From a virus (lineage: Duplodnaviria; Heunggongvirae; Uroviricota; Caudoviricetes): a stretch of 64,000 nt of DNA. The position numbers and the translations under genes are program-made. The notes under the pieces are model-generated. The model saw nothing but the letters and a program-made list of their open reading frames with translations, was not told the origin of the DNA and did no database searches. Location of the stretch: the IMG/VR virus record IMGVR_UViG_2571042390_000001. One strand, written 5' to 3'. This document shows positions 1 to 64,000 of this stretch, in pieces (the first letter of the stretch is position 1; each line of letters begins with the position of its first letter).

Positions 1-670
1 CACTAACAGCACGTCTGAAGTGCTGGCCGCTACACCGAAAGCTGTCAAGGCTGCATATGACCTGGCTAACGGAAAACAACCGGCAGATGCCACGCTCACT
101 GCTCTGGCAGGACTTGCCACTGCAGCAGATCGGTTGCCTTATTTTACCGGAGCAGACCGCGCAGCGCTGGCAACCCTTACAGCTATTGGTCGCGCTATTA
201 TCGCTAAGGGCAGTATAAAAGATGTCCTCAATTACCTTGGTTTGGGGGAAGGCTCGGCGCTGCCCGTTGGTGTACCTGTTCCGTGGCCCACTGCCACACC
301 GCCAGCAGGCTGGTTAAAGTGCGACGGGCGCACCTTTACAAAAGAACAATATCCTGTTCTGGCCAGAGTCTACCCGACCCTCCGTCTTCCCGATTTACGC
401 GGTGAGTTTATCCGTGGATGGGACGACGGGCGAAAAGTGGATACAGGGCGCGATCTGCTTTCACGGCAGGATGGTACAAGTTTTTCTCATTACGCAGGTA
501 ATTTTGACATTGGGTCTGGTCATGCAATCAATAACTATGACCAAATCGTTGACAACCACCCTGGATTCTCCCGTTTTTCATTTGCAGGTCCTTCGCGAGG
601 CGATGGGGTTAATTTTGTGACCATTCGTCCCCGTAACATTGCGTTTAATTACATCGTAAGGGCGGCATAG
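1..670 (+). CDS. Tail-fibre protein, C-terminal part (cassette A); reading frame enters from upstream of the window
   Basis: Frame is open from position 2 to stop at 670. Contains the block PVGVPVPWPTATPPAGWLKCDG...RGEFIRGWDDGRKVDTGR shared with two other cassettes and the C-terminal motif RPRNIAFNYIVRAA. Confidence 0.7.
   Translation, partial: TNSTSEVLAATPKAVKAAYDLANGKQPADATLTALAGLATAADRLPYFTGADRAALATLTAIGRAIIAKGSIKDVLNYLGLGEGSALPVGVPVPWPTATPPAGWLKCDGRTFTKEQYPVLARVYPTLRLPDLRGEFIRGWDDGRKVDTGRDLLSRQDGTSFSHYAGNFDIGSGHAINNYDQIVDNHPGFSRFSFAGPSRGDGVNFVTIRPRNIAFNYIVRAA
227..252. other. Candidate Cin/Gin-type crossover site 1 (cix-like), inside the tail-fibre reading frame
   Basis: Reverse complement reads TTCCCCCAAACCAAGGTAATTGA, resembling the AAACC-NN-GGTTT core of Hin/Gin/Cin sites; sits at the start of the conserved cassette block. 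Confidence 0.4.
237..440 (+). repeat. Conserved cassette 5' block, copy 1 of 3 (about 200 bp)
   Basis: Near-identical DNA to 675-880 and, inverted, 2085-2290; a roughly 90-nt core (aaagaacaatatcctgttctggccagagtctacccgaccctccgtcttcccgattt...) is almost invariant. Confidence 0.8.
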
Positions 671-689
671 AAACGTTGGTTTGGGGGAA
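664..689. other. Candidate cix-like crossover site 2
   Basis: Core aaacgttggttt; reverse complement TTCCCCCAAACCAACGTTTCTATGCC; same orientation as site 1. Confidence 0.4.
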
Positions 690-880
690 GGCTCTGCATT
701 GCCTGTTGGTGTACCGGTTCCATGGCCCACCGCCACACCGCCAGCAGGCTGGTTACAGTGCAACGGAGCTACGTTCACCAAAGAACAATATCCTGTTCTG
801 GCCAGAGTCTACCCGACCCTCCGTCTTCCCGATTTGCGCGGTGAGTTTATCCGTGGATGGGACGGTGGTCGCAAGGTTGA
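675..880 (+). repeat. Conserved cassette 5' block, copy 2 of 3
   Basis: Direct repeat of 237-440. Confidence 0.8.
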
Positions 881-1142
881 TACCGGGCGTGCGCTACTTT
901 CATTTCAGGAAGGGACTATCGTATCCGGTTTTGATGATAATGATACCGGAGATATCAGTTCGCTCGGCTCTACACAATACGGATTTGGTGACGCTTTAAC
1001 CTCTAATCAACTGGGGGTCTTAAATGGCAAAAAGTGGATATTTGATGCATCCTCTAAAGGTGCACGAAGATATGACTGGTGGGCTTATGTATCAGCTCGC
1101 CCCCGCAATATCGCATTTAACTATATCGTGAGGGCGGCGTGA
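681..1142 (+). CDS. Promoterless alternative tail-fibre C-terminal cassette B
   Basis: Begins in frame inside crossover site 2 (GEGSALPVGVPVPWPTATPPAGWLQCNG...) and ends with RPRNIAFNYIVRAA; no own start context. Confidence 0.55.
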   Translation: MGEGSALPVGVPVPWPTATPPAGWLQCNGATFTKEQYPVLARVYPTLRLPDLRGEFIRGWDGGRKVDTGRALLSFQEGTIVSGFDDNDTGDISSLGSTQYGFGDALTSNQLGVLNGKKWIFDASSKGARRYDWWAYVSARPRNIAFNYIVRAA

Positions 1143-1148
1143 TACCGT

Positions 1149-1763
1149 TCAACTGGCAAGTGCCAGTGGTGCTTCCGGCCAGCTGATTTCAGGTGCCGTG
1201 CTGATATCCAGTGCGTTCAGCTCGTCGATATAATCCAGCACGGCGTTCAGTTTTGCCGTTTCTTCTGGTGTCAGACTGCGACCAGCACGCAGTTTGAGGT
1301 TGATAAGATCGACGGACGCCATCGCCTGTTTCACCCGTTGCTGGCGTTGCTGTCTGGCAACCTCCAGTTCTGCGGTTCGCTGCCGTTCAGTATCGGTTAC
1401 CCACGCCTCACCGTTCCAGGTATCCCATGGCGTGGCTGGCTGTTTTGTGGTGGTGTCCGCCGGGTAATCACCCGGTTGGGTAATCAGAACGGGGTTACCG
1501 TTCTCCGTGCTGTATACCGTCTCGCCGCGGTGATCAGGCACATGCTCCCACCCGTTCAGCGTGGCAGTCCGGCAAACCACGTAACCCGAAATTGCCTCCG
1601 GCGGTGCATCGGCGCACGAATGTGCCGGAGTACCCACCCCAAGGGCGAGATACTCCACAGAGGATGAGGTGTATTCCCGGGTTTCCTCGTCATAGTGATA
1701 TACAGTGATATCGCCCGCTACAGTGGCGATACCGTTTTCATCCAGAACTGCAGTGTTACTCAT
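1149..1763 (-). CDS. Tail fibre assembly protein (Tfa / Mu gpU-like)
   Basis: 204 aa; typical Tfa architecture with variable N-terminus and conserved C-terminal region (LNAVLDYIDELNALDISTAPEISWPE); immediately downstream of inverted cassette C. Confidence 0.8.
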   Translation of the reverse strand: MSNTAVLDENGIATVAGDITVYHYDEETREYTSSSVEYLALGVGTPAHSCADAPPEAISGYVVCRTATLNGWEHVPDHRGETVYSTENGNPVLITQPGDYPADTTTKQPATPWDTWNGEAWVTDTERQRTAELEVARQQRQQRVKQAMASVDLINLKLRAGRSLTPEETAKLNAVLDYIDELNALDISTAPEISWPEAPLALAS

Positions 1764-2245
1764 TAAACTGCCCTCACAATGTAATTAAGTGCAATGCTAC
1801 GGGGTCTGACAGTGATACCCTTCGCATACCCGCTTCTGATAGAGGTCAGAATAGTAGCCTGCATACCATTGTCTGACATTACTATGACAGGATCGCTGAA
1901 TGTTGTCCCGTCCGGCATTTTAAAGCTGCCCTCACGAAGGTCTGTAATGGAATCTTCATTGTTGAATCCCATGCCGACTATCCCCGAGGTTCCCGTAGTG
2001 TCCTGGTTATAATAATCCAGCATTGCTGTTCTTAACAGCGTTGCCCCTTGTGCGGACAGCAACTTACGTCCTGTATCAACTTTGCGCCCGTCATCCCATC
2101 CACGGATAAACTCACCGCGTAAATCGGGAAGACGGAGGGTCGGGTAGGCTCTGGCCAGAACAGGATATTGTTCTTTTGTAAAGGCGCGCCCGTCGCACTT
2201 TAACCAGCCTGCTGGCGGTGTGGCGGTGGGCCACGGAACAGGCAC
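1763..2245 (-). CDS. Alternative tail-fibre C-terminal cassette C (inverted orientation)
   Basis: Starts with the same conserved block (PVPWPTATPPAGWLKCDGRAFTKEQYPVLARAYPTLRLPDLRGEFIRGWDDGRKVDTGR) and ends RPRSIALNYIVRAV; conserved coding continues upstream through site 3. Confidence 0.6.
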   Translation of the reverse strand: MPVPWPTATPPAGWLKCDGRAFTKEQYPVLARAYPTLRLPDLRGEFIRGWDDGRKVDTGRKLLSAQGATLLRTAMLDYYNQDTTGTSGIVGMGFNNEDSITDLREGSFKMPDGTTFSDPVIVMSDNGMQATILTSIRSGYAKGITVRPRSIALNYIVRAV

Positions 2246-2290
2246 ACCAACGGGTAGCGCCGAGCCTTCTCCTAAACCAACGTTTATCTC
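2085..2290 (-). repeat. Conserved cassette 5' block, copy 3 of 3 (inverted)
   Basis: Reverse-complement copy of 237-440 and 675-880. Confidence 0.8.
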
Positions 2291-2293
2291 TCA
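2268..2293. other. Candidate cix-like crossover site 3 (inverted relative to sites 1 and 2)
   Basis: Plus strand TTCTCCTAAACCAACGTTTATCTCTC; 54 bp upstream of the invertase start codon. Confidence 0.45.
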
Positions 2294-2346
2294 AATCCTC
2301 CCCACATTATCTCAGTACTTTAACCACTCAAAAGGGAGTATTTTTA

Positions 2347-2919
2347 ATGCTGATTGGCTACATACGTGTGTCAACAAATGACCAAAACACAGATTTGCAA
2401 CGCAATGCATTAATGTGCGCAGGATGTGAACAGATTTTTGAGGACAAAATGAGCGGAACCAAGTCGGAACGACCAGGCCTGAAACGCGCTTTAAAGTGCC
2501 TTAAAAGAGGGGATACATTGGTGGTCTGGAAGCTGGATCGGTTGGGTAGAAGAATGAAACACCTCATTGCTCTCACAGAAGAGTTACGCGCAAAAGGTGT
2601 CAATTTTCGCAGTCTGACGGATTCAATCGATACCAGCACTCCGATGGGAAGGTTCTTTTTTCATATGATGGGTGCACTGGCAGAAATGGAGCGTGAACTG
2701 ATAGTTGAGCGCACGCTGGCAGGACTGGCTGCTGCGCGAGCACAAGGAAGAGTTGGAGGACGTCGCCCGAAACTGACGAAGGAGCAGCATGAGCAGATCG
2801 CAAGATTGCTCCAGAAAGGGTATGACAGAAAGCGGCTGGCAATTATCTATGATATTGGACTGTCAACGATCTACCGCTATCACCCTGTTGGGACTGTCAT
2901 AACGCAACCTGAAATGTAA
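2347..2919 (+). CDS. cin: Serine DNA invertase (Cin/Gin/Hin/Pin family)
   Basis: 190 aa starting MLIGYIRVSTNDQNTDLQRNAL with catalytic serine context and C-terminal HTH (GYDRKRLAIIYDIGLSTIYRY); RBS aagggag upstream of ATG 2347. Confidence 0.9.
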   Translation: MLIGYIRVSTNDQNTDLQRNALMCAGCEQIFEDKMSGTKSERPGLKRALKCLKRGDTLVVWKLDRLGRRMKHLIALTEELRAKGVNFRSLTDSIDTSTPMGRFFFHMMGALAEMERELIVERTLAGLAAARAQGRVGGRRPKLTKEQHEQIARLLQKGYDRKRLAIIYDIGLSTIYRYHPVGTVITQPEM

Positions 2920-3135
2920 TTCTTTTTCAAATAATGAAACGCCGCGTGGATGCCATTTATCGCACAAGATAGAGTGCATTTATCGCGCGGCGCATCATCA
3001 TTTGTTGATATGCGAATGTATCCAATAAGCATATGTCTCCCTTGTATGCTAAGGATACGATCCTAGAAGATGTCCTGTAAGGAAATAACAAACTGACTAA
3101 GTTAGTGGCGCATTAGATGTTATTTCTGGAGGGGT

Positions 3136-3462
3136 ATGTTTGCAGATTATGAAAATCTGGCTGTAGTAGTCATAACATCCCTACTAAGTGGAACCGGCGT
3201 ATTCCTTCTCGGAGTTAGAGACGGGCGCATTTCTGCGTCCCTGCTCAATCTTGCGAGTGAATTGTTTACTGCGGTAACAGCCGGGCTTGCGGGGTATGGG
3301 GTGGCGGTTAGCCAAGAATGGCCTGAAGGTATCATTTTCTGCGTTGTTCTGATTGCCAGTAACAACGGTAGTGAAATTTTACAGGGCTTGAAGTCCAGAG
3401 CTAGTTACGTCTTGAATCTCTTAAGCGTAATAGCGAATGGGGGAAAAGGTGGAGAGAAATAA
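3136..3462 (+). CDS. Holin-like membrane protein (LydA-like by size and position)
   Basis: 108 aa with three hydrophobic segments; first gene of a plus-strand operon after the invertase. Confidence 0.45.
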   Translation: MFADYENLAVVVITSLLSGTGVFLLGVRDGRISASLLNLASELFTAVTAGLAGYGVAVSQEWPEGIIFCVVLIASNNGSEILQGLKSRASYVLNLLSVIANGGKGGEK

Positions 3463-3908
3463 TGGGTAACTTTGGAAATTATTTCATTTTTATCATGGCA
3501 TTTGTTGCCATCATTGACCGTTTCATTTTTCGTCGCAAGAGTGTTGAGATTTTGAGTATTGGTGACGCTGTAGTGAAAGAATCCGCTATAGCATTTCCTG
3601 TTTCGCTACGTGTTAAGCGAAGCTGGGTCAGCAATGCTCAAATCGAATATTGGTTGCAAGACCTGAAAAATCCATCTGTGGTTATTTCAGGGAAAACGCG
3701 ACCAGTTGACGCCTCAAAACGCGGTGAGAGAGAAGAGTATTTGCTCATCGATACGAAATATCTTGAGCCAACGAAGTGGGATCTGAAAGTCACATTGACT
3801 AACGGTAACTGCCGACTGAATCCGCTTTATCGCATTTTCCCTATCAATGACTGCATAGAGCGCCAGTTTACGATCGAAAAGCGTAAAGGAGACTGGGATG
3901 TCAAATAA
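3462..3908 (+). CDS. Membrane-anchored protein (LydB/antiholin-like by position)
   Basis: 148 aa, N-terminal transmembrane segment; start overlaps upstream stop. Confidence 0.3.
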   Translation: MGNFGNYFIFIMAFVAIIDRFIFRRKSVEILSIGDAVVKESAIAFPVSLRVKRSWVSNAQIEYWLQDLKNPSVVISGKTRPVDASKRGEREEYLLIDTKYLEPTKWDLKVTLTNGNCRLNPLYRIFPINDCIERQFTIEKRKGDWDVK

Positions 3909-4518
3909 GAATAATTATGTTCTTCTTAATTATGATGAGTTAAACGAAAAGGGGCTGGCAAAACTCGTCAAAGAAATCAGCAAAGGTGGTTACAAGATAG
4001 CGAGGGTGATCCCTGCAAGTAATGGCAGGAAGAAAGATGGGATCATGACGCGCACGTTTACCCTTATTGGTATTGATGAACAGACAATGGAAGTTCAGGT
4101 TAACGATACCGGTGATATATCTGGGATCAAACTGAATGGTAAAACAGTACCGTTCAAGCCAGTAAAAACAATGTCGGCTTTGGGGCAATCTCTTGCGGCT
4201 TTATTTAATCGCGGAGCAACTTCTTTCCAGAAGTCATTAGCTCGAAAACTTGCTCGTGCAGCAAAAAATATTGATGACGGAAATAAGAAGCGGCAGGGAG
4301 TTAAATCTAACGCTCAGAAATTAGCTGAAGCGAAAGAATCACGTGATGCACTCCGTGAAGATATCGCTAATGCTAACGACAAACTGTCTAAACTCCAGAG
4401 CAAGTCAGACAAAGTAATGCAAGATACGGGTAACGTTAAAGCTGCCTTGTCTCAGGAAGTAGCTAAGACACGTGCTCTTAAAGAAGAAATCGCGCGCCTG
4501 GAGGATGAGCATGATTAA
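3898..4518 (+). CDS. Hypothetical coiled-coil protein (Hdf-like position in a dar-type operon)
   Basis: 206 aa, charged C-terminal half with heptad-like repeats. Confidence 0.5.
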   Translation: MSNKNNYVLLNYDELNEKGLAKLVKEISKGGYKIARVIPASNGRKKDGIMTRTFTLIGIDEQTMEVQVNDTGDISGIKLNGKTVPFKPVKTMSALGQSLAALFNRGATSFQKSLARKLARAAKNIDDGNKKRQGVKSNAQKLAEAKESRDALREDIANANDKLSKLQSKSDKVMQDTGNVKAALSQEVAKTRALKEEIARLEDEHD

Positions 4519-6436
4519 CAATCCTTTACGAATTAATATTCAGTCTACTTTTGCTGATACGATCCCCGGCTATGTGCCAAGTCGCTGGTCTTCAGAAGAA
4601 TTAAGCGAAGATGACCTGATTTTTGAGGCGGCGACCTTAGAAGATATTGAGCTTGCCTATATGGGCAATGAAATTCTGGTTGTGTCTGACGAAGCTATGT
4701 TTGAGTCCATAACTACAACCAGAATTCGGTTAGCTCAAACAATGCGAGCTTTCGTCCGTGCGCTGAATCGTGGCCTGAATGGTACGAATATTATGGCAGG
4801 GACTGATGAAGCCGGGACCGATGAAAATGGACGTAATTGTATTGGTGGTGCGATTATCGGTCGTGTACGTCGGGTAGCTAATATCCCTGTTTTGACCGCG
4901 CAGATACCGCTTACTGACGGGCAGAGTACAAGCATAATTTTCCACTCTCCAACAGCTGACGGGGCAAAAATAAAGAGTAACGACGAGCTTGTTGCATTTC
5001 AGTTTTTACTTAATAAGCGTAACGTAACTCACGTTGTCGCCCCGATTGGTGGGAGAGATGTTTCTTTAAGCCAGGTATGCCAGGCGCTATCTAATTTGAT
5101 TGAGCGTAACAGCGAAAAATTTAAGAAAGCAAAAGAGCGCCAGGACAAAATGAAGGCAGATATTGAGAGTTATCTCAATGAAGCAGATAAACTGGCAGAA
5201 GAACGGTCAATAATGATTGATCAGGTGGACGTTGCGCAACGTGGGCTGACTGAAAAGCGTGCTGCTCTTACGGAGATGCAAAAAAAACTTGATGCCCAGA
5301 AAGCCATCAACGAGGAATTACAAGAAAAACGCGATAAATTGTTGTCTGCTAAAGGTGAAAAAACGAAGGAACGAGCGTTTAGTGACCAGCTGCGACATGT
5401 AAAACATAATCTTGCCATTGACGGAAAAACAGTGCTGGATAATGGCGCTGAAGTTAATTATATCACGTCCGGCAGTGACAATTTCGTTACGATAGTAGCA
5501 CCTGAAGGTAAATTCAGTATTGATGCCAGTGCTGTCAAAGGAGGCAGTTTGGCAGATGCTGCAACCAAATTACTTAAAGCCTACCGAGAGCATAACGCAG
5601 ATAAATATAAAGTTGATGTGTTACCAGGCCAGCAGGAAGACCCCGAACCACCACAGACAGACCCCGAGACGAACCCAGTATCACAACCAGAGAGCCAGGA
5701 TGTAGGTAAATACCACTATGCACTTCAATCTCGCCCGGCTGGTGTTGGTGCTGTGCCGGATGGAAATAAAGCCGTGCTTGATCGTCCTGACCAGGCTGAT
5801 CAGTATTACGAATATGCTCGTCACGGTATCATTACGTATGACCGTAAACTGACAGATGAAGAAGTCAGCCAGTACGAGTTGCTCTATCTTCCTGATGAAG
5901 ATGAGCTGAAAGATTTTGCAGGCCAATTGGTTGTGTCCAGCATGTCGAAACATATTGATGGCTATGTAGACCTGTTTGGCAGTGACCTGAAAACATTCAA
6001 GGCGCAAGTGAAAATTCTTTTCCGCAAAGCGTTTCCAAACGTGGCGTATCCACTTGGTGATGGGGAGAACCTTTTCATTATGGACGTGTATAACGCCCTT
6101 CAAAATCATTCAAGCGAAGTAAAAACAGAGCATGTGGTTGAGCCGGAATCACAACCACAACCAGCACCAGAACAGGAGCCGGAGCCAGAAGAAGCTGGTG
6201 AATCAGCAAGTGAAGCTGATCAGGAGGCAGATAAAGCACTGGAGTACCTGAAATCCGTGCCGGAGCAGTTTACATCCCGCGATCTGACGGTCATCAGTGC
6301 TGAACTTGATCATGTGCAGGAAGCAGCAAACGCTCTAATCAGCGCAGGTCGATACGACGAGAACGAAGCCACTGTTGGTGCAGCAGTTGACTACCTGATC
6401 AACATTCTGGCTGAAATTCAGCAGGGAGGTGCTTAA
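4511..6436 (+). CDS. Large virion-type protein, DarA-like by size and operon position
   Basis: About 642 aa; GGAGG RBS 7 nt upstream of ATG 4511; coiled-coil core and Pro/Glu-rich linkers (EDPEPPQTDPETNPVSQPESQ, EPESQPQPAPEQEPEPEE). Confidence 0.5.
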   Translation: MINNPLRINIQSTFADTIPGYVPSRWSSEELSEDDLIFEAATLEDIELAYMGNEILVVSDEAMFESITTTRIRLAQTMRAFVRALNRGLNGTNIMAGTDEAGTDENGRNCIGGAIIGRVRRVANIPVLTAQIPLTDGQSTSIIFHSPTADGAKIKSNDELVAFQFLLNKRNVTHVVAPIGGRDVSLSQVCQALSNLIERNSEKFKKAKERQDKMKADIESYLNEADKLAEERSIMIDQVDVAQRGLTEKRAALTEMQKKLDAQKAINEELQEKRDKLLSAKGEKTKERAFSDQLRHVKHNLAIDGKTVLDNGAEVNYITSGSDNFVTIVAPEGKFSIDASAVKGGSLADAATKLLKAYREHNADKYKVDVLPGQQEDPEPPQTDPETNPVSQPESQDVGKYHYALQSRPAGVGAVPDGNKAVLDRPDQADQYYEYARHGIITYDRKLTDEEVSQYELLYLPDEDELKDFAGQLVVSSMSKHIDGYVDLFGSDLKTFKAQVKILFRKAFPNVAYPLGDGENLFIMDVYNALQNHSSEVKTEHVVEPESQPQPAPEQEPEPEEAGESASEADQEADKALEYLKSVPEQFTSRDLTVISAELDHVQEAANALISAGRYDENEATVGAAVDYLINILAEIQQGGA

Positions 6437-6804
6437 TGACCATCTCTGTTTTAGACCGCCTGAAATTAGGTAAAGAGCTATCAGATCTAATGCAGGCGCA
6501 GAAAACGGCGCCAGTATTGCAACGCGTCACCATTGGTAAGCAGATTGTTGATGTGATGCTGAAATTGGGCTTGGGGACTGCCGCGCAACCGGCAGCGGAA
6601 CCGCAACAACAGACTGATCCTGTTGTAGATGAAGTTCCTAAGATAGTGACTGACTTCCTGGGCGGTGTGTTCACAAAGTCCACACAAATGGAATTTATTG
6701 ATGCGCTGCGTGGGATCTCAAACTATGTTGGCGAGTTCCTTACGTTGGAACAGGCAAAAGAGCAGACCATAAGCTGGGTGAAAGCCAACGGTTATGCAGG
6801 GTAA
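6436..6804 (+). CDS. Hypothetical protein (DdrA-like position)
   Basis: 122 aa; ATGA start/stop overlap with upstream gene. Confidence 0.5.
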   Translation: MTISVLDRLKLGKELSDLMQAQKTAPVLQRVTIGKQIVDVMLKLGLGTAAQPAAEPQQQTDPVVDEVPKIVTDFLGGVFTKSTQMEFIDALRGISNYVGEFLTLEQAKEQTISWVKANGYAG

Positions 6805-6807
6805 TCA

Positions 6808-6833
6808 AAGGGGCTGAAATGCCCCTTTCACTT
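6808..6833 (+). terminator. Intrinsic terminator or attenuator hairpin inside the operon
   Basis: aaggggc-tgaaat-gcccctt followed by T-rich tract. Confidence 0.45.
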
Positions 6834-6897
6834 TCCTGTAAGTCCATAAATCACACACTTTTTACACTTCCTGCTTTCTATGTAAGGGGAGTGTATT

Positions 6898-9800
6898 TTG
6901 AACAAGTCAGTTACTTCCGCGCTATCCGAAGCAGCAGACATTAACAGTGTTATTGCGCTGGTTTCTTCATTAGAGAGGCGAGAAACACGCCAGGGGCGCA
7001 GTAGTTACGTAGTCACCAGTAAAGGGGCAGAGGTAAAGACGGCTTTTAAGGTCGTTGATGCCAGCAGTCTGATCATTTCGAACAACCTTGACGGTACGAT
7101 TAATCCGGCCTTCCCGGAAGAACTCCAGCCACGTGACCGTACACGGCTATCAAGCAAACTCCAGGTTAACCGTATTGCCTCCAATTTACGCCCGGCACAA
7201 TTAACGGATTCCGGCATGAGCAGCCACGGAGCGCCGATAGTTGGTCCGGACAACGTTGTTGAATCCGGCAACGGAAGGAGCATGGGTATCTGGCGTGCCT
7301 ATGAGCAAGGGCAGGCGGATGAATATCGCCAGTACCTGATCGATCATGCAAAAGAGTTTGGTCTGAATCCTGACGACATTTCACAAATGTCTATGCCCGT
7401 ATTGGTGCGAGAAAGACTCACAGATGTAGACCGCGCACAATTTGCCCGCGATTCAAACATCAGCGATCTGCAAGAGATGGCTGCAAGTGAAAAAGCGTAT
7501 GCGGATGCGCAATTTCTCACTGAGAGCGTCATGGCGCTATTTAATCCTTCAGATGATGGAAATCTACTGGCGCGGTCCAATGATGCGTTTATTCGTGCGT
7601 TTTTGCGCGAAATAGGTGATACGGCGACGGCAGGTTTGCTTACTGCCGATGGGCGTCCAACGAAACAACTTATCGACCGCATCCAGAATGCAATTTTTGC
7701 CAAAGCGTACAAGGATGAAAGGCTTGTTCGGCTGGTGGCGGAAGAGCCAGATCCGGAAATGCGTAACATTCTTACCGCATTAAATACGGCAGCCAGCGAT
7801 TTTGCGCAAATGCAGTCGCTTTCAGGTGATGTTCACCATGACACGGTAACCGGACTGGTAGACGGTATAGAGCAATTGAATGGTCTGGATAAACAGGCTA
7901 TTGCCGCGCTACAGGAAGCAATTAACCTTGTTCGTGAAGCAAAAGATAACGGTCAGGCAGTAGAAGAGGTGATCGCACAGCGTGGATTGTTTGGAGATAG
8001 CACTCCGGAAGCAGAAGCGCTTGCTCTGTTTATTGTTGCCAACAACCGAAGCGCTAAGCGAATGGGGGCAGCTTTCAAGAAACTGGCGCAAAAAATTAAC
8101 GATGAACTTATTCACCAGCAACAAGCGTTAGGCGATATGTTCGGCGGCGGAGATGTCGATCTGCGTAGCATTTTATCTGCCGTTTCTGATGAAATTGAGG
8201 CTGAGTATGGCGAAGGTAAAGGGCTTAATTTCGCCATGTTTGAATCGGTTTCAGGAGAGGTCGAACCATACATTTCAAAGCTAATTGCTGATGCGACCAG
8301 CGTGGAGGACTTGATCCGAATCGTGAAGGTGTCAGAAAAAATTAAGGAGTCCGCAAAAAAAATAAAGCGCAATGTATTTTTGGAACTTGGTTTTTATATT
8401 CGCAATGTCACCGTTAATGAGATTAAGGAGTGGGCTAAACGTTATGGATACAGCGACGCTGTGTTAACAACGATGTTATTGTCTTATCAACGCAGCAATT
8501 TTTATGCTAACGCACTGCGTGACGCGATTGAAAAAGGAGATGAAGCTCCTTCGCTCGCAGATGAAAGAAATATTGATTGTGATATTGAAACGTTTTGCAA
8601 CATATCAGAAGAAGGCGTGCCCGCTGAACAATTTATACGTGTTTTACATAATGCAGCAAAACATATTCCTGATGACTTTAGTATTGATGAATTGCGCAAT
8701 GGTTGTCTTGTTTGGTTAGGTAACTATTTAAAATCTCCAGCGTCTATTGCAGAGAAAACAGCTTTAAGATTTAGAAAGGAAATGAATAAAGCTGGAAGCG
8801 CAGAAGAGATGGTGTGCATAATCCAAAATACTTTGAAGTTATTCAAAAAGAGCTTGCATAATATCGACGATATTATGGCGGCTGGTAGGAAAATAACAGC
8901 CAGTGTCGGAGTTAGCTCTGAACTAACGGCAGAGGAGATCGCTGATGCGTATATTGAGACACTTGTCAGGCTTAAGGAGATAGTGGAATTAGCAGAGCAT
9001 TCCTCATATTACGGAATCAAGGAGCGTGTTGACTTTACTATAGAACAAATCAATAAAGTTAGGTCAAATAAGGAAAAACTCACTGACTACCTTGCTGAGG
9101 TTTTGCACCAGAATGATCATGGGATTGGATATGATCTGAAAAAAATGCTTGTTTTTAATCTGGACATACCGGAAGACTTGCAAGCAGAACTATATGAAAT
9201 AGCTTCATTAACACGTGGACAAAAAGCCTATCCTAATGCGCTTGAAAATGTAGTACATAAAAAAGTCAGAGCCGCATTTGACATGATTCTTGAATCGTCA
9301 AATGTGTCACATGACCAGTCTAAGGAATGGAGTCGTGGGATTGCTATTTCTGATGAAGCAGAGCAGTTAAGTGGTCACGATAATGAAACTTTCTCCCGTA
9401 AAGCATACAGTATTCGCGAGACGATTGAAAAAGCCTATATTATTTCAGGAGGGACTTTATCTACATTAAAAAATATTAACCACAAGAACAATGTTCGTGC
9501 TTTTGCAAGTCGAAATGGGAATATAACAATTGATGCTAATAGTGATCACGAGCGTGTATTATGGCATGAAATAGGTCACCATATAGAACATTCAAATCCC
9601 CATCTATTGGAGAGGGCCAAAGCCTTCATTAAATCAAAAACTAACGGTAAAGTTTCTTATCATAATATTGGTAGCCGTGGCAGTGCTGAGTATTTGGTGC
9701 GAACCGACCTAAGTCATGGATATATGTCTAAAATTTATATGGAAAATACGGTAAGTTCTGTCAGCGGCAGATTTATATCAAAGCCACCTGCATTAAGCAA

Positions 9801-9939
9801 TTGCAGGGCGACTGAGATTTTTTCTATGGCCTTGCAGATGTATGCCGATCCGGAGCAGGCGACTAACTCTGTATTAAACAATGACGGCGTGCTGGAATTT
9901 TTCTTGGGATGTATGAAGGAGTTGCAAAATGAAGTATAG
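6898..9939 (+). CDS. Large protein with C-terminal HExxH zinc-metallopeptidase-like motif (DdrB-like position)
   Basis: 1013 aa; TTG start after RBS aagggga; motif ERVLWHEIGHHIEHSN near the C-terminus. Confidence 0.6.
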   Translation: MNKSVTSALSEAADINSVIALVSSLERRETRQGRSSYVVTSKGAEVKTAFKVVDASSLIISNNLDGTINPAFPEELQPRDRTRLSSKLQVNRIASNLRPAQLTDSGMSSHGAPIVGPDNVVESGNGRSMGIWRAYEQGQADEYRQYLIDHAKEFGLNPDDISQMSMPVLVRERLTDVDRAQFARDSNISDLQEMAASEKAYADAQFLTESVMALFNPSDDGNLLARSNDAFIRAFLREIGDTATAGLLTADGRPTKQLIDRIQNAIFAKAYKDERLVRLVAEEPDPEMRNILTALNTAASDFAQMQSLSGDVHHDTVTGLVDGIEQLNGLDKQAIAALQEAINLVREAKDNGQAVEEVIAQRGLFGDSTPEAEALALFIVANNRSAKRMGAAFKKLAQKINDELIHQQQALGDMFGGGDVDLRSILSAVSDEIEAEYGEGKGLNFAMFESVSGEVEPYISKLIADATSVEDLIRIVKVSEKIKESAKKIKRNVFLELGFYIRNVTVNEIKEWAKRYGYSDAVLTTMLLSYQRSNFYANALRDAIEKGDEAPSLADERNIDCDIETFCNISEEGVPAEQFIRVLHNAAKHIPDDFSIDELRNGCLVWLGNYLKSPASIAEKTALRFRKEMNKAGSAEEMVCIIQNTLKLFKKSLHNIDDIMAAGRKITASVGVSSELTAEEIADAYIETLVRLKEIVELAEHSSYYGIKERVDFTIEQINKVRSNKEKLTDYLAEVLHQNDHGIGYDLKKMLVFNLDIPEDLQAELYEIASLTRGQKAYPNALENVVHKKVRAAFDMILESSNVSHDQSKEWSRGIAISDEAEQLSGHDNETFSRKAYSIRETIEKAYIISGGTLSTLKNINHKNNVRAFASRNGNITIDANSDHERVLWHEIGHHIEHSNPHLLERAKAFIKSKTNGKVSYHNIGSRGSAEYLVRTDLSHGYMSKIYMENTVSSVSGRFISKPPALSNCRATEIFSMALQMYADPEQATNSVLNNDGVLEFFLGCMKELQNEV

Positions 9940-10222
9940 CATTGTGAGTCCCGCTGGGATTAGAGGGATTGTTGAATGCTCTGATGACGGCACATTGCGT
10001 ATATTTGAAGGCGATATTTCGGAAGAAAATATTGCGCAAGATTTACGCTTTATCAACACAAATTCCGCAATGGGGATCGTGAATACCATTCATGCCGATG
10101 GGGTGTTTGTTCTGCGGAGCCTGGAAACTGTTGGCTGGGAGGTTGAGTGGCCAGAGGTGGAAGGAGATCCTGACGACGAAGACGATACTGGCGAATCATA
10201 TCAAGACATTGATGTGAATTGA
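9929..10222 (+). CDS. Hypothetical acidic protein
   Basis: 97 aa, start overlaps upstream stop; acidic C-terminus (EGDPDDEDDTGESYQDIDVN). Confidence 0.45.
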   Translation: MKYSIVSPAGIRGIVECSDDGTLRIFEGDISEENIAQDLRFINTNSAMGIVNTIHADGVFVLRSLETVGWEVEWPEVEGDPDDEDDTGESYQDIDVN

Positions 10223-10235
10223 TATGATTGATAAT

Positions 10236-10258
10236 CCCGCCGTCAGGCGGGTTTTTTT
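10236..10258. terminator. Bidirectional intrinsic terminator
   Basis: cccgcc-gtca-ggcggg followed by TTTTTTT; lies between convergent genes. Confidence 0.65.
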
Positions 10259-10520
10259 AGCGTGGTGTAAGAATAAATTCAGGATGCTCTCCAGCAAGCA
10301 ATAACAGGTACTCAAATTCACCAGCCATAAGGCGTCTCGGTTTATTTCTATCTTCTTTGAATTGCCAAGCCCGGAGTTGATACCCCATTTTGTGGGCTAA
10401 CTCCGTTTGCGTTAGCCCCATTCGCTGGCGGATTTCAATTATAGTTTCCGGGGTGTTTGGTGGGAGTTGTTTCACAATATGCCCTTTGCCAATGCTGTGA
10501 TTCGCAACGAAGTATATCAT
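10257..10520 (-). CDS. XRE-type HTH DNA-binding protein
   Basis: 87 aa; HTH segment RMGLTQTELAHKMGYQLRAWQFKE; 12 bp downstream of partner gene. Confidence 0.6.
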   Translation of the reverse strand: MIYFVANHSIGKGHIVKQLPPNTPETIIEIRQRMGLTQTELAHKMGYQLRAWQFKEDRNKPRRLMAGEFEYLLLLAGEHPEFILTPR

Positions 10521-10532
10521 CGTTGAATCGAT

Positions 10533-10835
10533 TCACAGAGCTGCGCCGAATAGACCGCAGCATGGCATCCCTTCATCACAGTACCTGGCCCATTCTTTTT
10601 GGCATTCTTCTGTTTGCGCGTATTGGCTTAACGCGTCATCCAGCATATCCCAGGCCTTATAGGAATCCTCTGCAACGCTAAACAAAGTCCTGCCTTCCCG
10701 GCTTAGAATTTGCAGATTGTAAATGTTTTCATTGCTCAGACATGCGCGGCTGATATGCATGTAAACCGACCATGCAGGAACTCGATTTTTGATAGCAAGT
10801 TGGTGTAATTTGGAATTAATTAAAGAGCTTTTCAT
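10533..10835 (-). CDS. Hypothetical small protein, partner of the HTH gene
   Basis: About 100 aa from ATG 10835 with RBS GGAGAA; Cys-rich C-terminus (CDEGMPCCGLFG). Confidence 0.5.
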   Translation of the reverse strand: MKSSLINSKLHQLAIKNRVPAWSVYMHISRACLSNENIYNLQILSREGRTLFSVAEDSYKAWDMLDDALSQYAQTEECQKEWARYCDEGMPCCGLFGAAL

Positions 10836-11018
10836 GGGATTTCTCCGCAGCAAAGTGGTCAACTTTTTCAATCTTAATGCGCACAATGTGCATATTCAAG
10901 TTTTATTCTTCACTTTGTTACGAGAGGGGCCAGCCAATATTTCTAGTTGAAAAGATCCATCATCAAAAATCACATACTGATTATGCTGCCGCAAACTGAA
11001 AACATTTCGCGGTGACTC

Positions 11019-12701
11019 ATGGCAACGAAAGACAAAAACAAAGGCTTTCTGTCGGCATTGAAGAAAGCCTTCAACAGTGGCGATGTCACGCCTGCCGATC
11101 CGGTCGTTTTTACGAGCGGTCATAGTGTCGTTGCGCGTTCTGGTCTGTCCGCTTTACGTCCGGGGATACTGGGTGGCAATAGCGATGGCATGACAAGCGC
11201 GGCAGATACAGTATCAATTTCGGCAGAACTGCCCGGCGACCGCCTGCAAAAGTACAACATCCTGGAAACGATGGCTAAAAGCCCGACTATCTCGACGGCT
11301 TTAAATATTCACATTGCACATGCGCTTGCGCCTTCAAAAAAAACCGGACAAGCATTCATCCTTTCGCCAAAGGATGGTTCCGATGCCGAGGCAGTAAGTA
11401 GATGTGAAGAGTTAACCGCTGATTTGGGGACGATGATTAATGACGGACTTCCTTCATGGGCCATGATTATGGCGATCTTTGGGGTGTCTTATGTCCGACC
11501 TTATGCTGAACAGGGCAGGGGGATAACAGGCATTGAGTCCAGTTATTACACTCTGCCACACTTCGTCCAGGAGTTTTATCGTGGTAGCCAGCTGGTAGGT
11601 TTCAGTGGTGATTACATTCTGGATACGCATAGTTTGCGCAGAGTAATAACCGAACCGTGGAATCTGGTTTCCATGAAAAATCCCTATTGGACGCCACAGC
11701 ATAAAGTTATTCCGGTTAGCTACGGCACAAAAGGGTACTCACTGTTAAGTGATCAGGCTGATAAGCCGTTAATGGAGACGCAGAATTACGGAACTTCATT
11801 CCTGGAATACAGCTATGAACCTTACCTTAATTTATGTGCTTCGCTCGCCGCGCTGAAATCAACGCGAAATAATGCAGCCAAAATTGACCGCCTGATTGCT
11901 CTTACGACGAACACACTGGACCCGGTTAATGCGGCGAACTATACGCGTGGCGTCAGCCAGGCATTGAAGCGTCATAGTGACCTGGTGGCGCAAAGGTCGA
12001 TTAATGCCAACGCTATTCCGACTGTGCTTAACCATCTGATACCTGTTATGGGAGACGGGAAGAACGGCATCACCATTGATACGCAATCCATACCCGCAGA
12101 TATCAGTGGTATCGAAGACGTTATGTTTCACCTCCGGCAGCTTGCTGCAAGCCTCGGCATTGACGCAACAATGCTTGGCTGGGCTGATCAGATGAGCGGA
12201 GGGCTTGGAGAAGGCGGCTGGCAGCAAACTGCTATCCAGGCTGCATTGCGTGCGAACTGGATCAGACAGGCCGCCCAGCGAACTATTTATCGGCTTCTGG
12301 ACATTCACCTCGCTTATAAATACGGCAAGGTTTACACCGAAACAAACCGCCCTTATGACGTGCAATTCAACTCAATGAACACAGCTATCCAGGAAGAGGA
12401 AAACCGAGAACTGGATGCACGCGCCAACTTTGTTGCTGTCATCTCCCAAATTATGGACCAGATCCAGAACAACCCGAAACTGGCTGGTAGCGACGCGTTT
12501 ATGCGTTATCTGTTCACTGAGCAGTTGCACATCGACGATGACACTCTCAACACCATGATCAAAGAGTTTAAGGCGAATGAATCAGAGCAAAACAACGAGC
12601 ATGGTATGTACGAATCCGCGCCGTTGTCGTCCGGTGACGATCCGGAAAACTGGACGCCAGAACAGTTAATAAACTTTGCAAAATTTGTGATGAGCAATTA
12701 A
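11019..12701 (+). CDS. Hypothetical head-morphogenesis protein, possibly portal
   Basis: 560 aa; size, acidic C-terminus and position directly before a putative head-processing gene; no diagnostic motif verified. Confidence 0.4.
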   Translation: MATKDKNKGFLSALKKAFNSGDVTPADPVVFTSGHSVVARSGLSALRPGILGGNSDGMTSAADTVSISAELPGDRLQKYNILETMAKSPTISTALNIHIAHALAPSKKTGQAFILSPKDGSDAEAVSRCEELTADLGTMINDGLPSWAMIMAIFGVSYVRPYAEQGRGITGIESSYYTLPHFVQEFYRGSQLVGFSGDYILDTHSLRRVITEPWNLVSMKNPYWTPQHKVIPVSYGTKGYSLLSDQADKPLMETQNYGTSFLEYSYEPYLNLCASLAALKSTRNNAAKIDRLIALTTNTLDPVNAANYTRGVSQALKRHSDLVAQRSINANAIPTVLNHLIPVMGDGKNGITIDTQSIPADISGIEDVMFHLRQLAASLGIDATMLGWADQMSGGLGEGGWQQTAIQAALRANWIRQAAQRTIYRLLDIHLAYKYGKVYTETNRPYDVQFNSMNTAIQEEENRELDARANFVAVISQIMDQIQNNPKLAGSDAFMRYLFTEQLHIDDDTLNTMIKEFKANESEQNNEHGMYESAPLSSGDDPENWTPEQLINFAKFVMSN

Positions 12702-12714
12702 CCGGAGGGAAATA

Positions 12715-13713
12715 ATGCAATCACTGAATACTGTTACGGATCGCTTCTCCCTGGTAGAGAAAATCCGCAAACACACACCGCAGAACAACCGAAATTACGT
12801 CATTCAGTCGGTACGAGACACATTCAACTCGCCAGAAACAAAAGAGCGTATCGCGCTGGGTGAGATGTATGGTTATTACGGTCATGGTCGCCGGGCGATG
12901 CACTATAACAAAACGAAAAGCCTGAACTTGCCGGAAGTCTCTGTTGTGATGGTAGATGGGAAGCCTGTTGTATTGGAGAACGTGCCGTCAAACAGGACTA
13001 TCGACATTTCGATTGACGACAACGGCATTGTTACTCATACGCAGGAAATACTGGATACAGACACCGGGCGTATTGTTCAGGGCATGATTAATTCTGGTGC
13101 TGGTGGTTGGTCGTGGGCTACATCTGGTCCAGATTCATCGGTATCCCTGGTAAAGTCTTTCCACGGCTTTGATTACGTAACTGTGCCTAACTATATCAGC
13201 CTCGACAAGAAAAGCCTGATGCTTGAATCAGCAGAAGAGCGCGATGCGGCTATTCATGCAGCACTTATCGAACAAGGTTTTACCGATAACGCTGCTACGG
13301 ATCTGGTTCACCACTTTTCAGCAATGAAAAATCAGCAAGCCATGCTCGAATCTGCACATCGTGAAGCCCTGGAATCAGAATTGATGCTCCTTGAAGTGGA
13401 AAACATACAGCTTCGAGATAAGCTGCGCGCTCAAACAGCGATGATGGAAAGCCAGGGGGAAAATGCAAAGCAATACCGCCGGATTTTGCGTGAAGCTATC
13501 CAGGAAATGCCTGTTTTTATCAGCGCAGAACAGCGCCGGGCGCTCTGCCGTATGCAGTCTGAAGATGATGCCCGCATAGTGGCTGCGATGCTTGAATCTC
13601 TTGGGGCAAATGCTACTTATGGCTTACCGGTATCAGGCAAGAAAGAACCAGAGTTATCACCGAAGGAGAACAAAAACACTACCCCGTTACTCTTCGTTTC
13701 CAGAAGGGGGTAA
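12715..13713 (+). CDS. Hypothetical protein, possibly prohead protease or scaffold
   Basis: 332 aa; coiled-coil C-terminal half; tightly follows the 560-aa gene. Confidence 0.4.
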   Translation: MQSLNTVTDRFSLVEKIRKHTPQNNRNYVIQSVRDTFNSPETKERIALGEMYGYYGHGRRAMHYNKTKSLNLPEVSVVMVDGKPVVLENVPSNRTIDISIDDNGIVTHTQEILDTDTGRIVQGMINSGAGGWSWATSGPDSSVSLVKSFHGFDYVTVPNYISLDKKSLMLESAEERDAAIHAALIEQGFTDNAATDLVHHFSAMKNQQAMLESAHREALESELMLLEVENIQLRDKLRAQTAMMESQGENAKQYRRILREAIQEMPVFISAEQRRALCRMQSEDDARIVAAMLESLGANATYGLPVSGKKEPELSPKENKNTTPLLFVSRRG

Positions 13714-13727
13714 TCGCCTTGTTAAGT

Positions 13728-13745
13728 TAAATTTCTAACATAGTG
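13728..13745. promoter_or_regulatory. Copy of dispersed operator-like motif (TTTCTAACA core)
   Basis: aaatttctaacatagtg; member of a family of at least 14 intergenic sites. Confidence 0.5.
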
Positions 13746-13827
13746 TATTTATATACACTGTTGATCCTGGTGGATGGGATCGAGTAGGATCGCGGTCACT
13801 GCTCCGGTAGCGACTGCCAAAAAAGCA

Positions 13828-13851
13828 AAAGCCGCTTCTCAGCGGCTTTTT
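13828..13851 (+). terminator. Intrinsic terminator
   Basis: agccgct-tctc-agcggct followed by TTTTT. Confidence 0.65.
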
Positions 13852-13913
13852 GGGTGTATAAATCCACTGCCATAGATTTATACGGTAGATAGATTTTTTC
13901 ACGGAACTATCTG

Positions 13914-14876
13914 GTGAGTATTTTAAATTCAGTTTCAGTAACTTTCAACACTTCTGAGTATAAAAACAACACTGAATACCACAAAAAAATCAAAGGTCAT
14001 CAGTTGAGTTTTTTTGCTCGTCATAGCGGTCTTCTTTCCCCTTCACATAGCGCCATTATTGCCGAGTTCGCCAACCTGGCAGGGTCTACCGATGAATACA
14101 TGATCCGTCGCTCATATGCTGATATGTCCGAGATTACAGGACGCAGTATTTCTACTGTGCGCCGGGCATTTGCTGAAGCGACGAAGTGCGGAATGCTTGT
14201 TAAGCAACATCAGGTAGCGAATAACAATGCCCAGGTGTGTAACGTATATCGGTTTACGACACAATTTCTCCACTTCATTCATGTAGCAATGGAGATAGGG
14301 GGTAAGCAGGGCATCAAATTTGCCAACGCCACAAAACTGGTTAAGCAGTTGATTTCAAAGGTTCGTTATTTTTTTGAAACTGGGAACCCCCTGTTCAAAT
14401 TGAACAAGTCCCCCCATGTTCAAAATGAACAGCCAATAGAAAATAAGAGTCACTCTATAGCCAAAAGAAGAGAAAGATCATGCGCGGTTCAGCCAAAGGC
14501 TTCACCTGCAGATAGTTCTCAAACGGATAACGGGGTACTGGATAAAAAACCAGTAATCAGGGAAGAACATACCAACCACTGCCTGGCGGCGGCAAAAGCG
14601 AGAGCTGCAAAGCGTCGTTCAGACGAGGGGCACGCAAAACGGCAGGCTCTGTATCGTACCGCTGAAAATCTGGCAAAAAAATTTGCATGGATACGTAGTG
14701 CCGCTACCGCAGTGAATAAGCCTAAACAATCCAGTGCCCTAGATTTCTCAATGGATTATTCTGGCTCCCAGGGGTGTGCAACCATTGGTGAAGCCTTTGA
14801 CCTGATGAAACAGCGTGGCTATCGGTCTGAATTTGACCGTGAGGATTGGTCAATCCCTGCGGGATTTAGGGGATGA
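13914..14876 (+). CDS. Hypothetical protein with HTH-like segment; start uncertain
   Basis: 320 aa from GTG 13914; segment ITGRSISTVRRAFAEATKCGML resembles a DNA-binding helix-turn-helix. Confidence 0.45.
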   Translation: MSILNSVSVTFNTSEYKNNTEYHKKIKGHQLSFFARHSGLLSPSHSAIIAEFANLAGSTDEYMIRRSYADMSEITGRSISTVRRAFAEATKCGMLVKQHQVANNNAQVCNVYRFTTQFLHFIHVAMEIGGKQGIKFANATKLVKQLISKVRYFFETGNPLFKLNKSPHVQNEQPIENKSHSIAKRRERSCAVQPKASPADSSQTDNGVLDKKPVIREEHTNHCLAAAKARAAKRRSDEGHAKRQALYRTAENLAKKFAWIRSAATAVNKPKQSSALDFSMDYSGSQGCATIGEAFDLMKQRGYRSEFDREDWSIPAGFRG

Positions 14877-14928
14877 CCTGTGTGTCTACAAAACATCCCA
14901 ATGATCGGAAAATGCTCGGCCGATTATT

Positions 14929-14963
14929 TATGTTAGAAAATTAATTTGCTGTTTCTAAAACGG
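14929..14963. promoter_or_regulatory. Pair of divergent operator-like motifs upstream of the first icd/ant module
   Basis: atgttagaaaattaatttgctgtttctaaaacgg: one TGTTAGAAA and one TTTCTAAAA copy 11 bp apart. Confidence 0.5.
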
Positions 14964-15289
14964 AATGTATGATCTGCATCATCGACTGAAGTCATCCATT
15001 GCTGAAATTTTTAGTTGATCTTCCATGTTTTCAGGCTTATATTCATGCCGTCGTAGCAAATTCTGCGACCGGGTTTGACAGCCTGAATGTTAGTGCGGAC
15101 AACCGCAGATTTCCGATATTGCGGTATTTTTGTGTCCGTAAACCGCGTTACGCCCGAATTATGGTGGGGCGTGATGGGGAGGCTTCGGCCTGCTGGTTTC
15201 ACTAACGCCAGTCTGTCAACCCTGTCACGTCCTGCCACCTGTTTGACAGCGGGTGGCAGGTTGTTAAACCTGTTAGTGAGGCCGTAACT

Positions 15290-15514
15290 ATGGTTAATGC
15301 CAATCCTTGCTCACGTCCAGAATTCATCTGGCGTTTCCACTCCCTGCAAAAACGCTGCGATCACTTCGCAATTGCCGCAACCGAAAAAGAAGCCCGTTCT
15401 CTGATCCCTGATCAGCATGGTGTTCTTACTGGTCGTTTCTCTACTTCCCCACAACCAAACACTAATCCCTGGTATCGCAATATTACCAATCCCGGCATTG
15501 CGGAGGCTCACTGA
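15290..15514 (+). CDS. icd: Icd-like small protein (copy 1)
   Basis: 74 aa; shares FIWRF, AATE and EARS segments with the 71-aa ORF at 55564-55779; directly precedes an antirepressor-like gene. Confidence 0.5.
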   Translation: MVNANPCSRPEFIWRFHSLQKRCDHFAIAATEKEARSLIPDQHGVLTGRFSTSPQPNTNPWYRNITNPGIAEAH

Positions 15515-16221
15515 TGGGTATCTGCATTCTCGAAAAACTATCAATGACCAGCATTGAGATTGCGGAGCTGGTGGGAAGCCAACACTCTGACGTTAAACGT
15601 AGTATTGAGCGTATGGTTGCTCGAAGCATTATCCGAAAACCGCCAATGGCTGTTTTCGAAAAAATCAATAACTTAGGATTGCGTCGTGGCGTTGAGGCTT
15701 ACGTCTTCGAAGGCGAGCAAGGCAAACGAGACAGCATCATTGTCGTCGCGCAGCTCTCTCCCGAATTCACCGCCCGGCTGGTGGACCGCTGGCGCGAACT
15801 GGAAGAACAAGTACGCCAGCCGTTGACCGAAATAGAGATGATCGCTGCAATGGCTGCGAATGCAGTTCAGCAGCAAAAGCTGATTCATGCTGTTGAGTCA
15901 AAGGTTAGCCAGGTCGCTGAAACCGTCGAGCAAATAAAGAAAGGCAATATTCCGGAAGGCTACATTGGCTACCGCCAGTTGGCGGCGAAATGCGGCCTGA
16001 CTGAAGCCAAATGCCGAAACCTTGTCAACGCTTACCGGATTCCCACCGATACACATGAGTTTTTGACTCCAGAGGGGGTATTGTCGCGTCGTTCCATCGT
16101 GGCCTTATCTCCCTTCATGAATGCTTTTAACCGGATGATGTCGGAGGCTGAACACCGAGGAAAACGCTGGTATCACCCCAAAATGGGGCAATTCCAGGTG
16201 ATCGGTTGGGGAGGTGAGTGA
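15514..16221 (+). CDS. ant: Antirepressor-like protein (copy 1)
   Basis: 235 aa; N-terminus MTSIEIAELVGSQHSDVKRSIERMVA; C-terminal segment EGYIGYRQLAAKCGLTEAKCRNLVNAYRIPTDTHEFLTPEG nearly identical to 55779-56720. Confidence 0.7.
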   Translation: MGICILEKLSMTSIEIAELVGSQHSDVKRSIERMVARSIIRKPPMAVFEKINNLGLRRGVEAYVFEGEQGKRDSIIVVAQLSPEFTARLVDRWRELEEQVRQPLTEIEMIAAMAANAVQQQKLIHAVESKVSQVAETVEQIKKGNIPEGYIGYRQLAAKCGLTEAKCRNLVNAYRIPTDTHEFLTPEGVLSRRSIVALSPFMNAFNRMMSEAEHRGKRWYHPKMGQFQVIGWGGE

Positions 16222-16418
16222 TGGACATCATGCAGGCGGTAAAAAAAATCAGGGAAGGACAGGCTGAAGTGTGCCGCCGTAAAGCATGGAGTGTTGGTGT
16301 ATGGGCCTGGCCTGATAATTACTCTACTACCGGATGGTTTTGTATTAATGGACTCCAGATCCGGGAAGTTGATTTATCGACGGCTGATATAGTCGGTAAT
16401 GATTGGATCGTGACTTGA
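16221..16418 (+). CDS. Small DUF2829-like protein, split from the antirepressor by a TGATG junction
   Basis: About 65 aa; motifs CRRKAW and DIVGNDWIV match the C-terminal extension that is fused in frame in the second ant copy. Confidence 0.5.
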   Translation: MDIMQAVKKIREGQAEVCRRKAWSVGVWAWPDNYSTTGWFCINGLQIREVDLSTADIVGNDWIVT

Positions 16419-16426
16419 AGCGTGAT

Positions 16427-16452
16427 GCCCCGGCCTGGCCGGGGCTTTTTTC
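16427..16452. terminator. Bidirectional intrinsic terminator
   Basis: gccccgg-cctgg-ccggggc followed by TTTTTT. Confidence 0.7.
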
Positions 16453-16936
16453 ATGCCTCATTAGTTGAGGTTGCTGCGTCTCCGACTGGTAACAGGGCGG
16501 TATTGCGTGGTTCGCCAGCAGGCCAGCGATAGCCAGACACTCTTGATGTTGGGAATGCGCGAATATTAACCGCATCCCCCTGGTTCCCACCCAGGACAAG
16601 CAGATCGCCATTGGCGCGGCGTCCGACAACGAAGCCTACGTGCCCACCGCCTACGCGGGTAAATACAACGATACATCCGTATGCCGGTGTATCTAATTTC
16701 TCGCCCCAATCCAGATAGGATTTTGCCGACTCAAATCTTGTTGAGCGAATGCCTACACGTTCCAGCATTGCACCGACAAATGCTGCGCACCACGGCGTTT
16801 CATCGTCTTTAATTCCGCCGCGCTTGATGTCGCGCCAGAACTGAACGATTTCAGGGTTGTGTTTAGCGCCTTTTATTTCAGTCAAGCCAATGTGCTTACG
16901 GGCTTCAATTAGCCAGCGAGGTTCAATGTTTGCCAT
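16451..16936 (-). CDS. Putative papain-like (CHAP / NlpC-P60-like) peptidase
   Basis: 161 aa; candidate catalytic Cys in TPWCAAFVGAM and His in GGGHVGFVVG. Confidence 0.45.
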   Translation of the reverse strand: MANIEPRWLIEARKHIGLTEIKGAKHNPEIVQFWRDIKRGGIKDDETPWCAAFVGAMLERVGIRSTRFESAKSYLDWGEKLDTPAYGCIVVFTRVGGGHVGFVVGRRANGDLLVLGGNQGDAVNIRAFPTSRVSGYRWPAGEPRNTALLPVGDAATSTNEA

Positions 16937-17087
16937 ATTTTTCTCCCGGTCATGGGTTAATAAGTAGGCAAACTATGGGGAGTATGTGATTTTGACGGTA
17001 GTATCGTCCCCCTGAAAATAACATTCTCCATACCCTCTCAACCGTACCGCATAGCGGAATTTTTTACGGTTTAGAGGGGGAAATCCT

Positions 17088-20000
17088 TTGGACAAACTAC
17101 TTCATTCAATCAGTGAAGCCTCCAGCTTAGGCGAACTGATTGAAATTGTTAGTCGGTTGCATAAATTACGTGCTGTTGCGACCTTTGGCGTCAGGAAAGC
17201 CGATGGCGTCAGTATTCAGAAAACACGCCGGGCAGCAAACAATGCCGCAGTAAATCTTCTTAATTCCCTTCCGCCCGGCTTCGATGGGGCGAAATTAACT
17301 GACGAACAACGTCAGATTCTTGCTGGGTATACCGGTGAAGGCGGCCTGACAGATGGTGAGGGCAGCCAATACGAATACTACACGCCACAGTTTATGGCTG
17401 AAGGTATATGGGAGCTGTTTGCTGACTACGGTATTGATGGCGGTCACGTACTGGAACCATCAGCTGGCACGGGTATTTTCCAGGAGACAAAACGGCAGGG
17501 AATGATAATGACCAGCGCCGAGCTGTCTCCGATCTCCGGTCGAATCAACCAGCTGTTGCACCCGGAAGACGATGTGAACATTGGGGCGTTTGAGGCTCTG
17601 GCGGCGAAAGACGCAATGTATGACCACGCTGTTGGTAACGTACCGTTTGGCGAAGGCCGTTCCGGCGTTGCAGGGCTTGATCCGGCATATGCAAACGAGA
17701 AGAACGTTGGCAATTACTTTGTGCTGCGCACGATCGACAAGGTTAAACCTGGTGGGCTTATCGTATTGGTGGTGCCGAATGGCATGACTGATGGTACGAA
17801 ATACAAAAAATTGCGCGATAAAGTCAGCCGTAAAGCGGAATTTTTGGGCGCGCATCGTATGCCTTCCGGTACGTTCAGTGAATCAGGTACAGATACCGTG
17901 GTGGACGTATGGGTATTGCGTAAACACCCGGAAGCCTTCCTGGAGATGATCCCCGATACGGATGATTCGACGCTCAAATCGGCAAACGTCCTTTGGGTTA
18001 CCTTCCTCAAAGGGAAATGGTTTACAACCGAAGGGAAGCGATTTGTTTACGGCGACATGGAACGTACCAGCTTCCGCAATACCCTAGTGGTGAAAAAAGA
18101 CGGTCGTGTATCCAATGAGTCGATGAAAACCGCGCTATCTCGTCGCTTTGATAGTCGCATCAATTGGGATTTGCTCGGCGTAACTACTCAGGCATGGCAG
18201 GGCGCGAAAGTGGGCGATAAACGCCTTGTAGGCGGTATCTGGCATGAGTTTGATGGTCTGAAATGGGTTCAGGACACGACAACCAAATCCTCCGCGCTTG
18301 ATGTAAGTCGATATGGTGTTTCGACGTTTGGCGATCTGCAGATCGCGTTCCAGTCAACAAACGGGATTCTGGCTTTGTCATGGGACCAGATATCGGCGAT
18401 CGCGTCCGACTATCCATCGGTTGTCAGTGATGAAGTGGCAGCAATGATTCGCTTTGCTGGCAAGCAGCGAGAAAAAGACAGGGAGCGCGTTATGCGCGGT
18501 GCACTGATAGGTCAGTTGATCAACAAGGCACTTGATTTGCGTAACCTGGGGGTGAACGTTGATGACAAACTGGCAGATGCATCCCGCTTGGCGGCAGCAG
18601 AAGTTGCGAAGTATGGACCACCGCACGCGATTAAGCTGAATGGGCTTGCTGAAGCTGGCGCTAAAAACTGGATGACGTTCACTGGCAATGTGAAACAGGA
18701 TGGTTCCACTTCTGACCTTCTGGCAGGGCGACTTGATGTAACGGATGGTGCTGCCGGTATTGACTTTACGCGTCCTGAACAAGTGATAGCACATCTTTTT
18801 AGTGATGTAGCCCTTAATCCTATAACGCTGGGCGACTTTCGTGAGGCGTTTGCTGGTGAACTGCCAGAGGACGACGACGCGGTCCTTGAATACCTGGCGA
18901 AATTTGATGATATCGCTATTGATGGGTATGGCTGTCTGCTGCCGATGGACCGCGCCACCAGCGGCGATGTTGCAACCAAAACAGCACTGCTGGTGGGCTG
19001 GCGTGATGCGTCAACAGGTGAGCAGAAAGCGAACTTTGAGCGTCAGTTGGCGAAAATCGAAGAGAAACGCATTTTCACGCCACTAAATAAAGTCACCGTT
19101 AATCTGAATGCCCGCTGGCTGGATCGCCGCTTGATAAAAGAGTTCCTGGCAGAGCAGGGCTATGACGAGTTTAAGTACACTGAACCTGATCTGAAGGTCG
19201 TCGATGGCATTCTGGTATCTCCGGACGATTACGAAGGTAAGGACGGGGTATTTACCGGCTATCAGCTACGAACCGTAAACGGCAAAAACGGGAATGAGTT
19301 CAAGAAGGCCAACAATAAAGACGGCTTCCTGAACCAGTTAGAAAACTACCTGAACGGTGTTAAACCGCGTGGGCAGAACGCTAACGAGTACCTGGATAAA
19401 ATTGCTCAACTGGAAGTTAGCTTTAACGACTGGTTACGCACCCACCCGCAGGCGGATCAGATAGCCCGTGACTATAACGACGCATTCAATGGTTTCATTC
19501 CGTTCACACATTCTGACGCACCGCTTGGCCTGGAAGGGATTAGTGGAAAGCGCATTCCTCTGACTTATCAGAATGAAGAAGTTCGGCGCTTGTCAGAAGA
19601 TGGGCGTGGCATCATGGGATTTGGTACCGGGCTGGGTAAAACCACGACCGCGCTTGCGCTTGAGGCGTATAACTTCGAAACAGGTCGCACTAAACGCACG
19701 TGTATTGTTGTTCCGAAGGCGGTTTATCAGAACTGGTATCACGAGGCACAGAGTTTCTACAGTGCTGATGCCTTCGCCAATATGATGTTTATCGGTTTGG
19801 ATGAAGTTCGTGATGACAGCGGAAATATTCTGACCGCGCCGGTGCTTGATGAAAATGGCGAACCACGCCTCGACAGTAACGGGCAGCCTCTTACCAGAAA
19901 TGTTGTGAAAGAGTCCTCCAGCGCCGTTATCGTTCAGCGTATGAACATGATCCCGTCGTCAAATTGGCGAACGGTCATCATGACAAAAGAACAATTCGCG

Positions 20001-23000
20001 TCTATCCCGCTACGAGAAAAAACCATCGAGGAGAACTCACAGCAAGCTGTCTTTAATGCTGTGGAAATGGGGCGTCTTGACCTGGCGTCCGGTAAACACC
20101 GTGATGCGCAGAAGAAGAACAAGATTAAGGATCAGGCCGCGAATACCGGTACAACGAAGAAGCAGAATATCCCTTACTTTGAGGATATGAACTTCGATAG
20201 CGTGATTGCCGACGAGGGGCATAACTACCGCAACTCCTTTAATGCCGGGCGTGAAGCGGGACAACTGGCATATTTGCCTAACCCGGCAGTATCCAAGATG
20301 GCCCGCGACATGGCTGTAAAAGCTGCGTACATGATGAAACGCAACAACGGGCGTGGTGTAGTCATGCTGACGGCAACACCGCTGGTGAACAGTCCGATTG
20401 ATGCCTTCAACATGCTGTCTACTGTCATTCCGCAGGAAGAGTGGATGCGTATGGGCATCATTACGCCTGATGATTTCGTTCGTGTGTTTGGCAAAACAGC
20501 CACAGTTCAGGTCCAGAAAATTTCCGGGGAAGTGGAAGAGAAGCAGGGGCTGGTGGGCTTCCAGAACCTTGACGGCCTGCGTGGTATTTTCCATCGTTGG
20601 ACCACTCTGAAGACTGCTGCAGATGTCGGAGCGACGGTTAAAATTCCCGACATCATCGAGAACACCTTGCAGATCCCGATGACAGGGGAGCAGGAGACTG
20701 CTTATGAAGAGCTTCGTAAGCGTGCTCAGGAGTTAAGTCGCAATGATGAGCTGACAGTCGATGAAAACGGGCATATCACTAACGACAAACCGGATGATTT
20801 CATCTTCTCCATCATCCGTGACATGGATAAGGTTGCTATAGACCCGGATCTGTATGCCAGTGCGATTACATTCCAGTTCCCCGTTGAGCTTGCAGACCAG
20901 GTAAAAGCTATTGCTGATGCCTTGCCAAAAGTAGCTGGCGGTAAAGTGGCAGATGATGTTGATGAGGCCGAGGAAGACGGCGCTGGCGGGCTGGTCAGTA
21001 CGCGTACCAGCAAGGTAGTGAAGACCGCTTTTAGTGAACATCCGACGCATGTTGAAATACGTGCCAGCATTGAACTGGAAGCTGAAATACTGAAGGCCAT
21101 TGCGGCTGCCGGCATTGATATGCAGCAGGTGTCGCACCCCATCCCGCCGAAGTATGCCGCGCTGATCGAAAATCTTCGTGAAGGTCTGAAGAACGGTAAG
21201 CAGATCGTCTTTATTGATGAAAAAGCCCAGCACCAGAAGCTGCGCCGTATTATCGCCAGTGCACTGCAAATGCCGGAGCAGGAGATTGGCATTATCAATG
21301 CGACGACAGTTAGCCAGGCTGGTGGCATCAAGCTGAAGAAGGTGAATAAGCCGACCGAACCTACTCCAAACAAAAACGGTGAATACAAAGAAGGGGCATG
21401 GGAAACCTACTACAGCAAACTTGCCCAATATGAGGATTATCTCTCCGCTAAAAATGATGCTGGCCTTGAGGGCATGGAAGGTATTGCCGCCGACTATAAC
21501 GAAGGTCGCACGCGCATCATAATCTGTAACAAGAAGGCTGAAGTAGGTATTAACCTGCACATCGGGACAACCGATATCCACCACCTGACACTACCCTGGA
21601 CACCAGCCAGTATCGACCAACGAAATGGGCGCGGTGCGCGCGTAGGTTCACCGCAAGAAAAGGTCAATGTTCACTACTATTGTGGCAAAGGCACATTCGA
21701 CGACTTCCGTCTGGATACGCTGAAACGTAAGAAAGACTGGATCAAGATGGTGATGACATCCGACATGTCAGAGATCGCCAATGGTGATGCGGATGATGCT
21801 GATGAACGCGCCATTATGCTGGCGGCAAACCCGGAAGAACGCCGCGCAATCATGGCTCGCCAGGCGCAAGAGCGTGAAGAACGTCTGAAACTGAAAGCAC
21901 AGCGCGAGGCCAACAATGCTCTCGATATCTACCTGAAAGCGGCAAACGCCGCCGGAAAAGATATCGGCATGATGGAGACAGAACTGAAAAGCGCGATGGA
22001 ACAGATAGAGTATTACCAGCGCAATCTTGACGACCTGATAAAAGCGGGTACGAACAGGAATGGGCAAAAATACGCGCTTGAGCAGTTGAGTAGCTACAGA
22101 AAACGTGCGCGGGTGCTGCGGTTTGCGATCACCAGGGCAAAAGACGCGGATACCATAATGAAACGCTCTCGTGGTGATGTGGAGCGCGCTATTAAGTCTG
22201 GTGTGCTGGATATCAGTATCGATGTTATTCAGAACCCACAGGAATATATGCGCACTGACAAGAATATCCTGTTGCATAAAGGTAGTTATTACCGTGCAGT
22301 CATTGATGATCGCGAAACAACAGCGATTGTCCGGGTGGAAAAAATTGACGGTGAAAAAGCACAATACCTCTGCCGTATCGCCTGGCTGGATAGAGCAAGT
22401 CGTTACGCTCGAGCACCGGGGTCAATCGTTACATTGCCGTTTGACTCTGTGATTGAAGCGGTAACTTTTGAAGAGGGGGTAGCTGAATCGCGCGCAACGG
22501 CTGCGCGTGGTGTTCAGTGCCACCAGCTATCAACAATACTTACTCGCGATCAGTTCTATGATGCTATTCGCAATGGGGTAATGAATGTTATTGCTGGTAA
22601 ACCTGGTAATGCATGGGGCGGTGGGTCAGCTATTAAATACTGGGCATATCGCACAGATGATGGTCAGATCGCGCTGTCATCGGCCTATGATGGCGTGATA
22701 GGCCAAAAAATCGGGCGAGCATCGGATATAGCACCTGAGCGATGGATATATCCTGATGGCAACGACGAGGCGCTGAAGCGTGAAGTGGCAAAAATACAAG
22801 CCAGTGATAACCCGCTGAATATCGTGGACGGCGAGGGATTCCTCCAGGCATTGTATGGGTATGATTACACCCAGGGAATGCAGGCATGGGGCGCACAGGC
22901 AACGATGGATGATGTTGCCCATGAGTTCGAAAACTGGATGGCTGGGCGTGGTCTGTCAGGTCGTTCGCTTAATAAAGTCACTTCTGAAGATATTCTTAGC

Positions 23001-23924
23001 TTGTTCCGCAAACCGTCCGGAGAAGGTCTGGAATCATTCTGGAGGACCGTGCTGGCATACCGTTTATTCCAGGGCAGGATGAAAGCCTTTAGCAATATCG
23101 ATGATATTGAACGGATGTTTAATCAGGTCAAGATCGCGAAAATTAAGGCGAAGATCGAAAAAACACGTTCTGCGCTGGTGGCCTGGCGCGATGCATTGTT
23201 TGAGCAATATAAATCACTCAGTGATGCAGATGGATGGGCGGCATTGGAACAGCTGGCGAATAATGGGGTAGATGGAGCGAAACTCGCCATTGTTCAGGCT
23301 GATAACCCCCTGGAATCACCGGCAGCACAGTGGATTAAGGTGGGGGCTGTCATCAATGCATTTGATGAAAAACACATTAGTAAGGACGATTTTGCTGATG
23401 CTGTTTCTGTTAATCGCCTGGTAGAAATGGCTACCCGCCGCGCCCGTGAGTTGAAAGACGGCGACTATGTGAATGAGTTGCCGGATACGCTCAAATCGGC
23501 AACGTGGCAGGACTATGTATCGCTGAAAAACGGCGGGGCCACTGAATCAGAGATCGCGGAAAGGCTTGAGCAGGCTGAAAGCAAAAGAGAAGAGCAGGCG
23601 GCAGTGGCTGAAGCCAGAGCTGATGAAGCGGCGAATGATGACTATATCATTGTGGTTAATGATAAGCCGATTCGCGCTAAGGCGCGTGTTCGCGGGCGCT
23701 GGTGGAGCGTCAGCGAGGACGTTGGCGCGGTTTATCTCATTGCCGACCAACCAGGTTCCTCGACAATACGGAACGCCAAAGACGCGATTAAGAAGATTGG
23801 CGGACGTTTCTGGAATTTTGAAGCAAACCCGGTTGCTGATGTGAACTTTGACCGTCCTGCATGGATGGTATCTACGCGTTACTCGGTAGATGAACTGCGT
23901 AAAATAATCGCCGATGCGGCCTAA
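17088..23924 (+). CDS. darB: Giant DarB-like protein: N6-adenine methyltransferase domain plus SF2 helicase domain
   Basis: 2278 aa; MTase motif I VLEPSAGTGIF and motif IV NVPFGE; helicase Walker A GFGTGLGKTTTA, DEGH box VIADEGHNYRN, later QRNGRGARVG; TTG start after RBS. Confidence 0.8.
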   Translation: MDKLLHSISEASSLGELIEIVSRLHKLRAVATFGVRKADGVSIQKTRRAANNAAVNLLNSLPPGFDGAKLTDEQRQILAGYTGEGGLTDGEGSQYEYYTPQFMAEGIWELFADYGIDGGHVLEPSAGTGIFQETKRQGMIMTSAELSPISGRINQLLHPEDDVNIGAFEALAAKDAMYDHAVGNVPFGEGRSGVAGLDPAYANEKNVGNYFVLRTIDKVKPGGLIVLVVPNGMTDGTKYKKLRDKVSRKAEFLGAHRMPSGTFSESGTDTVVDVWVLRKHPEAFLEMIPDTDDSTLKSANVLWVTFLKGKWFTTEGKRFVYGDMERTSFRNTLVVKKDGRVSNESMKTALSRRFDSRINWDLLGVTTQAWQGAKVGDKRLVGGIWHEFDGLKWVQDTTTKSSALDVSRYGVSTFGDLQIAFQSTNGILALSWDQISAIASDYPSVVSDEVAAMIRFAGKQREKDRERVMRGALIGQLINKALDLRNLGVNVDDKLADASRLAAAEVAKYGPPHAIKLNGLAEAGAKNWMTFTGNVKQDGSTSDLLAGRLDVTDGAAGIDFTRPEQVIAHLFSDVALNPITLGDFREAFAGELPEDDDAVLEYLAKFDDIAIDGYGCLLPMDRATSGDVATKTALLVGWRDASTGEQKANFERQLAKIEEKRIFTPLNKVTVNLNARWLDRRLIKEFLAEQGYDEFKYTEPDLKVVDGILVSPDDYEGKDGVFTGYQLRTVNGKNGNEFKKANNKDGFLNQLENYLNGVKPRGQNANEYLDKIAQLEVSFNDWLRTHPQADQIARDYNDAFNGFIPFTHSDAPLGLEGISGKRIPLTYQNEEVRRLSEDGRGIMGFGTGLGKTTTALALEAYNFETGRTKRTCIVVPKAVYQNWYHEAQSFYSADAFANMMFIGLDEVRDDSGNILTAPVLDENGEPRLDSNGQPLTRNVVKESSSAVIVQRMNMIPSSNWRTVIMTKEQFASIPLREKTIEENSQQAVFNAVEMGRLDLASGKHRDAQKKNKIKDQAANTGTTKKQNIPYFEDMNFDSVIADEGHNYRNSFNAGREAGQLAYLPNPAVSKMARDMAVKAAYMMKRNNGRGVVMLTATPLVNSPIDAFNMLSTVIPQEEWMRMGIITPDDFVRVFGKTATVQVQKISGEVEEKQGLVGFQNLDGLRGIFHRWTTLKTAADVGATVKIPDIIENTLQIPMTGEQETAYEELRKRAQELSRNDELTVDENGHITNDKPDDFIFSIIRDMDKVAIDPDLYASAITFQFPVELADQVKAIADALPKVAGGKVADDVDEAEEDGAGGLVSTRTSKVVKTAFSEHPTHVEIRASIELEAEILKAIAAAGIDMQQVSHPIPPKYAALIENLREGLKNGKQIVFIDEKAQHQKLRRIIASALQMPEQEIGIINATTVSQAGGIKLKKVNKPTEPTPNKNGEYKEGAWETYYSKLAQYEDYLSAKNDAGLEGMEGIAADYNEGRTRIIICNKKAEVGINLHIGTTDIHHLTLPWTPASIDQRNGRGARVGSPQEKVNVHYYCGKGTFDDFRLDTLKRKKDWIKMVMTSDMSEIANGDADDADERAIMLAANPEERRAIMARQAQEREERLKLKAQREANNALDIYLKAANAAGKDIGMMETELKSAMEQIEYYQRNLDDLIKAGTNRNGQKYALEQLSSYRKRARVLRFAITRAKDADTIMKRSRGDVERAIKSGVLDISIDVIQNPQEYMRTDKNILLHKGSYYRAVIDDRETTAIVRVEKIDGEKAQYLCRIAWLDRASRYARAPGSIVTLPFDSVIEAVTFEEGVAESRATAARGVQCHQLSTILTRDQFYDAIRNGVMNVIAGKPGNAWGGGSAIKYWAYRTDDGQIALSSAYDGVIGQKIGRASDIAPERWIYPDGNDEALKREVAKIQASDNPLNIVDGEGFLQALYGYDYTQGMQAWGAQATMDDVAHEFENWMAGRGLSGRSLNKVTSEDILSLFRKPSGEGLESFWRTVLAYRLFQGRMKAFSNIDDIERMFNQVKIAKIKAKIEKTRSALVAWRDALFEQYKSLSDADGWAALEQLANNGVDGAKLAIVQADNPLESPAAQWIKVGAVINAFDEKHISKDDFADAVSVNRLVEMATRRARELKDGDYVNELPDTLKSATWQDYVSLKNGGATESEIAERLEQAESKREEQAAVAEARADEAANDDYIIVVNDKPIRAKARVRGRWWSVSEDVGAVYLIADQPGSSTIRNAKDAIKKIGGRFWNFEANPVADVNFDRPAWMVSTRYSVDELRKIIADAA

Positions 23925-23960
23925 CAGATAAGGAGCGGCCCCAACTGGGGCCGAATTTGA

Positions 23961-24395
23961 ATGACGACATTAATTGACACTGTAAAACCGACGGAATCCT
24001 ACCTTGAGGACATTTTGCCGCAGGCGCTCAATGGCAGGAGTGAAGAGGCGTTTCTGGATGCATATCTGAATGGCATGGTGGAAAGGCTGAAACGAGATCC
24101 ACAGCTTTATCACCTTTATGGGCCGTGGTGGCCTGCGCTTAAAACGTTATTGCTGGAGCGCGGCGACATATCATTTGGACAAGTTGTAGATAGTGATGTG
24201 GCAGAGATCTACAAAATGAGTCGCCCGGCGCTTACGGTTTTGGCTGGGCATCTGTATTCGAGCGATCGCCTGGAAAATGACGCGGTATACAATCCTGTTC
24301 ATGCTCTGGAAGTCGCACCTTATGCCGATGATACAGAGCCATACGTGTACACAAGTTACGACGAGTCTATAGAGAAATATCGAATTATGGGGTAG
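23961..24395 (+). CDS. Hypothetical protein
   Basis: 144 aa, follows darB-like gene with RBS aaggag. Confidence 0.5.
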   Translation: MTTLIDTVKPTESYLEDILPQALNGRSEEAFLDAYLNGMVERLKRDPQLYHLYGPWWPALKTLLLERGDISFGQVVDSDVAEIYKMSRPALTVLAGHLYSSDRLENDAVYNPVHALEVAPYADDTEPYVYTSYDESIEKYRIMG

Positions 24396-24397
24396 CC

Positions 24398-24658
24398 ATG
24401 CGAAAGAATCGTAGGTTTACGGTCGAAGACCTAAAGGAATATTCCATATCGAAGGGGTATATCCTTGAGTTCCACCGATACAAGAAGGTTTTTACGCTGC
24501 GAAAAGCAGAAAACCCTGCGAACTGGAGCTGGATATACTTTCCTCACACCGATGATAAGTTGGTAGAACTTGTTGATGATTTAACCTATGAAGGTTGGTT
24601 GATCGCAATCGACAAGACAATCAAAGAATTATCCGAACAGGATAAAATAACCCTTTAA
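24398..24658 (+). CDS. Hypothetical protein
   Basis: 86 aa, 2 bp after upstream stop. Confidence 0.5.
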   Translation: MRKNRRFTVEDLKEYSISKGYILEFHRYKKVFTLRKAENPANWSWIYFPHTDDKLVELVDDLTYEGWLIAIDKTIKELSEQDKITL

Positions 24659-24794
24659 AAATAACAGGTTGGGTAAATGCCATGCGATTTACCCTCCTTG
24701 TTGATTAAGGTCACTCTTTACTCTAAAAGCAAATCCGACCTGTTGCATATAGACCATCCTTGAGTAGTATCTCTCTTGTTTTACAAATCTAACG

Positions 24795-25289
24795 TTGTTG
24801 TTATTATTTCGCATATTTACTATCAATGGGTGTGTTAGAAAAATAGCGCGAAAGAGAAGGCGTCGCAGTGAATATTCTGAAACATCCCCACATGCCGCAG
24901 CTCTTAGAGAACTGGAGAAAAACCCAGATCTAATCAAAAGGAACCATGAGCATTACGAGCAGGTTCGCGTCCTGGACTGGATGTATCGCAATATGCGTTA
25001 TGTGTATGAGCATACTCACGCCACTCCAAACGGTGGCCTGCGAGGCATAAGGACGGCAATAAAAATGGTGGCAGAGGGCCAAAAGAAGGGATATCCCGAT
25101 CTTTCTATAGACCTTGCTTGTGGGGGATACCACGGAATGCGCATTGAGATGAAACATGGGAGAAATCGCCTGACTCCCGAACAACTCGTCTGGATGACTC
25201 GCCTCACAGAAGCCGGTTACTACTGCTTTGAGGCGCGCAGTGCCGCTGAAGCCATAAAAGCTATCACGGAGTATGTTTGTCTTGATTAA
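24795..25289 (+). CDS. VRR-NUC domain nuclease-like protein; start codon uncertain
   Basis: Segments EHYEQVRVLDWM, KGYPDLSIDLACGGYHGMRIEMKHG and LTPEQLVWMTRL fit the PD-(D/E)xK VRR-NUC pattern; the operator motif lies inside the annotated 5' end. Confidence 0.55.
   Translation: MLLLFRIFTINGCVRKIARKRRRRSEYSETSPHAAALRELEKNPDLIKRNHEHYEQVRVLDWMYRNMRYVYEHTHATPNGGLRGIRTAIKMVAEGQKKGYPDLSIDLACGGYHGMRIEMKHGRNRLTPEQLVWMTRLTEAGYYCFEARSAAEAIKAITEYVCLD
24831..24846. promoter_or_regulatory. Operator-like motif
   Basis: tgtgttagaaaaatag in an AT-rich stretch upstream of the VRR-NUC domain. Confidence 0.45.
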
Positions 25290-25303
25290 ACGGAGAAATC
25301 GTT

Positions 25304-25504
25304 TTGCGGTTACTTAACGTGGCAGAACTTATCCCTGCAGGAACTAATGCTATCGCTCGTCGTCGCTCATGGCAGCAGGCTCTATGTATTGAGATCTCGA
25401 AACGTATCAATGGAAGTTTTGAAGCTCGCAATATTGTTACTGGCGATAAGGTTCACATAACCCCGGAAAGTGCAAGCGCTGATGATTGGGAGTTTGTACA
25501 TTGA
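25304..25504 (+). CDS. Small DUF2829-like protein
   Basis: 66 aa; AIARRRSW and DDWEFV motifs; TTG start after RBS ggaga. Confidence 0.45.
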   Translation: MRLLNVAELIPAGTNAIARRRSWQQALCIEISKRINGSFEARNIVTGDKVHITPESASADDWEFVH

Positions 25505-25800
25505 GCAAAAAATATTATGTGAGTCTGGCGTTCGCTGACGATGCGGGGAGGACGCGGAGTATCACGTTGAGCACACCGGTTAAGGCTGTGACAGCGCCGT
25601 TAATCCGTGAAGCTCTCAGAGAGCTGGAATTGGGGGAAAACTCGGCACTGTTGTCGGTTAGTTGGTTCGGGAAAATGTCAGAGAAACAATACGTGGATGG
25701 AGTTACCCCAATAACAGTAATGAGGCTACTTTCATTGCTGCAATGGGCCATCGTACCTGTATTTATCGCGTATCTTATTTATCAGGCTGCAACACAGTAA
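25501..25800 (+). CDS. Small protein with C-terminal transmembrane helix
   Basis: About 99 aa from TTG overlapping upstream stop; C-terminus VMRLLSLLQWAIVPVFIAYLIY. Confidence 0.4.
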   Translation: MSKKYYVSLAFADDAGRTRSITLSTPVKAVTAPLIREALRELELGENSALLSVSWFGKMSEKQYVDGVTPITVMRLLSLLQWAIVPVFIAYLIYQAATQ

Positions 25801-25807
25801 TTGCATA

Positions 25808-25835
25808 AAAACCCGCCAATTAGCGGGTTTTTTGT
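25808..25835 (+). terminator. Intrinsic terminator
   Basis: acccgc-caatta-gcgggt followed by TTTTTT. Confidence 0.7.
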
Positions 25836-25872
25836 TTATTGCATCTTTCGATACTGTCATCAAACTAATAAA

Positions 25873-25890
25873 ATATGTTAGAAAAATAAT
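25873..25890. promoter_or_regulatory. Operator-like motif
   Basis: atatgttagaaaaataat, 25 bp upstream of the 402-aa gene. Confidence 0.5.
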
Positions 25891-25913
25891 TTAACAAAGT
25901 AACGGGAATAGCA

Positions 25914-27122
25914 ATGAGTCAACACACTGATACTTCTAATCTGGAAATTATCTCGACAGCAATTGAAACGCTGCGCACACAAATCGCTCTTATACAGAAA
26001 CGGAATCCGGGTGATGACCTGTCAAAGCGACTGCACGAGAGTGTCATTGCCACTACAGATAACCTGGTGGCGGAAATCAACAAGCTGCTTGATGATGGGG
26101 CAGTTGATTACAATAAGCTGGTGGATCAGTTTGAGGAATACCAACAAGCAGTTAATGATGGCTTGATCCGTTTTTCACAAGTCACAGGCGTATCAGCGAC
26201 AGTTGAAAGCCTGGGTGATGCAGTTAATCAATTTGCCGCGAATATGCGTAATGAGATCGGCAATCTGGAAGCGCGTCTTGAACAGGCAAATACACTGCGT
26301 AAATCTGCCGAAGCCGATTTGAACCGTTACAAAAAAGACTATCCGCCAAGCCTGACAAAGCGGCTGGATGTTGCGGAGAAGGATAACCGCACGCTGAAAA
26401 GAGAGCGCCGGGAACTAAAAGAGCGTTTAACCAAGCTCAATCAGCAATGCATTGATTATCAAGGCGAAGGCGTCACACTGCGTAAAAAGTTGGCTACAGC
26501 GCAGAGCATTATCGAAACATTAAAGCGAGAGTGCTCACAGCTTGGTCACGATCTGAACCGTGCTTGTGGCATGGGACAAAGACCAGAGACATTTCCACTT
26601 ATGTATGATGGAAGGGATGCCATTGCCTACATCCATGAGTATCCGCACGGCCTGGTTGCGGAAACTGGGCAGCGTGGCGAAGCACTGCTGACGGCTAATT
26701 ACCATCAACAAATCAGAACCAATCGCCTGTTAACGATGGATGTGATCCCATCGGTATGGGGAACGCCGCTTTACTATCGCCTGCCGGGCTTCGAAAAGGA
26801 CTGGAATACCGACATAGACGAATGTCTCGCAGATAAAATTATGGCGTATCTGGAGACGGATTTTCCGCGCTTATATCGCCGGATTATGGACTCTAAGGAT
26901 GCGCCAATCGATGAATTAAAAATGCGTCCGGAGACGCTGGAGGCAATCAAGCAGACGGAGTTTGATACTGTATTCAGTGTGGCCTGCATTCCAAGCTGTT
27001 TCCATGAAAGCATCCCGTTCATGCAAGGAGATCGTCGTCAGGAAATCATTGACGCTTGCCGGGTATGGGCGAACGAATGGGATAAGAAGAATGGGGGTGT
27101 AGAAGATCTTTATGGGAAATAA
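25914..27122 (+). CDS. Hypothetical protein, N-terminal coiled coil and C-terminal globular domain
   Basis: 402 aa; flanked by operator-like motifs on both sides. Confidence 0.6.
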   Translation: MSQHTDTSNLEIISTAIETLRTQIALIQKRNPGDDLSKRLHESVIATTDNLVAEINKLLDDGAVDYNKLVDQFEEYQQAVNDGLIRFSQVTGVSATVESLGDAVNQFAANMRNEIGNLEARLEQANTLRKSAEADLNRYKKDYPPSLTKRLDVAEKDNRTLKRERRELKERLTKLNQQCIDYQGEGVTLRKKLATAQSIIETLKRECSQLGHDLNRACGMGQRPETFPLMYDGRDAIAYIHEYPHGLVAETGQRGEALLTANYHQQIRTNRLLTMDVIPSVWGTPLYYRLPGFEKDWNTDIDECLADKIMAYLETDFPRLYRRIMDSKDAPIDELKMRPETLEAIKQTEFDTVFSVACIPSCFHESIPFMQGDRRQEIIDACRVWANEWDKKNGGVEDLYGK

Positions 27123-27140
27123 TGTGTTAGAAATCTAAAA
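27122..27140. promoter_or_regulatory. Operator-like motif
   Basis: atgtgttagaaatctaaaa, overlapping the stop codon of the 402-aa gene. Confidence 0.45.
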
Positions 27141-27276
27141 TCACAATTCGAATGTATTGATTGTGAAGATAACTTAACATAGAATTTTCCTTGCTGGTGG
27201 GCGGTACCCACGTTTCGCTTGCTGGGCTTGATAGTCACTTATTGGTTATTGTTCGCCCACCAGCATTTAACAAATT

Positions 27277-27296
27277 AAAGTGTTAGAAATGTATAG
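27277..27296. promoter_or_regulatory. Operator-like motif
   Basis: aaagtgttagaaatgtatag. Confidence 0.45.
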
Positions 27297-27872
27297 TAAT
27301 GCAAGAGCACGCTTTGGCACCGTGCAGGCCAAAGTTCAGCAGGTTTAGTGCGGAAAGTGGTTTCAGAGAGAGCACTTTGCGGAGTAAACGACAATACATG
27401 TTGAGCCACGGAAGGTCTTTTTAAGGTGTTCATTGATGATGGTCCGGCAGAGAGTAACGGTACATGCTGCATCTAATCATCAATGCACATCTTCAACATT
27501 AAGGAGGCATAGGGATTTTTGTGGCGGTTACCTTTTGCCCTGAGTCTCCTTAATGTTGCGGTAATGCACCTATGCGGATGTGGCCTTGCATTGTGTCTTG
27601 AAAGAATGGGGTAAGGCCGGGGATATCCCCAGGGGGAGGCACCCCCGCTGCAACGAACAGCCACAGACGGCAGTCGAGTGATGGAAACGTGTAAAGACTT
27701 TAAACCTCGTTACGGCTGGCGTGGCAAACGCGACAACCGAGACAGAGCGGTGACGGGCGGAGAGAGTGCCGCATCAAGAAAGAAGCCGACTTGTGATCCC
27801 TTTCAGCGGGCATTTGAAAGTGAATCCAGCTCAGGCAGTCGGCTTCTTTCTTGTGTGAGATGTAGCGTATTT

Positions 27873-27896
27873 GCCCATCTTCGGGTGGGCTTTTTT
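27873..27896 (+). terminator. Intrinsic terminator inside the ORF-poor region
   Basis: gcccatc-ttcg-ggtgggc followed by TTTTTT; preceded by a 16-bp-stem hairpin at 27767-27846. Confidence 0.55.
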
Positions 27897-28357
27897 AGGG
27901 TTTTCGTCATGGTTAGCGACTTTGCGGCGGTTTAGAAACTGACCATTAAAGTAAATGCAAACGATGATCTGATGATGGTAGCGGCCTAAGAAGCCAGACG
28001 CCACGGGGTATGAGTCGTCCCCCGTCAAAAAAATCGACCGCAGAGTGTCCCCGTCTGTGTATTAGGGAACGGGGAGGCATAACAGGCAAGGGCGCTGGTG
28101 TGATTAACCAGATGAATGAGAAGGGTCAGGTCTTTCTGGTCAGCGCCCTTACCTGTTGCGTCCTTCCCGCGTAACAGCCATTGCTTAATGGCATCCTGGG
28201 AGAACTTCTTGTAACGGGTATATCCCGTCATGCTGAAGGCGCTAATCACGCTGGAAGCCAGGGTTGTGCATCCCCTGTTACCGAATTGCAGCCAGGGCGC
28301 GGTGCGCCGAAAAGCATACGGAGGTGGAAGCCCTCGCCGGAGACGTACCCGGCAAGT

Positions 28358-28432
28358 GATGGTGTAGCTCAGCGGTAGAGCAGTTGGCTGTTAACCAACT
28401 GGTCGGTGGTTCGAATCCACCCACCATCGCCA
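28358..28432 (+). tRNA. tRNA-Asn (anticodon GTT)
   Basis: 75 nt with CCA; acceptor gatggtg/caccatc, T-arm ggtgg-ttcgaat-ccacc, anticodon loop ctGTTaa. Confidence 0.85.
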
Positions 28433-28437
28433 ATTTA

Positions 28438-28524
28438 GGGGAGTTAGTCCGTAGGGGTAGCGGGGTAGACTGTAAATCTACTGTCATTGCGACTCGGGTG
28501 GTTCGACTCCATCACTCCCCACCA
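28438..28524 (+). tRNA. tRNA-Tyr (anticodon GTA), type II with long variable arm
   Basis: 87 nt with CCA; acceptor ggggagt/actcccc, anticodon arm gtaga-ctGTAaa-tctac, variable arm gtcattgcgac, T-loop ttcgact. Confidence 0.7.
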
Positions 28525-28528
28525 AATT

Positions 28529-28604
28529 GCCGGTTTAGCTCAGTTGGTAGAGCAGTCGCTTTGTAAGCGAATGGTCAGCGGTTCGATCCCGTTAACCGGC
28601 ACCA
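28529..28604 (+). tRNA. tRNA-Thr (anticodon TGT)
   Basis: 76 nt with CCA; acceptor gccggtt/aaccggc, anticodon loop ttTGTaa, T-loop ttcgatc. Confidence 0.85.
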
Positions 28605-29058
28605 ACACAACAGGTAAGAGCATTTGTAGAGTTCGACTCTCTACCGTGGGCTTTTTCCCGCGATGCGAGCCATAAATGCTCTTACCGTTGTGATGAAGTG
28701 CAGCTCTTTGAAGCAACCAGAAGATAAGCATCTGGCTTCACAACATAAACCGCAGGAACGACCAATAAACGGTAGTCCGTATGGAGAACACCCCGTTGAG
28801 GAAGAGGTCTGGCCGGAACCGTAACCGGCACTACAACGTTGAGAACACTGGCGTAACGGGGTCATATCCCAATCTACGAATAAATGTTGCGTTGCAGCGT
28901 GACAACCAGTGTTCTCAACATTGTGGTGAATGCGCAGGCTGATGCGCGAAAGACATTGCAGCTATTGCGGAAAAGAGCTGTTCGGCGGGGCAATTAAACG
29001 CCCGTGAGAGTCTGAAATAACCGCAAGCCGGAGATCAGCACCGGTCGCCACAATAACG

Positions 29059-29145
29059 GGAGAGTAGGGAGCATGGTGCTCAAGCGGTCTTGAAAACCGT
29101 CCCATTGCGCAAGCGATGATGGTTCGATTCCATTACTCTCCGCCA
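29059..29145 (+). tRNA. tRNA-Ser (anticodon TGA), type II
   Basis: 87 nt with CCA; acceptor ggagagt/actctcc, anticodon arm gcggt-ctTGAaa-accgt, T-loop ttcgatt. Confidence 0.7.
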
Positions 29146-29436
29146 GTGCAACATTAAGGGTATTTGGCTAATTAAGCGAATGCCGGAAGCAGAACCGGAT
29201 CACCAAATGCGTACAGGCGTCATCGCCGCCCAGTCAGCCAAATGCTCTTACCATTGCGGTGAATGCGGCTAAGCGCACGCGGAACAGTTAAAACAGTAAA
29301 GGTGGTCTTTTTACTGGCGTAACGAGAATCCATAAGTGATCCGGCGTTAATTGTTAACTGGTTAACGTCACCGGGAGGCGCCCGGCACCGCAACCTAACA
29401 GCAATGGCGTTTTGTCTTAAAAGGTGGCTGCAAGTG

Positions 29437-29565
29437 ATGGATTTTTGGGCGTTTGCCGATAAAAACCCGGAGTGGACATTATTGTTTCTGCTGGTGGTTG
29501 CATACGGGGTAGAGCAAGCGGCAAAAGCCTTACGCGGTTCTGGCAAAAAGCGTAAGCGTAATTAA
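29437..29565 (+). CDS. Possible small membrane peptide (42 aa)
   Basis: RBS aaggtgg then ATG; MDFWAFADKNPEWTLLFLLVVAYGVEQAAKALRGSGKKRKRN; hydrophobic core with basic tail; sits between tRNA genes. Confidence 0.25.
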   Translation: MDFWAFADKNPEWTLLFLLVVAYGVEQAAKALRGSGKKRKRN

Positions 29566-29574
29566 CAGTAATCT

Positions 29575-29650
29575 GGCCCTTTAGCTCAGTGGTTAGAGCG
29601 GGCGACTCATAATCGCACGGTCACCGGTTCAAGTCCGGTAGGGGCCACCA
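29575..29650 (+). tRNA. tRNA with CAT anticodon (Met or lysidine-modified Ile)
   Basis: 76 nt with CCA; acceptor ggccctt/aggggcc, anticodon loop ctCATaa, T-arm accgg-ttcaagt-ccggt. Confidence 0.85.
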
Positions 29651-30102
29651 CATTTGGTTGTAACACGGCGTATGGCACATGCGTCGTTAGCGGTCTGGTG
29701 TAGCTGTTAGGTACCTTTTACTAACACTGCATGGGCACACCAGGTAGCCGGAATGTGCAAGCCCCGTTCATAGCGTCGGACTGCGGATTCACCATCCTGG
29801 CGATTCGGTGTGACAGCCGGAAGAGCACGGCGCACAACAGGAAAAGGCGTTTAATTAGCGTGAGCGCCGTTTCCGTTGTGGTAATTGCGGCTATGCGCTC
29901 GTGACGAAGCCATTTTCATTCACTACGTTCTGATAAGTGACGTCGCCAGGAGTGGCTAACCTGGCAGGTGGAGGCACCACCGCCACAACTCCTTTCAATT
30001 CATCATATAGCCGCTCAGGCTGTACCCCTTAATTAATACGAAGTTACGACATCACTACCGGTACTTCCGGGGGATAGTCGCGCGTGTAAAAAAGGAAACG
30101 TT

Positions 30103-30678
30103 ATGTTAATGGCGAACGATAACGCATATACAGAAGAAGATCTCATTTTGAGTGACTTCATAGGGAAGCGTGAACGCTGGACCCAAAAGCGAGAGGAAAT
30201 TTACGCCTCATTAGTTCGCAAAGGCGTCAATATCGAAACCGCACAGAGCGGCGATATGACAGTGGTAAGCGTTGGATTGCACGGTGTAAGCGTGTCAGCA
30301 ATCAATCATGAGCCATACGTTGCGTTATCCGAGTCAATGGTAAGGTTAGTTAAGTTCCTGAAATACACAGAAGCGAATAATGTAATCATTGGCAAAAAGA
30401 ATATCCCTTTTTCCTCGGCTTTTTACTGGATGATGAAAGGGCTTGATGCCCGGCGGACATCATGGCCCAAAGGGAGCTATATATCGATGTTCCGTGGCAG
30501 TATTGGCAGCAAAGAAAAGCTCTTCGAATTCTTGCCGGAAGAGGCATTCGATATTGTGGAAGGGTGCGATGTGATGGTGATGCCTCGCCTGGTAATGATG
30601 AATGGGGATTTACAGGCGCAGACAGACTGGTTTGCAACTGGTGTGGATATTATCGCGACTGACTGGGAGGCTTTCTGA
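30103..30678 (+). CDS. Hypothetical protein with C-terminal DUF2829-like domain
   Basis: 191 aa; C-terminal part FSSAFYWMMKGLDARRTSWPKG ... QTDWFATGVDIIATDWEAF. Confidence 0.55.
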   Translation: MLMANDNAYTEEDLILSDFIGKRERWTQKREEIYASLVRKGVNIETAQSGDMTVVSVGLHGVSVSAINHEPYVALSESMVRLVKFLKYTEANNVIIGKKNIPFSSAFYWMMKGLDARRTSWPKGSYISMFRGSIGSKEKLFEFLPEEAFDIVEGCDVMVMPRLVMMNGDLQAQTDWFATGVDIIATDWEAF

Positions 30679-31070
30679 TGTACGGGACTACCAAATTAAG
30701 CACTCAACAGGCCACCAATATGGAGTGGTCTATCGCTAACTGTAAGATCGAGTCATGCAATGCCACGCGTACTGATGTGGGCCATAAAAGCACTATAACA
30801 GGCTATCTAGTAATGACCACCAGGGGGATAAGGGTTAGATTTCGCTGGAAAGCAGAGCAAGTAACCCCATTCAGAGAGCCATCAATGCCGCTGCAGGTTG
30901 AGCAGGATTATCTATGTTTACCAGAAATAGATGGAGGAATGCTGGTGGAGTCTGATGGTAGTAAGGCTGATTTTGAAGCCAATTTGAAGCTGGCACAGGC
31001 CGTAATCAATAGTTATCGCGGACAGTGGATCGCAAAAGTGAAACATGTTGTTCGTTTGTCTCGCTGGTAG
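30678..31070 (+). CDS. Hypothetical protein
   Basis: 130 aa; ATGA overlap with upstream gene. Confidence 0.5.
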   Translation: MYGTTKLSTQQATNMEWSIANCKIESCNATRTDVGHKSTITGYLVMTTRGIRVRFRWKAEQVTPFREPSMPLQVEQDYLCLPEIDGGMLVESDGSKADFEANLKLAQAVINSYRGQWIAKVKHVVRLSRW

Positions 31071-31087
31071 CATTAGATATTTAGTAT

Positions 31088-31104
31088 TAATTTTCTAATA
31101 CATT
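31088..31104. promoter_or_regulatory. Operator-like motif (variant TTTCTAATA)
   Basis: aattttctaatacattc, upstream of the gene preceding pacA. Confidence 0.4.
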
Positions 31105-31178
31105 CATCTTTTTACCAGTCTATACAGTTTTAACATTCTCATTATCATCCCCTCGGTCATTTCCTGCCCGGGGGATTA

Positions 31179-31571
31179 ATGGAACAAATCAGCAGCGCAG
31201 AAATTGCGGATATCATGATCAGGGCTGACTGCTATCTGACAGTCACTGAAATTACCACTCTCGCCAAAGAAAAATACCCTCATCTCCATGTTTCACGAGT
31301 AAGTGTAACTAACATCATTCGTCATTTTGTTCGTTCAAGCAGGGCAATCTGTGAGCTTGATGATCGTGTTTACCCACGAAAATACTGGTTGCATGGCCTG
31401 AACGGATATCAGTTCAAGGTGCGTGGGCGAACCCCTGAATATGGCAGTTTACTGGTTAAAAACTGTAGCAGGAAATCAGTCGAACAGGCGCGAAAAGAGC
31501 AACGAGAGCTGGTGGACATGGCGAATAAGCTGTGGAATGCCGCCGTTAAAAAGCGTGGTGTTGCTTTATGA
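31179..31571 (+). CDS. Hypothetical protein in the position P1 uses for the late-promoter activator Lpa
   Basis: 130 aa; operator-like motif upstream; immediately precedes pacA; homology not verified. Confidence 0.4.
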   Translation: MEQISSAEIADIMIRADCYLTVTEITTLAKEKYPHLHVSRVSVTNIIRHFVRSSRAICELDDRVYPRKYWLHGLNGYQFKVRGRTPEYGSLLVKNCSRKSVEQARKEQRELVDMANKLWNAAVKKRGVAL

Positions 31572-32932
31572 GTCTGGTTAATTGGGAGGAGCACCGCGCC
31601 CGCTTTATAGCGTTGCGTGAAGAAAAAGGGATCACTGTAAAGGAATACTGTGAGGAGCATGGCCTTAGCTTCAATACAGCCAGAAAGCATCTCAATATGA
31701 AAAAAAATGAGGTGCGGTCGCAGGTAAAGACAACAAAAAAAAGCACCAAATCACCTGAAAAAAAACGGGCGGGAAGAGCAACAAAAAAGCTGGAAGAGGG
31801 TGCAGAAAAAACAAAATTTACAGAAATTGACAATTCGCAGGGCGCAGGTTCTTTCCGAAGTATGCCGAGAAAGAAAACTTCGGATCATGAAAATAATTCA
31901 AATAATAACAATGAGATAAAAGAATCTGTCAGGAGATCATTGCGCGAAAAAATGGCGAAAATGATCCCCGAAGAAGATAAAAACGCCCCAAAAATTGAGG
32001 GATCTTCTGCAATGATCCCTGACGGTGCTGTGCAGCGTGCCACATTGCCAACTACGAATGTGGCTCGCGATATGATGAAGAACGGCGCAGAAGAACACCT
32101 GCGGTTAGCAATTCAAATGGCGCAAGAGCGCGCACTTCAGTATCAAAGCATTGTTGATCAGGAGGCCGAACGTCTACAGGCGGAAATAGACGCCTTGGGC
32201 GATAAAGAGCCAGAAGGAATGCACCCTGGGCAGCGCCTTCTCGGTCTAATCAGTGACGCGGCCTACTACATGAATGATTTTATCAGTAGGTTGGCAGCTA
32301 TATATCAGTCCGAACAAAAGCTGCGACAGGGGGATGAAAAGCTTCGTCAGAGCGCTCGCCAGCAAGCATTCAAAGAGGCTGAGGCCAGAGAAAAACTCGA
32401 ATTAGCACGCCTACAGGCCGAACAGCGTGGCAAAGAGATTGAATATCGCATTGGCGCTGACGCACGCGCAGCCAGAGTTATCGCCGCCGCTATACGTATG
32501 CGTGAGCGCGAGGAACTGGATGATATCGGTGTTGCTGAATACATCGAGCGCCAGGGTGTCAGCGTCCCGGCTATCCTCGCGGCGCGCGCGGCGAAAGCTA
32601 TCACTCTTCTCGAACCACCTGTTTCTGACGTCAATGATGTTGATGATGAACAGCTGGACAAAGAGGCAAGGGAGTTTGCAACGCTTCAGGCTAACCATCC
32701 GCAATGGCTGGCAGAGCGCCGGGCGGATGTGGCAACCATTGTTGAAGAATTGGGGTGCGGAGATTACGACCGCAATGGCGAGCGTAAAGCTGGAGAATTC
32801 GAGGCCAACGACGAAGAGCTGGATATTGACCCTTCGGCAACGGCTGAAATTTACGGTGATTATGATGCATCTGATGCAGGGTATGACGCCGGAGATGATG
32901 ATATCGCGATAGAACCGCCGGAGGATGATTAA
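31568..32932 (+). CDS. pacA: Terminase small subunit, PacA-like
   Basis: 454 aa; N-terminus MSLVNWEEHRARFIALREEKGITVKEYCEEHGLSFNTARKHL resembles my recollection of P1 PacA; acidic C-terminus; overlaps the large subunit gene. Confidence 0.65.
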   Translation: MSLVNWEEHRARFIALREEKGITVKEYCEEHGLSFNTARKHLNMKKNEVRSQVKTTKKSTKSPEKKRAGRATKKLEEGAEKTKFTEIDNSQGAGSFRSMPRKKTSDHENNSNNNNEIKESVRRSLREKMAKMIPEEDKNAPKIEGSSAMIPDGAVQRATLPTTNVARDMMKNGAEEHLRLAIQMAQERALQYQSIVDQEAERLQAEIDALGDKEPEGMHPGQRLLGLISDAAYYMNDFISRLAAIYQSEQKLRQGDEKLRQSARQQAFKEAEAREKLELARLQAEQRGKEIEYRIGADARAARVIAAAIRMREREELDDIGVAEYIERQGVSVPAILAARAAKAITLLEPPVSDVNDVDDEQLDKEAREFATLQANHPQWLAERRADVATIVEELGCGDYDRNGERKAGEFEANDEELDIDPSATAEIYGDYDASDAGYDAGDDDIAIEPPEDD

Positions 32933-34440
32933 TGGCTGGCGGGCGCAAGATTAAATGCGTCACCAGCGATCCACGCTGGCGCGATATGGTAATCAAATAC
33001 CGCTACAACTTTACCCAGGCTGTAGTCGATATTTTTGGGATGTTCCCCTCCCACCAGCAGCAGCAGATCATTCAGTCAGTGCAGGAAACGGGGAGTAGGA
33101 CGACCGTCACGTCCGGACACGGAACGGGGAAGTCGTCCCTTACCGCGATGTTGCTGTTGATTTTTATGATCCTGTTCCCCGATGCCCGTGTCATCATTGT
33201 TGCTAACAAGATAGGCCAGGTAAAAACAGGCGTATTCAAATACGTTAAACAGTATTGGGCGAATGCAGTTAAGCGTCATGGGTGGTTGCAGACCTATTTT
33301 GTCCTCTCTGACACCATGTTTTATGAGCGCTCCCGTAAGGGGATTTGGGAAGTTCTCTGCAAAGGTTATCGACTCGGCAACGAAGAAGCGCTGGCGGGGG
33401 AACACGCGGCACATTTGCTTCTAATTCTGGATGAAGCATCTGGTATATCTGATAAGGCGATCGGCGTAATGACCGGTGCTCTTACTGAAGAAGATAACCG
33501 GATGTTGATGCTATCCCAGCCAACAAGGCCAAGTGGTTATTTCTACGATTCGCACCATTCTCGAGCAAAAACCCCAGACAACCCGAAAGGGATCTGGACA
33601 GCAATTGTTCTTAACTCGGAAGAATCACCGTTCGTCACACCACAATTCATCAAGGAGAAGCTTCTGGAATATGGTGGGCGCGATTCTATTGAGTACATGG
33701 TCAAGGTGCTTGGTCAGTTCCCACGAGAAATTAACGGCTATTTGCTTGGTCGTGATGAATGCGATCGCTCTGCTCGCCGCAAGGTGTTGTTGGAGAAAAA
33801 CTGGGGATGGGTGGCAACGGCTGACGTTGGTAATGGGCGAGATAAGTCGGTCCTCAACATCTGCAAGGTATCAGGTCACAGGGATAAGCGGCGCGTTGTT
33901 AACTTTAAGGTAATGGAGATGCCTGGCACTATGGACCCATTGGCCTTTGCTGACTTCATATATAACGAATGTACGCCGGAAAAATACCCGAATATAACAA
34001 TCGCGGTTGATGCTGATGGTTTTGGTTCTGATACGTGTGCGCAGTTGGTGCGTCGTGGTGCGAACCCGGTACGTATTCGGTGGGGAAAACCCATGTTTGC
34101 GAACAAAGACAGGGAGCGATTTGTTAATCAGCGTGCCTACGCAAATATTATGGCGCGAGATGCCATAAAGTCAGGGCGTATGCGGATAGACAGTGACCCT
34201 AAAACGGCAGAGCAAGCGTCAAAAATCCCCTTTTTACTGAATGAAGAAGGGAAAATGGCGATGATGCGCAAAGAGCACATGCGGCAAAAGCTAAACATCA
34301 AATCGCCTGACCGATGGGATACCTACTGCTTCACTATGCTGGTGGACTATGTGCCTGCTAATGAAGATATTGGTGCCGAAATGGCAACTTTCCGAGATCA
34401 GGTTCTGGCGGATATCGAAATGCCGGATCTGGATATATAA
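32932..34440 (+). CDS. pacB: Terminase large subunit, PacB-like
   Basis: 502 aa; Walker A TSGHGTGKSS, Walker B LLLILDEASG, C-terminal nuclease-type region with conserved acidic residues. Confidence 0.8.
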   Translation: MAGGRKIKCVTSDPRWRDMVIKYRYNFTQAVVDIFGMFPSHQQQQIIQSVQETGSRTTVTSGHGTGKSSLTAMLLLIFMILFPDARVIIVANKIGQVKTGVFKYVKQYWANAVKRHGWLQTYFVLSDTMFYERSRKGIWEVLCKGYRLGNEEALAGEHAAHLLLILDEASGISDKAIGVMTGALTEEDNRMLMLSQPTRPSGYFYDSHHSRAKTPDNPKGIWTAIVLNSEESPFVTPQFIKEKLLEYGGRDSIEYMVKVLGQFPREINGYLLGRDECDRSARRKVLLEKNWGWVATADVGNGRDKSVLNICKVSGHRDKRRVVNFKVMEMPGTMDPLAFADFIYNECTPEKYPNITIAVDADGFGSDTCAQLVRRGANPVRIRWGKPMFANKDRERFVNQRAYANIMARDAIKSGRMRIDSDPKTAEQASKIPFLLNEEGKMAMMRKEHMRQKLNIKSPDRWDTYCFTMLVDYVPANEDIGAEMATFRDQVLADIEMPDLDI

Positions 34441-34442
34441 AG

Positions 34443-34457
34443 CCCCGCGATGCGGGG
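34443..34457. terminator. Weak hairpin between convergent genes
   Basis: ccccgc-gat-gcgggg; flanking T-tract only on the minus-strand side. Confidence 0.35.
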
Positions 34458-34467
34458 CCGGTTGTGA

Positions 34468-35505
34468 TTACCAGAGCTTCGCGGCGTACTGCGTTTGGGG
34501 GAATGTGTATCCGTAACGTTCTTCGATTGCTTTGCCGTATTTTTTACGAGCTTCATTCAGTTTTATGCCGGTCAGGTCGTCTCCAGAGGCCATCATTACG
34601 TCTAACAATTCCAGATCCATTTTATCCAGCCTTGCCATTGCTTCACGTGATGTACGTATCTTACGCTCAATGATATGGCGAATAGCCGGATCGGCATCCT
34701 CCAGCATCTTAGCGGATTTCTGCTTAAGGCTTTCATTGCGAATATCGATGTTCCTTAAGATGTACGACTTCGCAACGTAGCTTGGCTGGTGTTTTTCCAG
34801 GTCACGAACACGATATAAGTTAAAATCGCCGAGAAGGCTGCAAGGTACCGATTCGACGCCAGAATAAATTGTAATGCTCCGGCGCTCACCAACATTATTG
34901 ACAACGGGGATCGTTGTCTTCGGTAGTCTTGCGAAAACCAATGCGCCATGTGCGCCAACTCTAAAGCGAGAAAGGGCATTGCTGCCTTCGATGTTTGTTG
35001 TCAGCACAACATCTGTATATGCCTCTTTACGCGCCCGGTAGATCTCGCCTTCAGGCTCAGCTTCAAAGAAGCGCTGTTCTTCTTCAAGAGCACCTACGAT
35101 TTGAGAAAAAACCCTATTTTTCAGGCTTTTCTTTATGATTTTGTCGTATTTTTTGAGCAATTGTTCACGTGTAAATGTACGTGTTGTTGTAGCGCTTTGC
35201 ACAACAACATGCGTGCTTTGATTGGTGTCCTCAATGATGAATGGGATCGGAGAATATACAGACTCAACAATGTTCGACGCTTTGCCGTCGGCATCGCGGC
35301 ACATGTCAACGAAGGCTTTCCATTCAGCAAGACATTTTTCAGCTTCTTCTAATATGTTTTGGTCATGCGTTAATGCAACATGGCGGAATTCCTCGCCAGC
35401 ATAACTGGTATCATGGAAAACAGAGTTTGCGACCACCAGCTCTTTCCACCGTTCAGCGGTTTGCAGGAACCGTTTGTACTCTTTCTCGATCGACTTCTTA
35501 CTCAT
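34468..35505 (-). CDS. Putative immunity repressor (C1-like by position and operator overlap); function unverified
   Basis: 345 aa; lies between pacB and the lox-type site as c1 does in P1; an operator-like motif sits 17 bp upstream of its start. Confidence 0.35.
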   Translation of the reverse strand: MSKKSIEKEYKRFLQTAERWKELVVANSVFHDTSYAGEEFRHVALTHDQNILEEAEKCLAEWKAFVDMCRDADGKASNIVESVYSPIPFIIEDTNQSTHVVVQSATTTRTFTREQLLKKYDKIIKKSLKNRVFSQIVGALEEEQRFFEAEPEGEIYRARKEAYTDVVLTTNIEGSNALSRFRVGAHGALVFARLPKTTIPVVNNVGERRSITIYSGVESVPCSLLGDFNLYRVRDLEKHQPSYVAKSYILRNIDIRNESLKQKSAKMLEDADPAIRHIIERKIRTSREAMARLDKMDLELLDVMMASGDDLTGIKLNEARKKYGKAIEERYGYTFPQTQYAAKLW

Positions 35506-35520
35506 TATTCCTACTCGATT

Positions 35521-35538
35521 TAGTTTTCTAACATAAAA
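35521..35538. promoter_or_regulatory. Operator-like motif at the promoter of the putative repressor gene
   Basis: agttttctaacataaaat. Confidence 0.5.
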
Positions 35539-35715
35539 TTACTATGACAAATTTATGTCGAATAACAGAGTGAGTAAAGGATCGAACTGTGATTTTTTGT
35601 CATCAAATTTAGAAAACCAACTGTATAAACCACGCTTCGCAAATTAAAGACCATGAAGGCAACGTGTTACTGGTCAGAATCAATCTGTGATGGATTAAAA
35701 AAAATCGCCATTTTA

Positions 35716-35747
35716 TAACTTTAAATAATTGGCATTATTTAAAGTTA
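35716..35747. other. rox recombination site (Dre target): 14-bp inverted repeats around a 4-bp spacer
   Basis: TAACTTTAAATAAT-TGGC-ATTATTTAAAGTTA; reverse complement matches the rox sequence as I recall it (TAACTTTAAATAATGCCAATTATTTAAAGTTA); 150 bp upstream of the recombinase gene. Confidence 0.85.
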
Positions 35748-35899
35748 GGCTATAATTATGGGTAGATGATCAGTATTGACATCACTGAAAATACGCGCCT
35801 CGAATCAAAGGCTTGAATCTTGAAAATTAACTTATAGCTACCCTGTCATTTTTATATTTTTCGCGTAGCGTTATCTGTATATAGAGGTTAAATAGTTTC

Positions 35900-36928
35900 A
35901 TGAGTGAATTAATTATCTCTGGCAGCTCCGGTGGTTTTCTGCGCAACATTGGCAAAGAGTACCAGGAGGCCGCAGAAAACTTTATGCGGTTCATGAATGA
36001 CCAGGGGGCTTATGCGCCGAATACTCTGCGCGACCTCCGGTTGGTGTTTCATTCATGGGCGCGCTGGTGTCACGCTCGCCAGCTTGCCTGGTTTCCGATC
36101 TCACCAGAAATGGCCCGCGAGTATTTTCTTCAGCTGCATGATGCCGATCTGGCTTCGACCACCATTGATAAGCACTACGCCATGCTGAATATGCTGCTTT
36201 CGCATTGTGGCCTTCCGCCACTTTCGGATGATAAAAGTGTTTCTCTGGCTATGCGGCGCATCCGGCGCGAAGCGGCAACTGAAAAAGGCGAACGAACAGG
36301 CCAGGCTATACCGCTTCGGTGGGACGATCTGAAACTGCTCGACGTCCTGTTGTCCAGGTCAGAACGGCTGGTGGACCTGCGCAACCGGGCTTTTCTCTTT
36401 GTTGCATACAATACGCTGATGCGTATGTCGGAAATCTCGCGTATTCGTGTAGGAGATCTGGACCAAACAGGTGACACTGTCACGCTACATATTTCACACA
36501 CGAAGACAATAACGACCGCCGCCGGGCTTGATAAGGTGCTTTCCCGTCGCACTACCGCTGTGCTGAATGACTGGCTGGATGTTTCCGGGCTTCGCGAACA
36601 TCCTGACGCAGTGCTGCTCCCGCCGATACACCGTAGCAATAAGGCCAGGATCACGACAACGCCCCTTACTGCACCTGCAATGGAGAAAATATTCAGCGAC
36701 GCCTGGGTGTTGCTGAATAAAAGAGATGCTACGCCAAACAAAGGAAGATACCGGACGTGGACCGGGCATAGTGCACGCGTCGGGGCCGCTATTGATATGG
36801 CTGAAAAGCAGGTGTCTATGGTGGAGATCATGCAGGAAGGAACCTGGAAGAAACCGGAAACACTTATGCGGTATCTTCGCCGTGGCGGCGTGTCTGTGGG
36901 GGCTAATAGCCGCCTGATGGATTTGTAA
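35900..36928 (+). CDS. dre: Cre-family tyrosine recombinase (Dre-like)
   Basis: 342 aa; Cre catalytic residues conserved (ISRIRVGDL, HTKTITTAAG, GHSARVGAA, GTWKKPETLMRYL); N-terminus MSELIISGSSGGFLRNIGKEYQ matches my recollection of Dre. Confidence 0.9.
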   Translation: MSELIISGSSGGFLRNIGKEYQEAAENFMRFMNDQGAYAPNTLRDLRLVFHSWARWCHARQLAWFPISPEMAREYFLQLHDADLASTTIDKHYAMLNMLLSHCGLPPLSDDKSVSLAMRRIRREAATEKGERTGQAIPLRWDDLKLLDVLLSRSERLVDLRNRAFLFVAYNTLMRMSEISRIRVGDLDQTGDTVTLHISHTKTITTAAGLDKVLSRRTTAVLNDWLDVSGLREHPDAVLLPPIHRSNKARITTTPLTAPAMEKIFSDAWVLLNKRDATPNKGRYRTWTGHSARVGAAIDMAEKQVSMVEIMQEGTWKKPETLMRYLRRGGVSVGANSRLMDL

Positions 36929-36930
36929 AT

Positions 36931-36948
36931 TAAATTTCTAACACATCT
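36931..36948. promoter_or_regulatory. Operator-like motif
   Basis: taaatttctaacacatct, just after the dre stop. Confidence 0.45.
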
Positions 36949-37001
36949 TTTTAGATTAACGCCTTTGCTGTAAAGTACCCTCGCCTATTTAGGAGGGTGC
37001 T

Positions 37002-37346
37002 TTGCAGAGCCAAATCACGGAATCAAGACGCTTCAAGGTGGATGGTTACACCGTAACCTTCGCCGCTGGTGTTAAGAACAGTCATGCTGTTGTTGTGTTC
37101 GGCATCATGACCGGGCTTGAGGCCGTCCCTGTGTTTACCCTCGAAAAAAACTGGCGAAATCTGGAGGAAGCAGAAAGCTACGTCCGGAAAGTAACCATCA
37201 TTGCCGCCGAAAAACTCCTGGCCCACTATCAGGAAAATTATCGCACTATGGTCGAGAAGATTAATCTCGCTTTCACTCGCCCCACTACCGGCTTTATTGC
37301 ACCGAATACTAATGCAGGTCGATATCCGGCAAGGGGGCGTCGGTGA
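37002..37346 (+). CDS. Hypothetical protein
   Basis: 114 aa; TTG start 5 nt after strong RBS aggaggg. Confidence 0.5.
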   Translation: MQSQITESRRFKVDGYTVTFAAGVKNSHAVVVFGIMTGLEAVPVFTLEKNWRNLEEAESYVRKVTIIAAEKLLAHYQENYRTMVEKINLAFTRPTTGFIAPNTNAGRYPARGRR

Positions 37347-37819
37347 AAACTTATTACCCATCTCTGAATTGTTACCCGTCTTCCTATCCAGAATTATCCG
37401 GGAAGCTGTTAGCTCTATTAGCTAAAGCACCTACGGAATGGTTTAAGCCAGTCGTTATCAATCCACACTTCCTGGATTACGGATCTGTTCGCACTCGTAA
37501 CGAACTCAAAAACCTACTGGCGCATGGATTCATTCGACACCGTTCCGGTAAAGGCTATCAGTTAGCGATTGCGCCAGAAGAGGCCGTGCGGCTATTCGCA
37601 TATCGTGACAGCCAGACAAAAGCTCGGGTAATAGCTCAAATACTTCATAACGGCAGCACCTATGCCCGCCAGTTTGGCGGCGACACGTCGCAGTTCTTGC
37701 GGGCGGTGCGATCGCTGGAGGAGCAAGGAATTATTGAAAGTTCCTGTCTTCCTGTTCCTACCGTTCCACATATCAAACGTCGGGTTTACACCTTCACGCA
37801 GAGAGCTAAAAAACAATGA
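37343..37819 (+). CDS. Hypothetical protein
   Basis: 158 aa; overlapping start/stop with neighbours. Confidence 0.5.
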   Translation: MKTYYPSLNCYPSSYPELSGKLLALLAKAPTEWFKPVVINPHFLDYGSVRTRNELKNLLAHGFIRHRSGKGYQLAIAPEEAVRLFAYRDSQTKARVIAQILHNGSTYARQFGGDTSQFLRAVRSLEEQGIIESSCLPVPTVPHIKRRVYTFTQRAKKQ

Positions 37820-38310
37820 TTTACGTAAAAGTGAAACGCCTACATCCGGCAGCAAAACTTCCAGCTTATGCCACCTCCGGATCGGCGGCGATGGATTTTG
37901 AGGCTGTTGAAATAAAACCATGCGTCGATAGCAATGGTGCAATTTCCTCAAGCTGGTGGGTGTATACCGGACTGGCTATGGAGATCCCGCCCGGCTGGTG
38001 TCTGAAACTCTATCCGCGATCCGGATTGGGCTGCAAAAAACATACTCGCCTGGCTAACTGCGTAGGAATTATCGACTCCGATTATCGCGGCGAAATCATG
38101 GCAAAACTGATTACTGATCCCGGCGGGGAAGGCGTTTGTCTCAAGCCTGGAATGGCGGTCATGCAAGGCATTTTTGAGCGTGTTGAACCGGTATCGCTGG
38201 TAGAAGTTGATGAACTCGATGAAACAGAGCGAGGTGCTGGTGGCTTTGGTAGCACATCGGAAGACCGCATTGAAATCAAGCGTACACCGCTTCAGTACGA
38301 AAAGTTTTAA
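37816..38310 (+). CDS. dut: dUTPase
   Basis: dUTPase motifs YPRSGLG, GIIDSDYRGEI and RGAGGFGSTS. Confidence 0.85.
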   Translation: MIYVKVKRLHPAAKLPAYATSGSAAMDFEAVEIKPCVDSNGAISSSWWVYTGLAMEIPPGWCLKLYPRSGLGCKKHTRLANCVGIIDSDYRGEIMAKLITDPGGEGVCLKPGMAVMQGIFERVEPVSLVEVDELDETERGAGGFGSTSEDRIEIKRTPLQYEKF

Positions 38311-38324
38311 GTAGAGGAAAGATT

Positions 38325-38987
38325 ATGGCCAGCACTTTTCAGGTGTTCCCCAAATACAAAAGCCACAGCATCATTCGGGCATCGAAAATCAAAGATATTG
38401 TTATTGTCGGCGAAGCTTATGCGCCCATTTTTGGCAGTATCGAAGTCGTTGAGCCAAAAGGAATGACGCTTCGTGTTGATGGTGTGTTCTTGGAAAAATT
38501 CCGACCGCAAATAGGAGGATATCTCGTCACTGCTGAAAATGGCTATCTGGTCTATGTGCCAGAGAAAGCATTTGAAAAATGCTATAGCCGGGTTAACGAC
38601 GCCTCCGAAAATGGGGTATCGCTCAGCATTGAAGGTCACAATGGGGTGACATTCATTACAGCCAGGGACGTAACTATTTCTGCTGGCGGTATCGCTACTC
38701 TACAAGAAGAAATCGACCTTGAAGCAGCCGACTTTTCTGACGCGCTGATGTGGCTGAAGGATGGCAAGAAAGTTGCCCGACGTGGGTGGAACGGCGAAAA
38801 CCAATTCTGCTGGCTGGTTCCCGAAGGACAGTACCCGGCACGAATGGAAGCCATTAAGGGATATTTCCCCGGCGATCTCGTTCCGTATGGTGCTTATTTC
38901 GCCTTAAAAAATGCACAAGGTGTAGTTGTTCCGTGGGTTCCTTCTGTAGGCGACTTACTGGCATGTGACTGGTTTGTGGTGGAGTGA
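38325..38987 (+). CDS. Two-domain protein with C-terminal DUF2829-like domain
   Basis: 220 aa; C-terminal FSDALMWLKDGKKVARRGWNG ... VPWVPSVGDLLACDWFVVE. Confidence 0.6.
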   Translation: MASTFQVFPKYKSHSIIRASKIKDIVIVGEAYAPIFGSIEVVEPKGMTLRVDGVFLEKFRPQIGGYLVTAENGYLVYVPEKAFEKCYSRVNDASENGVSLSIEGHNGVTFITARDVTISAGGIATLQEEIDLEAADFSDALMWLKDGKKVARRGWNGENQFCWLVPEGQYPARMEAIKGYFPGDLVPYGAYFALKNAQGVVVPWVPSVGDLLACDWFVVE

Positions 38988-38993
38988 TTTAAC

Positions 38994-39761
38994 GTGGAAA
39001 ATACTAAAGCAATTCAATACCGCTTGCGTAATGGCCTGCTGGTGGCTGTTAACGCCGACATGTCACTGCCGTTTGACACGATTGAACGCACTATCATGAC
39101 GTATCTCGGCTTTAATGAAGAACTGAATGAAGAGCATGGCGTAGCTATATGGAACGATGCAGATAACGGCGCTCGTCGTCATATTACAGCCAGAGGAAAA
39201 GACTACTCTCTGGAAGAACTGTTTACCCTTGCACAGTCTTTCGAATGTGTAGCATTGGACCTGTTTAATGATCATGCTATAGCGCAACGACTTATCCGCG
39301 AGCTTGGGCTGTCCGTTACCCCAATCATCTTTAGAAATGGCAGCCTGACTGGCACATGGCGCGTAGAACGCATCTCAAACTACCTTCCATATAACCGACT
39401 GTTAAATGGAGTAATCTCCGGCGTTAATCAGCCCGTAGCGTGTGAAAATGTAAACCTGGTTGTCGCTGTTTTGGCAACCGCATGTCGTGTTATCGGTTTG
39501 GCTAAACAGGCATTTATTCATTTCCCAAATGGTGCAGAAGGTAGCGCAGAGATTATCGCGTGTGATTTCGAATTTACCTGGATGCTACGAGAATATCTGG
39601 ACCAAACAGTGTTCCGCGCCGAAGAACTGGATATGTATATCACGTCAACGATTCCTGATGATGTGCGTGCTGAAGCAATCGCTACAGCAAGGGCCAAATG
39701 CCGTGCGGCGATTGCAGAGCAGGCCAAAGAAGAAGTTAAGGAAGTGGCAGATGGCGACTAA
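38994..39761 (+). CDS. Hypothetical protein
   Basis: 255 aa from GTG; stop overlaps the next start. Confidence 0.45.
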   Translation: MENTKAIQYRLRNGLLVAVNADMSLPFDTIERTIMTYLGFNEELNEEHGVAIWNDADNGARRHITARGKDYSLEELFTLAQSFECVALDLFNDHAIAQRLIRELGLSVTPIIFRNGSLTGTWRVERISNYLPYNRLLNGVISGVNQPVACENVNLVVAVLATACRVIGLAKQAFIHFPNGAEGSAEIIACDFEFTWMLREYLDQTVFRAEELDMYITSTIPDDVRAEAIATARAKCRAAIAEQAKEEVKEVADGD

Positions 39762-40845
39762 GAGCAATATTTATAAAGATCCGCGCTGGCTGTCGCTGGT
39801 GGAGAAATATAAAGACAATTGGGTTCTGGCAGCAAAAGAATTGTTTGATATTGATTTAAGCCACCAGCAACAACAAATTGTTGAAGCTATACAGCCCAAT
39901 AATGCAAAAGCTACTGTCACCACTCCGCATGGGATCGGACGACCGCAAGTGCTTGCTGTTATTAGTACCCTTTATACGATTATGTATCCTGATTCCCGGA
40001 CAGTAATTGTTTATCCAAAATCAAATGCTTGCAAAAAAGGAATTGTTGCATATGTGTGGCAATGTTGGGAGGCATTACTGAAAAAACAACCTTTTATCAT
40101 TGAGTATTTTAAGGTCGGTGATAGCGGTCTGATGTTCAATGAATTTTGGGGAATGTGCTTTTGTAACTACCGCCTTAACTATGAAGATAGCATTGCAGGT
40201 CACTACGCCGACCATCTGTTATTCATTATTGTGGATTCCGCACATATCAGCGATCGGGCATACAGTATTGTGTGGGCAAGCATGACTAGTGGTGATTCAC
40301 GCATATTGCTCACTTCAATTCCGTCACCAGAGGAAATAGGATTTTTTTATGATTCTCATCATGGGCGTGCTTTAGCTGAAGATAATCCGAGTGGTGCCTA
40401 TAAAGCCATTAAGCTGAGTGCTGAGGATTCACCATTTATTACCCAAGAATATCTTGATCATTTTGCCGAAAGGTATGGCGGGCGAAATAGTGATGACTAC
40501 CGTCGTATGATTCTTGGTGAGTTCCCTGGTATTAGGGAGGCTGTTCTTGAATCAGATATGCCGAAGACAATGCGCTTTTCGATGCCTGATGGTAGTGAAT
40601 GGACAATACCATTACGAGTGATAGCCCGGCATCATGCGCAGCACCACGCCAAAAAACATGGCGTCACGACATTAGAATGGTTGAAATCGCACACCATTCC
40701 ACTCTTCACTGCAGATCACAATGCTATCGTTGAGTGGGCAAAAACAATTCCGTGGGAGAATGTCGCTGAATACGCCCACATGCTAAAACCGCCGAAAGAC
40801 AGGCAAGAAATTAGCTGGCTGACAGCAGAAAAAATCATTGAGTGA
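39751..40845 (+). CDS. Terminase large-subunit paralogue with degenerate ATPase motifs and no nuclease region
   Basis: About 364 aa; aligns with PacB-like N-terminus (DPRW, HQQQQI) but Walker A reads PHGIGRPQ and Walker B IIVDSA; C-terminus unrelated to PacB nuclease region. Confidence 0.6.
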   Translation: MATKSNIYKDPRWLSLVEKYKDNWVLAAKELFDIDLSHQQQQIVEAIQPNNAKATVTTPHGIGRPQVLAVISTLYTIMYPDSRTVIVYPKSNACKKGIVAYVWQCWEALLKKQPFIIEYFKVGDSGLMFNEFWGMCFCNYRLNYEDSIAGHYADHLLFIIVDSAHISDRAYSIVWASMTSGDSRILLTSIPSPEEIGFFYDSHHGRALAEDNPSGAYKAIKLSAEDSPFITQEYLDHFAERYGGRNSDDYRRMILGEFPGIREAVLESDMPKTMRFSMPDGSEWTIPLRVIARHHAQHHAKKHGVTTLEWLKSHTIPLFTADHNAIVEWAKTIPWENVAEYAHMLKPPKDRQEISWLTAEKIIE

Positions 40846-40848
40846 TAG

Positions 40849-40880
40849 TAAGAAGCCCGCCTGGTTGAGCGGGCTTCTTT
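40849..40880. terminator. Bidirectional intrinsic terminator
   Basis: aagaagcccgc-ctggttga-gcgggcttctt followed by TT. Confidence 0.7.
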
Positions 40881-41261
40881 TCAAATATTGGAACCATATA
40901 GTTCACGTAGTTTTTTCGCTACTGAAGATACGGGGATTTCACCAGTTGCAGCCCCCACTGCAAGCTCCACCAGCACGGGATCATCATATACCTGTATACC
41001 GTTACGGCGTAGAAATAGCAGCGCACTGTTTAGCGCGGTACGCTTATTGGCATCATTGAATATATGCCCTCTCGCCGTAGCCACCAGGTAGGTGGCGGAG
41101 ACTTCGAAAAGGTCGGTGATCTCTTCGTAGGCAACTCTGGCCTGAACTCTCCCGATAATGGCCTCTGCCCTACCCGGATCTGACATTCCCGGCAGGCCGC
41201 CGTAGCGGCTTATATTCGCATCATGAAGCGCAATAAGTTCTTCCGGTGATATATGCCTCAT
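40881..41261 (-). CDS. doc: Doc toxin (Fic/Doc family)
   Basis: 126 aa; Fic-type motif region [11 protein letters not shown]; overlaps phd stop. Confidence 0.9.
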
Positions 41262-41482
41262 TATCGGTTAACCAGTTCCTTGTTGGTGGAGTCCAGGGTG
41301 TCAAACAGGGATGCAAATTCAGCATCCAGCGCCGCCTTTTTGTAGGCTTCGAAAGTAGCCTTGCTGACAATTACTGCTGGTTCACGGCCTCTGCGGGTGA
41401 TTTCAACCTCTTCCCCGGCTTCAACATTGTTGAGCAATTCAGAAAGGTTGCCGCGCGCGGTACGGAAGTTAATAGATTGCAT
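41261..41482 (-). CDS. phd: Phd antitoxin
   Basis: 73 aa from second Met ([16 protein letters not shown]...STNKELVNR), near-identical to P1 Phd as I recall it. Confidence 0.9.
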
Positions 41483-41554
41483 AAACACCTCGTGTACTCG
41501 TTATGTGTACACAATCATAAACCTCACAGGCATAAAGCACCAGCACTTTGCAGC

Positions 41555-41944
41555 TTAAATAACCGGACAATCATCAAACTCCCCACTTCGGGCATCATTG
41601 ATGACATGAGTGATCACACCAAAAACAGCATTACTGCCCGTGCATCCATCGTCATCTACTGGTAACGCCTCTTTCTTCCCGGTGCTTAAATCCTCCAGGT
41701 GCTGGCGCGGATACTTTCGGTATCTCTTTATGCGATATTCTCCCTCCATAGCGCACACAAGCAGCGAACCATCAACCGGAGTAAGCGAGGAATCAACCAC
41801 CAGCAAAGCACCCTGCAATATTCCCTCACGGTGATGGCTATCAGCTGCCCGCATGAAGTAGGTCGCTGAAGGATGTCTAATTATCTGCTGATCAAGAGAA
41901 ATTCGGCTTTCAACATAATCCGCCGCAGGAGAAGGGAAGCCCAT
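41555..41944 (-). CDS. humD: UmuD-like S24 peptidase (HumD)
   Basis: 129 aa; LexA/UmuD fold signature, Ser in LVVDSS and Lys in EYRIKRY. Confidence 0.8.
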   Translation of the reverse strand: MGFPSPAADYVESRISLDQQIIRHPSATYFMRAADSHHREGILQGALLVVDSSLTPVDGSLLVCAMEGEYRIKRYRKYPRQHLEDLSTGKKEALPVDDDGCTGSNAVFGVITHVINDARSGEFDDCPVI

Positions 41945-42067
41945 AGCGTTTTACCTCAATGATACTGTTTATTCATACAGTATACATTGAAAAGGCATAG
42001 TTTGTGAAAGCGGGGTTTGTAGGCGCGCCACGCTGGGGGCTAATCACATTTCTCCCCCATCTTGCCG

Positions 42068-42319
42068 TTATTTTTTTGGTGCATCCTCGTTCTGATACAC
42101 CGGATCGCTCCCTTTTGGCAACTGGAGGTTTAACTGCCGGTAGTGCCGTAGCCGTTCCATGAAATAGGCGCGCAGGTTTTCCGGTTGCTCACGGGCCACC
42201 TGCTCTGCAATCACAGGTATATTCAGCCGTTCTTTGTAAGCAACGCCGCTGGCGGCAAGGTCTACGTTCACCTTGTCTCGCTCTTCCTGGCTTTTAGCTG
42301 CTATATTTCGATCTGACAC
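42068..42319 (-). CDS. hot: Homologue of DNA polymerase III theta subunit (Hot)
   Basis: 83 aa; [36 protein letters not shown] closely matches E. coli theta (HolE) as I recall it. Confidence 0.75.
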
Positions 42320-42351
42320 AAGAAACCTCCAGGAGTTAGTGGATCAGGCAC

Positions 42352-42702
42352 ATGCACAACAACGTTCTCAATGTTAGCCGTTCAATTCAGACAATCAGAG
42401 ACTGCACCAGTGTGGTGGCATCAATCCCATTGCGAAACAGCATAGACGAACTGCAAATTCGTGTATTGAATCTGAATCAGGCTAATAAGCAATTGCGCTT
42501 TATTTTGACGCTGAAAAGTGAAACAGAGGGGATAAAGCACAGCGTAAAAGTGTTTTCTGAGGCCATTCTGCTTCATGGGACGCTCCGGCATCTGGTAAGG
42601 CCAGAACGTCAATATCCTGACGTCCTGGCGCGTGAAAAAGACCTTCTTTCCGAAGTTCAGAATAGGGTGATCGATTTCGTTAAATGCCACCCACTACAAT
42701 GA
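42352..42702 (+). CDS. Possible plus-strand hypothetical protein inside a minus-strand block
   Basis: 116 aa with protein-like composition but weak start context. Confidence 0.3.
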   Translation: MHNNVLNVSRSIQTIRDCTSVVASIPLRNSIDELQIRVLNLNQANKQLRFILTLKSETEGIKHSVKVFSEAILLHGTLRHLVRPERQYPDVLAREKDLLSEVQNRVIDFVKCHPLQ

Positions 42703-42758
42703 TTTGTAGTAACCAGGGGTACTGCGGGTAGCCAGAACTACAAGCTCACCAGTCATCA

Positions 42759-43556
42759 TTAATACCGGCATTCATAGCATGAGTATCTCCACTGTTCATG
42801 GTCAAAGCACCAGAATGCTTCCCTGGGCAGATTGTGTTTGTTCATTAGCGCCAGAACTTGCGTAGGCGTATTCGCGGGAATTTCTGGTAATAAAGCCTTC
42901 GCCATTTCATGAACCAACATGGCATCAATGACGCCTAGCGTATGGCCTGCCTTAATCTTTAATGCAGTTTCAAGATAGCTCCTTTCCAGAGTTGTGCTTA
43001 CTCTTGGCTTCGGCACCTCTTGTGGATGAGTATCCAGACGGTTGCCAGATTCATAGGCTACCCGCAGCCAGTGCATGAATGTTTCAGTAGACACACAACC
43101 GCAGTCCAAGTCGATTTTTTCGCGTTGTTGCCCCAGCCATTGCTCAAAATTTAACTTATTGGATGCTTCAAGAGCCTCTTCGTATTGTTTGCGCGAAATT
43201 ATTTCCGTGTATTCCTCGCGATCAAGGTTACTTATCGGAAGCCTGACCTCAAGGCAAAAATTGCGCCCACGCGGGCTTTTCGCTGGATCAGAGCCAAAAG
43301 CAAAGAAACCATATGATGGTTCACAGCAGTCCTCTCTAACCATGCGACAATCGAGCACATCATCAGGCCACCCTCCACGCTTTGGCAGCTCCTGCACCAA
43401 CAAGTCAATCAGCTTTATACTCTCACCGTCTTTGCAGGTTGCTAACGCTATTTGGGCAAGCTCCAATACCTCATCTGCCGTGTATCCAGCGCCGTGTCCA
43501 TACATTTCGATGCGTGCAATAATCTCTGATATGCGAAATTTAGTGATTTTAGTCAT
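42759..43556 (-). CDS. Hypothetical protein
   Basis: About 266 aa from ATG 43556 with RBS aagga; ATGA overlap with upstream gene. Confidence 0.5.
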   Translation of the reverse strand: MTKITKFRISEIIARIEMYGHGAGYTADEVLELAQIALATCKDGESIKLIDLLVQELPKRGGWPDDVLDCRMVREDCCEPSYGFFAFGSDPAKSPRGRNFCLEVRLPISNLDREEYTEIISRKQYEEALEASNKLNFEQWLGQQREKIDLDCGCVSTETFMHWLRVAYESGNRLDTHPQEVPKPRVSTTLERSYLETALKIKAGHTLGVIDAMLVHEMAKALLPEIPANTPTQVLALMNKHNLPREAFWCFDHEQWRYSCYECRY

Positions 43557-43762
43557 AGTTTTATTTCCTTGCATGGTTCGCCTTTACGGCATATAGCTGC
43601 ACGGTCATTTCTTACATTAACCACGGTCACCGTTCCGTCATCGCATTGAATAACGATGAAAGGGTGTTCATTCTCTTTTGTGCAATGTTGCTGTTCCCCT
43701 GCTATAACAGTGAGGGGAATTAATAAAATAATAATTACTGCGAATTTACTAAATGTTGCCAT
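43553..43762 (-). CDS. Small secreted Cys-containing protein
   Basis: 69 aa; signal peptide MATFSKFAVIIILLIPLTVIAG; four Cys in the mature part. Confidence 0.45.
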   Translation of the reverse strand: MATFSKFAVIIILLIPLTVIAGEQQHCTKENEHPFIVIQCDDGTVTVVNVRNDRAAICRKGEPCKEIKL

Positions 43763-43786
43763 AGCAATCTTTCTTTCTGTTTTTCA

Positions 43787-44080
43787 TTATGGTTGAATCC
43801 AGTTATCTTCAATAGCAATGCTCAATCTTTGTAACCATTCTGCTAATTTCAGCATTGCTTCTCTTTCGCTTAAACCACGAGGAAAATCATCAAGCGATAT
43901 TGTTGGCTTGAAGTTTCCCAAATTATCCATTTCAACGGTCAGATTTTGCTCCAGCACGGTATTCCTTACGCGGCTATTGTGCCGAAGCAAATATACTGAA
44001 CGTGATTTATTGGTTTTGTGGTCGAGCTGATATTCGGTAAGTATCATCTGGCTTCCGCCATGATTATTACCGCGCCACAT
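43787..44080 (-). CDS. Hypothetical protein
   Basis: 97 aa. Confidence 0.4.
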   Translation of the reverse strand: MWRGNNHGGSQMILTEYQLDHKTNKSRSVYLLRHNSRVRNTVLEQNLTVEMDNLGNFKPTISLDDFPRGLSEREAMLKLAEWLQRLSIAIEDNWIQP

Positions 44081-44103
44081 AATTACTCCGTGTTAATTGA
44101 AAT

Positions 44104-44406
44104 TTAGCTATTAATCTTCACTTTTATCGCGAACACCTTTACCGGTTTATCACCGAAGTGCGGATGTGTGATTGTCTTGATTTCATATCCACCATACGGA
44201 ACATCAATTCTGCGACTGGAATCGTCGCGCTTCGGATATCCCTTTGTGATAATCAGGCGGTCATACTTACGGTTAACGAGGCGCTTATTCCAGTAGTCAT
44301 TACACAGGCGATACTCTTCCGTTTTATCTCCGCGAATCATGGCATCGAAGTATTCACCTTTGACGGCAAGTTGCAGGTTAGCCATTACCTCACCTCCAGT
44401 CTCCAT
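44104..44406 (-). CDS. ASCH-like domain protein
   Basis: 100 aa; GDKTEEYR fits the ASCH GxKxxExR motif. Confidence 0.45.
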   Translation of the reverse strand: METGGEVMANLQLAVKGEYFDAMIRGDKTEEYRLCNDYWNKRLVNRKYDRLIITKGYPKRDDSSRRIDVPYGGYEIKTITHPHFGDKPVKVFAIKVKINS

Positions 44407-44645
44407 ACCGCCTGACCAATCCGGCTGGCATGGGTATCTTTGGATACTGTTCCGTCTTTAGCCAGCTCCATAAGAATTTTGCGCAAATCTGCCGAGCGCC
44501 ATTCTTCATCAGGAAATTCCTTCTCCATTGCCAACCGCAGATTCCAGGTTGCTATCGTGAATGGATATTCACCGCCGAGAGCTTTCTCTTGTAGGGCAGC
44601 ACGGGAACGCATCACCTGCAAAACCTTCTCTTTTACATCCATCAT
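44385..44645 (-). CDS. Hypothetical protein
   Basis: 86 aa; overlaps neighbours by a few bases. Confidence 0.4.
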   Translation of the reverse strand: MMDVKEKVLQVMRSRAALQEKALGGEYPFTIATWNLRLAMEKEFPDEEWRSADLRKILMELAKDGTVSKDTHASRIGQAVWRLEVR

Positions 44646-45331
44646 TACGCCTCCTTCGGCGGTTCTGGTAGCGGCATCCAGTGGGTTACTTCTTTGAGAT
44701 GCAGGTCTTCGCCATCACCGTCATCCCAAGTGGGATTGCCATCATTAAACCAGTCGCCATATACGCCGACCTGAGTGTTGGGGATGCTTGGTGGGTAGTT
44801 GTTTTTAAAGTCAGCTGCTAACACATAGTATTGTCGCTCTCCCATTTCTGGCATTCGATCACTACAGCTTATCCAACCATCCGGAGTTACCGGAGAGTTG
44901 GTTGACGTTTCCGCAATTTCCCGAAAATTATTGGTTGACGAATTCGCGTTTTTCCGAAAGTTTCCGGCATGAAGCATAGCCGCGCGGCAGGCATTCCACC
45001 CCTTCACATAACCGAACGCCATCAACTGATCACTCATGGCGGGCAGCATTGTGTGGGTCGTACTGATTTCTTCCGGCACTACCGGCGCTGGCGGGGCGAT
45101 GCGTCCAAGCAACTTATTTACCTCTTTCGCCATCGCGTCATATTTATCTAAATGGCGATTAGCTTCTAAGCAGACTCGGCGCATCTGATCTGAGTTAACT
45201 CGTTTAACTGGATCTGCTTCCAGCGATGCCAGCGCAATCCGTGCCAGTTCCATTTGTTCACCACGGGTAAGCCCGTTTTCAAGCGGATTTTTAATGAACA
45301 ATTCAATACGTTCTTTGGTAATAGTGGTCAT
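44645..45331 (-). CDS. Member of a paralogous family (MTTIT...RIALASLEA N-terminus)
   Basis: 228 aa; N-terminus homologous to 46101-46550. Confidence 0.55.
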   Translation of the reverse strand: MTTITKERIELFIKNPLENGLTRGEQMELARIALASLEADPVKRVNSDQMRRVCLEANRHLDKYDAMAKEVNKLLGRIAPPAPVVPEEISTTHTMLPAMSDQLMAFGYVKGWNACRAAMLHAGNFRKNANSSTNNFREIAETSTNSPVTPDGWISCSDRMPEMGERQYYVLAADFKNNYPPSIPNTQVGVYGDWFNDGNPTWDDGDGEDLHLKEVTHWMPLPEPPKEA

Positions 45332-45341
45332 GTGTTACTCC

Positions 45342-45605
45342 TTAACCCGCAGTGCTTTCAACTGATGAGGGGAACAAAATCTTTTCATCAAACCCTGCAT
45401 TCATATCATGAACAGCAACACACCAATCCATCGACGAACGATTATCAAGAGTCTCCATGATTTCATCCATGCGGCGCAGGTCATACAGGTAAATGCTTTT
45501 ATCGCCAATGGTGTAAAAACCAATTTTTTTCGGTGATGGACAGCGATCAAGAACGTCCTGTAATTCGCTCAACCATGCTTGTTCTTTTTTTGTCAAAGTT
45601 GCCAT
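45342..45605 (-). CDS. Hypothetical protein
   Basis: 87 aa. Confidence 0.45.
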   Translation of the reverse strand: MATLTKKEQAWLSELQDVLDRCPSPKKIGFYTIGDKSIYLYDLRRMDEIMETLDNRSSMDWCVAVHDMNAGFDEKILFPSSVESTAG

Positions 45606-45606
45606 A

Positions 45607-46098
45607 TCACTCTCCTTTGATGCGAATGCCAGTGGTACTCATTCTCCTGATTTCCCAGAGCACACGAGGAACACCACCGTTTCCGACCGGATCGCGTTTA
45701 CTCCGCAGGGCGACGCTTGATTCCGCCCAGCTTTTTCTTGGAGGAAGCTCTTTCACACGAACAAAACCAGCTGCGCGGAGAGATGCTCCTGATTCATCTG
45801 CCTGGGTGTACGTAATACAACGTTGATAACCCATAGCCTTTGCTGCCCGCCAGACAGCACCATAAAGCGCGCTGTTAGCGTTGCGTTCTCCTGTGGTACA
45901 TGTGCGATTTACTTCAAGCGTTAATCCATCGTCCAAATGTCGTGCAACAGGTCTACCGGCTGTCGCCACACCTATCAATTCTCCGGCATCATTTCTCAGA
46001 CCAATGCTGAATTTATGCCCCACTGGTGGTTTATTGTGTCGGTGATGTCTGGATATAAACGCCTTCGCAACACGAAGAGTAACCGGTGAAATTTGCAT
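45607..46098 (-). CDS. Hypothetical protein, possibly acetyltransferase-like fold
   Basis: About 164 aa from ATG 46098 preceded by AAAGGAGAG; fold assignment not verified. Confidence 0.45.
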   Translation of the reverse strand: MQISPVTLRVAKAFISRHHRHNKPPVGHKFSIGLRNDAGELIGVATAGRPVARHLDDGLTLEVNRTCTTGERNANSALYGAVWRAAKAMGYQRCITYTQADESGASLRAAGFVRVKELPPRKSWAESSVALRSKRDPVGNGGVPRVLWEIRRMSTTGIRIKGE

Positions 46099-46100
46099 TC

Positions 46101-46550
46101 TCACTCTCCTTTGATGCCAATGTTTACAGACTGGCAAGCCTCTTTGAGCACCCAGTCAACAGCGTCTTTCCATGCTCCGGTTTCGACTGGCGGATTCTCA
46201 CGCTTAACTTGTTCATAGAAACGCACGGCTTTAACCAGTCCTTCTGATGTCACCGGGACTGGCGGGGCAGTGAATAAGGCCTGAATCTCATAGCTCGGCC
46301 TGTCGTTGCAATCCTCTTTTGTCGGTACATATTTCCAGTCACCAACCCACGGCTCCCCCTGAGAGTCCGTAACGCCTTTTTTCACGTAGCGATATCGCCA
46401 CGCGACTGGCTCTGCTTCCAACGATGCCAGTGCGATACGAAACACATTGGCAAGCAGACTGCTTGAAGATTGGTTATCGTGCGCCGGGTCGCTCAGGAAA
46501 CCAGTGATGAATGATTTAATTTCCGCGTTTTCTCTGGTAATAGTGGTCAT
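46101..46550 (-). CDS. Paralogue of 44645-45331
   Basis: 149 aa; MTTITRENAEIK...RIALASLEAEPV. Confidence 0.55.
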   Translation of the reverse strand: MTTITRENAEIKSFITGFLSDPAHDNQSSSSLLANVFRIALASLEAEPVAWRYRYVKKGVTDSQGEPWVGDWKYVPTKEDCNDRPSYEIQALFTAPPVPVTSEGLVKAVRFYEQVKRENPPVETGAWKDAVDWVLKEACQSVNIGIKGE

Positions 46551-46756
46551 TTATTAATCCTCAAAACTTTATGCCCGGGCGCAAAAGCACGTGTTTTGTC
46601 TTTGCTTATTCGCCAGCCATCCTTGCGCGCCTCTTTTGCACAGCCAGCCCATGACGTACCGATATACTCACCGAAGTCTGGCGTTTGATATTTACCATTT
46701 GTACACTGGCGACAATCACAGTAGAGATGCATGGTGTAACTTGCAGCGATAGCCAC
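46547..46756 (-). CDS. Small Cys-rich protein, possible zinc ribbon
   Basis: About 70 aa from GTG after RBS aaggag; CDCRQC ... GC pattern. Confidence 0.35.
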   Translation of the reverse strand: MAIAASYTMHLYCDCRQCTNGKYQTPDFGEYIGTSWAGCAKEARKDGWRISKDKTRAFAPGHKVLRINK

Positions 46757-46757
46757 A

Positions 46758-46946
46758 TCACTCTCCTTTAGTACGCAAGTGGTTTTTCCAGCGGTTTTGC
46801 GCCGCACTGGGCTTTTTGCAACAACTGTTACCCATCACCCCGCAACACCCCGCCAACCTCACTCGTCTGTTACTAATCCTCAACCAGCGCCAGATCCCAA
46901 CACCGTTTCTGCGAGCTAACAGAATTTTTGCTTTACGGTTTTTCAT
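46758..46946 (-). CDS. Possible small basic Cys-rich protein
   Basis: 62 aa; CCGVMGNSCC; weak RBS. Confidence 0.25.
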   Translation of the reverse strand: MKNRKAKILLARRNGVGIWRWLRISNRRVRLAGCCGVMGNSCCKKPSAAQNRWKNHLRTKGE

Positions 46947-46950
46947 CGCT

Positions 46951-47616
46951 TTACTCTTCTTCCTCACGCCCAAGATATGAAAGAGATGTGACTGCTGTTG
47001 CATGGAAACCACAAACCTTGCTAAGTGCGCTTTTAAACTCTTCAAGGTCGGATTGCGATTTGATTCTGAAAGGTGACTGCGCAATCCCGGACATGGTAAT
47101 GCCACTAACATTGCTCACTGCGTTGTAGTGATATACGTGCCTATTAGCTGATTGAGTCACGCGTTCCTGTTGGCTGTTTATATTGGCATCCTGCCCTGTG
47201 GTGGTCTTCTCCAACTCTTCGATACGTTCAGCCATCGCAGCACACTCTTCAAAGTTGCTTGATGCTTTTCTCTCCCATTCGGCGCATTGTTTTCCAAGCT
47301 CTGCAATCAGCTTGTCTTTGCCTTCAAGCTCAACACGCAGCTTCCCTACCGTTAGCGCAATATCCTCGTTCTCCTGGTCGCGAGATTTGATGTATTGCTG
47401 GTTTCTTTCCAGTTCATCCAGTAATGCCAAAGCAACCTTTGGATTAAAGGCAGCAATAAATTCAGCGTTGTTTTTCAGAACGTGTTGCGCAATGGCCTGA
47501 CCACTTAGTCGGACCTTATAACCACGTGCGCCACGGTGTGGTTTATATGAGTCCCAGTCTCCCCACGTTGCTTTCTCTGCCGCCTCACGCAGTGCCTGGT
47601 AATTAATTTTGCTCAC
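46951..47616 (-). CDS. Ead/Ea22-like family protein (paralogue set)
   Basis: 221 aa; N-terminus MSKINYQALREAAEKAT and AAFNPKVALALL shared with 48552-49274. Confidence 0.55.
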   Translation of the reverse strand: MSKINYQALREAAEKATWGDWDSYKPHRGARGYKVRLSGQAIAQHVLKNNAEFIAAFNPKVALALLDELERNQQYIKSRDQENEDIALTVGKLRVELEGKDKLIAELGKQCAEWERKASSNFEECAAMAERIEELEKTTTGQDANINSQQERVTQSANRHVYHYNAVSNVSGITMSGIAQSPFRIKSQSDLEEFKSALSKVCGFHATAVTSLSYLGREEEE

Positions 47617-48148
47617 TGACTGCCTCCTTCTTAATCAGTTTACACAGGTGCTCCACAGCCACAGAGAGTGCATCCACCGCTCGTTTATCCAGACGCGGGG
47701 CCAGAGCAAGCAGTTCATTTATTGCAATCTGAATACCATGCTCCGCCGCCAGCGCCGCGCGATTGCTCTCCAGCTCTGCAATGCGCTGTTTTGCGGTATC
47801 AAGTTCAATCGATAATTTTTCCAACTGCTCTTTATGCTTCTTGTATTCCTGATATGCGTGCCAGGACTGACCTTTGCGCACACTATCAGTAATATCAGTA
47901 ATCTGTTCTGGTGTTAGAGTGGTCAGTGGCTGTGCTGGGAAAATCAGCACTTTCCCGGAATCCCAATCAAAACCAGCGTGAATTGACTGAACCTCAACTG
48001 AGGGTGTTGAACCAATGCTGCCAGGCGAATGAACAACGATCGTTACATCCATATCGCGACGATGGCTGTGGTTGTTGGACAAAATACGATTCAACAAAAT
48101 ACGATTCACCAACTCAGAAAATTTGGAGAATTTCATGCGGAGCCTCAA
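47603..48148 (-). CDS. Hypothetical coiled-coil protein
   Basis: 181 aa; contains an in-frame 15-bp tandem duplication near the 5' end. Confidence 0.45.
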   Translation of the reverse strand: MRLRMKFSKFSELVNRILLNRILSNNHSHRRDMDVTIVVHSPGSIGSTPSVEVQSIHAGFDWDSGKVLIFPAQPLTTLTPEQITDITDSVRKGQSWHAYQEYKKHKEQLEKLSIELDTAKQRIAELESNRAALAAEHGIQIAINELLALAPRLDKRAVDALSVAVEHLCKLIKKEAVSEQN

Positions 48149-48555
48149 TATGCAAAATAGACCGTTGCCACGCCGTTATAGTGATCAAACGATACGGCGT
48201 TTACTTCATAACTGGCCGGGAGCTTCGAGCCAAGAACGTATCCGGGCCACGTTTTCCATGGAATTTCTCTATTCTCACTACCCCCATATACCGTACATCC
48301 AAGTGAACCTACAGCTTCATTAGAACGCGTGCCGCACGTTATGAATCCCAGATTTTGCTTACTGCTCTTAATGGTGATTGAGTGAACGCTGGCTGATGCA
48401 TTAGCAGCACGCTGTGCCTGTTGGTTTGCGATATTCGCAGAGTTCGCAGCAGCTACAGCAGCCGTAGTCGCGGCGGTAGAGGCTACAATAGCTGCTGAAG
48501 CATGCACTTGTTGGATATTCACCAACAATGCCGCGATAAAAATCATCTTCTTCAC
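48145..48555 (-). CDS. Secreted protein
   Basis: 136 aa; signal peptide MKKMIFIAALLVNIQQVHA; Ala/Asn-rich region; two Cys. Confidence 0.5.
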   Translation of the reverse strand: MKKMIFIAALLVNIQQVHASAAIVASTAATTAAVAAANSANIANQQAQRAANASASVHSITIKSSKQNLGFITCGTRSNEAVGSLGCTVYGGSENREIPWKTWPGYVLGSKLPASYEVNAVSFDHYNGVATVYFAY

Positions 48556-49274
48556 TTGTCAGCTCCTTTGCGAATCTGTTCCGCCCATTCTTCAAGGGAT
48601 TTCTCCGCATATTCACCAGACAGGCCATCAATCGGATGCGCTTCATTAGCCAACTCTTCTTTCGCTGACAAAATCATGCGTGTAACGTCGAAAACTTCAC
48701 GCAAAGACTTATTGATAAATCCGTGATTGAACGCAGCAGCAAGACGGCTGGCGGTATAGTTAACTCCCTCGTTGCGTGCTTCCGCACGAATTTCAGCCAG
48801 AAAAGCATCGGTGGCTGGCATATTTCCTGTTGCCTTCATGGCCTCCAAAATAACCAGAACGCCATCTCGCCCAACCTCCTCAGCGATAACCTCGGTGTTG
48901 TCGCCAACAACATCGCAGAATGCCTGAACTGCCTTACGAGCCAGTTCATTCTCCGCCGCCAGCGCCGCGAGATTAGTCTCAAGCTCTGCAATTCGACACA
49001 TAGCATCAATATTTGTGTCCTCCAGGCGCTTAATTTCACCAAGAAGCTCCAGTGCAACCTTTGGGTTGAACGCGGCAACATAACGAGCGTTGTTCTCTGC
49101 ATTTTTCTGTCCATCAAAGCCGGTCCATTTGATAACGTCTTCACATCGTTCATCACCGGGCGTGTGCACCGCATAAGTACCAGTATCCGTCGAAATAAAT
49201 GCGACCCATTCGTCTGGTGTTGCCTTTTCTGCCGCCTCACGCAGTACCTGATAGTCAATTGTCATTCTCGCCAT
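48552..49274 (-). CDS. Ead/Ea22-like family protein
   Basis: 240 aa; DYQVLREAAEKAT, AAFNPKVALELL, ATDAFLAEIRAEARNEG shared with paralogues. Confidence 0.55.
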   Translation of the reverse strand: MARMTIDYQVLREAAEKATPDEWVAFISTDTGTYAVHTPGDERCEDVIKWTGFDGQKNAENNARYVAAFNPKVALELLGEIKRLEDTNIDAMCRIAELETNLAALAAENELARKAVQAFCDVVGDNTEVIAEEVGRDGVLVILEAMKATGNMPATDAFLAEIRAEARNEGVNYTASRLAAAFNHGFINKSLREVFDVTRMILSAKEELANEAHPIDGLSGEYAEKSLEEWAEQIRKGADK

Positions 49275-49906
49275 CCTTCACAGTTGTAATCACGACAGCC
49301 TTCAAAATCATATGGGCTGTACTGCCAGGTTATTTTTCCGCAATGCGGACAATTCCAACGCACCTTCCCGCTTCGCGACTTCTTTCTTCTGTTCTGCTCT
49401 TTCAACCAGTCAGGCATGACCAAACCTGCGCCCTGAACCATTGTTCTGCGGTTAAAGTTATTGATATTGAACGTCCGGCGCTTTGCTGCATCAGCAATGG
49501 AAAATGGCAACCAAACTATTCCTGGTTCGTTTTTGTTGGCGAAGCTAAAGATGGTCGCTTTACTGAAGTCATCTGTTGGCAATCCACCGTGTTGAAGCCA
49601 GTAAACATCGTTGCCGTTCCAGCTACCTTTTTTGTAGGCCACATACTCAGTGCAATCTGACTCAATCAGGCTTTCTGTAGGGATGTACTGGCAATCAACG
49701 TGCCACACAGCCATTGCATCCACACTATCGGCACAAACAGGCTGATCGATATCTCGCCCACAATTCCAGGCTTTTTGGGCTTCTTCCAGCGTGTAAATAT
49801 GAGCGCGATCGATATCAGAACTGTAACCATTGCCGTTATGGCAATGGAATGAGGCGTTATTACCCACAGTTTCACGCAAGCACATCATGTAAAAGCGGTT
49901 ATTCAC
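49262..49906 (-). CDS. Hypothetical protein with C-terminal Cys cluster
   Basis: 214 aa; CPHCGK ... C ... C near the C-terminus. Confidence 0.45.
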   Translation of the reverse strand: MNNRFYMMCLRETVGNNASFHCHNGNGYSSDIDRAHIYTLEEAQKAWNCGRDIDQPVCADSVDAMAVWHVDCQYIPTESLIESDCTEYVAYKKGSWNGNDVYWLQHGGLPTDDFSKATIFSFANKNEPGIVWLPFSIADAAKRRTFNINNFNRRTMVQGAGLVMPDWLKEQNRRKKSRSGKVRWNCPHCGKITWQYSPYDFEGCRDYNCEGWRE

Positions 49907-50192
49907 TGGTTGCCTCCGCTTCCCACGTTTTCAGACTTTCACCACAGAATGGGCAAAATGAAACTCGAATAGGCGATTTAGAAAATTCACCAGACCGCAG
50001 CATGATCAGGTCTTGTGAATGAATTAATTCATGGTTATAGATTTTGTATTTCAGCAGACCTTTCCGCGTCGTGTATTCAGCATCCTGCTCCAGAGATTGT
50101 GCCAACGCCGCGCACGGTTCTATTTTTTTGTCATTAATCAAACAAGTGGAGATTCTGCACTTTGCAGCTCCGTCACCATTACCTTGACTCAT
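49899..50192 (-). CDS. Hypothetical small Cys-containing protein
   Basis: 97 aa; CPFCGES motif. Confidence 0.4.
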   Translation of the reverse strand: MSQGNGDGAAKCRISTCLINDKKIEPCAALAQSLEQDAEYTTRKGLLKYKIYNHELIHSQDLIMLRSGEFSKSPIRVSFCPFCGESLKTWEAEATSE

Positions 50193-50205
50193 TGCATTGC
50201 TCCCA

Positions 50206-51201
50206 TCAGTTATTGAACGTGATCACTCCGCGCTCAATGGCGAAGTCGAAAAGCTGGTTAGCGGCTACGTAAAGGCGTATGCCATGTGCTTTTTCCCATG
50301 CCCGGACATCGTTTTCTGCGCTTCTGGCGCAGTCATCGCAAAGAGGAACAGTCCAGCGGTCGTGTTCGTTTAACGAGCGGGCGCGGTACATGAATGGGTG
50401 ATTAACCTTGCCGCCGCAGCCTACACACGGGCGAGACACCACAAACCGGAGATAAGCCGGGCTTTTTCCGAGTAAGGTTTTTGGACGGCGCATATATAGG
50501 AGGCCAGAATCTTCATCGACGGACAGATTGACGATCTGCTCTGCGGAAATATCCACCAGCTCGCGGGTACTATGCTCCCAAGTAATATCCGACTCTTTCA
50601 GAGTGCCGGTAGGGATTTCAGTTTTTGGCTGACAAAATGCAATGCGACCAGCTTCATCAGGCAGTTCGTCTTTAAGATTCCGGCGAATGGCCCAAAAGGT
50701 GAGTTCAACCATGCTCAGATCGCGATCTGGCGGAAGTTTTAACTCGCTGGCAGCCCAGTTCATAATCCAGTTGGCGCGATTCAGTGACAGTTGGTCTTCC
50801 AGCTTGCCGTATCCCTTCATCATGTATTCCGCATCATGCTTCCAGCACAGGCGAACGGCAGAACCGTTATAGAAATGGGTGGTTAGCTGGTGGCTGCAAT
50901 CGCGCTTATCATGCACCTGGCAATCGTGAATGTTGGTGCTAACCCAGTGAACGAGAGAATCCTCACCACCTAACGCGTTAAATACGCGCTCACTTTGAAA
51001 AAAGGGTGCCAGTGACTGGTTGGCAACCAGTGAATAATTCAGGTCAACGACACCATCAGGGGTGTTTTCAGCCTGTTCACGCGGCAATGGGGATATAAGA
51101 AAACGGCGTCCTGCGCCGATGTAATTGCTGGTGGGCTTATCTACAGGAAAGACAGCCACACCAGTTTCATTTACGACATATGGGGTGATTATTGCACTCA
51201 T
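50206..51201 (-). CDS. Hypothetical protein, DUF968-like by recollection
   Basis: 331 aa; C-terminal CVGCGG ... CDDC cluster; operator pair directly upstream. Confidence 0.45.
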   Translation of the reverse strand: MSAIITPYVVNETGVAVFPVDKPTSNYIGAGRRFLISPLPREQAENTPDGVVDLNYSLVANQSLAPFFQSERVFNALGGEDSLVHWVSTNIHDCQVHDKRDCSHQLTTHFYNGSAVRLCWKHDAEYMMKGYGKLEDQLSLNRANWIMNWAASELKLPPDRDLSMVELTFWAIRRNLKDELPDEAGRIAFCQPKTEIPTGTLKESDITWEHSTRELVDISAEQIVNLSVDEDSGLLYMRRPKTLLGKSPAYLRFVVSRPCVGCGGKVNHPFMYRARSLNEHDRWTVPLCDDCARSAENDVRAWEKAHGIRLYVAANQLFDFAIERGVITFNN

Positions 51202-51240
51202 AATGCATACCGACTCTGTTTTGTTCCGATCGGTAAAATA

Positions 51241-51275
51241 ATATGTTAGAAAACTAAAATCAATGTTCTAACGTG
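51241..51275. promoter_or_regulatory. Pair of divergent operator-like motifs
   Basis: atatgttagaaaactaaaatcaatgttctaacgtg. Confidence 0.5.
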
Positions 51276-51429
51276 ATTTTGAGTGCGTAAATGATTTGAT
51301 CAGACTTTAAGCTGCCCTCCCTTCACCTGCATTAGCGTCAGATTTCCGCTAAAAACCGCGCCCGTGTCTAGTTTCTATAGCCAGAACCATCAATACGGCT
51401 ATATAAATTCACTTCATGCAGAGCCTGGG

Positions 51430-51741
51430 TCATGCGGCAACCTTCTCACGCAGCCAGATACAAACCGGACCATCTTCAGTGTCATGAATAGAGCCAACAA
51501 ACCAGCCTTCACCCTCTGGTCGCTCCGGTTCCCAGGCGGCAATATCGGGACCAGCTGCGTCCAGATCAAAATCATCTTCATCCATACTGCGAATAGTCCA
51601 CTGAAGATTATTTTCCTTCATCCAGGCGTCAAATTCCTCAGTGGAAATATATTCACGACCTGCGCAAAACTTCTCATACTCCGGATGTGTCCAGCAGCCA
51701 TATTCATCACGTTCTACCGGCATTTCTTTAATTGTGTTCAC
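51430..51741 (-). CDS. Hypothetical acidic protein
   Basis: 103 aa. Confidence 0.45.
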   Translation of the reverse strand: MNTIKEMPVERDEYGCWTHPEYEKFCAGREYISTEEFDAWMKENNLQWTIRSMDEDDFDLDAAGPDIAAWEPERPEGEGWFVGSIHDTEDGPVCIWLREKVAA

Positions 51742-51962
51742 TCTTCATCCTCCAAATCAGCAACCGCGTCCATCACATCAGAACCGCGAATAACTTCAAA
51801 AGCGCGGCAGGCCATTTGAAATACCCGTTGCTCTTGCGGGTGCGGAGACTCCCAATATTTGAAGCCTGGGCGATGCGTGTACCCCATCATGGAATAAAAA
51901 TCGCCAGCAAGTTCAATCGCGGCATCAACAAGTTCGCGATTTGTCATCGTCTGTTCTGTCAT
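51738..51962 (-). CDS. Hypothetical acidic protein
   Basis: 74 aa; overlapping stop/start. Confidence 0.4.
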   Translation of the reverse strand: MTEQTMTNRELVDAAIELAGDFYSMMGYTHRPGFKYWESPHPQEQRVFQMACRAFEVIRGSDVMDAVADLEDEE

Positions 51963-52234
51963 TTGGTTTTCTCCTGTCTGAACATCACTATCATCAGGTC
52001 GCCTTTTGTCGCTATTCTGGCTGTTGTGCCTGGTTCAATGCGGCTAAGTTCAAATGCGTCATAGAACGCTTCTAATGCCTTCTGGCGTAGTTCCTGTTTG
52101 CGCCGTTTTTTCCACTCTTTTAGGAAAATGGAACCCAGCCATCGCCAGGTACGGGACATGATGTAAAGCCAACCAAGAAGTGCCAGACCGGTATTTAGGG
52201 CCGTATCGAGCGTTATCGTGGTGTCGATATTCAC
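51959..52234 (-). CDS. Small membrane protein
   Basis: 91 aa; hydrophobic N-terminal half. Confidence 0.4.
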   Translation of the reverse strand: MNIDTTITLDTALNTGLALLGWLYIMSRTWRWLGSIFLKEWKKRRKQELRQKALEAFYDAFELSRIEPGTTARIATKGDLMIVMFRQEKTK

Positions 52235-52479
52235 TGTGGTGGTTCCTGCTTTTCTGCCTTCAATACCATGCGAGAACCATCATCCAGCTCCCAATTAATT
52301 TCACCGCCTTCTGCCATGACCAGATGCCAGACGAGTTGAGCGGCCTCGTTGGTTACATCACGACCGCGATCATTGCCAACACGACGTTTTGTTCCATCCC
52401 CTAAGTCACGCATTTTTGCCAACACGATGGTTTTTGATAGCGGTGAAAAACCAAGCTGTAGTCGTGCGGTATTACTCAC
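52231..52479 (-). CDS. Hypothetical protein
   Basis: 82 aa. Confidence 0.4.
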   Translation of the reverse strand: MSNTARLQLGFSPLSKTIVLAKMRDLGDGTKRRVGNDRGRDVTNEAAQLVWHLVMAEGGEINWELDDGSRMVLKAEKQEPPQ

Positions 52480-52482
52480 TGT

Positions 52483-52986
52483 TTACCTTCCTTTTCTAAG
52501 CTGTTCGGCGATATCTTCGAGAACGCCATCAGAGAATGAGCGGTCAAAATCGCCTTCCCGCGCATTAGCCATAAACTCAGTAGAGGTAAGAATCATCCGG
52601 GCAATATCCGCGGCGTTCTTCGCAGTATCATCAATAAAACCAGCTTCCCAAGCAGCCAGCATCCTGTTCGCCACAAAGTAAGCGCCCTCCTTGCGTGCTT
52701 CAGTCTTCACTTCATCCAGGAAAGTGTCGGTCGCAGGAGTGGTTTTTTGTGGTGATAGGGCGAGACGAATTGTTTCGAGAGCTGGATCTATTTCCACTGT
52801 TGGCACCTTGATAAAGCCAAGCTGCACGCCATTCATAATGAACGTGCGGCGATCCTCACATATCGCATTCAGTCTCGCATTCTCCGCCGCCAGCGCAGCA
52901 CACGCTTTCTCAAGTCGGGAAATTTCCGTTACATACTCAGCGTTACGCTCTGCCAGTTGTGCTGGCGTTAAACCTTCAGACTTCAT
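52483..52986 (-). CDS. Ead/Ea22-like family protein
   Basis: 167 aa; TDTFLDEVKTEARKEGAYFVANRMLAAWEAGF shared with paralogues. Confidence 0.5.
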   Translation of the reverse strand: MKSEGLTPAQLAERNAEYVTEISRLEKACAALAAENARLNAICEDRRTFIMNGVQLGFIKVPTVEIDPALETIRLALSPQKTTPATDTFLDEVKTEARKEGAYFVANRMLAAWEAGFIDDTAKNAADIARMILTSTEFMANAREGDFDRSFSDGVLEDIAEQLRKGR

Positions 52987-53293
52987 GTACTCTCCTTTCG
53001 AAATAAACGTACTGATTAATCATGCCCAGGGGCATTTCGAGTTTTTCCGCGATCTCACGGCGGGGAACACCACACTGATGAAGCTGCCGCGCCAGTTCTA
53101 TATCGCTCTGCCGGAATTTGGCTGACGGATGAAAGTCTCCTTTCAGAATCATGCTGATCCCCAACTCCCGCGCTTTAGTCCTGACGGCATCACCGGTACG
53201 ACCGATCAGCTTCCCAATACTCTCGACCGTCATAGTTCCGGCGCACTGGCGGAGTATCATGATTTCTGCCCTTCCCCATCCCCGCCAGCTCAC
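52976..53293 (-). CDS. Small DNA-binding-like protein with two HTH-like segments
   Basis: 105 aa; SIGKLIGRTGDAVRTKAREL and GVPRREIAEKLEM. Confidence 0.4.
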   Translation of the reverse strand: MSWRGWGRAEIMILRQCAGTMTVESIGKLIGRTGDAVRTKARELGISMILKGDFHPSAKFRQSDIELARQLHQCGVPRREIAEKLEMPLGMINQYVYFERRVHEV

Positions 53294-53928
53294 GCAGAAC
53301 TCCTTCTAACCAAAAGAACGCCATCTTCAGAAACAACGTTGCAGGACTTCAGGTAATTCATTGCCTCTTTCGGTAATGGATTCTTTGGATCGGCGTTTGC
53401 CAGGGATTTCGATAACCTCATGATAAATTTGATCATTACCTTCTGGCGGAGCTTGTGCTCATGAGATAAAGACAGGTAATAGGAAATGGTATGGGCTAAA
53501 CGCTCACGAAGCTGTTCTGTGCCGTGATATACAGCAGCGATATCACGCAGTGCATTGACCAGTTCCCGGTAAATATGCGGAGCAACCTGGCATTCAATGT
53601 TGGTTGGTGACTCATAAATTACAGTCAGCCCCAGCTTTTCAGCCAGCGCGTGCTCTGCGCGAGCACCAACCGATTCTTCCCATCGATTGAGCAAGTAGAT
53701 CGCATCAGCAGAACGCACCATTGCCAGGCAAATATCCATGTATTCACTCTGACAAAGGCCACCAGGTAACATAGCTGGATTCAGAACGATATGCCCTTCA
53801 GCCATCAACTCGCTCGCTTTCGCATTAAACGCCGCACGGTTGTAATCTGGATAACCAGTCATCGGCCCCGCGATGTAAATTTTCAAAACACGTTTCACCA
53901 TCAAAATTTCCCCAGAATCGTGACGCAA
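53290..53928 (-). CDS. Protein with N-terminal nucleoside 2-deoxyribosyltransferase-like (DUF4406-like) domain
   Basis: 212 aa; LKIYIAGPMTGYPDYNRAAF and AEHALAEKLGLTV; first gene after the operator at about 54100. Confidence 0.4.
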   Translation of the reverse strand: MRHDSGEILMVKRVLKIYIAGPMTGYPDYNRAAFNAKASELMAEGHIVLNPAMLPGGLCQSEYMDICLAMVRSADAIYLLNRWEESVGARAEHALAEKLGLTVIYESPTNIECQVAPHIYRELVNALRDIAAVYHGTEQLRERLAHTISYYLSLSHEHKLRQKVMIKFIMRLSKSLANADPKNPLPKEAMNYLKSCNVVSEDGVLLVRRSSA

Positions 53929-54093
53929 AACATAAGCACTGCGAAAAGCTCAATACCAAGCTCAAGTAGCGCCAACGCCCCGAAAAACAACACATAGAAC
54001 AGGCCAATCTCATTCACAGATGGCTGGTGGATCGCACTTAAAGCTATAAGCATCATGTCCTCCAAACAGTTATCAGGAATGATATTAATGTTT

Positions 54094-54112
54094 TGTGTTA
54101 GAAAATCAATTT
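54094..54112. promoter_or_regulatory. Operator-like motif between divergent operons
   Basis: tgtgttagaaaatcaatt. Confidence 0.5.
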
Positions 54113-54173
54113 TGAATATCTAACCATTTTGATCAATCATAGAAAAATCGTTGAAAAGTAAGAGACTGCCATC

Positions 54174-54752
54174 ATGCAGAAACAGAGTTATTGGGAGAAA
54201 CAGAGACAAAAAGCCATGCAAAAATTGGCTGACCCGGCCTGGCGAGAGGAACAAAGGGCAAAGCGCCTTCAACAAGCTCAACGCCAGCAGCAGCGAGCGA
54301 GAGAAAAAGCCGCATCGCCTGAATATCGGCAAAAGAAAATTGAAAAAGCAAAGCAATATGAACAGCGGAGAAAAGATAAAGCTGTATCCGCTCCGTCCAA
54401 AAAAACACGCACGTCACGCGGCCTGAAAGGCAGATCACTCACAGCCGATGAACGCCGGATACAGACCGCTATCGGTGCTCTCCCCTGCATTGCCTGCCAT
54501 ATTCACGGGCAACATAGCCCAGTGGTATCCCTGCACCATATCTTCGGGAGAACGGCAGAGAACGCGCATAAATATGTCCTCCCTTTGTGTAAATGGCACC
54601 ACCAGTACGCAGCGCCAGCCGAGGTCAGAGAACAATATCCCTGGCTGGTCCCTGTTCATGCTGACGGAAAAATAGGCGGAAAAGCAGATTTCATGCGGCA
54701 CAATGCCGATGAAATGACGTTGTATCAGATGGCGATTGAGTTGATAAATTAG
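54174..54752 (+). CDS. ref: Ref-like HNH endonuclease (recombination enhancement function)
   Basis: 192 aa; basic N-terminal region and HNH-type core LPCIACHIHGQHSPVVSLHHIFGRTAENAHKYVLPLCKWHH. Confidence 0.75.
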   Translation: MQKQSYWEKQRQKAMQKLADPAWREEQRAKRLQQAQRQQQRAREKAASPEYRQKKIEKAKQYEQRRKDKAVSAPSKKTRTSRGLKGRSLTADERRIQTAIGALPCIACHIHGQHSPVVSLHHIFGRTAENAHKYVLPLCKWHHQYAAPAEVREQYPWLVPVHADGKIGGKADFMRHNADEMTLYQMAIELIN

Positions 54753-54767
54753 TTTTCTAACATTTTA
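54750..54767. promoter_or_regulatory. Operator-like motif upstream of the second icd/ant module
   Basis: ttagttttctaacatttt. Confidence 0.5.
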
Positions 54768-55389
54768 AGTTGAATTGAAAAACTCTCCGATGTACATTCA
54801 CTACCGATTGGCACACCGGTCAACTTTTTGAGACAAACTGTTTAGTTTTTCGTATTATTGCCTCCGCCATACCTATGGCGGTGCAATATAGGTGGCTGAA
54901 AAGCCCCCGTTGACTCACGGTGTTCCAGCCTTTATTGCGCCGCCACCAGACCGTGGAACAGTCGATGGCGGCTCCGAAAGCAAGGAGTCACAACACTATG
55001 AACAACTACAGTCTTTTCCCATCACTCGTCTTCCACCACTCACGCGATAATCTGCATTCTTTGCTCGCGCCGGGGGTGTCAAAATGACTGTTCGCTACCT
55101 CAACTTTCAAATCAAGAACATTACTGGCGGTTGCTATGACTGGTTTGTCACTCTCGGAAAAGAAGTGATCACCGGGAAGCTGGATGAAGTGAAAGCTAAA
55201 GCAATGGCCTACGCCTGCAAGCAAGTCAGGAAGAAATCCGCCAAAGCATAAAATACTGACTGTTGCGCCCTGGCATTATCGTGGGGTATATTTCTACGGC
55301 ACCTTAGAAAAACGGGTGCCGGGATTGGAACCCCGGATAATGTCAAAGGCGACACAGACGCCGAACGCGTCTTTTTTTGTGTCATGCCA

Positions 55390-55560
55390 TCGCACAGCCA
55401 TACTTAGCGTTTAGCTCAGAGATCAATGGTAGTGCTGGCTGGGCTGCCGAAAGGCAGGCCGGTTCCCTTTGACGCCGGTAGTTCCAACCCAGTCAGTGCT
55501 ACCGCCATTGAGATTGGAACCTCACGCGGTAGCTCCTTAACTTAGTCAAAGGAGGCTGCC
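55390..55560 (+). ncRNA. Candidate c4-type antisense regulatory RNA locus; boundaries not defined
   Basis: ORF-free, hairpin-rich leader between operator and icd-like gene, where P1 places c4; no sequence match verified. Confidence 0.2.
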
Positions 55561-55563
55561 AAT

Positions 55564-55779
55564 ATGGCTACTATCCCTACCCCAACTCATTCTGAATTTA
55601 TCTGGCGTTTCTATTCCTGCCAAAAACACCTGTATATCTGCGTCATGGCTGCTACCGAAGCAGAGGCGCGCTCATACCTTCCCGAAGAACCCTGCATTTT
55701 TGCTGCTCGCTTCACTCTTGATGCGATGGAGATCCTCAATTACTGGAATCTGCCGATGAACTGCGTGGAGGTGCACTGA
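55564..55779 (+). CDS. icd: Icd-like small protein (copy 2)
   Basis: 71 aa; EFIWRFYSCQKH ... AATEAEARSYLPEE; strong RBS aaggagg. Confidence 0.6.
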   Translation: MATIPTPTHSEFIWRFYSCQKHLYICVMAATEAEARSYLPEEPCIFAARFTLDAMEILNYWNLPMNCVEVH

Positions 55780-56720
55780 TGAATCTGTCCATCTCTCAAA
55801 AAGCGACAATGACCAGTATTGAGATCGCGGAACTGGTGGGAAGTCGTCACTCTGATGTTAAACGCAGCATCGAAAGACTTGTTGCTAAAGGAGTTATCCA
55901 ACATACGCCATTGGCTACAGTTGAGAATAATCAATCACTTAGCCCTAATAAATACACAAAAGCCTATTTCTTCGAAGGCGAACAAGGCAAGCGCGATAGT
56001 ATTGTCGTCGTCGCGCAGCTCTCTCCCGAATTTACCGCCCGGCTGGTGGACCGCTGGCGCGAACTGGAGAATGCCCGGGTACAGTTAAAATCAAAAGCCG
56101 AAATCCTGGCTGAAATGGCGCAAATGCATCTTGAGCATGAACGCCGGATCAACGCCGTAAATGCCCAGGTAGCCGAGGTATCGGCACAAGTGTCCAGGGT
56201 CGCTGAAACCGTTGAGCAAATCAAGAAAGGCAATATGCCGGAAGGCTACATTGGCTACCGCCAGCTGGCGGCGAAATGTGGCCTGACTGAAGCCAAATGC
56301 CGTAACCTTGTCAACGCTTACCGGATTCCCACCGATACACATGAGTTTTTGACCCCCGATGGCTTGCTTGCGCGACGCTCCATTGTGGCCCTTGCCCCCT
56401 TCCGGAAAGCCTTTAAGCAGGTGATGTCGGAGGCAGAACCACGCAATAAACGCTGGTATCATCCAAAGATGGGGATGTTTCAGGCAATCCACCATCCTGT
56501 GCCTGAAAGCCCAAAGGATAATCTGTCACTACATACCGCCAGAGAGAAGATCAGGACTGGATACGCAACAGTGTGTCGTCGTTCTTCCTGGCCTGAAGGT
56601 ATATGGGTGTGGCCCGAAGGTGGATCACGAAAGCACTGGCGCACCATCCGTGACGGGAAAATCCATGCTATTGATTTAGCTCCAGAGGATGTTATTGCTA
56701 TGGACTGGATTGTTAGTTAA
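55779..56720 (+). CDS. ant: Antirepressor-like protein fused to a C-terminal DUF2829-like domain (copy 2)
   Basis: 313 aa; N-terminus MTSIEIAELVGSRHSDVKRSIERLVA; C-terminal extension VCRRSSWPEGIWVWPEG ... DVIAMDWIVS. Confidence 0.75.
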   Translation: MNLSISQKATMTSIEIAELVGSRHSDVKRSIERLVAKGVIQHTPLATVENNQSLSPNKYTKAYFFEGEQGKRDSIVVVAQLSPEFTARLVDRWRELENARVQLKSKAEILAEMAQMHLEHERRINAVNAQVAEVSAQVSRVAETVEQIKKGNMPEGYIGYRQLAAKCGLTEAKCRNLVNAYRIPTDTHEFLTPDGLLARRSIVALAPFRKAFKQVMSEAEPRNKRWYHPKMGMFQAIHHPVPESPKDNLSLHTAREKIRTGYATVCRRSSWPEGIWVWPEGGSRKHWRTIRDGKIHAIDLAPEDVIAMDWIVS

Positions 56721-56727
56721 ATGCTGC

Positions 56728-56750
56728 ATCCCCGGCGACGCCGGGGATTT
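56728..56750 (+). terminator. Intrinsic terminator
   Basis: tccccgg-cgacg-ccgggga followed by TTT. Confidence 0.6.
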
Positions 56751-56779
56751 AACTGCCAAATAATCGGATTATCCGCACG

Positions 56780-57091
56780 ATGAAAAAAATAGATTTCACT
56801 TATTCTGCCGCCACACTTGAGCGGCGCTTCACCCTCATTAGAGAGTTGGAACTGTCAAAAGTCTGGTATCAAATCCTACTGGATGAAGAGTTTTCACTGA
56901 TGGTTATAGCAGAAAAATTGGCTATGCCTAATGACCGGCACAAGGTCATAGCCAGCCTCGATCTGGTGACAAACAGATACTGGGAAACAGAGGAACTACA
57001 TGAGGCGGGAGTAATTCGTGACCTGATGGAGAATTCCGTTCCCCGCCGCTATCGTGCAGGGAACGGCATCTCCGTGGTTAAAGGTGTTTAA
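56780..57091 (+). CDS. Hypothetical protein
   Basis: 103 aa. Confidence 0.45.
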   Translation: MKKIDFTYSAATLERRFTLIRELELSKVWYQILLDEEFSLMVIAEKLAMPNDRHKVIASLDLVTNRYWETEELHEAGVIRDLMENSVPRRYRAGNGISVVKGV

Positions 57092-57480
57092 AGCTCACCT
57101 GCGCGCTGTTTTTCAAGCACAGATTTAACATTTGGCGCTTTCCCTTTAAAAGAATGGAAAGTGCCACATTTTTCTGTTTTAACCTCGCGCAGAGCTTCGC
57201 CATCGGCGTTCTGCCATTGATGGGATAATGTCATATCACCGCGAGAAGGAACATCCAGCGAGTACAGCGTGTAAGTTCCCCCCATCTCCGCATACTCCTG
57301 GAACACATAGCTCATTACGTCAGATTCAGTTTTTCGGTGTGCGTTATCAACCTTATTCCCATTCAGAAATATGGCATCTGGATAGATTTTTATATCAAAC
57401 CTACCGCACTTAACTTGTAAATTTCCGGCGCTCGCGATCAAAGGGAAAGACGCCAGTAAAGCAATAGCCAATCTTTTCAA
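57088..57480 (-). CDS. Secreted protein
   Basis: 130 aa; signal peptide MKRLAIALLASFPLIASA. Confidence 0.55.
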   Translation of the reverse strand: MKRLAIALLASFPLIASAGNLQVKCGRFDIKIYPDAIFLNGNKVDNAHRKTESDVMSYVFQEYAEMGGTYTLYSLDVPSRGDMTLSHQWQNADGEALREVKTEKCGTFHSFKGKAPNVKSVLEKQRAGEL

Positions 57481-57500
57481 TTCTGCCTCCGCTGCGTAAC

Positions 57501-58124
57501 TTATTGCCCGTATTTTTTACACCATTGCTCTGCCATTTGTTTGGCTAAAGGCCCGGCTACTGCACTGTATTCTGCTGTTTTACTTTGCACACATGAAGCA
57601 GATGGTTTTTTATTTCGCTGCTCGGTTAGTTTGCGCTCATAAGCCATCATGCTATCGAACCCGGCAATATCACTTTGGCGAAGCATTCCCTTTTTAACCA
57701 AAAATTGCTGCCCCTCGGGCACCAGCGCAAGCATAAAAAGTGGTTGTAATAACTCACCTAATCCTTGCTGGCGATACACTTCGAATTGCTGCCATCCCTG
57801 ACTTAATCTGGAAAGAGTATCTTTGGTTGAATAACCTGTTTTTGTTATAGCTTTGTCCGTCAGATATGCTGTATATGCAAAAACGCAAAAGTCAGTTTTA
57901 CCAATAAACTGAGTTCCAACAGGCCGTAATGGAATGCCCTCTCTCTTGCAAAAGTCCATAATTGCCGCTTGTGAATGATCCCCACCAGCGTTATTCATAA
58001 CCTGCTGCCCTGCCCTGAATTGTGCAGGTAACGCAGTTGCATTGGCTGTATTAACAGATACGCATCCCAACATAGCCGCGAGCGCGGTCCCTAAAACCCT
58101 TAACTTCACTACACCGTCCTTCAT
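57501..58124 (-). CDS. Secreted protein or lipoprotein
   Basis: 207 aa; N-terminal hydrophobic segment with possible lipobox (AAMLGC). Confidence 0.5.
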   Translation of the reverse strand: MKDGVVKLRVLGTALAAMLGCVSVNTANATALPAQFRAGQQVMNNAGGDHSQAAIMDFCKREGIPLRPVGTQFIGKTDFCVFAYTAYLTDKAITKTGYSTKDTLSRLSQGWQQFEVYRQQGLGELLQPLFMLALVPEGQQFLVKKGMLRQSDIAGFDSMMAYERKLTEQRNKKPSASCVQSKTAEYSAVAGPLAKQMAEQWCKKYGQ

Positions 58125-58392
58125 GTAAACAAAATGAAGTTTTATGTTACAAAAACAATCAACTACATCAACATGATTTAGGCCAAATTTCGGTCAAAAA
58201 ATAAAATCCACAAAAAGTGGTTGACACTATTTTGGAAATCACAAACTGCACATAATCCATCGCGCTAACGGCTCCCGTTGAAGGTTCTTTTGACGATTAA
58301 CTTTCAGCCGAAGCGCGGTAGGGAGTCATAACGCCAAAGCAGGCCGCCATGTGCGGCCTTTTTTTGTATCCGTCATCCGTGGAGGAAGGACA

Positions 58393-59046
58393 ATGGAGAA
58401 GATAGCAATATTCAGCCTGACCACCAGCAAACCGCAAATGCTCACTGCAATACTGAAAGACGGTGCTCTCGTGATTAACGAAGTAAAACCCCTTCCCGCG
58501 TCAGCATTGGAACAAAAGCAAAAGATTCCTCCAGCTATAGCAGCCCTGCGGAAAAGCAAATTTAAGGTGCTGGTAGACGAAATTACGCCAACGATCTCCG
58601 CTGGCACCGGAGCAAGCCAGGTAACACTCAAGACACGTCATGCCGACGGCAGAGCTGCGATCATCGTAGGGATGGAAAGATACAGAGAGCTAAAACTCCA
58701 GAAGCTATTATCCCTGCCGCAAAACAATAAAGGTGCTTTCGAAATTCCCGACTCCATCGTTGACACCGAATACAACGGTAACGGAGAAGAAGTTTACCGG
58801 GTGAACTGGCAGGATATTAGGCCGGAACATATTTTGATGATCCTGTGTTGCTACGCGACCGTATACCACAATGTTGCCAGTGCGGATTACGTAGAGCAGA
58901 TGACCGGTACAGTCGAGAAAGAGCAAAAAACAGGCATACTCGCTTCGTTCCTGTCCATTATTGGGCATGAAAAAGTTAAAGCAGGCACCTCCCAGCCAAA
59001 GTCGCTGACTGGGAAAGAAGTTGATGAAGATACCGTGATACTTTGA
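58393..59046 (+). CDS. Hypothetical protein
   Basis: 218 aa from ATG 58393 after RBS ggaggaagg. Confidence 0.55.
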   Translation: MEKIAIFSLTTSKPQMLTAILKDGALVINEVKPLPASALEQKQKIPPAIAALRKSKFKVLVDEITPTISAGTGASQVTLKTRHADGRAAIIVGMERYRELKLQKLLSLPQNNKGAFEIPDSIVDTEYNGNGEEVYRVNWQDIRPEHILMILCCYATVYHNVASADYVEQMTGTVEKEQKTGILASFLSIIGHEKVKAGTSQPKSLTGKEVDEDTVIL

Positions 59047-59319
59047 TCACATTAGTAGCTTTGTTAACTCCCTCAATACCAGGTAGAAGAGTAACAAAAA
59101 CACTGACGTGGATACCTGCTGAGTTAAAGAAGCACTAATAAATTTATTCAATAAATCAATCAGCTTATTAAAAATATTCATCTTTTCGAATCCATTCGAT
59201 CGGTAAATAACACCCAGCTCACTATCGAGCTGGTCCACGCCTTAAGATTAATGAAAGTCACTTGTTGACAGTCAATAAATTCCAGGGTGGCGAAAAAACT
59301 CTGTCTATACGGATAGTGC

Positions 59320-59664
59320 TTGCATTTTACTCTTTCTGTGTGTAGCGTATATACACAGGTTGCACGCACGAATGGAATTATTTTGATTAAGTCATTTCGC
59401 CATAAAGGGCTTGAACGCTTTTTCAAGACAGGTTCAACCGCAGGCATTCAGGCCAAACATGCGGTTAAGCTACGCATTCAATTGACTGCGCTTAATACAG
59501 CTAAACGCCCGGACGATATGTCTGCGCCTGGATGGGAATTGCACCCTCTAAAGGGGGCGGACCTTAAAGGTCACTGGGCAATATCGGTAAACGGTAACTG
59601 GCGACTTACCTTCCGATTTGAAGGAGAAGACGCAATTCTAGTTGACTATCAGGATTATCATTGA
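59320..59664 (+). CDS. higB: HigB-type toxin (RelE/ParE superfamily); true start probably downstream of 59320
   Basis: C-terminal 92 aa [13 protein letters not shown] ... [40 protein letters not shown] matches the plasmid-maintenance-killer family. Confidence 0.7.
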
Positions 59665-59954
59665 GGAACACTATGAGTCGCATGCATAATCCCGCGCATC
59701 CAGGCGCGGTTCTTCGTGAATATTTGGGAGACATGTCAGTCACAGACGCCGCTGCGGCATTAGGCATTACTCGCACGGCGCTTTCCCGAATTCTGAATGA
59801 AAAAGCAGGTATATCTGCTGATATGGCACTTCGTCTGGAGTCCGCTCTTGGAACCAGTGCCGAAATGTGGACCGGTATGCAATCCCAGTATGAGCTTTGG
59901 GTTGCTTCGCAAACCACTCGCCCAAACATCCGTCCATTATTTTTCCACGCATAA
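59661..59954 (+). CDS. higA: HigA-type HTH antitoxin
   Basis: 97 aa; HTH region [31 protein letters not shown]; overlaps toxin stop. Confidence 0.75.
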
Positions 59955-60046
59955 TTTCACAGCGTCACCAGGCCTGGTGACGCTGCTTTCTCGCATTTCA
60001 CACCCTGCATACAGTTTCCCCCAGGTTATGACTGAGGGGCTTTGTT

Positions 60047-60376
60047 ATGGGCTATAGCAGACTCGACGATAGGTACATTGAAGACGATATTTTTCGTGCG
60101 CTGTTTCACCAGGAAATGATTAAGCGGGTATCGGAGTATCACTCTGATAATTTCCAGTACACGATAAAGATTGATGAAGTATATCGTTCAGACCTTGCAG
60201 CCTACAGGGCGTATGGCAATGCAGATTTGCGCTGGGTATTCCGGGTGCTGGTGGGCCATGAGTCAGAAATGGAAGAAATGCCCGCAGGGACCACGTTAAC
60301 TCTTCCTGATGTGGCATGGCTGAGGAACAAGATCCGTGATTACGCAAGCGCGGAACCGGAGATAGAAAATGCCTGA
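60047..60376 (+). CDS. Hypothetical protein
   Basis: 109 aa; overlaps start of next gene. Confidence 0.45.
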   Translation: MGYSRLDDRYIEDDIFRALFHQEMIKRVSEYHSDNFQYTIKIDEVYRSDLAAYRAYGNADLRWVFRVLVGHESEMEEMPAGTTLTLPDVAWLRNKIRDYASAEPEIENA

Positions 60377-61562
60377 TTTCCTGAAAAACCAGGACGGGCG
60401 CTATATCACTGACGGTCTGTCCTCTAAGGACTTCACGCGTATATTCGAGCTTATCAGGAAAGAACAAACCCGTAAGCGCCGACAAGCTCACCGGACGCTG
60501 ACGCCAGGTAGACTGAGGAACAAATCCGCCGAAGATATTCTCAAGTTAGGGAAGAAAAAAGGCGGCACGTTCTTCACGCGAGACGACCTGAAAGGTTTCG
60601 AAAAGCTACGGAGTAAAACACGCGAAAAATATGACAGCAAGACGGCTGGCATCACATACGCCCAGCTGGTGGCATCCAGCCAGGCAATCGATATTAAGCG
60701 TGCAAATAACGCCGTGGATGACGGATCTGGTATCAAAAGAGCTACCCCCGTATCTCTTCGCCACAACGTGATTAATATCCGCGTAGAAGCATCGGATATA
60801 TCCGTCCACCAGCACCATATCGTCCGGATACGCTTTGAAGAATGGGATCAGATGGTCGATGACATCGCAGAAGACGATAAATCAGCTCTCAAAATCACTA
60901 AATCACTGTGCGCCGGGCGAGTGTCTTTCGATTGTGACTGTGGTCGTCATCAATACTGGTATCGTTACATCGCTACTGCGGGTAACTTTGCCCTGGCCCC
61001 GCCAAAAGAATACGCCTATCCAAAAGTTCGTAACCCTAAGCTACAAGGCGTCGCCTGTAAACACGTGATCCACTCAATGACGCGGTTACAGTCCGCAAGT
61101 TGGCAAATGAGTATTGCTCGTGCACTACAAAAGGCTGCAACGCAAATTGCATTTGGTGACGATCGCCGCCGTACAACCAAACACTTCTCAAAAGAAGACG
61201 AGAAGGAGTTTAATCGCAATCGTAGCAGTAAAACGAACGTTGACGCTGCCAAGCGAGAATGGAGACTCTATCAGAAGCGCCAGGCCGCTTTAAGCACAAA
61301 ACTGGCAAAGGACAACGGCAAGATTGACAAGCTACGTGACCAACTGACCAAGGCCAGAAAGTTGTCAGACGCACAGAAAAAACGGGCGGCAGCAAAAGAA
61401 GCGGCGTTGCAACGTGAGAAACAGAAAAACAAGGAGCTTCAGCAACGCCTGGCCGATCAGTTCGCACTGAAGAAGCAGGCGTTTATTGATGCGCTTGTCA
61501 TGGCAGGAACGCCACAAGAACATGCTGAAAAAATGTTTATGGCGTATGTAAAAAAAGCATAA
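60369..61562 (+). CDS. Hypothetical protein with SWIM-type zinc-finger-like motif and basic coiled-coil tail
   Basis: 397 aa; CxC...CxH pattern (FDCDCGRH ... GVACKHVIH); Lys/Arg-rich C-terminal coiled coil. Confidence 0.5.
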   Translation: MPDFLKNQDGRYITDGLSSKDFTRIFELIRKEQTRKRRQAHRTLTPGRLRNKSAEDILKLGKKKGGTFFTRDDLKGFEKLRSKTREKYDSKTAGITYAQLVASSQAIDIKRANNAVDDGSGIKRATPVSLRHNVINIRVEASDISVHQHHIVRIRFEEWDQMVDDIAEDDKSALKITKSLCAGRVSFDCDCGRHQYWYRYIATAGNFALAPPKEYAYPKVRNPKLQGVACKHVIHSMTRLQSASWQMSIARALQKAATQIAFGDDRRRTTKHFSKEDEKEFNRNRSSKTNVDAAKREWRLYQKRQAALSTKLAKDNGKIDKLRDQLTKARKLSDAQKKRAAAKEAALQREKQKNKELQQRLADQFALKKQAFIDALVMAGTPQEHAEKMFMAYVKKA

Positions 61563-61573
61563 ACCACACATAT

Positions 61574-61606
61574 AGCCTGGTGGTCTATGCCAGGCTTTCA
61601 CTTTTC
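61574..61606. terminator. Hairpin between convergent genes
   Basis: agcctgg-tggtctatg-ccaggct followed by T-rich tract. Confidence 0.5.
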
Positions 61607-62389
61607 TGATAAATCAGTTTGCATTTCAGAATACAATCGAGAAATATCAGAGAACAATTCATTAAAATCAGTACTATAGAATGATGTTTTCTTTATTGCT
61701 GCAATAAAATCATATAAATCCTGCGGAGTTTCAATTTTACATTTCCTATTCTCATACAGAGTAGGCAAAATGTGAATATTTTTATATGTAAGCGTTATGG
61801 CATCATCAAACCTTTCTTTCATTTTATCATATTTTTCTTTTTCATCTTCTATTTTGTTTAAAATGTCTTCCAGTTCTTTTTTTCTTTCATCCAGCTTTTG
61901 TTGGCTATAGCTAGCCTCTATTTCACGCTCAGCTCTTTTCTTGGCTCTTTTTGCTAATTTCTCTTTCTCGTTTTCGTCTGTTTTATTGTCCAAAATTTTT
62001 ATTTTATAGTACACCTTAGTTGTAATGCAAGATACCGCAAGTGTAATTACTGGTGCCACAATCGACGCAATCACACCATAGAAAAACGGCAAGAAAAAGT
62101 GGGCAAACCAAGGAGGTAAAATCTCGCCATCAAGAAATTGTATTTTTTCACCGGTAAAAACTATTGACAGAGTATATAGAACATCTTCTTTTGATTTGAA
62201 CAAAATTAATATATCTCTCCAGTTAACAACCAGAAAAGATATAAAAATATATGCAAAAAGCTTATTAAATACTTTATCTTTTATAACATATTCCATTGTA
62301 TTCTTGACGGAATCAACAACGGACTCATTTTCTTTATCTGATTCAGATGTCTTCTTTACTGATGAATCTGTACTCATATATGCTACCAA
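61598..62389 (-). CDS. AT-rich membrane protein with C-terminal charged coiled coil
   Basis: 263 aa; hydrophobic segments (FAYIFISFLVVNW, VIASIVAPVITLAVSCI) then KEKLAKRAKKRAEREIE-type coiled coil; much lower GC than surroundings. Confidence 0.55.
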   Translation of the reverse strand: MVAYMSTDSSVKKTSESDKENESVVDSVKNTMEYVIKDKVFNKLFAYIFISFLVVNWRDILILFKSKEDVLYTLSIVFTGEKIQFLDGEILPPWFAHFFLPFFYGVIASIVAPVITLAVSCITTKVYYKIKILDNKTDENEKEKLAKRAKKRAEREIEASYSQQKLDERKKELEDILNKIEDEKEKYDKMKERFDDAITLTYKNIHILPTLYENRKCKIETPQDLYDFIAAIKKTSFYSTDFNELFSDISRLYSEMQTDLSEK

Positions 62390-62440
62390 ATTTCTAGTAT
62401 CTATTTTTTATAAAAACAGCGGTCATCCAGACCGCAAAAC

Positions 62441-62800
62441 TCAAACGCCAACCAGGCTTTCCAGTGGAATACCAAACTGGGCATGTAAACGACGAATCAT
62501 AGGTAACGTCAAATTTCGTGTCCCATTAAGCACTTCGTAAACACGGTTTGACTTACCAATTGCCGGTTCCAGATCCTTCACGGTCAGTCCTTGCAGTTCC
62601 ATACGGAATTTAATGGCCTCAATAGGTGATGGTGGCTCAATTGGGTAATGTTTTTTCTCGTACTCCTCAATGAGAAGACACATAACCTCAAAGAAATCAC
62701 CTTCCGGAGTATTCATTTCCGGTTCGTTATCGAACATCGGTTCGACCGCACGCAGTGCGGCCTCATAATCTTGTTCTGTACGGATAGGTTTAATGTTCAT
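62441..62800 (-). CDS. HigA-like HTH protein
   Basis: 119 aa; C-terminal HTH GLTVKDLEPAIGKSNRVYEVLNGTRNLTLPMIRRLHAQFGI; upstream of the membrane protein gene in the same orientation. Confidence 0.6.
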   Translation of the reverse strand: MNIKPIRTEQDYEAALRAVEPMFDNEPEMNTPEGDFFEVMCLLIEEYEKKHYPIEPPSPIEAIKFRMELQGLTVKDLEPAIGKSNRVYEVLNGTRNLTLPMIRRLHAQFGIPLESLVGV

Positions 62801-62814
62801 TAATTACAAAGGAA

Positions 62815-62841
62815 AGCCCACTTGCTAAGTGGGCTTTTTGT
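62815..62841. terminator. Hairpin separating the two minus-strand units
   Basis: agcccac-ttgctaa-gtgggct followed by TTTTT on the plus strand. Confidence 0.45.
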
Positions 62842-62856
62842 ATGTGTTTTACTATA

Positions 62857-63195
62857 TCAGGCTGCTTTTTTATTCAGGTTCCGCTGAGAAATAAATTTTT
62901 CAGCAGTATTGATACGACTTAACTCTTCCTGAACGCGCATATCATTTTCGACTTCCCACAGATCTACTGCGGTCTGAAGATTAATCCAAAAATCTACAGA
63001 AGTATCGAATGCTTTTGCCAGGCGATATGCCATATCCATCGTTAGCTTACGATTATTATTAACAAGAGCACTTACGGTGTTACGATGAACATGAAGTATT
63101 TCTGCTAACTCGTTGATCTTCAGCTCTAACGGCTCCAGGTATTCGTACAGCAGGATATCACCTACGGTCGTCGGTTTTCTGGTTGCCTGTTTCAT
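62857..63195 (-). CDS. higA: HigA-type HTH antitoxin
   Basis: 112 aa; HTH ELAEILHVHRNTVSALVNNNRKLTMDMAYRL. Confidence 0.75.
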   Translation of the reverse strand: MKQATRKPTTVGDILLYEYLEPLELKINELAEILHVHRNTVSALVNNNRKLTMDMAYRLAKAFDTSVDFWINLQTAVDLWEVENDMRVQEELSRINTAEKFISQRNLNKKAA

Positions 63196-63265
63196 TTTTT
63201 GCCCTTACTAGCGTGCGTATTAAGTGGACTCTGGTCAGAACCCGGTCCGTAACCGGGTATCTGTT

Positions 63266-63568
63266 TTAGTATTTGTGAGGGTCGAGATACAAGTCCTCGG
63301 CCTTTCCGTTAACCCACTTAAAAATTAACCTATATTGCTTATTCACCCTTACTGATGAATAGCCATTTAGCTTCCCTGACAGTTCCTCATACCGATTACC
63401 TGGTGGTGATCTTAAATCCTTACAGGTAGTTGCGGCATTGATAATGTCCAACTTCCGTGACAATGTCATATGAATATCAGGAGGTATCTTTCTATGTGGT
63501 GTTGAAAATTCAAAAAAATCATCAAGCCACGCATCCCTGAAATCCTTTATGTTAATTTTTTTGGTCAT
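63266..63568 (-). CDS. higB: HigB/RelE-type toxin
   Basis: 100 aa; sits immediately upstream of the HTH antitoxin in toxin-first order. Confidence 0.65.
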   Translation of the reverse strand: MTKKINIKDFRDAWLDDFFEFSTPHRKIPPDIHMTLSRKLDIINAATTCKDLRSPPGNRYEELSGKLNGYSSVRVNKQYRLIFKWVNGKAEDLYLDPHKY

Positions 63569-63791
63569 TAGTCATTTGATCCTCCGTGATGATTACCGAA
63601 TGCCATAACTATAGCGCACCGTTGCACTGTGCGCAAGTGCATTTTATGAATTCCCCCTCCTTCATCCAAAATCACAATCTCCCGAAAATCTTCCTTTCGA
63701 TACCTGACAGATCGACCTTTGAGGATGCTTATGGGCCGTTTTGACGAATGGTTTGCTGACGATGCAAACCTGGCAAGTAAGGAGTCAGAAC

Positions 63792-63980
63792 ATGACAGCA
63801 CGCAGAGAGAAACGCCAGCGCCGATTGAAGCGAATGCAGGAGGCGCGCCGGAACATGGCAATACCGGTTCGGATTCATTCAGCATTCTGGAAGAGCAACC
63901 CGCCGCCAAAGCTGATAGCCATGATAATTTTGCTGATAGCAACGGTGGCCTTACTCCGGATGCTGGCGAATCAGATATAG
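63792..63980 (+). CDS. Possible small tail-anchored membrane protein
   Basis: 62 aa; RBS aaggag 7 nt upstream; basic N-terminus (TARREKRQRRLKRMQEARR) and hydrophobic C-terminus (LIAMIILLIATVALL). Confidence 0.3.
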   Translation: MTARREKRQRRLKRMQEARRNMAIPVRIHSAFWKSNPPPKLIAMIILLIATVALLRMLANQI

Positions 63981-64000
63981 CCATACTTCCATCTTCCCTG

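Follow-up and report, generated by a model that had tools for sequence, protein, structure and literature searches.

The first 2,919 positions (1-2919) of the DNA analysed here (the window, 64,000 nucleotides in all) contain the 3′ end of a tail-fibre gene, three alternative C-terminal cassettes, one tfa gene, three crossover sites and one serine invertase gene (Table 1). This module is hosted by a D6-like phage-plasmid. The constant part of the tail fibre, which carries a Pfam Phage_fiber_2 repeat (aa 1-27), matches an ST131 prophage with 99% identity, starting at nt 5. Cassette A is the tip joined to the constant part at present and is the form expressed in the window arrangement.

Table 1. 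Features of the tail-fibre locus and its right edge (positions in the window)
Feature	Position	Strand	Remarks
Tail-fibre constant part, 3′ end	1-236	+	gene cut by the window edge; ORF open from nt 2
Cassette A	237-670	+	ORF 20-670; Pfam Collar PF07484, E 5e-16
Cassette B	676-1142	+	Pfam Collar; silent in the window; fused in frame on rearrangement
tfa	1149-1763	-	sole tfa ORF; Pfam Caudo_TAP, E 5.5e-28; co-oriented with cassette C
Cassette C	1763-2280	-	Pfam Collar; silent in the window; fused in frame on rearrangement
s1	225-250	-	inner half first: TTCCCCCAAACC AA GGTAATTGAGGA; centre 237-238
s2	664-689	-	inner half first: TTCCCCCAAACC AA CGTTTCTATGCC; centre 676-677
s3	2267-2292	+	TTCTCCTAAACC AA CGTTTATCTCTC; centre 2279-2280; inverted relative to s1 and s2
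DNA invertase	2347-2919	+	serine recombinase, Gin/Cin/Hin/Pin/Min (Din) family; reads away from the invertible DNA
Putative equivalent of the P1 cin recombinational enhancer	2365-2436		by alignment with the annotated P1 enhancer (cin nt 19-90)
Scar: first ~35 nt of a D6/P1-type cin gene	2998-3032	-	inverted repeat I4; right edge of the imported module

The three tips are alike at both ends, with a conserved N-terminal block containing the Collar domain and a conserved C-terminus, and they diverge in the middle. The preliminary description of this DNA had reported common 5′ blocks of about 200 bp and a conserved C-terminal motif, and both are borne out. The 5′ blocks are repeats of 85-93% identity, one direct (234-477 / 673-916, 86%) and two inverted (234-462 / 2055-2283, 93%; 671-901 / 2055-2285, 85%). 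At the other end, cassettes A and B terminate in RPRNIAFNYIVRAA and cassette C in RPRSIALNYIVRAV. A Tfa gene had been assigned to the inverted cassette only, and the single tfa ORF does lie downstream of cassette C: its start overlaps the stop of the cassette (TAATG), and tfa follows directly 3′ of cassette C when the latter is inverted. Cassettes A and B are without a tfa of their own, and for this reason their role as fibre tips is a predicted one.

The crossover sites, all of 26 bp and cix/gix-like, were found within 1-2 bp of the positions first proposed for them. Each is built of two 12-bp half-sites, imperfectly inverted, on either side of a 2-bp core. There are exactly three perfect matches to their 14-nt core (TTCYCCYAAACCAA) in the 64 kb of the window (237-250(-), 676-689(-) and 2267-2280(+)); s1 and s2 are direct and s3 inverted, as previously described. 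With up to two mismatches allowed, the core gave six matches compared with 1.57 expected, a number reached in 0/100 shuffles. We compared the sites with the annotated cix sites of P1 and D6 and with the boundaries of the Mu G segment. The inner halves TTCCCCCAAACC and TTCTCCTAAACC closely resemble TTCTCTTAAACC (cix) and TTCCTGTAAACC (gix), and the central dinucleotide is AA/TT in all three sites, AA being also that of cix. In s2 and s3 the outer half (CGTTT...) is degenerate and agrees poorly with the cix/gix consensus. Each of the three sites has an identical counterpart in ST131, and the halves of s1 match the crossover sites given for prophage Phi2 in Table 3 of PMC4134206.

The outer half of s2 consists of the final codons and the stop codon of cassette A. 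The same holds from cassette to cassette, the stop-codon region of one supplying the outer half to the site that follows. Because each cassette brings its own half-sites, the cassettes are stackable units, which may explain why relatives with 2, 3, 4 or 8 sites (the last in the IncY relative that we fetched) all keep a single tfa.

The invertase is a protein of about 190 aa with a Pfam Resolvase domain (E 8e-51) followed by HTH_7 (E 1e-12). It is 71.5% identical to Mu Gin, 70% to P1 Cin and 100% to the ST131 protein, and its best match among solved structures is 4m6f/3uj3, a chain deposited as 'DNA-invertase' (E 2e-93). Within the gene, positions 2365-2436 share 54/72 nt with P1 and 55/72 nt with Mu, in a stretch of conserved coding sequence. 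Synonymous codons were more often identical there than across codons 31-135, and this held for 6/6 gene pairs (for example 82% vs 34% against EPEC). From this conservation, 2365-2436 may act as a recombinational enhancer, and the reaction probably depends on Fis and the enhancer. A promoter/terminator scan of 1-3200 found no sigma-70-like promoter for the invertase or tfa. Site s3 is likely to lie within the promoter region of the invertase, through which the gene may be autoregulated.

We propose that the locus is a multiple-inversion host-range switch operated by one serine invertase of the Gin/Cin family, a reading that we hold with high confidence. The invertase would recombine any oppositely oriented pair of the 26-bp sites, with strand exchange at the shared central AA/TT. 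Two segments would be flippable, X (cassette A) and Y (cassette B, tfa and cassette C), giving four arrangements. In each, the constant shaft of the fibre would end in one receptor-binding tip out of three. Since one tip is fused per arrangement, the phage of any lysogen would carry one tip of the three. When the DNA was rearranged in silico at the site centres, the constant part was in frame with each of the three cassettes, and the fusions were open over 222, 250 and 233 aa, counting from window nt 2. Cassette C reaches the constant part by one inversion (s1 × s3) and cassette B by two.

The window sequence from 5 to 2998 is 99% identical to a copy in a chromosomal prophage of ST131 E. coli, and in that copy all four predicted isomers were found among complete E. 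coli genomes, each as one collinear alignment of 2,994 bp with 99.0% identity. With primes marking elements that read against the fibre gene, these are state 1, the window arrangement (const-A / B tfa' C'); state 2 (const-A / C tfa B'); state 3 (const-C tfa B' / A'), carried by JJ1887 and EC958 among others; and state 4 (const-B tfa' C' / A'). The idea that stepwise inversions bring cassettes B and C to the constant part is thereby upheld. Among the matches listed, at least 40 genomes were in state 1 and at least 60 in each of states 2, 3 and 4. These are lower bounds only, since the ≥99% identity bands (109, 109, 164 and 155 genomes) disagree with a junction probe (293 genomes against a sum of 319) and were rejected as exact counts. 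Counts at ≥80% coverage (264, 274, 268 and 249 genomes) were likewise discarded as confounded, because states 1/4 and 2/3 share ~85% collinear sequence that was joined by the BLAST tool. Near-identical isolates differ in their state, as seen with U13A/U14A, JJ1886/JJ1887 and the Esc and p11A/p11B series.

Table 3 of PMC4134206 lists just one 5′ and one 3′ site for Phi2, and the outer half of s2 matches the consensus poorly. Both points would suit a two-state switch in which only s1 and s3 function and s2 and cassette B are a relic. States 2 and 4, however, are impossible without s2, and yet each was found in the numbers of genomes given above. Some isolates in state 2 or 4 show no other difference over the 5,994-bp locus from isolates in state 1 or 3, and in the EPEC homologue the middle repeat is used according to PCR (PMC4272514). 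The U14A locus, rearranged at the site centres, showed 0 differences over 5,994 bp to JJ1887, U13A, Esc1 and Esc10. We consider the two-state reading scarcely credible and refuted by the occurrence of states 2 and 4 together with this exact reconstruction. Sites s1 and s2 are both functional, since states 2 and 4 require the middle site.

The repeats around the sites (229-231 nt, 85-93% identical) are long and similar enough for occasional homologous exchange, and the inversions might be attributed to RecA-dependent recombination between these inverted repeats of ~230 bp instead of to the invertase. Such exchange would scatter over the repeat and give mosaic repeats. In 4/4 isolates compared, covering three site pairings, the exchange instead fell in the same interval of 8 or 13 bp, located at the outer edge of the homology and inside the 26-bp site. 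The interval was 8 bp for s1 × s3 and s1 × s2 (tolerated breakpoints -1 to +6 round the centre) and 13 bp for s2 × s3, and in every case it contained the central AA dinucleotide. Moreover, the states are fairly evenly spread among clonal isolates, which indicates high-frequency switching, and in EC958 ~50% of the reads at the neighbouring Phi1 locus were inverted and Phi2 yielded alternative contigs (PMC4134206). RecA-dependent inversion is therefore highly improbable. Every three-site locus that we fetched retained all segments, and the invertase is probably restricted to inversion, with no deletion between direct sites.

The ST131 copy resides in a chromosomal P2/Mu-like prophage with a truncated fibre gene and, owing to this truncation, flips without making a working fibre. 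The identity of the window to this copy stops at 2998, precisely where a match to the D6 'DNA invertase' begins. The module reached the D6-like phage-plasmid by displacing the native C segment, which had two cassettes, together with the cin gene that converged on it. Of the relatives fetched, the one closest in backbone has a different set, of two cassettes.

A complete module could have lost its switching in the window plasmid on import, for instance if the transplanted context blocks expression of the invertase. The scan of 1-3200 is in keeping with such a frozen import, as a clear promoter upstream of the invertase was not found in it; in addition, the remnant cin promoter region, with a promoter-like site at 3173-3146 on the minus strand, may drive antisense transcription over the invertase gene. 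On the other hand, the invertase protein is 100% identical to that of ST131, all three sites are identical, and the region upstream of the invertase lies within the imported block (5-2998). The related D6-like plasmids pF374-2 and p13ZX36-90 carry a near-identical module in a different state, namely state 4 with cassette B fused. We regard a frozen import as unlikely and, from the identical sites and the identical invertase protein, expect the switch to be active in the window plasmid.

By analogy with Mu, P1 and related systems, the choice of tip would affect host range. The position of tfa adds a further aspect: it is in sense orientation with the fibre operon in states 2 and 3 only. Fibre A is made in states 1 and 2, but a sense tfa lies downstream only in state 2. 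The four arrangements might thus correspond to four phenotypes instead of three, an outcome to which we assign a rather low probability. The 'silent' s2 × s3 inversion would then adjust the assembly of the fibre or the use of receptors, provided that Tfa works in trans on tip A or B or decorates these tips.

Our analysis confirms that the three-site tail-fibre switch is real and well supported but ordinary, and the switch itself opens no new question. Its mechanism, module and three-site design have already been published (PMC4134206 and PMC4272514, both 2014). Specific to the window are the D6-like phage-plasmid context and the 35-nt scar of a D6-type cin gene. For annotation, three 'phage tail protein' fragments, a lone tfa and a recombinase make up one functional unit, and different assemblies of one strain will legitimately differ at the switch locus. 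The locus also documents the transfer, in one piece, of a presumably working host-range switch between a P2/Mu-like prophage on a chromosome and a phage-plasmid of the D6-like type.

The same module was described by Forde et al. (2014; PMC4134206) in prophage Phi2 of EC958, where PacBio reads revealed inversion of a ~2.07-kb segment and an alternative contig contained the site sequences of the window. The window is 99% identical to Phi2 over 5-2998 and has the same 26-bp sites and an identical invertase protein. The differences are that two crossover sites are listed in the part of that paper used here, whereas the middle site and states 2 and 4 come here from public genomes, and that Phi2 is a chromosomal P2/Mu-like prophage with a truncated fibre gene, in contrast to the D6-like phage-plasmid of the window. 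The same prophage adjoins aroA in JJ1886. PCR evidence of inversion also exists for the ST131 'Bone' isolates (bioRxiv 10.1101/2022.05.07.487787).

In EPEC E2348/69, Goldberg et al. (2014; PMC4272514) studied a P2-like prophage locus with three repeats, and the coexistence of four variants with three C-termini was established by PCR and sequencing. The gene order fibre-A, B, tfa(-), C(-), invertase(+) is that of the window, with which the EPEC locus is collinear at about 69-77% nucleotide identity. Its sites have the same orientations and a similar spacing (432 vs 439 bp and 1,576 vs 1,603 bp for EPEC and the window, respectively). The two loci differ in the variable middles of the tips, in the length of the invertase (200 aa vs 190 aa) and in the chromosomal P2-like context of the EPEC copy.

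The C segment with Cin of P1 and D6 and the G segment with Gin of Mu resemble the window in the invertase (70-72% identity), in the half-site pattern of the 26-bp sites and in the in-frame exchange of tail-fibre C-termini. They differ in having two sites, two cassettes and a tfa per cassette. The cin gene of P1 and D6 runs towards the segment and has its end at cixL, whereas the invertase of the window reads away from the segment, like Mu gin.

The Min system of p15B is the classical precedent for multi-site inversion. According to its description, it shares with the window a single Din-family invertase, more than two sites in both orientations, a tail-fibre gene supplied with many alternative 3′ ends, and a P1-related plasmid as carrier. 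Reportedly, the system studied by Sandmeier, Iida and Arber has six sites and many more isomers than the four of the window.

The locus had also been likened to a shufflon. Like the R64 shufflon (Rci / sfx / pilV), it has several sites in both orientations, probably rearranges by inversion only and exchanges the C-termini of one adhesin-like protein, and this multiple-inversion logic stands. The R64 system, in contrast, uses a tyrosine recombinase and other sites and targets the tip of a conjugative pilus. Because the recombinase of the window is a serine invertase, the system is shufflon-like in its logic and does not belong to the R64 Rci family.

At its left end (1-3100) the window opens within a tail-fibre gene, whose constant part is followed by three alternative C-terminal cassettes (A, B and C). 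The Phage Tail Collar domain (PF07484) is present in all three cassettes, with E values of about 1e-15 to 5e-16. The cassettes have an N-terminal block of ~72 aa in common (90-96% identity), differ strongly in their middles (20-26% identity) and keep their last 14 residues (79-100% identity). The repeat finder paired 234-477 with 673-916 (86%), 234-462 with inverted 2055-2283 (93%) and 671-901 with inverted 2055-2285 (85%). The three shared blocks, the conserved C-terminal motif and the single tfa gene assigned to the inverted cassette in a preliminary description of this region were all recovered; neither cassette A nor cassette B is accompanied by a tfa of its own.

Features of the tail-fibre switch and other elements of the window (crossover sites written cassette-side half first)
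Feature	Position	Strand	Remark
Constant fibre part, 3' end	1-236		Phage_fiber_2 repeat
Site s1	225-250		TTCCCCCAAACC AA GGTAATTGAGGA
Cassette A	237-670	+	joined to constant part in ORF 20-670
Site s2	664-689		TTCCCCCAAACC AA CGTTTCTATGCC
Cassette B	676-1142	+	
tfa	1149-1763	-	Caudo_TAP, E 5.5e-28
Cassette C	1763-2280	-	
Site s3	2267-2292		TTCTCCTAAACC AA CGTTTATCTCTC
Recombinase	2347-2919	+	190 aa
Putative enhancer	2365-2436		within recombinase gene
cin remnant	2998-3032	-	noted with 3033-3135
Sigma-70-like promoter match	3173-3146	-	holin-cin intergenic region
C4 antisense RNA match	15157-15242		region 15037-15242
tRNA cluster	28358-29650		Asn-GTT, Tyr-GTA, Thr-TGT, Ser-TGA, Met-CAT (five genes)
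C4 antisense RNA match	55422-55509		region 55299-55509

Each repeat block starts with a 26-bp site. A zero-mismatch search with the 14-nt core hit only three places in the 64 kb, which were s1, s2 and s3; of these, the first two are in direct orientation and the third is inverted, as proposed earlier. For comparison we took the cix sites of P1 and D6 from annotated records and the Mu sites from the annotated G-segment boundaries (TTCTCTTAAACC AA GGTTTAGGATTG, TTCTCTTAAACC AA GGTATTGGATAA and TTCCTGTAAACC GA GGTTTTGGATAA). The inner half-sites and central AA of s1-s3 agree well with cix/gix-type sites; s2 and s3 have degenerate outer halves. The outer half of s2 is formed by the final codons of cassette A together with its stop codon, and each cassette therefore supplies material for the next site.

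If recombination is confined to inversion, two direct sites and a single inverted one (s1, s2 and s3) allow four arrangements. Cassette C is joined to the constant part by one inversion (s1 x s3) and B by two; all three fusions of a cassette with the constant part are open reading frames, and in state 3 the stop of cassette C overlaps the start of tfa.

Predicted arrangements and complete E. coli genomes carrying them (const, constant part; prime, antisense to the fibre gene; genome numbers are lower bounds, not exact counts)
State	Arrangement	Genomes	Examples
1 (window)	const-A / B tfa' C'	at least 40	JJ1886, U14A, p11A
2	const-A / C tfa B'	at least 60	U13A, Esc1-7
3	const-C tfa B' / A'	at least 60	JJ1887, EC958, p11B
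4	const-B tfa' C' / A'	at least 60	Esc10 and others

Nucleotides 5-2998 match, at 99.0% identity, a chromosomal prophage that adjoins aroA in JJ1886 and other ST131 E. coli. After the remaining three arrangements had been constructed in silico, 5,426 complete E. coli genomes were searched. All four arrangements were present as a single collinear 2,994-bp alignment (99.0%), which bears out the proposal that stepwise inversions bring B or C into frame. A probe for the junction of A' with the invertase matched 293 genomes and, together with the coverage counts of the four states, shows that no state is dominant. The state varies among otherwise near-identical isolates: in U13A and U14A the locus lies at the same coordinates and the genome lengths are 1 bp apart. 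Inversion of the 5,994-bp locus of U14A at the site centres reproduced those of JJ1887, U13A, Esc1 and Esc10 with zero differences. When the assumed breakpoint was moved relative to the site centre, s1 x s3 and s1 x s2 tolerated only positions -1 to +6, and s2 x s3 positions -6 to +6. Exchange therefore occurred within the 26-bp site, at the extreme edge of the 230-bp homology, which argues against general homologous recombination as the source of the inversions.

In the ST131 chromosomes, the switch is preceded by a truncated fibre gene, annotated as a pseudogene lacking its N-terminus. All four states occur despite this truncation, and flipping therefore goes on in such a prophage.

The recombinase has Resolvase and HTH_7 domains; among solved structures, its best match is a chain deposited under the name 'DNA-invertase' (4m6f/3uj3; E 2e-93). 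At 71.5% identity to Mu Gin and 70% to the Cin proteins of P1 and D6, the recombinase is a distinct member of the Din family. Its gene points outwards from the invertible DNA, and s3 lies about 55 bp before the start codon. In the Mu record, gin is oriented in the same way with respect to the G segment. The putative enhancer is the counterpart of the enhancer annotated in P1 at cin nt 19-90; 54 of its 72 nt are shared with P1 and 55 with Mu. Synonymous-codon identity was higher there than in codons 31-135 in six of six gene pairs (82% versus 34% against the EPEC gene, for example). These data are consistent with an enhancer inside the invertase gene, and the codon conservation hints at constraint at the DNA level. 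The promoter-like match, the sole one in 1-3200, faces leftward into the cin remnant and, beyond it, the 3' end of the invertase gene (2347-2919), making antisense transcription possible.

Outside the switch, the window belongs to a D6-like phage-plasmid: from nt 2998 onward, identity is 97.5% to phage D6 and 99.8% to plasmid p95_MLI121 (over 20 kb), which is the closest to this backbone among the plasmids compared. Base 2998 is both the end of ST131-type identity and the start of D6-type identity, and the remnant corresponds to the opening ~35 nt of a cin gene of the D6/P1 type, oriented opposite to the working invertase. The C segment of D6 is of the classical two-cassette kind, with one tfa per cassette and a cin gene converging on it. 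The change of identity and the remnant show that the whole switch was brought in as a block, displacing the native C segment and cin. Elsewhere, the element seems to carry two immunity-type C4 loci, the first with an a1/b1 target element directly upstream and the second adjoining an isrK match.

Related plasmids differ in site number. The p95_MLI121 locus (NZ_CP117014.1, L013 4225-6708) has two sites, two cassettes, two tfa genes and the same invertase protein; cassette content therefore differs on a nearly identical backbone. Three sites are found in pF374-2 and p13ZX36-90, both in state 4, and four in pCUVET20-PYO4.3, with an additional cassette D. A P1-like IncY plasmid (NZ_CP145648.1, L016 2581-7090) carries eight sites of this type, four per orientation, with about eight cassettes and a single tfa, and resembles an enlarged, Min-type form of this design. 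Besides the lack of a tfa for cassettes A and B, the tfa that is present runs antisense to the fibre operon in states 1 and 4. Both features are shared by this IncY locus and the locus of EPEC E2348/69 and thus form a conserved design; tips of the A and B types would either fold unaided by Tfa or obtain it in trans.

Many-site switching has a classical precedent in Min of p15B, and the present system is a Din-family multiple-inversion tail-fibre switch of a kind already described. The earlier multiple-inversion reading was right, although the word 'shufflon' was used loosely. Tail-fibre regions of EC958 prophages gave alternative PacBio contigs according to Forde et al. 2014 (PMC4134206), whose table text gives only two sites for prophage Phi2, TCCTCAATTACCTT GGTTTAGGAGAA and GAGAGATAAACGTT GGTTTGGGGGAA, flanking a 2,067-bp segment; these are the s1/s3 hybrids present in state 3. 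For ST131 wound isolates, a preprint reports PCR-confirmed switching of this prophage (bioRxiv 10.1101/2022.05.07.487787). In a P2-like prophage of EPEC E2348/69, Goldberg et al. 2014 (PMC4272514) described three repeats, two nested inversions and three alternative C-termini, with four coexisting, PCR-confirmed variants. That locus has the same gene order and three sites as the window and is collinear with it at about 69-77% nucleotide identity. We infer switching activity in the window's own plasmid because its sites and enzyme are identical to those of the ST131 copy. Compared with these systems, the only new detail is the transplantation into a D6-like phage-plasmid.

Follow-up and report, generated by a model that had tools for sequence, protein, structure and literature searches.

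Paired repeats beside the lydA operon of a D6-like phage-plasmid probably mark the orphan right end of a B3/BcepMu-type transposable phage

Results

Organisation of the region

The stretch of DNA analysed here (the window, 64,000 nucleotides) is, on sequence similarity, a D6-like phage-plasmid of the P1 family. Its first 2285 positions, which continue a feature that begins upstream of the window, form an invertible multi-cassette tail-fibre region of the transposable-phage type. The region is 86–99 % identical to prophage tail-fibre cassettes and has no similarity to D6. Within it lie three repeats of ~230 nt that are 85–93 % alike, two in direct orientation (234–477 and 673–916) and one inverted (2055–2285). 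These repeats bound alternative C-terminal cassettes of the tail fibre and a tail-fibre assembly gene, constituting a multi-cassette host-range switch that is unlike the single C segment of P1 and D6. The region is followed on the plus strand by a gene for a Gin/Pin-type serine invertase (2347–2919; Pfam Resolvase and HTH_7). Downstream lies a gene for a lydA-like holin (3136–3462), and two short direct repeats are located in the intergenic region between the two.

The exact 10-mer CATTTATCGC occurs only twice in the window, at 2954–2963 and 2977–2986, 23 nt apart from start to start. The copies can be extended to TGCCATTTATCGC (2951–2963) and TGCATTTATCGC (2975–2986), and their spacing becomes 24 nt if counted from the TGC. 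An earlier, sequence-only reading had described a direct repeat at 2951–2989, with copies 24 bp apart, between cin and a holin-like operon. The repeat itself is borne out by the exact 10-mer, and its start and the spacing from the TGC hold, while the end at 2989 lies 3 nt past the second copy. The placement is likewise correct, except that the gene taken for cin is a foreign Gin/Pin-type invertase and the native cin is present as a 12-codon stub.

Taken alone, the 10-mer repeat is statistically unremarkable and no rarer than chance. Exact direct repeats of 10 nt or more, spaced 10–40 nt, number five in the window, compared to 1.7 ± 1.1 in dinucleotide-preserving shuffles. The repeat counts as more than chance because it is conserved in related sequences. 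Exact, one-mismatch and degenerate scans of the 64-kb window did not find the motif upstream of other operons. When one mismatch is allowed, TGCATTTATCGC has two further matches, at 25758 and 45494, both overlapping mechanically listed open reading frames. The degenerate form GMGATAAATR has a single extra match. The number of additional matches corresponds to the chance level. Recurrence upstream of other late operons, suggested earlier as a check of a regulatory role, was thereby scanned for across the window, and the motif is absent there.

A sharp junction between prophage and D6-type DNA

More than a dozen E. coli plasmids of about 89–96 kb match the 351 nt around the repeats with 100 % identity. 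A BLAST search with positions 2850–3200 shows a clean split at 2997/2998. On the left, the sequence is 96–100 % identical to B3/BcepMu-type prophages, and matches to them over all of window 1–2997 have 86–99 % identity. Its sole similarity to D6 is between the two invertase genes, which are only 69 % identical at the DNA level and oppositely oriented. A search of 5,426 complete genomes found about 640 places in E. coli chromosomes with 99–100 % identity to the 3' end of the invertase gene and the 78 nt downstream. At the protein level, the invertase of the identical plasmid p1_000533 is WP_000904922.1, the same accession as in a chromosomal prophage of strain R3, and the tail-fibre assembly protein of the plasmid also shares its RefSeq accession with the R3 prophage.

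On the right, homology to D6 restarts exactly at 2998, with 99 % identity over 2998–6000. This part matches phage D6 and D6-like plasmids and includes the holin gene lydA, lydB and a darA-type operon. The minus strand from 3032 to 2998 encodes MLIGYIRISTND, with the ATG at 3032–3030. Since D6 Cin begins with MLIGYIRVSTNDQ, this segment corresponds to the first 12 codons of the native cin, cut at the junction within codon 12. The mechanically listed open reading frame 2880–3032 is the cin stub fused to 38 nonsense codons.

The other edge of the foreign segment is located inside the tail-fibre gene S, about 255–275 bp before the first base of the window (plasmid locus L005, 8292–8314). The first ~190 codons of gene S are of the D6 type (97.6 % identical) and the remainder is a repetitive tail fibre of the prophage type. 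The two homologies overlap by about 23 nt at most.

Intact relatives define the terminus of the element

Prophage homology always stops at ...GCGCATCA, which is window position 2997. The homology stop defines the last 10 nt of a transposable-phage right end, CGGCGCATCA (2988–2997, plus strand), whose terminal CA (2996–2997) is the predicted point of cleavage and joining. The foreign invertase gene is the last gene of the phage and is transcribed towards this end. Scanning IMG/VR with the last 19 nt of the end retrieved 51 loci, in which about 45 different flanks begin right after the CA; the flank seen in the window is carried by four of them. The genes that follow chromosomal copies differ by genome and include aroA, lplA, ssuB, an MFS transporter gene, an aconitate hydratase gene and others. 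The CA is thus the physical end of the element, as expected for the attR of a B3/BcepMu-type phage.

Two intact copies were delimited at both ends. In strain KE21, the element splits ssuB (locus L004, 2180–40463; 38.3 kb) and is flanked by a duplication of TCTCGA. In strain R3, it splits lplA (locus L012, 1197–38762; 37.6 kb) and the duplicated target is TCAATG. Both copies have 5'-TG...CA-3' ends and target duplications of 6 bp, and insertion of these elements has occurred at many unrelated sites. For BcepMu-related phages, TG...CA ends and TnpA-binding repeats have been described, the ends in elements with an rve transposase (PMC2628397). B3/Tn552-family transposases leave a 6-bp duplication as their footprint, and a two-arm 'B3-like' genome organisation has also been reported (PMC8705779).

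The intact relatives encode a 589-aa DDE transposase with an rve domain, examples of which are WP_269194966.1 and WP_001545516.1. It is 98.6 % identical to that of Escherichia phage PhiKM (Bcepmuvirus), 69 % to BcepMu TnpA and 57 % to B3 TnpA. An AAA+ protein of the ExeA family is encoded beside it, followed by Gam, a gp16-family (GemA-type) protein and Mor. The genome contains P2-like tail genes and is arranged in two divergent arms, as in B3-like phages. No MuA domains were detected in the transposase by Pfam, and a PDB sequence search gave no match to MuA chains. The pairing of a DDE transposase with an AAA+ partner is found in the intact relatives, of which the window holds a fragment only.

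Among the related records, PV468777.1 ('Escherichia phage Entero_P88_NC_026014(23)') was deposited as a complete phage genome and overruns the true end of the element into host aroA and serC. The record is named after P88, yet the element is a B3/BcepMu-type transposable prophage.

The repeats coincide with conserved sites at both phage ends

Seven ends from three lineages (the E. coli right end, two E. coli left ends, and both ends of BcepMu and of B3) were aligned by their terminal CA without gaps. Apart from the tip, conserved blocks are present only at nt 11–19 and 34–42 from the terminus, with the consensus WWTWTCKCR. The repeats of the window coincide with these blocks. The terminal, R1-type repeat is TGCATTTATCGCG (2975–2987, plus strand), with the family core TTTATCGCG at 2979–2987, 10 nt from the terminus. 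The inner, R2-type repeat is TGCCATTTATCGCA (2951–2964, plus strand), with the core TTTATCGCA at 2956–2964, 34–42 nt from the terminus. Both are predicted transposase-binding repeats.

The same layout is repeated in the other ends. The left end of the KE21 element has TTTATCTCA as both inner and terminal core and TGTCTGATCA as its last 10 nt. In BcepMu, the inner core, terminal core and last 10 nt are TTTATCGCG, AATATCGCG and CCGCGCTTCA at the right end, and AATATCGCG, AATATCTCA and CCTCTCTTCA at the left end. Both B3 ends follow the layout with one core mismatch each, which in the left end falls in the terminal site. The motif is therefore found inverted at the opposite end, at the same spacing and offset, with the left ends of KE21 and R3 and both BcepMu ends being exact.

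We expressed the arrangement as a regular expression of two cores 13–15 nt apart, followed by 8 nt and CA. In two prophage loci of 42–44 kb, the only matches are the two true ends, in inverted orientation. The BcepMu genome is matched at 1–42 and 36707–36748 only. In the window and the plasmid segments 1–25,500 and 80,000–92,537, the single match is 2956–2997. The pattern was composed after viewing the scanned ends, so these results show its specificity and are not an independent test. In phiE255, which had been held out, the pattern places the left end where it is expected, while the right end was not recovered from that permuted record.

Sequence variation at the right end was assessed in 19 distinct variants, aligned out of 28 distinct 90-nt ends in IMG/VR; many of them are closely related, so that the counts overstate their independence. 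The inner core TTTATC.C.C is invariant in all 19, in contrast to the freely variable 11-nt spacer and 13 nt upstream. Because the search pattern required R1, its constancy in this set is uninformative. The distance between R1 and R2 is 23 nt, and 22 nt in a few variants.

Another block, TGAAAC at 2935–2940 (58–63 nt from the terminus), is nearly invariant in the 19 diverged right ends. The B3 right end has GAAACG equally far from its terminus; no such block was seen in left ends. A third site for the transposase is one possible reading, a site for a host factor another.

Taking these observations together, we interpret the repeats as R2 and R1, the predicted sites of transposase binding at the right end (attR) of a B3/BcepMu-type transposable phage, and assign this reading a probability of about 0.88. 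Binding of the transposase is suggested by the conservation of the sites, and the sites of this phage family are called putative in the literature. The impression that the repeats look like a repeated protein-binding site, already given by the sequence alone, agrees with their conservation at the phage ends.

The invertase, the late operon and chance as alternatives

The repeats could instead belong to the invertase system, either as a crossover or accessory site or by forming a structured 3' end or terminator of the invertase transcript and so insulating the holin operon. The repeat region always travels with the invertase gene. RNA from 2915–3015 is predicted to fold with –37 kcal/mol (z = –3.85), and a 19-nt imperfect inverted repeat (2928–2946 / 2986–3004) encloses both copies. 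Against a role as crossover site, the three boundary repeats of the invertible region are unrelated in sequence, and the motif lies 670 nt outside them in direct orientation, in contrast to the cix/gix sites of Cin, Gin or Pin, which are inverted and sit at the edges of the invertible segment within the repeated tail-fibre sequence. The right ends of BcepMu and B3 carry the same sites with no invertase gene annotated alongside, and the left ends carry them at a distance from any invertase. As regards a terminator, there is no U-tract, no terminator was predicted in a scan of 2250–3250, and Rfam gave no match at a permissive threshold for 2700–3300. The outer stem of the hairpin crosses the junction into D6 DNA and so is partly accidental. 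Across the 19 diverged ends only 62.6 % of the pair cells are kept, with almost no compensatory change. A conserved RNA or DNA hairpin was rejected as the primary explanation: it is strong in one sequence, poorly kept in diverged ends and involves the D6 flank. Overall we consider a function within the invertase system improbable. Of the earlier suggestion of an invertase-associated element, what stands is that the repeats arrived on the same foreign DNA as the invertase gene; they belong to the phage terminus, and their predicted user is the DDE transposase rather than the invertase.

A regulatory site for the downstream lydA/dar-like late operon, bound by the P1-type late activator Lpa or by another regulator, had also been considered in the sequence-only reading. 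The repeats are intergenic and about 150–185 nt upstream of the holin start at 3136, as such a site might be. They are, however, absent from D6, even though its late operon and the 138 nt preceding it are otherwise 94–99 % identical, and they are foreign DNA, separated from the late operon by a recombination junction. The late promoters of P1 contain a conserved 9-bp inverted repeat bound by Lpa (PMC10695390), whereas the repeats here are direct and their motif does not recur in the 64 kb. Sigma-70-like promoter prediction over 2250–3250 gave none at the repeat region. Activation of the late operon through the repeats is very improbable on these grounds, and the proposal of a late-gene activator site does not hold.

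Closer to the holin gene, a perfect 11-nt palindrome, ACTAAGTTAGT (3096–3106), and a –10-like TTAGAT together form a candidate P1-type late promoter (3096–3118, plus strand) for the lydA-like holin operon. The element is identical in D6 and lies about 20–30 nt upstream of the holin start. With up to 2 mismatches allowed, the rest of the window shows no enrichment of the palindrome. By position, identity to D6 and analogy to P1, 3096–3118 is likely a better late-promoter candidate than the repeats.

A chance duplication of 10 nt with no past or present function, which the number of comparable repeats in the window might suggest since short-range exact 10-mer repeats are not rare, is hardly credible. 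The motif recurs with unchanged spacing and equally far from the terminus at both ends of the E. coli prophages and BcepMu, near-identically in B3, and the inner copy stays invariant across diverged right ends while its surroundings change.

Comparison with known transposable elements

The right end closely resembles those of BcepMu and B3 (Bcepmuvirus and Beetrevirus, with a Tn552-related TnpA). The ends share TG...CA termini, a 6-bp duplication and two direct cores of 9–11 nt that are 23 nt apart, the first of them 10 nt from the tip, with the arrangement inverted between left and right. The E. coli relatives further share a transposase of 57–69 % identity and the divergent two-arm genome. 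Unlike in BcepMu and B3, the copy in the window consists of one right end that stands alone, with no phage attached, in a P1/D6-type phage-plasmid. The genes closest to the end also differ, being the invertible tail-fibre cassette and invertase in the E. coli lineage, an acyltransferase gene in BcepMu and small open reading frames in B3.

Phage Mu offers a striking parallel. Its right end reads ...GCATTTATCGTGAAACGCTTTCGCGTTTTTCGTGCGCCGCTTCA, in which a related 12-mer lies 10 nt from the terminal CA and recurs 22 nt inwards of that. R2 and R1 are arranged as GCATTTATCGTG and, 22 nt on, GCGTTTTTCGTG, followed by the 10-nt tip CGCCGCTTCA, and gin is located near that end. The identical GCATTTATCG in the window and Mu falls in what we take to be the variable middle of the 22-bp MuA consensus. 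For this reason it may be a coincidence, and we treat it as a lead only. The likeness to Mu is one of kind, several transposase sites at each end building a transpososome. The differences are that no similarity to MuA is detectable by Pfam or in the PDB, that Mu has three sites per end whereas only two are clear in the window end, and that the target duplication is 6 bp as opposed to 5 bp in Mu (PMC8705779).

The small staphylococcal transposon Tn552, which is not a phage, appears similar in the layout of its ends. According to Rowland et al. (1995), its transposase reportedly binds two adjacent direct repeats of about 23 bp per end and generates 6–7-bp duplications. The transposase family of the phages is Tn552-related according to the BcepMu annotation and the literature (PMC2628397; PMC8705779).

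The foreign segment also occupies the genomic slot of the P1/D6 cin/C-segment system and has the same role, that of an invertible tail-fibre switch beside the lydA late operon. The native cin of P1 and D6 is transcribed towards the C segment and overlaps cixL. Unlike this gene, the invertase gene of the window points away from the cassettes towards lydA, as does gin in Mu.

Origin and present state of the orphan end

By analogy with Mu and Tn552, each end of the intact phage would have both of its sites bound by TnpA, which would bring the ends together in a synapse. TnpA would nick 3' of the terminal CA (window 2997) and join the end to a target cut with a 6-bp stagger. We propose that such a phage, oriented with its right end towards the lydA operon, inserted into codon 12 of cin in a D6-like phage-plasmid. 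Afterwards, a deletion between co-directional tail-fibre genes would have taken away about 35 kb of the phage as well as the native C segment and nearly all of cin. The sequence left behind would comprise a hybrid tail-fibre gene, the invertible cassettes and invertase of foreign origin, and a right end on its own. We infer the order, transposition and then deletion, from the end-points of the two homologies.

Neither the transposase gene, the TnpB gene nor other prophage DNA is present in the 64-kb window and the plasmid segments 1–25,500 and 80,000–92,537. In the same sequences, which together should cover the 92.5-kb plasmid, no second end was found by the paired-site pattern or by BLAST with the whole prophage. 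The window does not contain a functional mobile element, in the sense of two inverted ends in one replicon. Because it has no partner end and no transposase, the orphan end has most likely become an inert scar, though one that could still be bound where a cell harbours the cognate prophage as well.

Similar ends in other plasmids

In the D6-like plasmid pCUVET16-559.2 (locus L013, 3570–3663), the same right end adjoins cin 17 bp deeper, at codon 18, and the stub reads MLIGYIRISTNDQNTALL. The invertase gene has been lost from this plasmid, in which 17 bp are tandemly duplicated at the start of cin. A diverged right end, about 86 % identical, is located by a tail-fibre fragment and a decayed cin in the P1-like plasmid pNCYU-26-73-5 (locus L018, 3001–3460), with an IS3 element nearby. 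P1/D6-type plasmids thus contain at least two different junctions, and the one in pNCYU-26-73-5 is probably a third.

Remnants are also found outside this group. The IncI plasmid pNDM5_LS003 (locus L020, 2488–3140) contains the invertase, identical in protein sequence, and the end in its shufflon/pil region next to pilN. An IncF plasmid of Enterobacter (E. kobei; locus L019, 924–1583) carries another solitary remnant of invertase plus right end. The junctions in different plasmids could represent independent insertions, or secondary deletions beside the end of one ancestral insertion.

Discussion

The sites described here are themselves of a known kind, the terminal transposase-binding repeats of Mu-like phages, and the mechanism is ordinary. 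The modest novelty lies in where they are found, at an orphan end within a P1/D6-type phage-plasmid that marks the exchange of a host-range cassette. A limited literature search found no published account of a hybrid phage-plasmid with an orphan end.

The findings correct the local annotation: the gene read as cin encodes a foreign invertase, only 12 codons are left of the real cin, and the candidate late promoter lies elsewhere. They are also of practical use for the chromosomal relatives. Prophage predictors currently overrun the ends of these common E. coli prophages, which are delimited precisely by the 42-nt end signature of two WWTWTCKCR cores, 8 nt and CA.

Exchange mechanisms of this kind usually leave little trace (PMC10879196), and a junction that falls precisely on the terminal CA is an uncommon fingerprint of mechanism. 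This suggests the transfer of a host-range cassette out of an integrative transposable phage and into a phage-plasmid, with transposition as the first step and deletion as the second. More tentatively, and at somewhat less than even odds, B3/BcepMu-type phages may insert repeatedly in the dispensable cin/C-segment region of P1/D6-type phage-plasmids. Deletion between tail-fibre genes would then hand over the entire host-range module, consisting of tail-fibre tips, assembly proteins and the invertase, and each event would leave an orphan right end. A bolder corollary is that the transposase of a co-resident prophage could still use such an end as its substrate, and that the end could in this way promote plasmid–chromosome fusions.

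Follow-up and report, generated by a model that had tools for sequence, protein, structure and literature searches.

Phages P1 and D6 both carry operons, annotated in their records, in which lysis genes are combined with defence-against-restriction (Dar) genes. Most of what is known of the Dar proteins comes from P1. Mass spectrometry of P1 virions detected Hdf, DarA, DdrA, DdrB, DarB, and Ulx (PMC9024508). On the inner capsid are 55 DarA-Hdf pairs, and the remaining Dar proteins are loaded in order (PMC12810830). Protection operates in cis, on packaged DNA only (PMC12707154).

DdrB bears a zinc-peptidase domain, which both the GenBank record of P1 and Iyer and colleagues have described (PMC5512222). 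In P1 heads, DdrB reportedly occurs in a form processed before packaging to about 76 kDa, and the C-terminal MPTase has been predicted to process DdrB itself at that stage (PMC5512222). Polyvalent-protein MPTases of this kind (Iyer, Burroughs, Anand, de Souza, Aravind 2017, PMC5512222) consist of a C-terminal HExxH domain joined to a DdrB-type ParB within a late or virion protein of a phage, as in the locus analysed here, and have homologs with MuF, InPase, ART, and DarA_N domains.

The DNA analysed is a stretch of 64,000 nucleotides from a tailed phage (the window). It derives from a temperate myovirus of the P1/D6 type that persists as a plasmid prophage of E. coli, and positions 3136-10222 are its late darA operon, a system already known in kind.

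The darA operon and the second Dar locus

The features of the operon and of the second locus are as follows.

3099..3118, plus strand: candidate late (Lpa-type) promoter, box AAGTTAGTG and a weak -10, ~20 nt upstream of lydA
3136..3462, plus strand: lydA, holin, 108 aa (phrog_1527 holin, E=2e-38)
3462..3908, plus strand: lydB, antagonist of the LydA holin, 148 aa (Pfam LydB, E=1e-24; phrog_1898, E=6e-69)
3898..4518, plus strand: hdf, 206 aa, DarA_N domain and coiled-coil tail; putative capsid-internal partner of DarA
4511..6436, plus strand: darA, 641 aa; putative internal head protein and platform for other Dar proteins
6436..6804, plus strand: ddrA, 122 aa (phrog_1855 DdrA-like anti-restriction, E=5e-50; 33% identity to P1 DdrA)
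6807..6828, plus strand: hairpin AAAGGGGC-TGAAAT-GCCCCTTT in the ddrA-ddrB spacer (-15.1 kcal/mol, z=-2.7)
6898..9939, plus strand: ddrB, 1013 aa, TTG start; DdrB ortholog, a three-part polyvalent protein
9929..10222, plus strand: hxr ortholog, 97 aa, pI 4.05, overlapping the ddrB stop codon by 11 nt
10236..10258, plus strand: intrinsic terminator at the operon end, CCCGCC-GTCA-GGCGGG then T7
17088..23924, plus strand: darB homolog, 2278 aa, with an SNF2-type helicase region; second Dar locus, putative trans-acting partner
23961..24374, plus strand: ulx homolog, directly after darB

The region is nearly identical to known elements. The E. coli plasmid p95_MLI121 (NZ_CP117014.1) matches at 99.9% identity throughout 3136-10222. 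Phage D6 (NC_050154) is 96-99% identical from lydA to ddrB codon 449 and once more beyond the start of the portal gene, with 96.4% nucleotide identity over 2998-8243 and, where similarity resumes, 96.8% over 10967-17855. Positions 3136-10222 very probably constitute the lydA-lydB-hdf-darA-ddrA-ddrB-hxr operon of a phage-plasmid that is P1-like and belongs to the D6 group, with a zincin as the C-terminal domain of DdrB.

A preliminary description had pointed to a likeness in gene size and order to lydA-lydB-darA of P1. Compared with the annotated P1 and D6 records, this likeness is true homology. Hdf, DarA, DdrA, and DdrB all match their P1 counterparts, and the order lydA-lydB-hdf-darA-ddrA-ddrB on a single strand is identical. 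The seven genes agree with those of P1 in order, orientation, and domains, and in both genomes darB and ulx are found away from the operon. Product sizes here and in P1 are 108/109, 148/147, 206/203, 641/639, 122/121, 1013/995, and 97/102 aa, and ddrB and hxr overlap by 11 nt in both. The differences lie in protein identity, which is only 33-44%, and in the surroundings. The ddrA-ddrB spacer measures 93 nt and holds a hairpin, possibly a partial terminator or RNA-stability element, whereas that of P1 has 12 nt. Unlike in P1, no lydC is found upstream; the upstream invertase gene is co-oriented with the operon here and divergent in P1; and the downstream neighbours are an XRE-like gene and a hypothetical gene instead of isaB and IS1.

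The same description had proposed two holin-like genes followed by overlapping, co-oriented genes of 206, 642, 122, 1013, and 97 aa. All seven open reading frames are indeed co-oriented, and most junctions overlap by 1-11 nt; the exception is the ddrA/ddrB spacer. DarA has 641 residues and not 642, the best start being the ATG at 4511, which is preceded by GGAGG and is also the one that RefSeq uses for the near-identical plasmid. Only the first lysis gene belongs to a holin family. LydA is 43% identical to P1 LydA and 99% to that of D6, with a match to Pfam Phage_holin_3_3 that falls under the family cutoff, and the second gene encodes its antagonist LydB. Lysis timing would be set by this pair. 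Ahead of lydA, the box AAGTTAGTG at 3099-3107 matches 7/9 bases of the P1 LPdar -22 box (AAGTTACTT), a weak match. The late promoter is weakly indicated because the window has a single instance of the loose late-promoter pattern where chance would give 0.55, a count that carries no statistical significance by itself.

All six known Dar genes are present. Hdf, a DarA_N paralog whose tail is a coiled coil, matches Pfam DarA_N (E=8e-18), phrog_1620 Hdf-like (E=1e-76), and P1 Hdf in PDB 9ukm_H (E=3e-25). DarA contains DarA_N (E=5e-40) and DarA_C (E=9e-19) domains by Pfam, scores 1152 bits against the NCBIfam equivalog anti_RE_DarA (NF052326; cutoff 350), and matches the solved P1 virion chain PDB 9ukm_I with E=6.5e-124. 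DdrA and a full-length DdrB are orthologs of the P1 proteins. At the second locus, in the same window, the DarB homolog is collinear, at 97%, with D6 orf15 ('similar to P1 gene darB') and matches Pfam SNF2-rel_dom, and tblastn with P1 Ulx gives 46% over 138 aa (E=8e-39).

Virion location, loading order, and an anti-restriction phenotype would carry over from P1, at 33-44% protein identity. The non-lysis products of the operon would then lie inside the capsid. If they follow their homologs in the solved P1 virion, Hdf-DarA pairs would line the inner capsid surface at penton-hexon junctions, where they would touch the DNA. Hdf and DarA would be required to load DdrA and DdrB, as well as DarB and Ulx from the second locus. 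The cargo would leave the head with the DNA and shield that DNA in cis from type I restriction.

DdrB and its C-terminal peptidase domain

DdrB is 44% identical to P1 DdrB across residues 4-1011 and matches the full-length DdrB family phrog_2299 (PHROG). Its three parts are very unequally conserved.

6898..8244, plus strand: N-terminal module, aa 1-449, DdrB-type ParB domain and conserved helical region
8245..9267, plus strand: hypervariable middle, aa 450-790, 24% identity to P1
9268..9939, plus strand: C-terminal zincin metallopeptidase domain, aa 791-1013, with HEIGHHIE at nt 9565-9588 and TEIFSMA (E973) at nt 9811-9831

The N-terminal module is 65% identical to P1 and 97% to D6, and is the sole part kept in D6. 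Its ddrB-ParB domain (aa 42-173, nt 7021-7416; Pfam ddrB-ParB, E=1e-41) contains a GNGR motif, and the ParB-like module is predicted to be NTP-binding or nuclease-type. Similarity in the middle is often undetectable between orthologs whose N-terminal modules are 60-80% identical. Weak Pfam matches in DdrB (SRP19, ANAPC5, Band_7_1, DUF2250) are all under their cutoffs and were disregarded. An antisense frame at 7344-7769, at the position of P1 iddB, was rejected as a gene; P1 and D6 keep this frame open but a third lineage (L005) does not, and it is therefore treated as a by-product of the sense frame.

The HEIGHH zinc-peptidase motif noticed earlier near the C-terminus occupies residues 890-895 (nt 9565-9582). 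Homologs of the C-terminal half were gathered by an exhaustive representative search. Across 103 of these diverged sequences, H890, E891, and H894 are 99-100% conserved, so the motif is not there by chance. Conservation extends to the whole HExxHxxE together with E931, Y942, Y947, and E973 (96-100%). Relatives of the domain are found in polyvalent phage proteins with ParB, MuF, InPase, and ART.

In the AF2 model of the domain (pLDDT 91.2), the motif lies on helix 105-120 (model numbering), and the HExxH segment is predicted to adopt a zincin fold; as in zincins, HExxH is carried on a helix and is conserved through the family. Candidates for the third zinc ligand, a Glu, are the invariant E973, which opens the downstream helix 195-201 of the model, and E897 and E931, conserved equally. 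The closest folds belong to peptidase family M34 (anthrax lethal factor (LF) and the Pro-Pro endopeptidases PPEP-1/2/3). The layout shared with M34 comprises the HExxH helix and, downstream, a conserved Tyr that precedes by a few residues a conserved Glu belonging to a later helix. In LF and PPEP-1, the catalytic Tyr stands 7 residues ahead of the zinc-binding Glu. The distance from Y947 to E973 is 4-5 residues in most members of the DdrB family, and the clade of P1 and the window has an insertion of 24-25 residues between them that most relatives lack.

It is highly improbable that the HExxH is fortuitous or that the domain has decayed to a purely structural or packaging role. Such a reading would draw on the Y947-E973 insertion and on the curated models, since no Pfam or NCBIfam peptidase family matches the 1013-aa DdrB or P1 DdrB at E<=1. 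Against it stand the confident zincin-like model, with the motif on a helix, and seven residues (H890, E891, H894, E897, E931, Y942, and E973) that are 99-100% conserved among 103 sequences sharing only 22-55% identity. Judged from its sequence, the peptidase is catalytically intact. A phmmer search of PDB with whole DdrB gave no match. A profile search of PDB with the homolog alignment was set aside as uninformative, as its only matches were dynein and myosin chains and hits to profile positions contributed by the rest of the full-length rows.

Possible roles of the peptidase and of Hxr

The likeliest role of the peptidase is to cut DdrB itself. Such self-cleavage is speculative, and we give it about an even chance. 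The peptidase would cut in the variable middle, and the N-terminal module would therefore be the part that is packaged and ejected. P1 also has the prohead protease Pro, and its DarA undergoes proteolytic processing in head maturation; Pro could for this reason cut DdrB too. Peptide coverage of P1 DdrB, 59.5% of full length, is silent on which part is in the virion (PMC9024508).

The preliminary description had hinted at a proteolytic activity delivered with the DNA, which goes further than the evidence. It is less likely, and rather doubtful, that the peptidase is an injected effector which arrives with the DNA and cuts a host defence protein, such as a restriction subunit, instead of or besides DdrB. 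Purifying selection on the catalytic residues is strong, and the region immediately upstream is hypervariable, as expected of a target-recognition surface in an arms race. The closest folds, anthrax lethal factor and the Pro-Pro endopeptidases, are secreted or injected specific endopeptidases. The MPTase-bearing proteins N4 vRNAP, ArdC, and TraC1 are transferred uncleaved (Iyer et al., PMC5512222), and a coverage of 59.5% of full length is high if just ~70% of DdrB is packaged. However, P1 DdrB in heads is reported as a processed fragment of ~76 kDa, and P1 ddrB is non-essential, with a described role in aiding DarB incorporation. D6 and most D6-like plasmids have also given the peptidase up.

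Hxr follows the peptidase closely. A small acidic open reading frame (pI 4.0-4.2) overlies the ddrB stop codon in 8/8 diverged lineages examined; six of the eight are confirmed homologs, and several have a G[WFY]xVEWP motif. The overlap is retained in a lineage whose ddrB does not adjoin darA (L009) and in one where only a C-terminal ddrB fragment is left, behind an IS (L012). In D6, hxr was lost along with the peptidase half. hxr is thus translationally coupled to every peptidase-bearing ddrB examined, and Hxr probably works with the C-terminal half of DdrB. P1 annotation makes it an Xre-type helix-turn-helix repressor; the protein is instead small, of alpha/beta structure, and has an acidic tail that is disordered, and an all-helical DNA-binding domain of the HTH_3 type was not found in it. 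Tentatively, and speculatively, Hxr may be a dedicated partner of the C-terminal half, for example a stoichiometric inhibitor or chaperone that silences the zincin until head assembly, or an unrecognised seventh Dar component.

Full-length and truncated alleles of ddrB

In D6 and most D6-like plasmids, DdrB ends at about residue 452 (454 aa in D6). The D6 protein lacks the middle region and the peptidase, the phage also lacks hxr, and a 1.1-kb segment encoding a DUF4145 protein and a small hypothetical protein replaces 2.7 kb present here. The full-length allele is rare, being found in 3/119 D6-like plasmids and 5/5426 complete E. coli genomes. The truncated D6 ddrB is probably a derived state because all distant P1-like loci hold full-length ddrB and hxr.

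A recent import of 8244-10966 (the C-terminal half of ddrB, hxr, and two minus-strand genes) from another P1-like lineage, under which the 1013-aa protein would be a chimera produced by recombination rather than the gene ancestral to the D6 group, is possible but less likely than not. The rarity of the allele fits an import, as does the sharp loss of D6 similarity at 8243/8244 and its return at 10967. G+C also drops at the junction, from 49.4% in the N-terminal half of ddrB to 39.1% in the C-terminal half (nt 8244-9936). Yet the closest donor found is only 50-55% identical, and the presence of full-length ddrB with hxr in all distant P1-like loci speaks for an ancestral gene. All full-length DdrB proteins compared combine a conserved N-terminal module (60-80%) with strong divergence in the middle and moderate conservation of the peptidase. 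As this pattern recurs in every one of them, rate heterogeneity alone explains the DdrB profile.

The analysis confirms that a D6-group plasmid prophage holds a complete P1-type Dar system, an outcome that was to be expected. It also exposes two annotation errors: the label 'Xre homolog' on Hxr, and the treatment of this ddrB allele in RefSeq as if it were a pseudogene. Because D6 and most D6-like plasmids lack the peptidase half, the peptidase is dispensable there and the N-terminal module is independent of it. The rare full-length allele and the common peptidase-less allele of D6 form a near-isogenic natural pair, usable for probing the DdrB peptidase and Hxr in anti-restriction and cargo loading.

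Organization of the dar operon

The window belongs to an E. coli phage-plasmid that is P1-like and falls in the D6 group. Over its whole length it shares 99.9% identity with plasmid p95_MLI121 (NZ_CP117014.1), and it matches phage D6 with 96.4% identity at 2998-8243 and 96.8% at 10967-17855. An ORF scan places seven co-oriented genes between 3136 and 10222, and a second Dar locus holds darB and a ulx homolog.

Features of the two Dar loci in the window (identities of operon products are to P1 proteins)
3136-3462, plus strand, lydA, 43%
3462-3908, plus strand, lydB, 34%
3898-4518, plus strand, hdf, 40%
4511-6436, plus strand, darA, 39%
6436-6804, plus strand, ddrA, 33%
6807-6828, stable GC hairpin in the ddrA-ddrB spacer, -15.1 kcal/mol
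6898-9939, plus strand, ddrB, 44%
9929-10222, plus strand, hxr, 41%
10236-10258, strong intrinsic terminator that ends the operon
17088-23924, darB
23961-24374, ulx homolog (46% identity), directly after darB

The resemblance to the P1 lydA-lydB-darA operon that the preliminary description noted holds for the whole run. The P1 record has the identical gene order, followed by hxr, and all seven products are 33-44% identical to their P1 counterparts. The first six are 93-99% identical to those of D6, whose RefSeq record annotates them as similar to P1 lydA, lydB, hdf, darA, ddrA, and ddrB; the seventh gene, hxr, is absent from D6. The first gene encodes the holin LydA (phrog_1527, E=2e-38). LydB is a holin antagonist (Pfam LydB, E=1e-24), so the earlier mention of two holin-like genes is right for only the first.

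HMM comparison with P1 Dar components gives matches along the operon. DarA scores 1152 bits against an NCBI equivalog cutoff of 350, and Pfam finds DarA_N in both Hdf and DarA, with DarA_C in DarA as well. DdrA matches a DdrA-like PHROG, and the ddrB-ParB model is matched too. In the P1 head structure solved by cryo-EM in 2026, DarA corresponds to chain 9ukm_I (E=6.5e-124) and Hdf to 9ukm_H (E=3e-25). With hdf, darA, ddrA, and ddrB in the operon and darB and ulx in the second locus, all six recognized Dar genes are therefore present. Just upstream of darB, a CHAP-domain protein is encoded on the opposite strand (16451-16936, minus); it is annotated in D6 as ‘baseplate hub subunit and tail lysozyme’ and has no equivalent at that position in P1.

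The gene run had been given as co-oriented, overlapping genes of 206, 642, 122, 1013, and 97 aa. Co-orientation and most of the overlaps stand. The best darA start, however, is the ATG at 4511, with GGAGG upstream and the same start in RefSeq for the near-identical plasmid, which yields 641 aa. The genes overlap by 1 nt (lydA/lydB and darA/ddrA), 8 nt (hdf/darA), or 11 nt (lydB/hdf and ddrB/hxr). Such junctions are typical of translational coupling, except at ddrA-ddrB, where a 93-nt spacer forms the sole non-overlapping junction; the P1 spacer is only 12 nt. The hairpin in this spacer, part of the stretch 96% identical to D6, could lower expression of ddrB and hxr relative to darA, or could stabilize the upstream transcript.

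Upstream of the operon and co-oriented with it lies a Cin-type invertase gene (2347-2919, plus). In D6 and P1, cin is on the opposite strand, and the window gene is only about 69% identical to both at the DNA level. The tail-fibre and invertible-segment region (1-2245) likewise differs from that of D6, similarity to which starts only at 2998.

The operon itself is confirmed and its Dar interpretation supported; the function of the window genes would follow by transfer from P1. Purified P1 virions contain Hdf, DarA, DdrA, DdrB, DarB, and Ulx, as detected by mass spectrometry (PMC9024508). Cryo-EM resolves 55 DarA-Hdf pairs on the inner capsid at penton-hexon junctions, where they touch DNA; the pairs are missing from emptied heads, and the remaining Dar proteins load after DarA-Hdf and depend on them (PMC12810830). 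Protection is limited to co-packaged DNA and acts against type I systems and BREX (PMC12707154), and P1 does not need the Dar genes to form plaques on a permissive host (PMC10695390).

DdrB and its zincin domain

The 1013-aa product aligns end to end with P1 DdrB (residues 4-1011) and comprises three regions with very different evolutionary rates. Identity to P1 is 65% across residues 1-449, where a DdrB-type ParB domain lies (Pfam E=1e-41, GNGR motif), but 24% across residues 450-790 and 41% across residues 791-1013. Comparison with nine other DdrB orthologs gives the same profile, and for several of them similarity across the middle region is undetectable. A DdrB variant of 1378 aa in a diverged P1-like locus (JGI 3300050195 contig, L010 3001-7137) is built as ParB-InPase-ParB-peptidase, an example of how the variable middle region accretes domains. 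In that locus hdf/darA-like genes come before ddrB, and a 134-aa acidic ORF comes after it. Within ddrB, an antisense ORF of 141 aa (7344-7769, minus) occupies the position of P1 ‘iddB’. Its frame is open in P1 and D6 and is probably not a gene, because it is closed in the more distant locus L005.

The C-terminal HEIGHH motif noticed earlier is located at residues 890-895. In an alignment of 103 sequences, R867, H890, E931, Y942, and E973 are conserved at 100%, E891, H894, and E897 at 99%, Y947 at 96%, and S976 at 94%. Between Y947 and E973 the P1 and window clade carries a 24-25-residue insertion, compared with 4-5 residues in most relatives. An exhaustive HMMER search with residues 780-1013 recovers 164 clusters. 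A Pfam scan of 55 matched proteins finds the peptidase domain fused to ddrB-ParB, Phage_Mu_F, InPase, Portal_Mu, DarA_N, and ADP-ribosyltransferase domains; such multi-domain matches are what Iyer et al. 2017 call ‘polyvalent proteins’ (PMC5512222). The domain is concluded to be a genuine zincin, and a probably active one. By predicted fold it is nearest to the M34 type, and at the sequence level it is a member of no curated peptidase family.

A peptidase in DdrB is already known. DdrB appears as a ‘possible metallopeptidase’ in the P1 GenBank record and ddrB as a ‘putative metallopeptidase’ in one phage record, and Iyer et al. described the C-terminal MPTase of P1 DdrB (PMC5512222). They report that processing brings P1 DdrB down to about 76 kDa ahead of packaging, and they predict that the MPTase does this processing while the N-terminal ParB fragment stays in the head (PMC5512222). 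The preliminary description raised a proteolytic activity delivered with the DNA. Such delivery has less support than the predicted self-processing before packaging; the published P1 virion proteome lists no peptide positions.

Hxr as a putative partner of DdrB

The 97-aa product is the ortholog of P1 Hxr (E=3e-16; phrog_2292, E=2e-39), which is annotated as ‘possible repressor; homolog of Xre’. The annotation lacks support: no HTH model matches either protein, and AF2 (pLDDT 82) models the 97-aa product as a small beta-beta-beta-alpha-alpha-beta domain that carries a disordered acidic tail. The 24 clusters of this narrow family all come from P1-like elements of Enterobacterales. The paper on the P1 virion proteome does not name Hxr in its main text (PMC9024508).

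PLSDB holds 502 records with an Hxr-like gene and 513 with the peptidase domain, in nearly the same set of plasmids, and among the matches listed the two abut wherever both coordinates appear for one record. The stop codon of ddrB is overlapped by a small acidic ORF (pI 4.05-4.2) in eight diverged lineages. For six of these (P1, the window, and loci L004, L005/L006, L008, and L009) the ORF is a confirmed Hxr homolog, with weak alignments of 19-24% identity for L004 and L005/L006; L010 and L012 give only a weak match. Several of these ORFs, those of L009 and L012 included, share the motif G[WFY]xVEWP. The ORF is kept in L012, where only the C-terminal part of ddrB remains, behind an IS, and in L009, where ddrB is not beside darA. 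In L009 (Logan SRR26886992 contig, 3001-6182), a lone ddrB-hxr pair has a divergent DnaB helicase gene on one side and a Rep3 replication gene on the other, and hdf, darA, and ddrA are not adjacent, which suggests that ddrB and hxr are a separable two-gene unit. Hxr is read here as a conserved, translationally coupled putative partner of peptidase-bearing DdrB.

Full-length and truncated ddrB

Similarity to D6 breaks exactly at 8243/8244, codon 449 of ddrB. D6 DdrB stops five codons past the break, at 454 aa, and a 1.1-kb segment encoding a DUF4145 protein and a small hypothetical protein (D6 locus L001, 13266-14375) stands in place of 2.7 kb in the window. The window cassette (8244-10966) has sharp mosaic junctions and contains the ddrB middle region and peptidase, hxr, and two minus-strand genes. 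The G+C content is 39% in the C-terminal half of ddrB and 49% in the N-terminal half. The truncated D6 ddrB looks derived, because all distant P1-like loci examined have full-length ddrB and the small downstream gene.

Two minus-strand genes converge on the operon, between its terminator and the portal gene:
10257-10520, minus strand
10533-10886, minus strand
One is weakly XRE/HTH_3-like (a 54-aa version in PGAP) and the other is hypothetical, without a family. Over 46 nt at about 10277-10322, the sequence shares 91-93% identity with ‘transcriptional regulator’ genes of >300 conjugative plasmids.

RefSeq marks the ddrB allele of NZ_CP117014.1 (77684-79033; locus L007, 3185-4534) as a pseudogene ‘missing C-terminus’ and includes just its N-terminal 450 codons; about 1.7 kb, the part encoding the middle region and zincin domain, has no annotation. 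The 1013-codon frame is intact both there and in the window. This full-length allele is rare, occurring in 3 of the 119 plasmids that match the region and in five of 5426 complete E. coli genomes. P1 work has described the Dar system in detail, and the window element is a rare allele of it; only the re-interpretation of Hxr and the natural pair of full-length and truncated DdrB are somewhat fresh.

Follow-up and report, generated by a model that had tools for sequence, protein, structure and literature searches.

A dispersed 17-base motif as candidate operator of the C1 repressor in a relative of phage D6

The operators of the C1 repressor of phage P1 are asymmetric 17-bp sequences with the consensus ATTGCTCTAATAAATTT, and 22 such sites occur per P1 genome (PMC8546580); an earlier note on the DNA described here gives the P1 operator correctly. 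They are named Op2a ... Op99, and the P1 record places them before ref, c4, kilA-repL and the tRNA-ban operon, in the pmgR/pmgS, gene 26/pmgL and pmgM/pmgN regions, and before lpa, c1 and dmt. P1 C1 is said to bind as a monomer, and to our knowledge the C1 repressor family is poorly understood and lacks a solved structure.

Escherichia phage D6 is a distant cousin of P1, and D6-like plasmid prophages are known from E. coli, Salmonella and Shigella. The D6 records (GenBank MF356679, AY753669) carry annotated rox and cix sites and no annotated operators. The viral DNA analysed here (IMG/VR record IMGVR_UViG_2571042390_000001; 64,000 nt, hereafter the window) belongs to a D6-like plasmid prophage; it is related to D6 in mosaic fashion and 98–99% identical to it over most shared genes. 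The mosaicism is seen in the absence of tciA/B, the reduction of ppp to remnants, the replacement of the orf100-pmgU segment and the presence of an extra pacB-like ORF. The features discussed below are collected in Table 1.

The 345-aa ORF which the earlier note had picked out as a putative repressor gene is indeed c1: its product and that annotated for D6 c1 are 100% identical, and PF27008 (Phage_P7_repressor_C1) is the Pfam family recorded for its protein cluster and homologues. BLASTP aligns it with P1 C1 over 240 aa at 21% identity (E 2e-8). The NCBIfam model phage_rep_C1 matches with E 9e-6 and 25 bits and, because its equivalog cut-off is 500, the window protein is classed on sequence grounds as a remote homologue of that family and not as an equivalog. 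It is longer than P1 C1 (345 versus 283 aa), having about 60 aa of additional helical sequence at the C-terminus, and no classical DNA-binding domain is recognisable in it by sequence.

The word TTTCTAACA occurs exactly 11 times in the window, counting both strands, against 0.64 expected, and none of 100 dinucleotide shuffles reaches that number. Searching with a 14-mer consensus at no more than two mismatches gives 12 matches where 2.4 would be expected. When all 9-mers are ranked by over-representation in an unbiased scan, only Chi stands above the motif, and the scan shows no other over-represented non-coding word able to serve C1. Together with one copy of the variant TTTCTAATA there are 12 strong sites, 5 on the plus and 7 on the minus strand, which share the asymmetric 17-base motif (A/T)TTA(G/A)(T/A)TTTCTAACA(T/C)A. 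The position matrix derived from them is likewise asymmetric and 17 nt long, reading ATTAATTTTCTAACA(C/T)A with positions 3, 7–13 and 15 invariant. The family of dispersed copies described in the earlier note is therefore real, and its coordinates were correct to within 1–4 nt.

None of the 12 strong sites falls within coding sequence, apart from a 5-nt overlap between one of them and the ref stop codon; with a coding fraction of 0.855 in the window, random placement would give this outcome with P ~9e-11. They are found at the heads of transcription units, and the genes that had been assigned to them (both c4/icd/ant modules, ref, c1, lpa, pmgM, pmgS and the minus-strand operon that begins with orf88) were identified correctly.

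Table 1. Repressor gene and candidate operator sites in the window.
Feature	Position	Strand	Remarks
c1, D6-type C1 repressor, 345 aa	34468..35505	minus	proposed binder of the motif
Candidate operator upstream of repL (lytic replication)	13726..13742	plus	172 nt upstream of repL; counterpart of P1 OrepL/Op53
Candidate pair, head of immunity module 1	14929..14962	strong 14929-14945 minus; partner 14946-14962 plus	counterpart of P1 Oc4/Op51; module holds a1b1 targets, C4 RNA, icd and antirepressor
Candidate operator, 5' region of pmgM (VRR-NUC)	24831..24847	minus	24 nt downstream of promoter-like TTTACA-16-TATTAT
Weak second pmgM site	24777-24793		overlaps -35 hexamer
Candidate operator upstream of pmgS (402 aa)	25874..25890	minus	24 nt upstream of pmgS; counterpart of P1 OpmgR/Op86 region
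Two candidate operators, head of tRNA unit	27123-27139 and 27279-27295	minus	flank promoter-like TTGATT-17-TAGAAT (27157-27185, plus); rightward unit behind them holds five tRNA genes (28358-29650), orf6 and orf5; P1 Oban/Op72, in control of the tRNA-tci-ban operon, is comparable
Candidate pair upstream of lpa (late-promoter activator)	31069..31102	strong 31086-31102 plus; partner 31069-31085 minus	77 nt upstream of lpa; strong site has variant core TTTCTAATA, where a Shigella relative reads TTTCTAACA; counterpart of P1 Olpa/Op94
Candidate operator at c1, TTTAGTTTTCTAACATA	35519..35535	plus	14 nt upstream of c1 start codon; proposed autoregulation
Candidate operator directly after dre stop codon	36929..36945	plus	57 nt upstream of orf117-orf116-dut operon; a Leclercia plasmid has a site of another motif type at the equivalent place
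Candidate pair upstream of pdcB (DUF968)	51242..51275	strong 51242-51258 minus; partner 51259-51275 plus	41 nt upstream of pdcB; strong site occupies the spacer of promoter-like TTGATT-17-TATTTT
Candidate pair, divergent orf88/ref control region	54094..54127	strong 54094-54110 minus; partner 54111-54127 plus	counterpart of P1 Oref/Op2a
Candidate operator, head of immunity module 2	54748..54764	plus	module holds orf86, orf85, isrK-like RNA, second C4 RNA, icd2 and antirepressor 2
Weak, doubtful site upstream of mat, ATTGTTTTTGTAACATA	58143..58159	minus	possible counterpart of P1 Omat; 11–17 bits (chance expectation at >=10 bits is 1.8 per window); core not conserved in relatives

Some strong sites have a second copy abutting them on the opposite strand. 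The copies noted earlier at 14951 and 51264 exist but are degenerate: the former (TTTCTAAAA) keeps 8/9 of the core, yet scores only -5.6 against the matrix, and the latter (GTTCTAACG) keeps 7/9. A third and a fourth abutting partner, missed in the earlier note, were found in the orf88/ref region and upstream of lpa. The partner scores at least 0 at 3 of the 12 strong sites, where the null fraction is 0.0008 (P 9e-8), and the full D6 genome has an abutting pair upstream of hrdC-dmt (64114-64147). At least three sites (lpa, pdcB and ref/orf88), with c4 module 1 possibly a fourth, thus appear to be composite. Paired sites abut at their 5' ends in the window, covering 34 bp in total, whereas those of P1 overlap at their 3' ends and cover 28 bp.

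The overall layout resembles that of P1, as the earlier note had proposed. In both, a single repressor gene lies beside a recombinase with its lox-type site and the pac genes, and early and lytic units are headed by about 12–17 asymmetric 17-bp sites, single as well as paired, which occur in either orientation and are spread over the genome. About nine window sites precede genes whose P1 counterparts have proven C1 operators (repL, c4-icd-ant, lpa, ref, the pmgR/pmgS and pmgM regions, the tRNA operon and c1). Those of the lytic-regulator and replication genes lpa, repL, c4-icd-ant and ref (31086, 13726, 14929, 54748 and 54094) correspond to P1 protein_bind features. The sequences themselves differ: the P1 operator has no match in the window at up to three mismatches, and TGCTCTAAT, present in 14 copies in P1, is absent from the window just as TTTCTAACA is absent from P1. 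The repressors are homologous and TCTAA is common to both operators, the difference lying on either side of it (TTTT-TCTAA-CA in the window, TTGC-TCTAA-TA in P1). The immunity apparatus differs as well, with two c4/icd/antirepressor modules in the window and one in P1. The ORF at the position of lxc (24398-24658) gives no alignment to P1 Lxc, and there is no Coi-sized ORF upstream of c1; a very diverged analogue of either is possible. A D6-like plasmid has been described as likewise lacking Lxc (PMC6799933).

The sites recur in D6, whose 91-kb genome yields 17 motif hits at 14 bits or more, and the candidate D6-type operator would be an expected, apparently unannotated equivalent of the P1 operators. 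The site upstream of c1 is conserved in six relatives: all 17 positions are kept where C1 is 90% and 80% identical and 15 of 17 where it is 70% identical, and position and core are the same with C1 at 51% and 44%. The core is identical at 90/90 positions where the flanks are 80% identical (P 2e-9) and at 70/72 where they are 77% identical (P 1e-6). Relatives with C1 at 70, 51 and 44% identity hold 13, 6 and 4 copies of TTTCTAACA, respectively. A different word, ATTCTAAGG, occurs in four copies in a Leclercia plasmid and six in a Citrobacter plasmid, whose C1 proteins are about 30% identical to that of the window, and its copies occupy equivalent positions, among them those upstream of c1 and behind the recombinase gene and pmgS. 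The motif type thus changes with the repressor clade, from TTTCTAACA (C1 at 44–100%) to ATTCTAAGG (about 30%) and TGCTCTAAT (P1), and TCTAA is common to all three. The distinct immunity specificity that had been suggested holds with respect to P1. Within the D6 group the core is unchanged for C1 down to 44% identity, and divergence of C1 alone therefore implies no new operator specificity.

The motif is probably the operator of the D6-type C1 repressor, a reading to which we give a probability of roughly 0.8. We infer both that C1 is the binder and that its binding represses transcription; the link between C1 and the motif comes from analogy and from their co-variation, and the clades differ in other regulators too. 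C1 in the plasmid prophage would bind asymmetric 17-bp sites, probably as a monomer, at or beside the promoters of early and lytic units, namely repL, both c4-icd-antirepressor modules, lpa (the late-gene activator) and ref. Further units silenced by C1 would be pmgM, pmgS and the tRNA, dut, pdcB and orf88 operons, and the protein would bind at its own gene as well. Occupied sites would block RNA polymerase, so that one protein could silence a regulon scattered over the genome, and at the composite sites, where a strong 17-mer adjoins a weak one on the opposite strand, two C1 molecules may bind side by side. Promoter-like hexamers that adjoin or run into several of the sites (e.g., pdcB, orf88, c4 module 1, pmgS and pmgM) speak for this reading, these being lenient, low-confidence calls. 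Against it, promoter-like sites found in a strict scan for the sigma-70 consensus are no commoner in the site-bearing regions than in shuffles, and few adjoin the motif; C1 shows no classical DNA-binding domain by sequence; and two sites are odd for simple promoter occlusion, the one at 27279-27295 having its nearest predicted promoter about 95 nt upstream and the one at 13726-13742 being parted from repL by a strong hairpin (13827-13850).

It is improbable that the motif serves another regulator while C1 acts elsewhere. The candidates would be the small DNA-binding protein encoded within the orf88 operon (52976-53293), whose ORF matches a PHROG transcriptional-regulator family, a Rha-type antirepressor or a host protein, and many proteins besides C1 differ between the D6 and the Leclercia/Citrobacter clades. 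Against such a regulator, the sites match the places of experimentally defined P1 C1 operators, including the one directly upstream of c1, and the TCTAA shared by all three types is what would be expected if homologous proteins bind them. The 9-mer scan, moreover, shows no other over-represented non-coding word in the window that C1 might use.

Less probable still is that the sites mark early promoters, either as an unusual or extended -10 element (TATGTT / TGTTAGAAA) or as the target of a phage activator. They do head transcription units, and the reverse strand of the motif, T(A/G)TGTTAGAAA, holds weakly -10-like hexamers, but half of the sites read TGTGTT and so lack the essential A of a -10 hexamer, and the P1 late-promoter box AAGTGACTT is unlike the motif. 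Orientation with respect to the downstream gene is not fixed either, the site reading TGTTAGAAA at c1 and TTTCTAACA at pdcB; that both orientations precede genes running in the same direction fits a repressor site better than a promoter element, which would be directional. Some sites fill promoter spacers or fall downstream of the -10 hexamer, which also speaks against a promoter element.

The motif is short and AT-rich, but its reading as chance words in AT-rich spacers or as remnants of a repeated mobile sequence is refuted by the shuffles, by a control on the composition of non-coding DNA, under which 0.11 copies are expected where 11 are observed (maximum 2 in 1000 simulations; the non-coding DNA, with a GC of 0.47 beside 0.477 in the window as a whole, is not AT-rich), and by conservation of the core in relatives far above the level of the flanks, the flanks of the copies being unrelated to one another.

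If C1 is the binder, its modelled structure offers a possible, though rather doubtful, view of how it reads DNA. In a Foldseek search with the modelled N-terminal region, Tus-Ter structures are the only significant PDB matches (E 6e-8 to 7e-7), with low TM-scores (0.28–0.38) and a model of moderate confidence (pLDDT 74–81). At the sequence level, hhalign gives C1 and the Tus profile PF05472 a probability of 0.3% (the profiles are shallow), and no match to Tus appears in an hmmsearch of PDB sequences or in a Pfam scan. E. coli Tus, the replication terminator protein, is a monomer whose asymmetric binding site measures about 21 bp, and the operator read on its bottom strand, TATGTTAGAAAACTAAA, is similar to TerB, GTATGTTGTAACTAAAG. 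Any likeness to the Tus-Ter fork trap would be structural only; the functions differ, Tus arresting replication forks and C1 repressing transcription. We tentatively suggest that P1- and D6-type C1 proteins share the Tus fold, and perhaps ancestry, and that beta strands bearing the family-invariant R41, R157, R159 and H186 may read asymmetric sites as monomers, a conserved part of the protein reading TCTAA and clade-specific 3' flanks (TA, CA, GG) setting specificity. Were this true, it would not be by chance that the D6 operator resembles Ter (TATGTT...CTAAA), and Tus could descend from the repressor of a phage-plasmid.

Plasmid prophages of the D6 type are common in E. coli, Salmonella and Shigella: in PLSDB, a 10-kb stretch around c1 is largely covered by more than 100 plasmids, and 146 encode the greater part of the repressor. 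Resistance genes are found in some members of the wider P1/D6 group. Knowledge of the operator sequence would indicate the gene set kept silent in the prophage and allow prediction of which elements are mutually immune. Since one operator core goes with all C1 variants down to 44% identity, immunity differences within the D6 group probably lie elsewhere, e.g., in the two c4/antirepressor modules. The repressor and its candidate operator would provide defined parts without P1 cross-reaction, beside the Dre/rox recombinase that is already in use, and the three operator types built on one core would represent natural specificity swaps for learning how the C1 family reads DNA.

The 9-base core TTTCTAACA of the probable D6-type operators occurs 11 times in the window against 0.64 expected copies, a number reached in none of the shuffles, and among all 9-mers, scanned without bias, only Chi surpasses the motif word in over-representation. 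A 14-mer search allowing up to two mismatches added the site upstream of lpa, which carries the variant core TTTCTAATA. The aligned copies define an asymmetric 17-mer, (A/T)TTA(G/A)(T/A)TTTCTAACA(T/C)A; its third position is always T, and a TTA block that hardly varies lies 5' of the core. An earlier note had claimed a dispersed motif family of 14 bases; these counts confirm the family and extend the motif to 17 bases. When gene positions were carried over from D6, each of the 12 strong copies lay outside coding sequence (5 nt of one copy are shared with a stop codon) and, as the coding fraction is 0.855, placement of every copy in non-coding DNA has P ~9e-11. This non-coding DNA is not AT-rich (GC 0.47), and a model of its own composition expects 0.11 copies; the lack of an intergenic excess that the earlier note named as evidence against the family is therefore not what the window presents. 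Chi (GCTGGTGG) is for its part the top over-represented 8-mer of the whole window (38 copies vs. 4.9 expected; 26 plus, 12 minus), and it holds this rank in every related plasmid examined too, with 14 to 50 copies in each locus for which a count of the 8-mer was made.

Motif sites (first position) and other features of the window
Position	Strand	Feature
13726		site, 172 nt before repL
13827-13850		GC-rich strong hairpin with flanking A and T runs (AAAAGCCGCTTCTCAGCGGCTTTT)
14929		site, head of first a1b1-C4-icd-antirepressor module
15037-15089		c4-a1b1 target element (Rfam)
15157-15242		C4 antisense RNA, first module (Rfam)
24398-24658		86-aa ORF at lxc position
24780-24807		promoter-like TTTACA-16-TATTAT
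24795		pmgM start (TTG) in D6 annotation
24795-24981		pmgM start region
24831 (to 24847)		site, 5' region of pmgM
25874		site, 24 nt before pmgS
27123, 27279		two sites flanking promoter-like sequence that heads unit with five tRNA genes
27300-28350		apparently non-coding interval
28358-29650	plus	tRNA genes Asn, Tyr, Thr, Ser-UGA, Met/Ile2-CAU
31069-31085		inverted TCTAA-containing sequence CATTAGATA
31086		site, 77 nt before lpa
34468-35505	minus	c1
35519 (to 35535)		site, 14 nt before c1
36929		site, 57 nt before orf117-dut operon
39460-40845; 51303-51433; 42759-50200		mosaic differences from D6
51242		site, 41 nt before pdcB
54094		site, between divergent orf88 and ref
54748		site, head of second module (isrK-like RNA, C4, icd, antirepressor)
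55299-55377		isrK-like RNA, second module (Rfam)
55422-55509		C4 antisense RNA, second module (Rfam)
59245-59263	minus	perfect match to P1 late-promoter pattern

The element is a mosaic relative of D6, itself a remote relative of P1; in the D6 records most genes are given a P1 counterpart. When the annotated D6 proteins were mapped onto the window most genes were 95–100% identical and some segments were replaced. The c1 gene, encoding the 345-aa repressor C1, is 100% identical to that of D6, and the surrounding 10 kb are 98–99% identical to D6 (immC fragment AY753669 and complete genome MF356679) and matched over most of their length by about 100 plasmids of E. coli, Salmonella, and Shigella. 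Operator annotation is absent from the D6 records examined. Differences from D6 include an additional ORF with 38% identity to the terminase PacB, the reduction of ppp to two short remnants adjoining the pdcB operator, the exchange of the orf100-pmgU segment for unrelated small genes and the absence of tciA/tciB. Only three of the five tRNA genes (Ser, Thr, Asn) are annotated in D6, and the first of the five lies about 1 kb from the operators.

The P1 record lists C1 operators, defined by experiment, upstream of ref, mat, ssb, c4, kilA-repL, rlf, dmt and the tRNA-ban operon, with further ones before gene 26/pmgL, the pmgM/pmgN boundary, pmgR, pmgT, lpa, and c1; by position, about nine of the window sites are thus counterparts of P1 operators. 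In the complete D6 genome there are 17 matches of at least 14 bits, including, beyond the window, an abutting pair upstream of hrdC-dmt that is the counterpart of P1 Odmt. The consensus of the 22 operators of P1 itself is ATTGCTCTAATAAATTT (PMC8546580), an operator type that does not occur in the window. The system shares its design with P1 immC as a remote relative, but differs from it in operator sequence, in the geometry of paired sites and in having two antirepressor modules. Each of these immunity-I-like modules leads into icd and a Rha-type antirepressor; the c4-a1b1 target element is confined to the first and the isrK-like RNA to the second. The hairpin that separates the repL operator from the start of repL could act in termination either way or in attenuation of repL expression.

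Orthologous intergenic regions were compared in three D6-like plasmids with C1 proteins 90, 80, and 70% identical to that of D6. The core is identical at 90/90 positions in the 80% relative, the flanks being 80% identical (P = 2e-9), and at 70/72 positions in the 70% relative with flanks 77% identical (P = 1e-6); in the Shigella relative the lpa site has the canonical TTTCTAACA where the window has the variant. C1 variants were found at about 90, 80, 70, 51, 44, and 30% identity, and TTTCTAACA is enriched, and present upstream of c1, in relatives with C1 as low as 44%. In the Leclercia and Citrobacter plasmids ATTCTAAGG occupies matching places, namely in front of c1 and behind the recombinase gene and pmgS. 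Common to the three operator types is TCTAA, while both flanks vary (P1, TTGC-TCTAA-TA; D6, tTTT-TCTAA-CA; Leclercia/Citrobacter, AT-TCTAA-GG), a pattern that would be expected of recognition by homologous repressors. No enriched word emerged from the 27 kb covered of a Pantoea plasmid (C1 28%), and S. Typhi pK91, since it holds a remnant of the element only, was used solely for the c1 upstream region.

Copies of three operator words in the window and its relatives, by C1 identity to D6 C1
Element	C1 identity	TTTCTAACA	TGCTCTAAT	ATTCTAAGG
Window	100%	11	0	0
Shigella relative	70%	13	1	0
Relative	51%	6	0	0
Relative	44%	4	0	0
Leclercia plasmid	30%	0	0	4
Citrobacter plasmid	29%	1	0	6
P1	21%	0	14	0

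Placement as in P1, conservation of the core and its change with the C1 clade support the repressor-operator reading of the earlier note and, on sequence and by analogy, the motif sites are probably C1 operators (probability about 0.8). Binding of a regulator different from C1 is improbable, as the 9-mer scan yielded no other over-represented non-coding word that could serve C1. Because the motif occurs in both directions with respect to the gene that follows, it is unlikely to be a directional promoter element; chance is excluded as the source of the copies. The P1 late-promoter box AAGTGACTT, considered as the identity of the motif, was rejected as an unrelated sequence.

In a strict consensus promoter scan the regions were no richer than shuffled sequence and few promoters adjoined the motif; promoter overlap is not claimed at every site. 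Lenient scoring gives low-confidence cases in which the site fills the spacer of promoter-like hexamers (pdcB), overlaps (orf88) or abuts (c4 of module 1) a promoter-like -35, abuts a promoter-like -10 (pmgS) or, at pmgM, follows closely on the predicted start. The pmgM start annotated in D6, which falls within promoter-like sequence upstream of the operator, is probably too far upstream; PGAP annotations of relatives give shorter products.

Beside three strong sites an inverted core-like sequence occurs at an identical 21-nt offset, which places a second 17-mer directly against the 5' end of the first. The exact partner position scores at least 0 bits at 3 of the 12 sites (background frequency 0.0008, P = 9e-8), and the abutting geometry recurs in the D6 pair at 64114-64147, whereas in P1 the 3' ends of paired sites overlap by 6 bp. 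An inverted TCTAA-containing sequence lies just upstream of the lpa operator in both P1 (GTTAGATAAA, P1 39894-39903) and the window, a hint that the paired arrangement at lpa predates the P1/D6 split.

Tus, the replication terminator protein of E. coli, is a monomer on an asymmetric site. Four Tus-Ter structures were the only significant Foldseek matches to the modelled N-terminal region of C1 (E 6e-8 to 7e-7; next, E 0.075), with low TM-scores (0.28–0.38), and a Tus-like fold of C1 would be a lead from this predicted structure. Comparing C1-family and Tus profiles gave a negative result, the Tus profile being shallow (all members at least 81% identical), and C1 gave nothing in a Pfam scan or among PDB sequences. 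The Tus-binding site TerB (AATAAGTATGTTGTAACTAAAGT), upstream of E. coli tus (1226-1248 of the locus examined), resembles the operator bottom strand. That of the c1 operator (TATGTTAGAAAACTAAA) shares the TATGTT and CTAAA blocks with TerB (GTATGTTGTAACTAAAG), with a spacer 2 nt longer; this likeness may be due to chance.

Regarding other P1 functions, the ORF following darB-ulx at the position of P1 lxc (82 aa) has no similarity to Lxc and belongs to a PHROG family of unknown function; Lxc is also reported to be absent from a D6-like plasmid (PMC6799933). No candidate ORF was found for Coi. The P1 late-promoter pattern AAGTGACTTTCATTAATCT has a single perfect match in the window and, as other matches are few, D6-type phages may have a late-promoter box unlike the one in P1.

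A specialist would expect C1-type sites in D6. A full-text literature search, which did not cover the primary D6 genome paper, returned no description of D6 operators and no mention of the motif in such a context, and an earlier description is possible; the operator sequence, the list of sites, the shared-core pattern in three clades and the finding that the core stays constant as far as 44% C1 identity appear to be unannotated. Since the core, TTTTCTAACA, is constant from 100% to 44% C1 identity (in the 70, 51, and 44% relatives), divergence of C1 within the D6 group does not seem, from these sequences, to have altered operator specificity, and immunity differences within the group may lie elsewhere.
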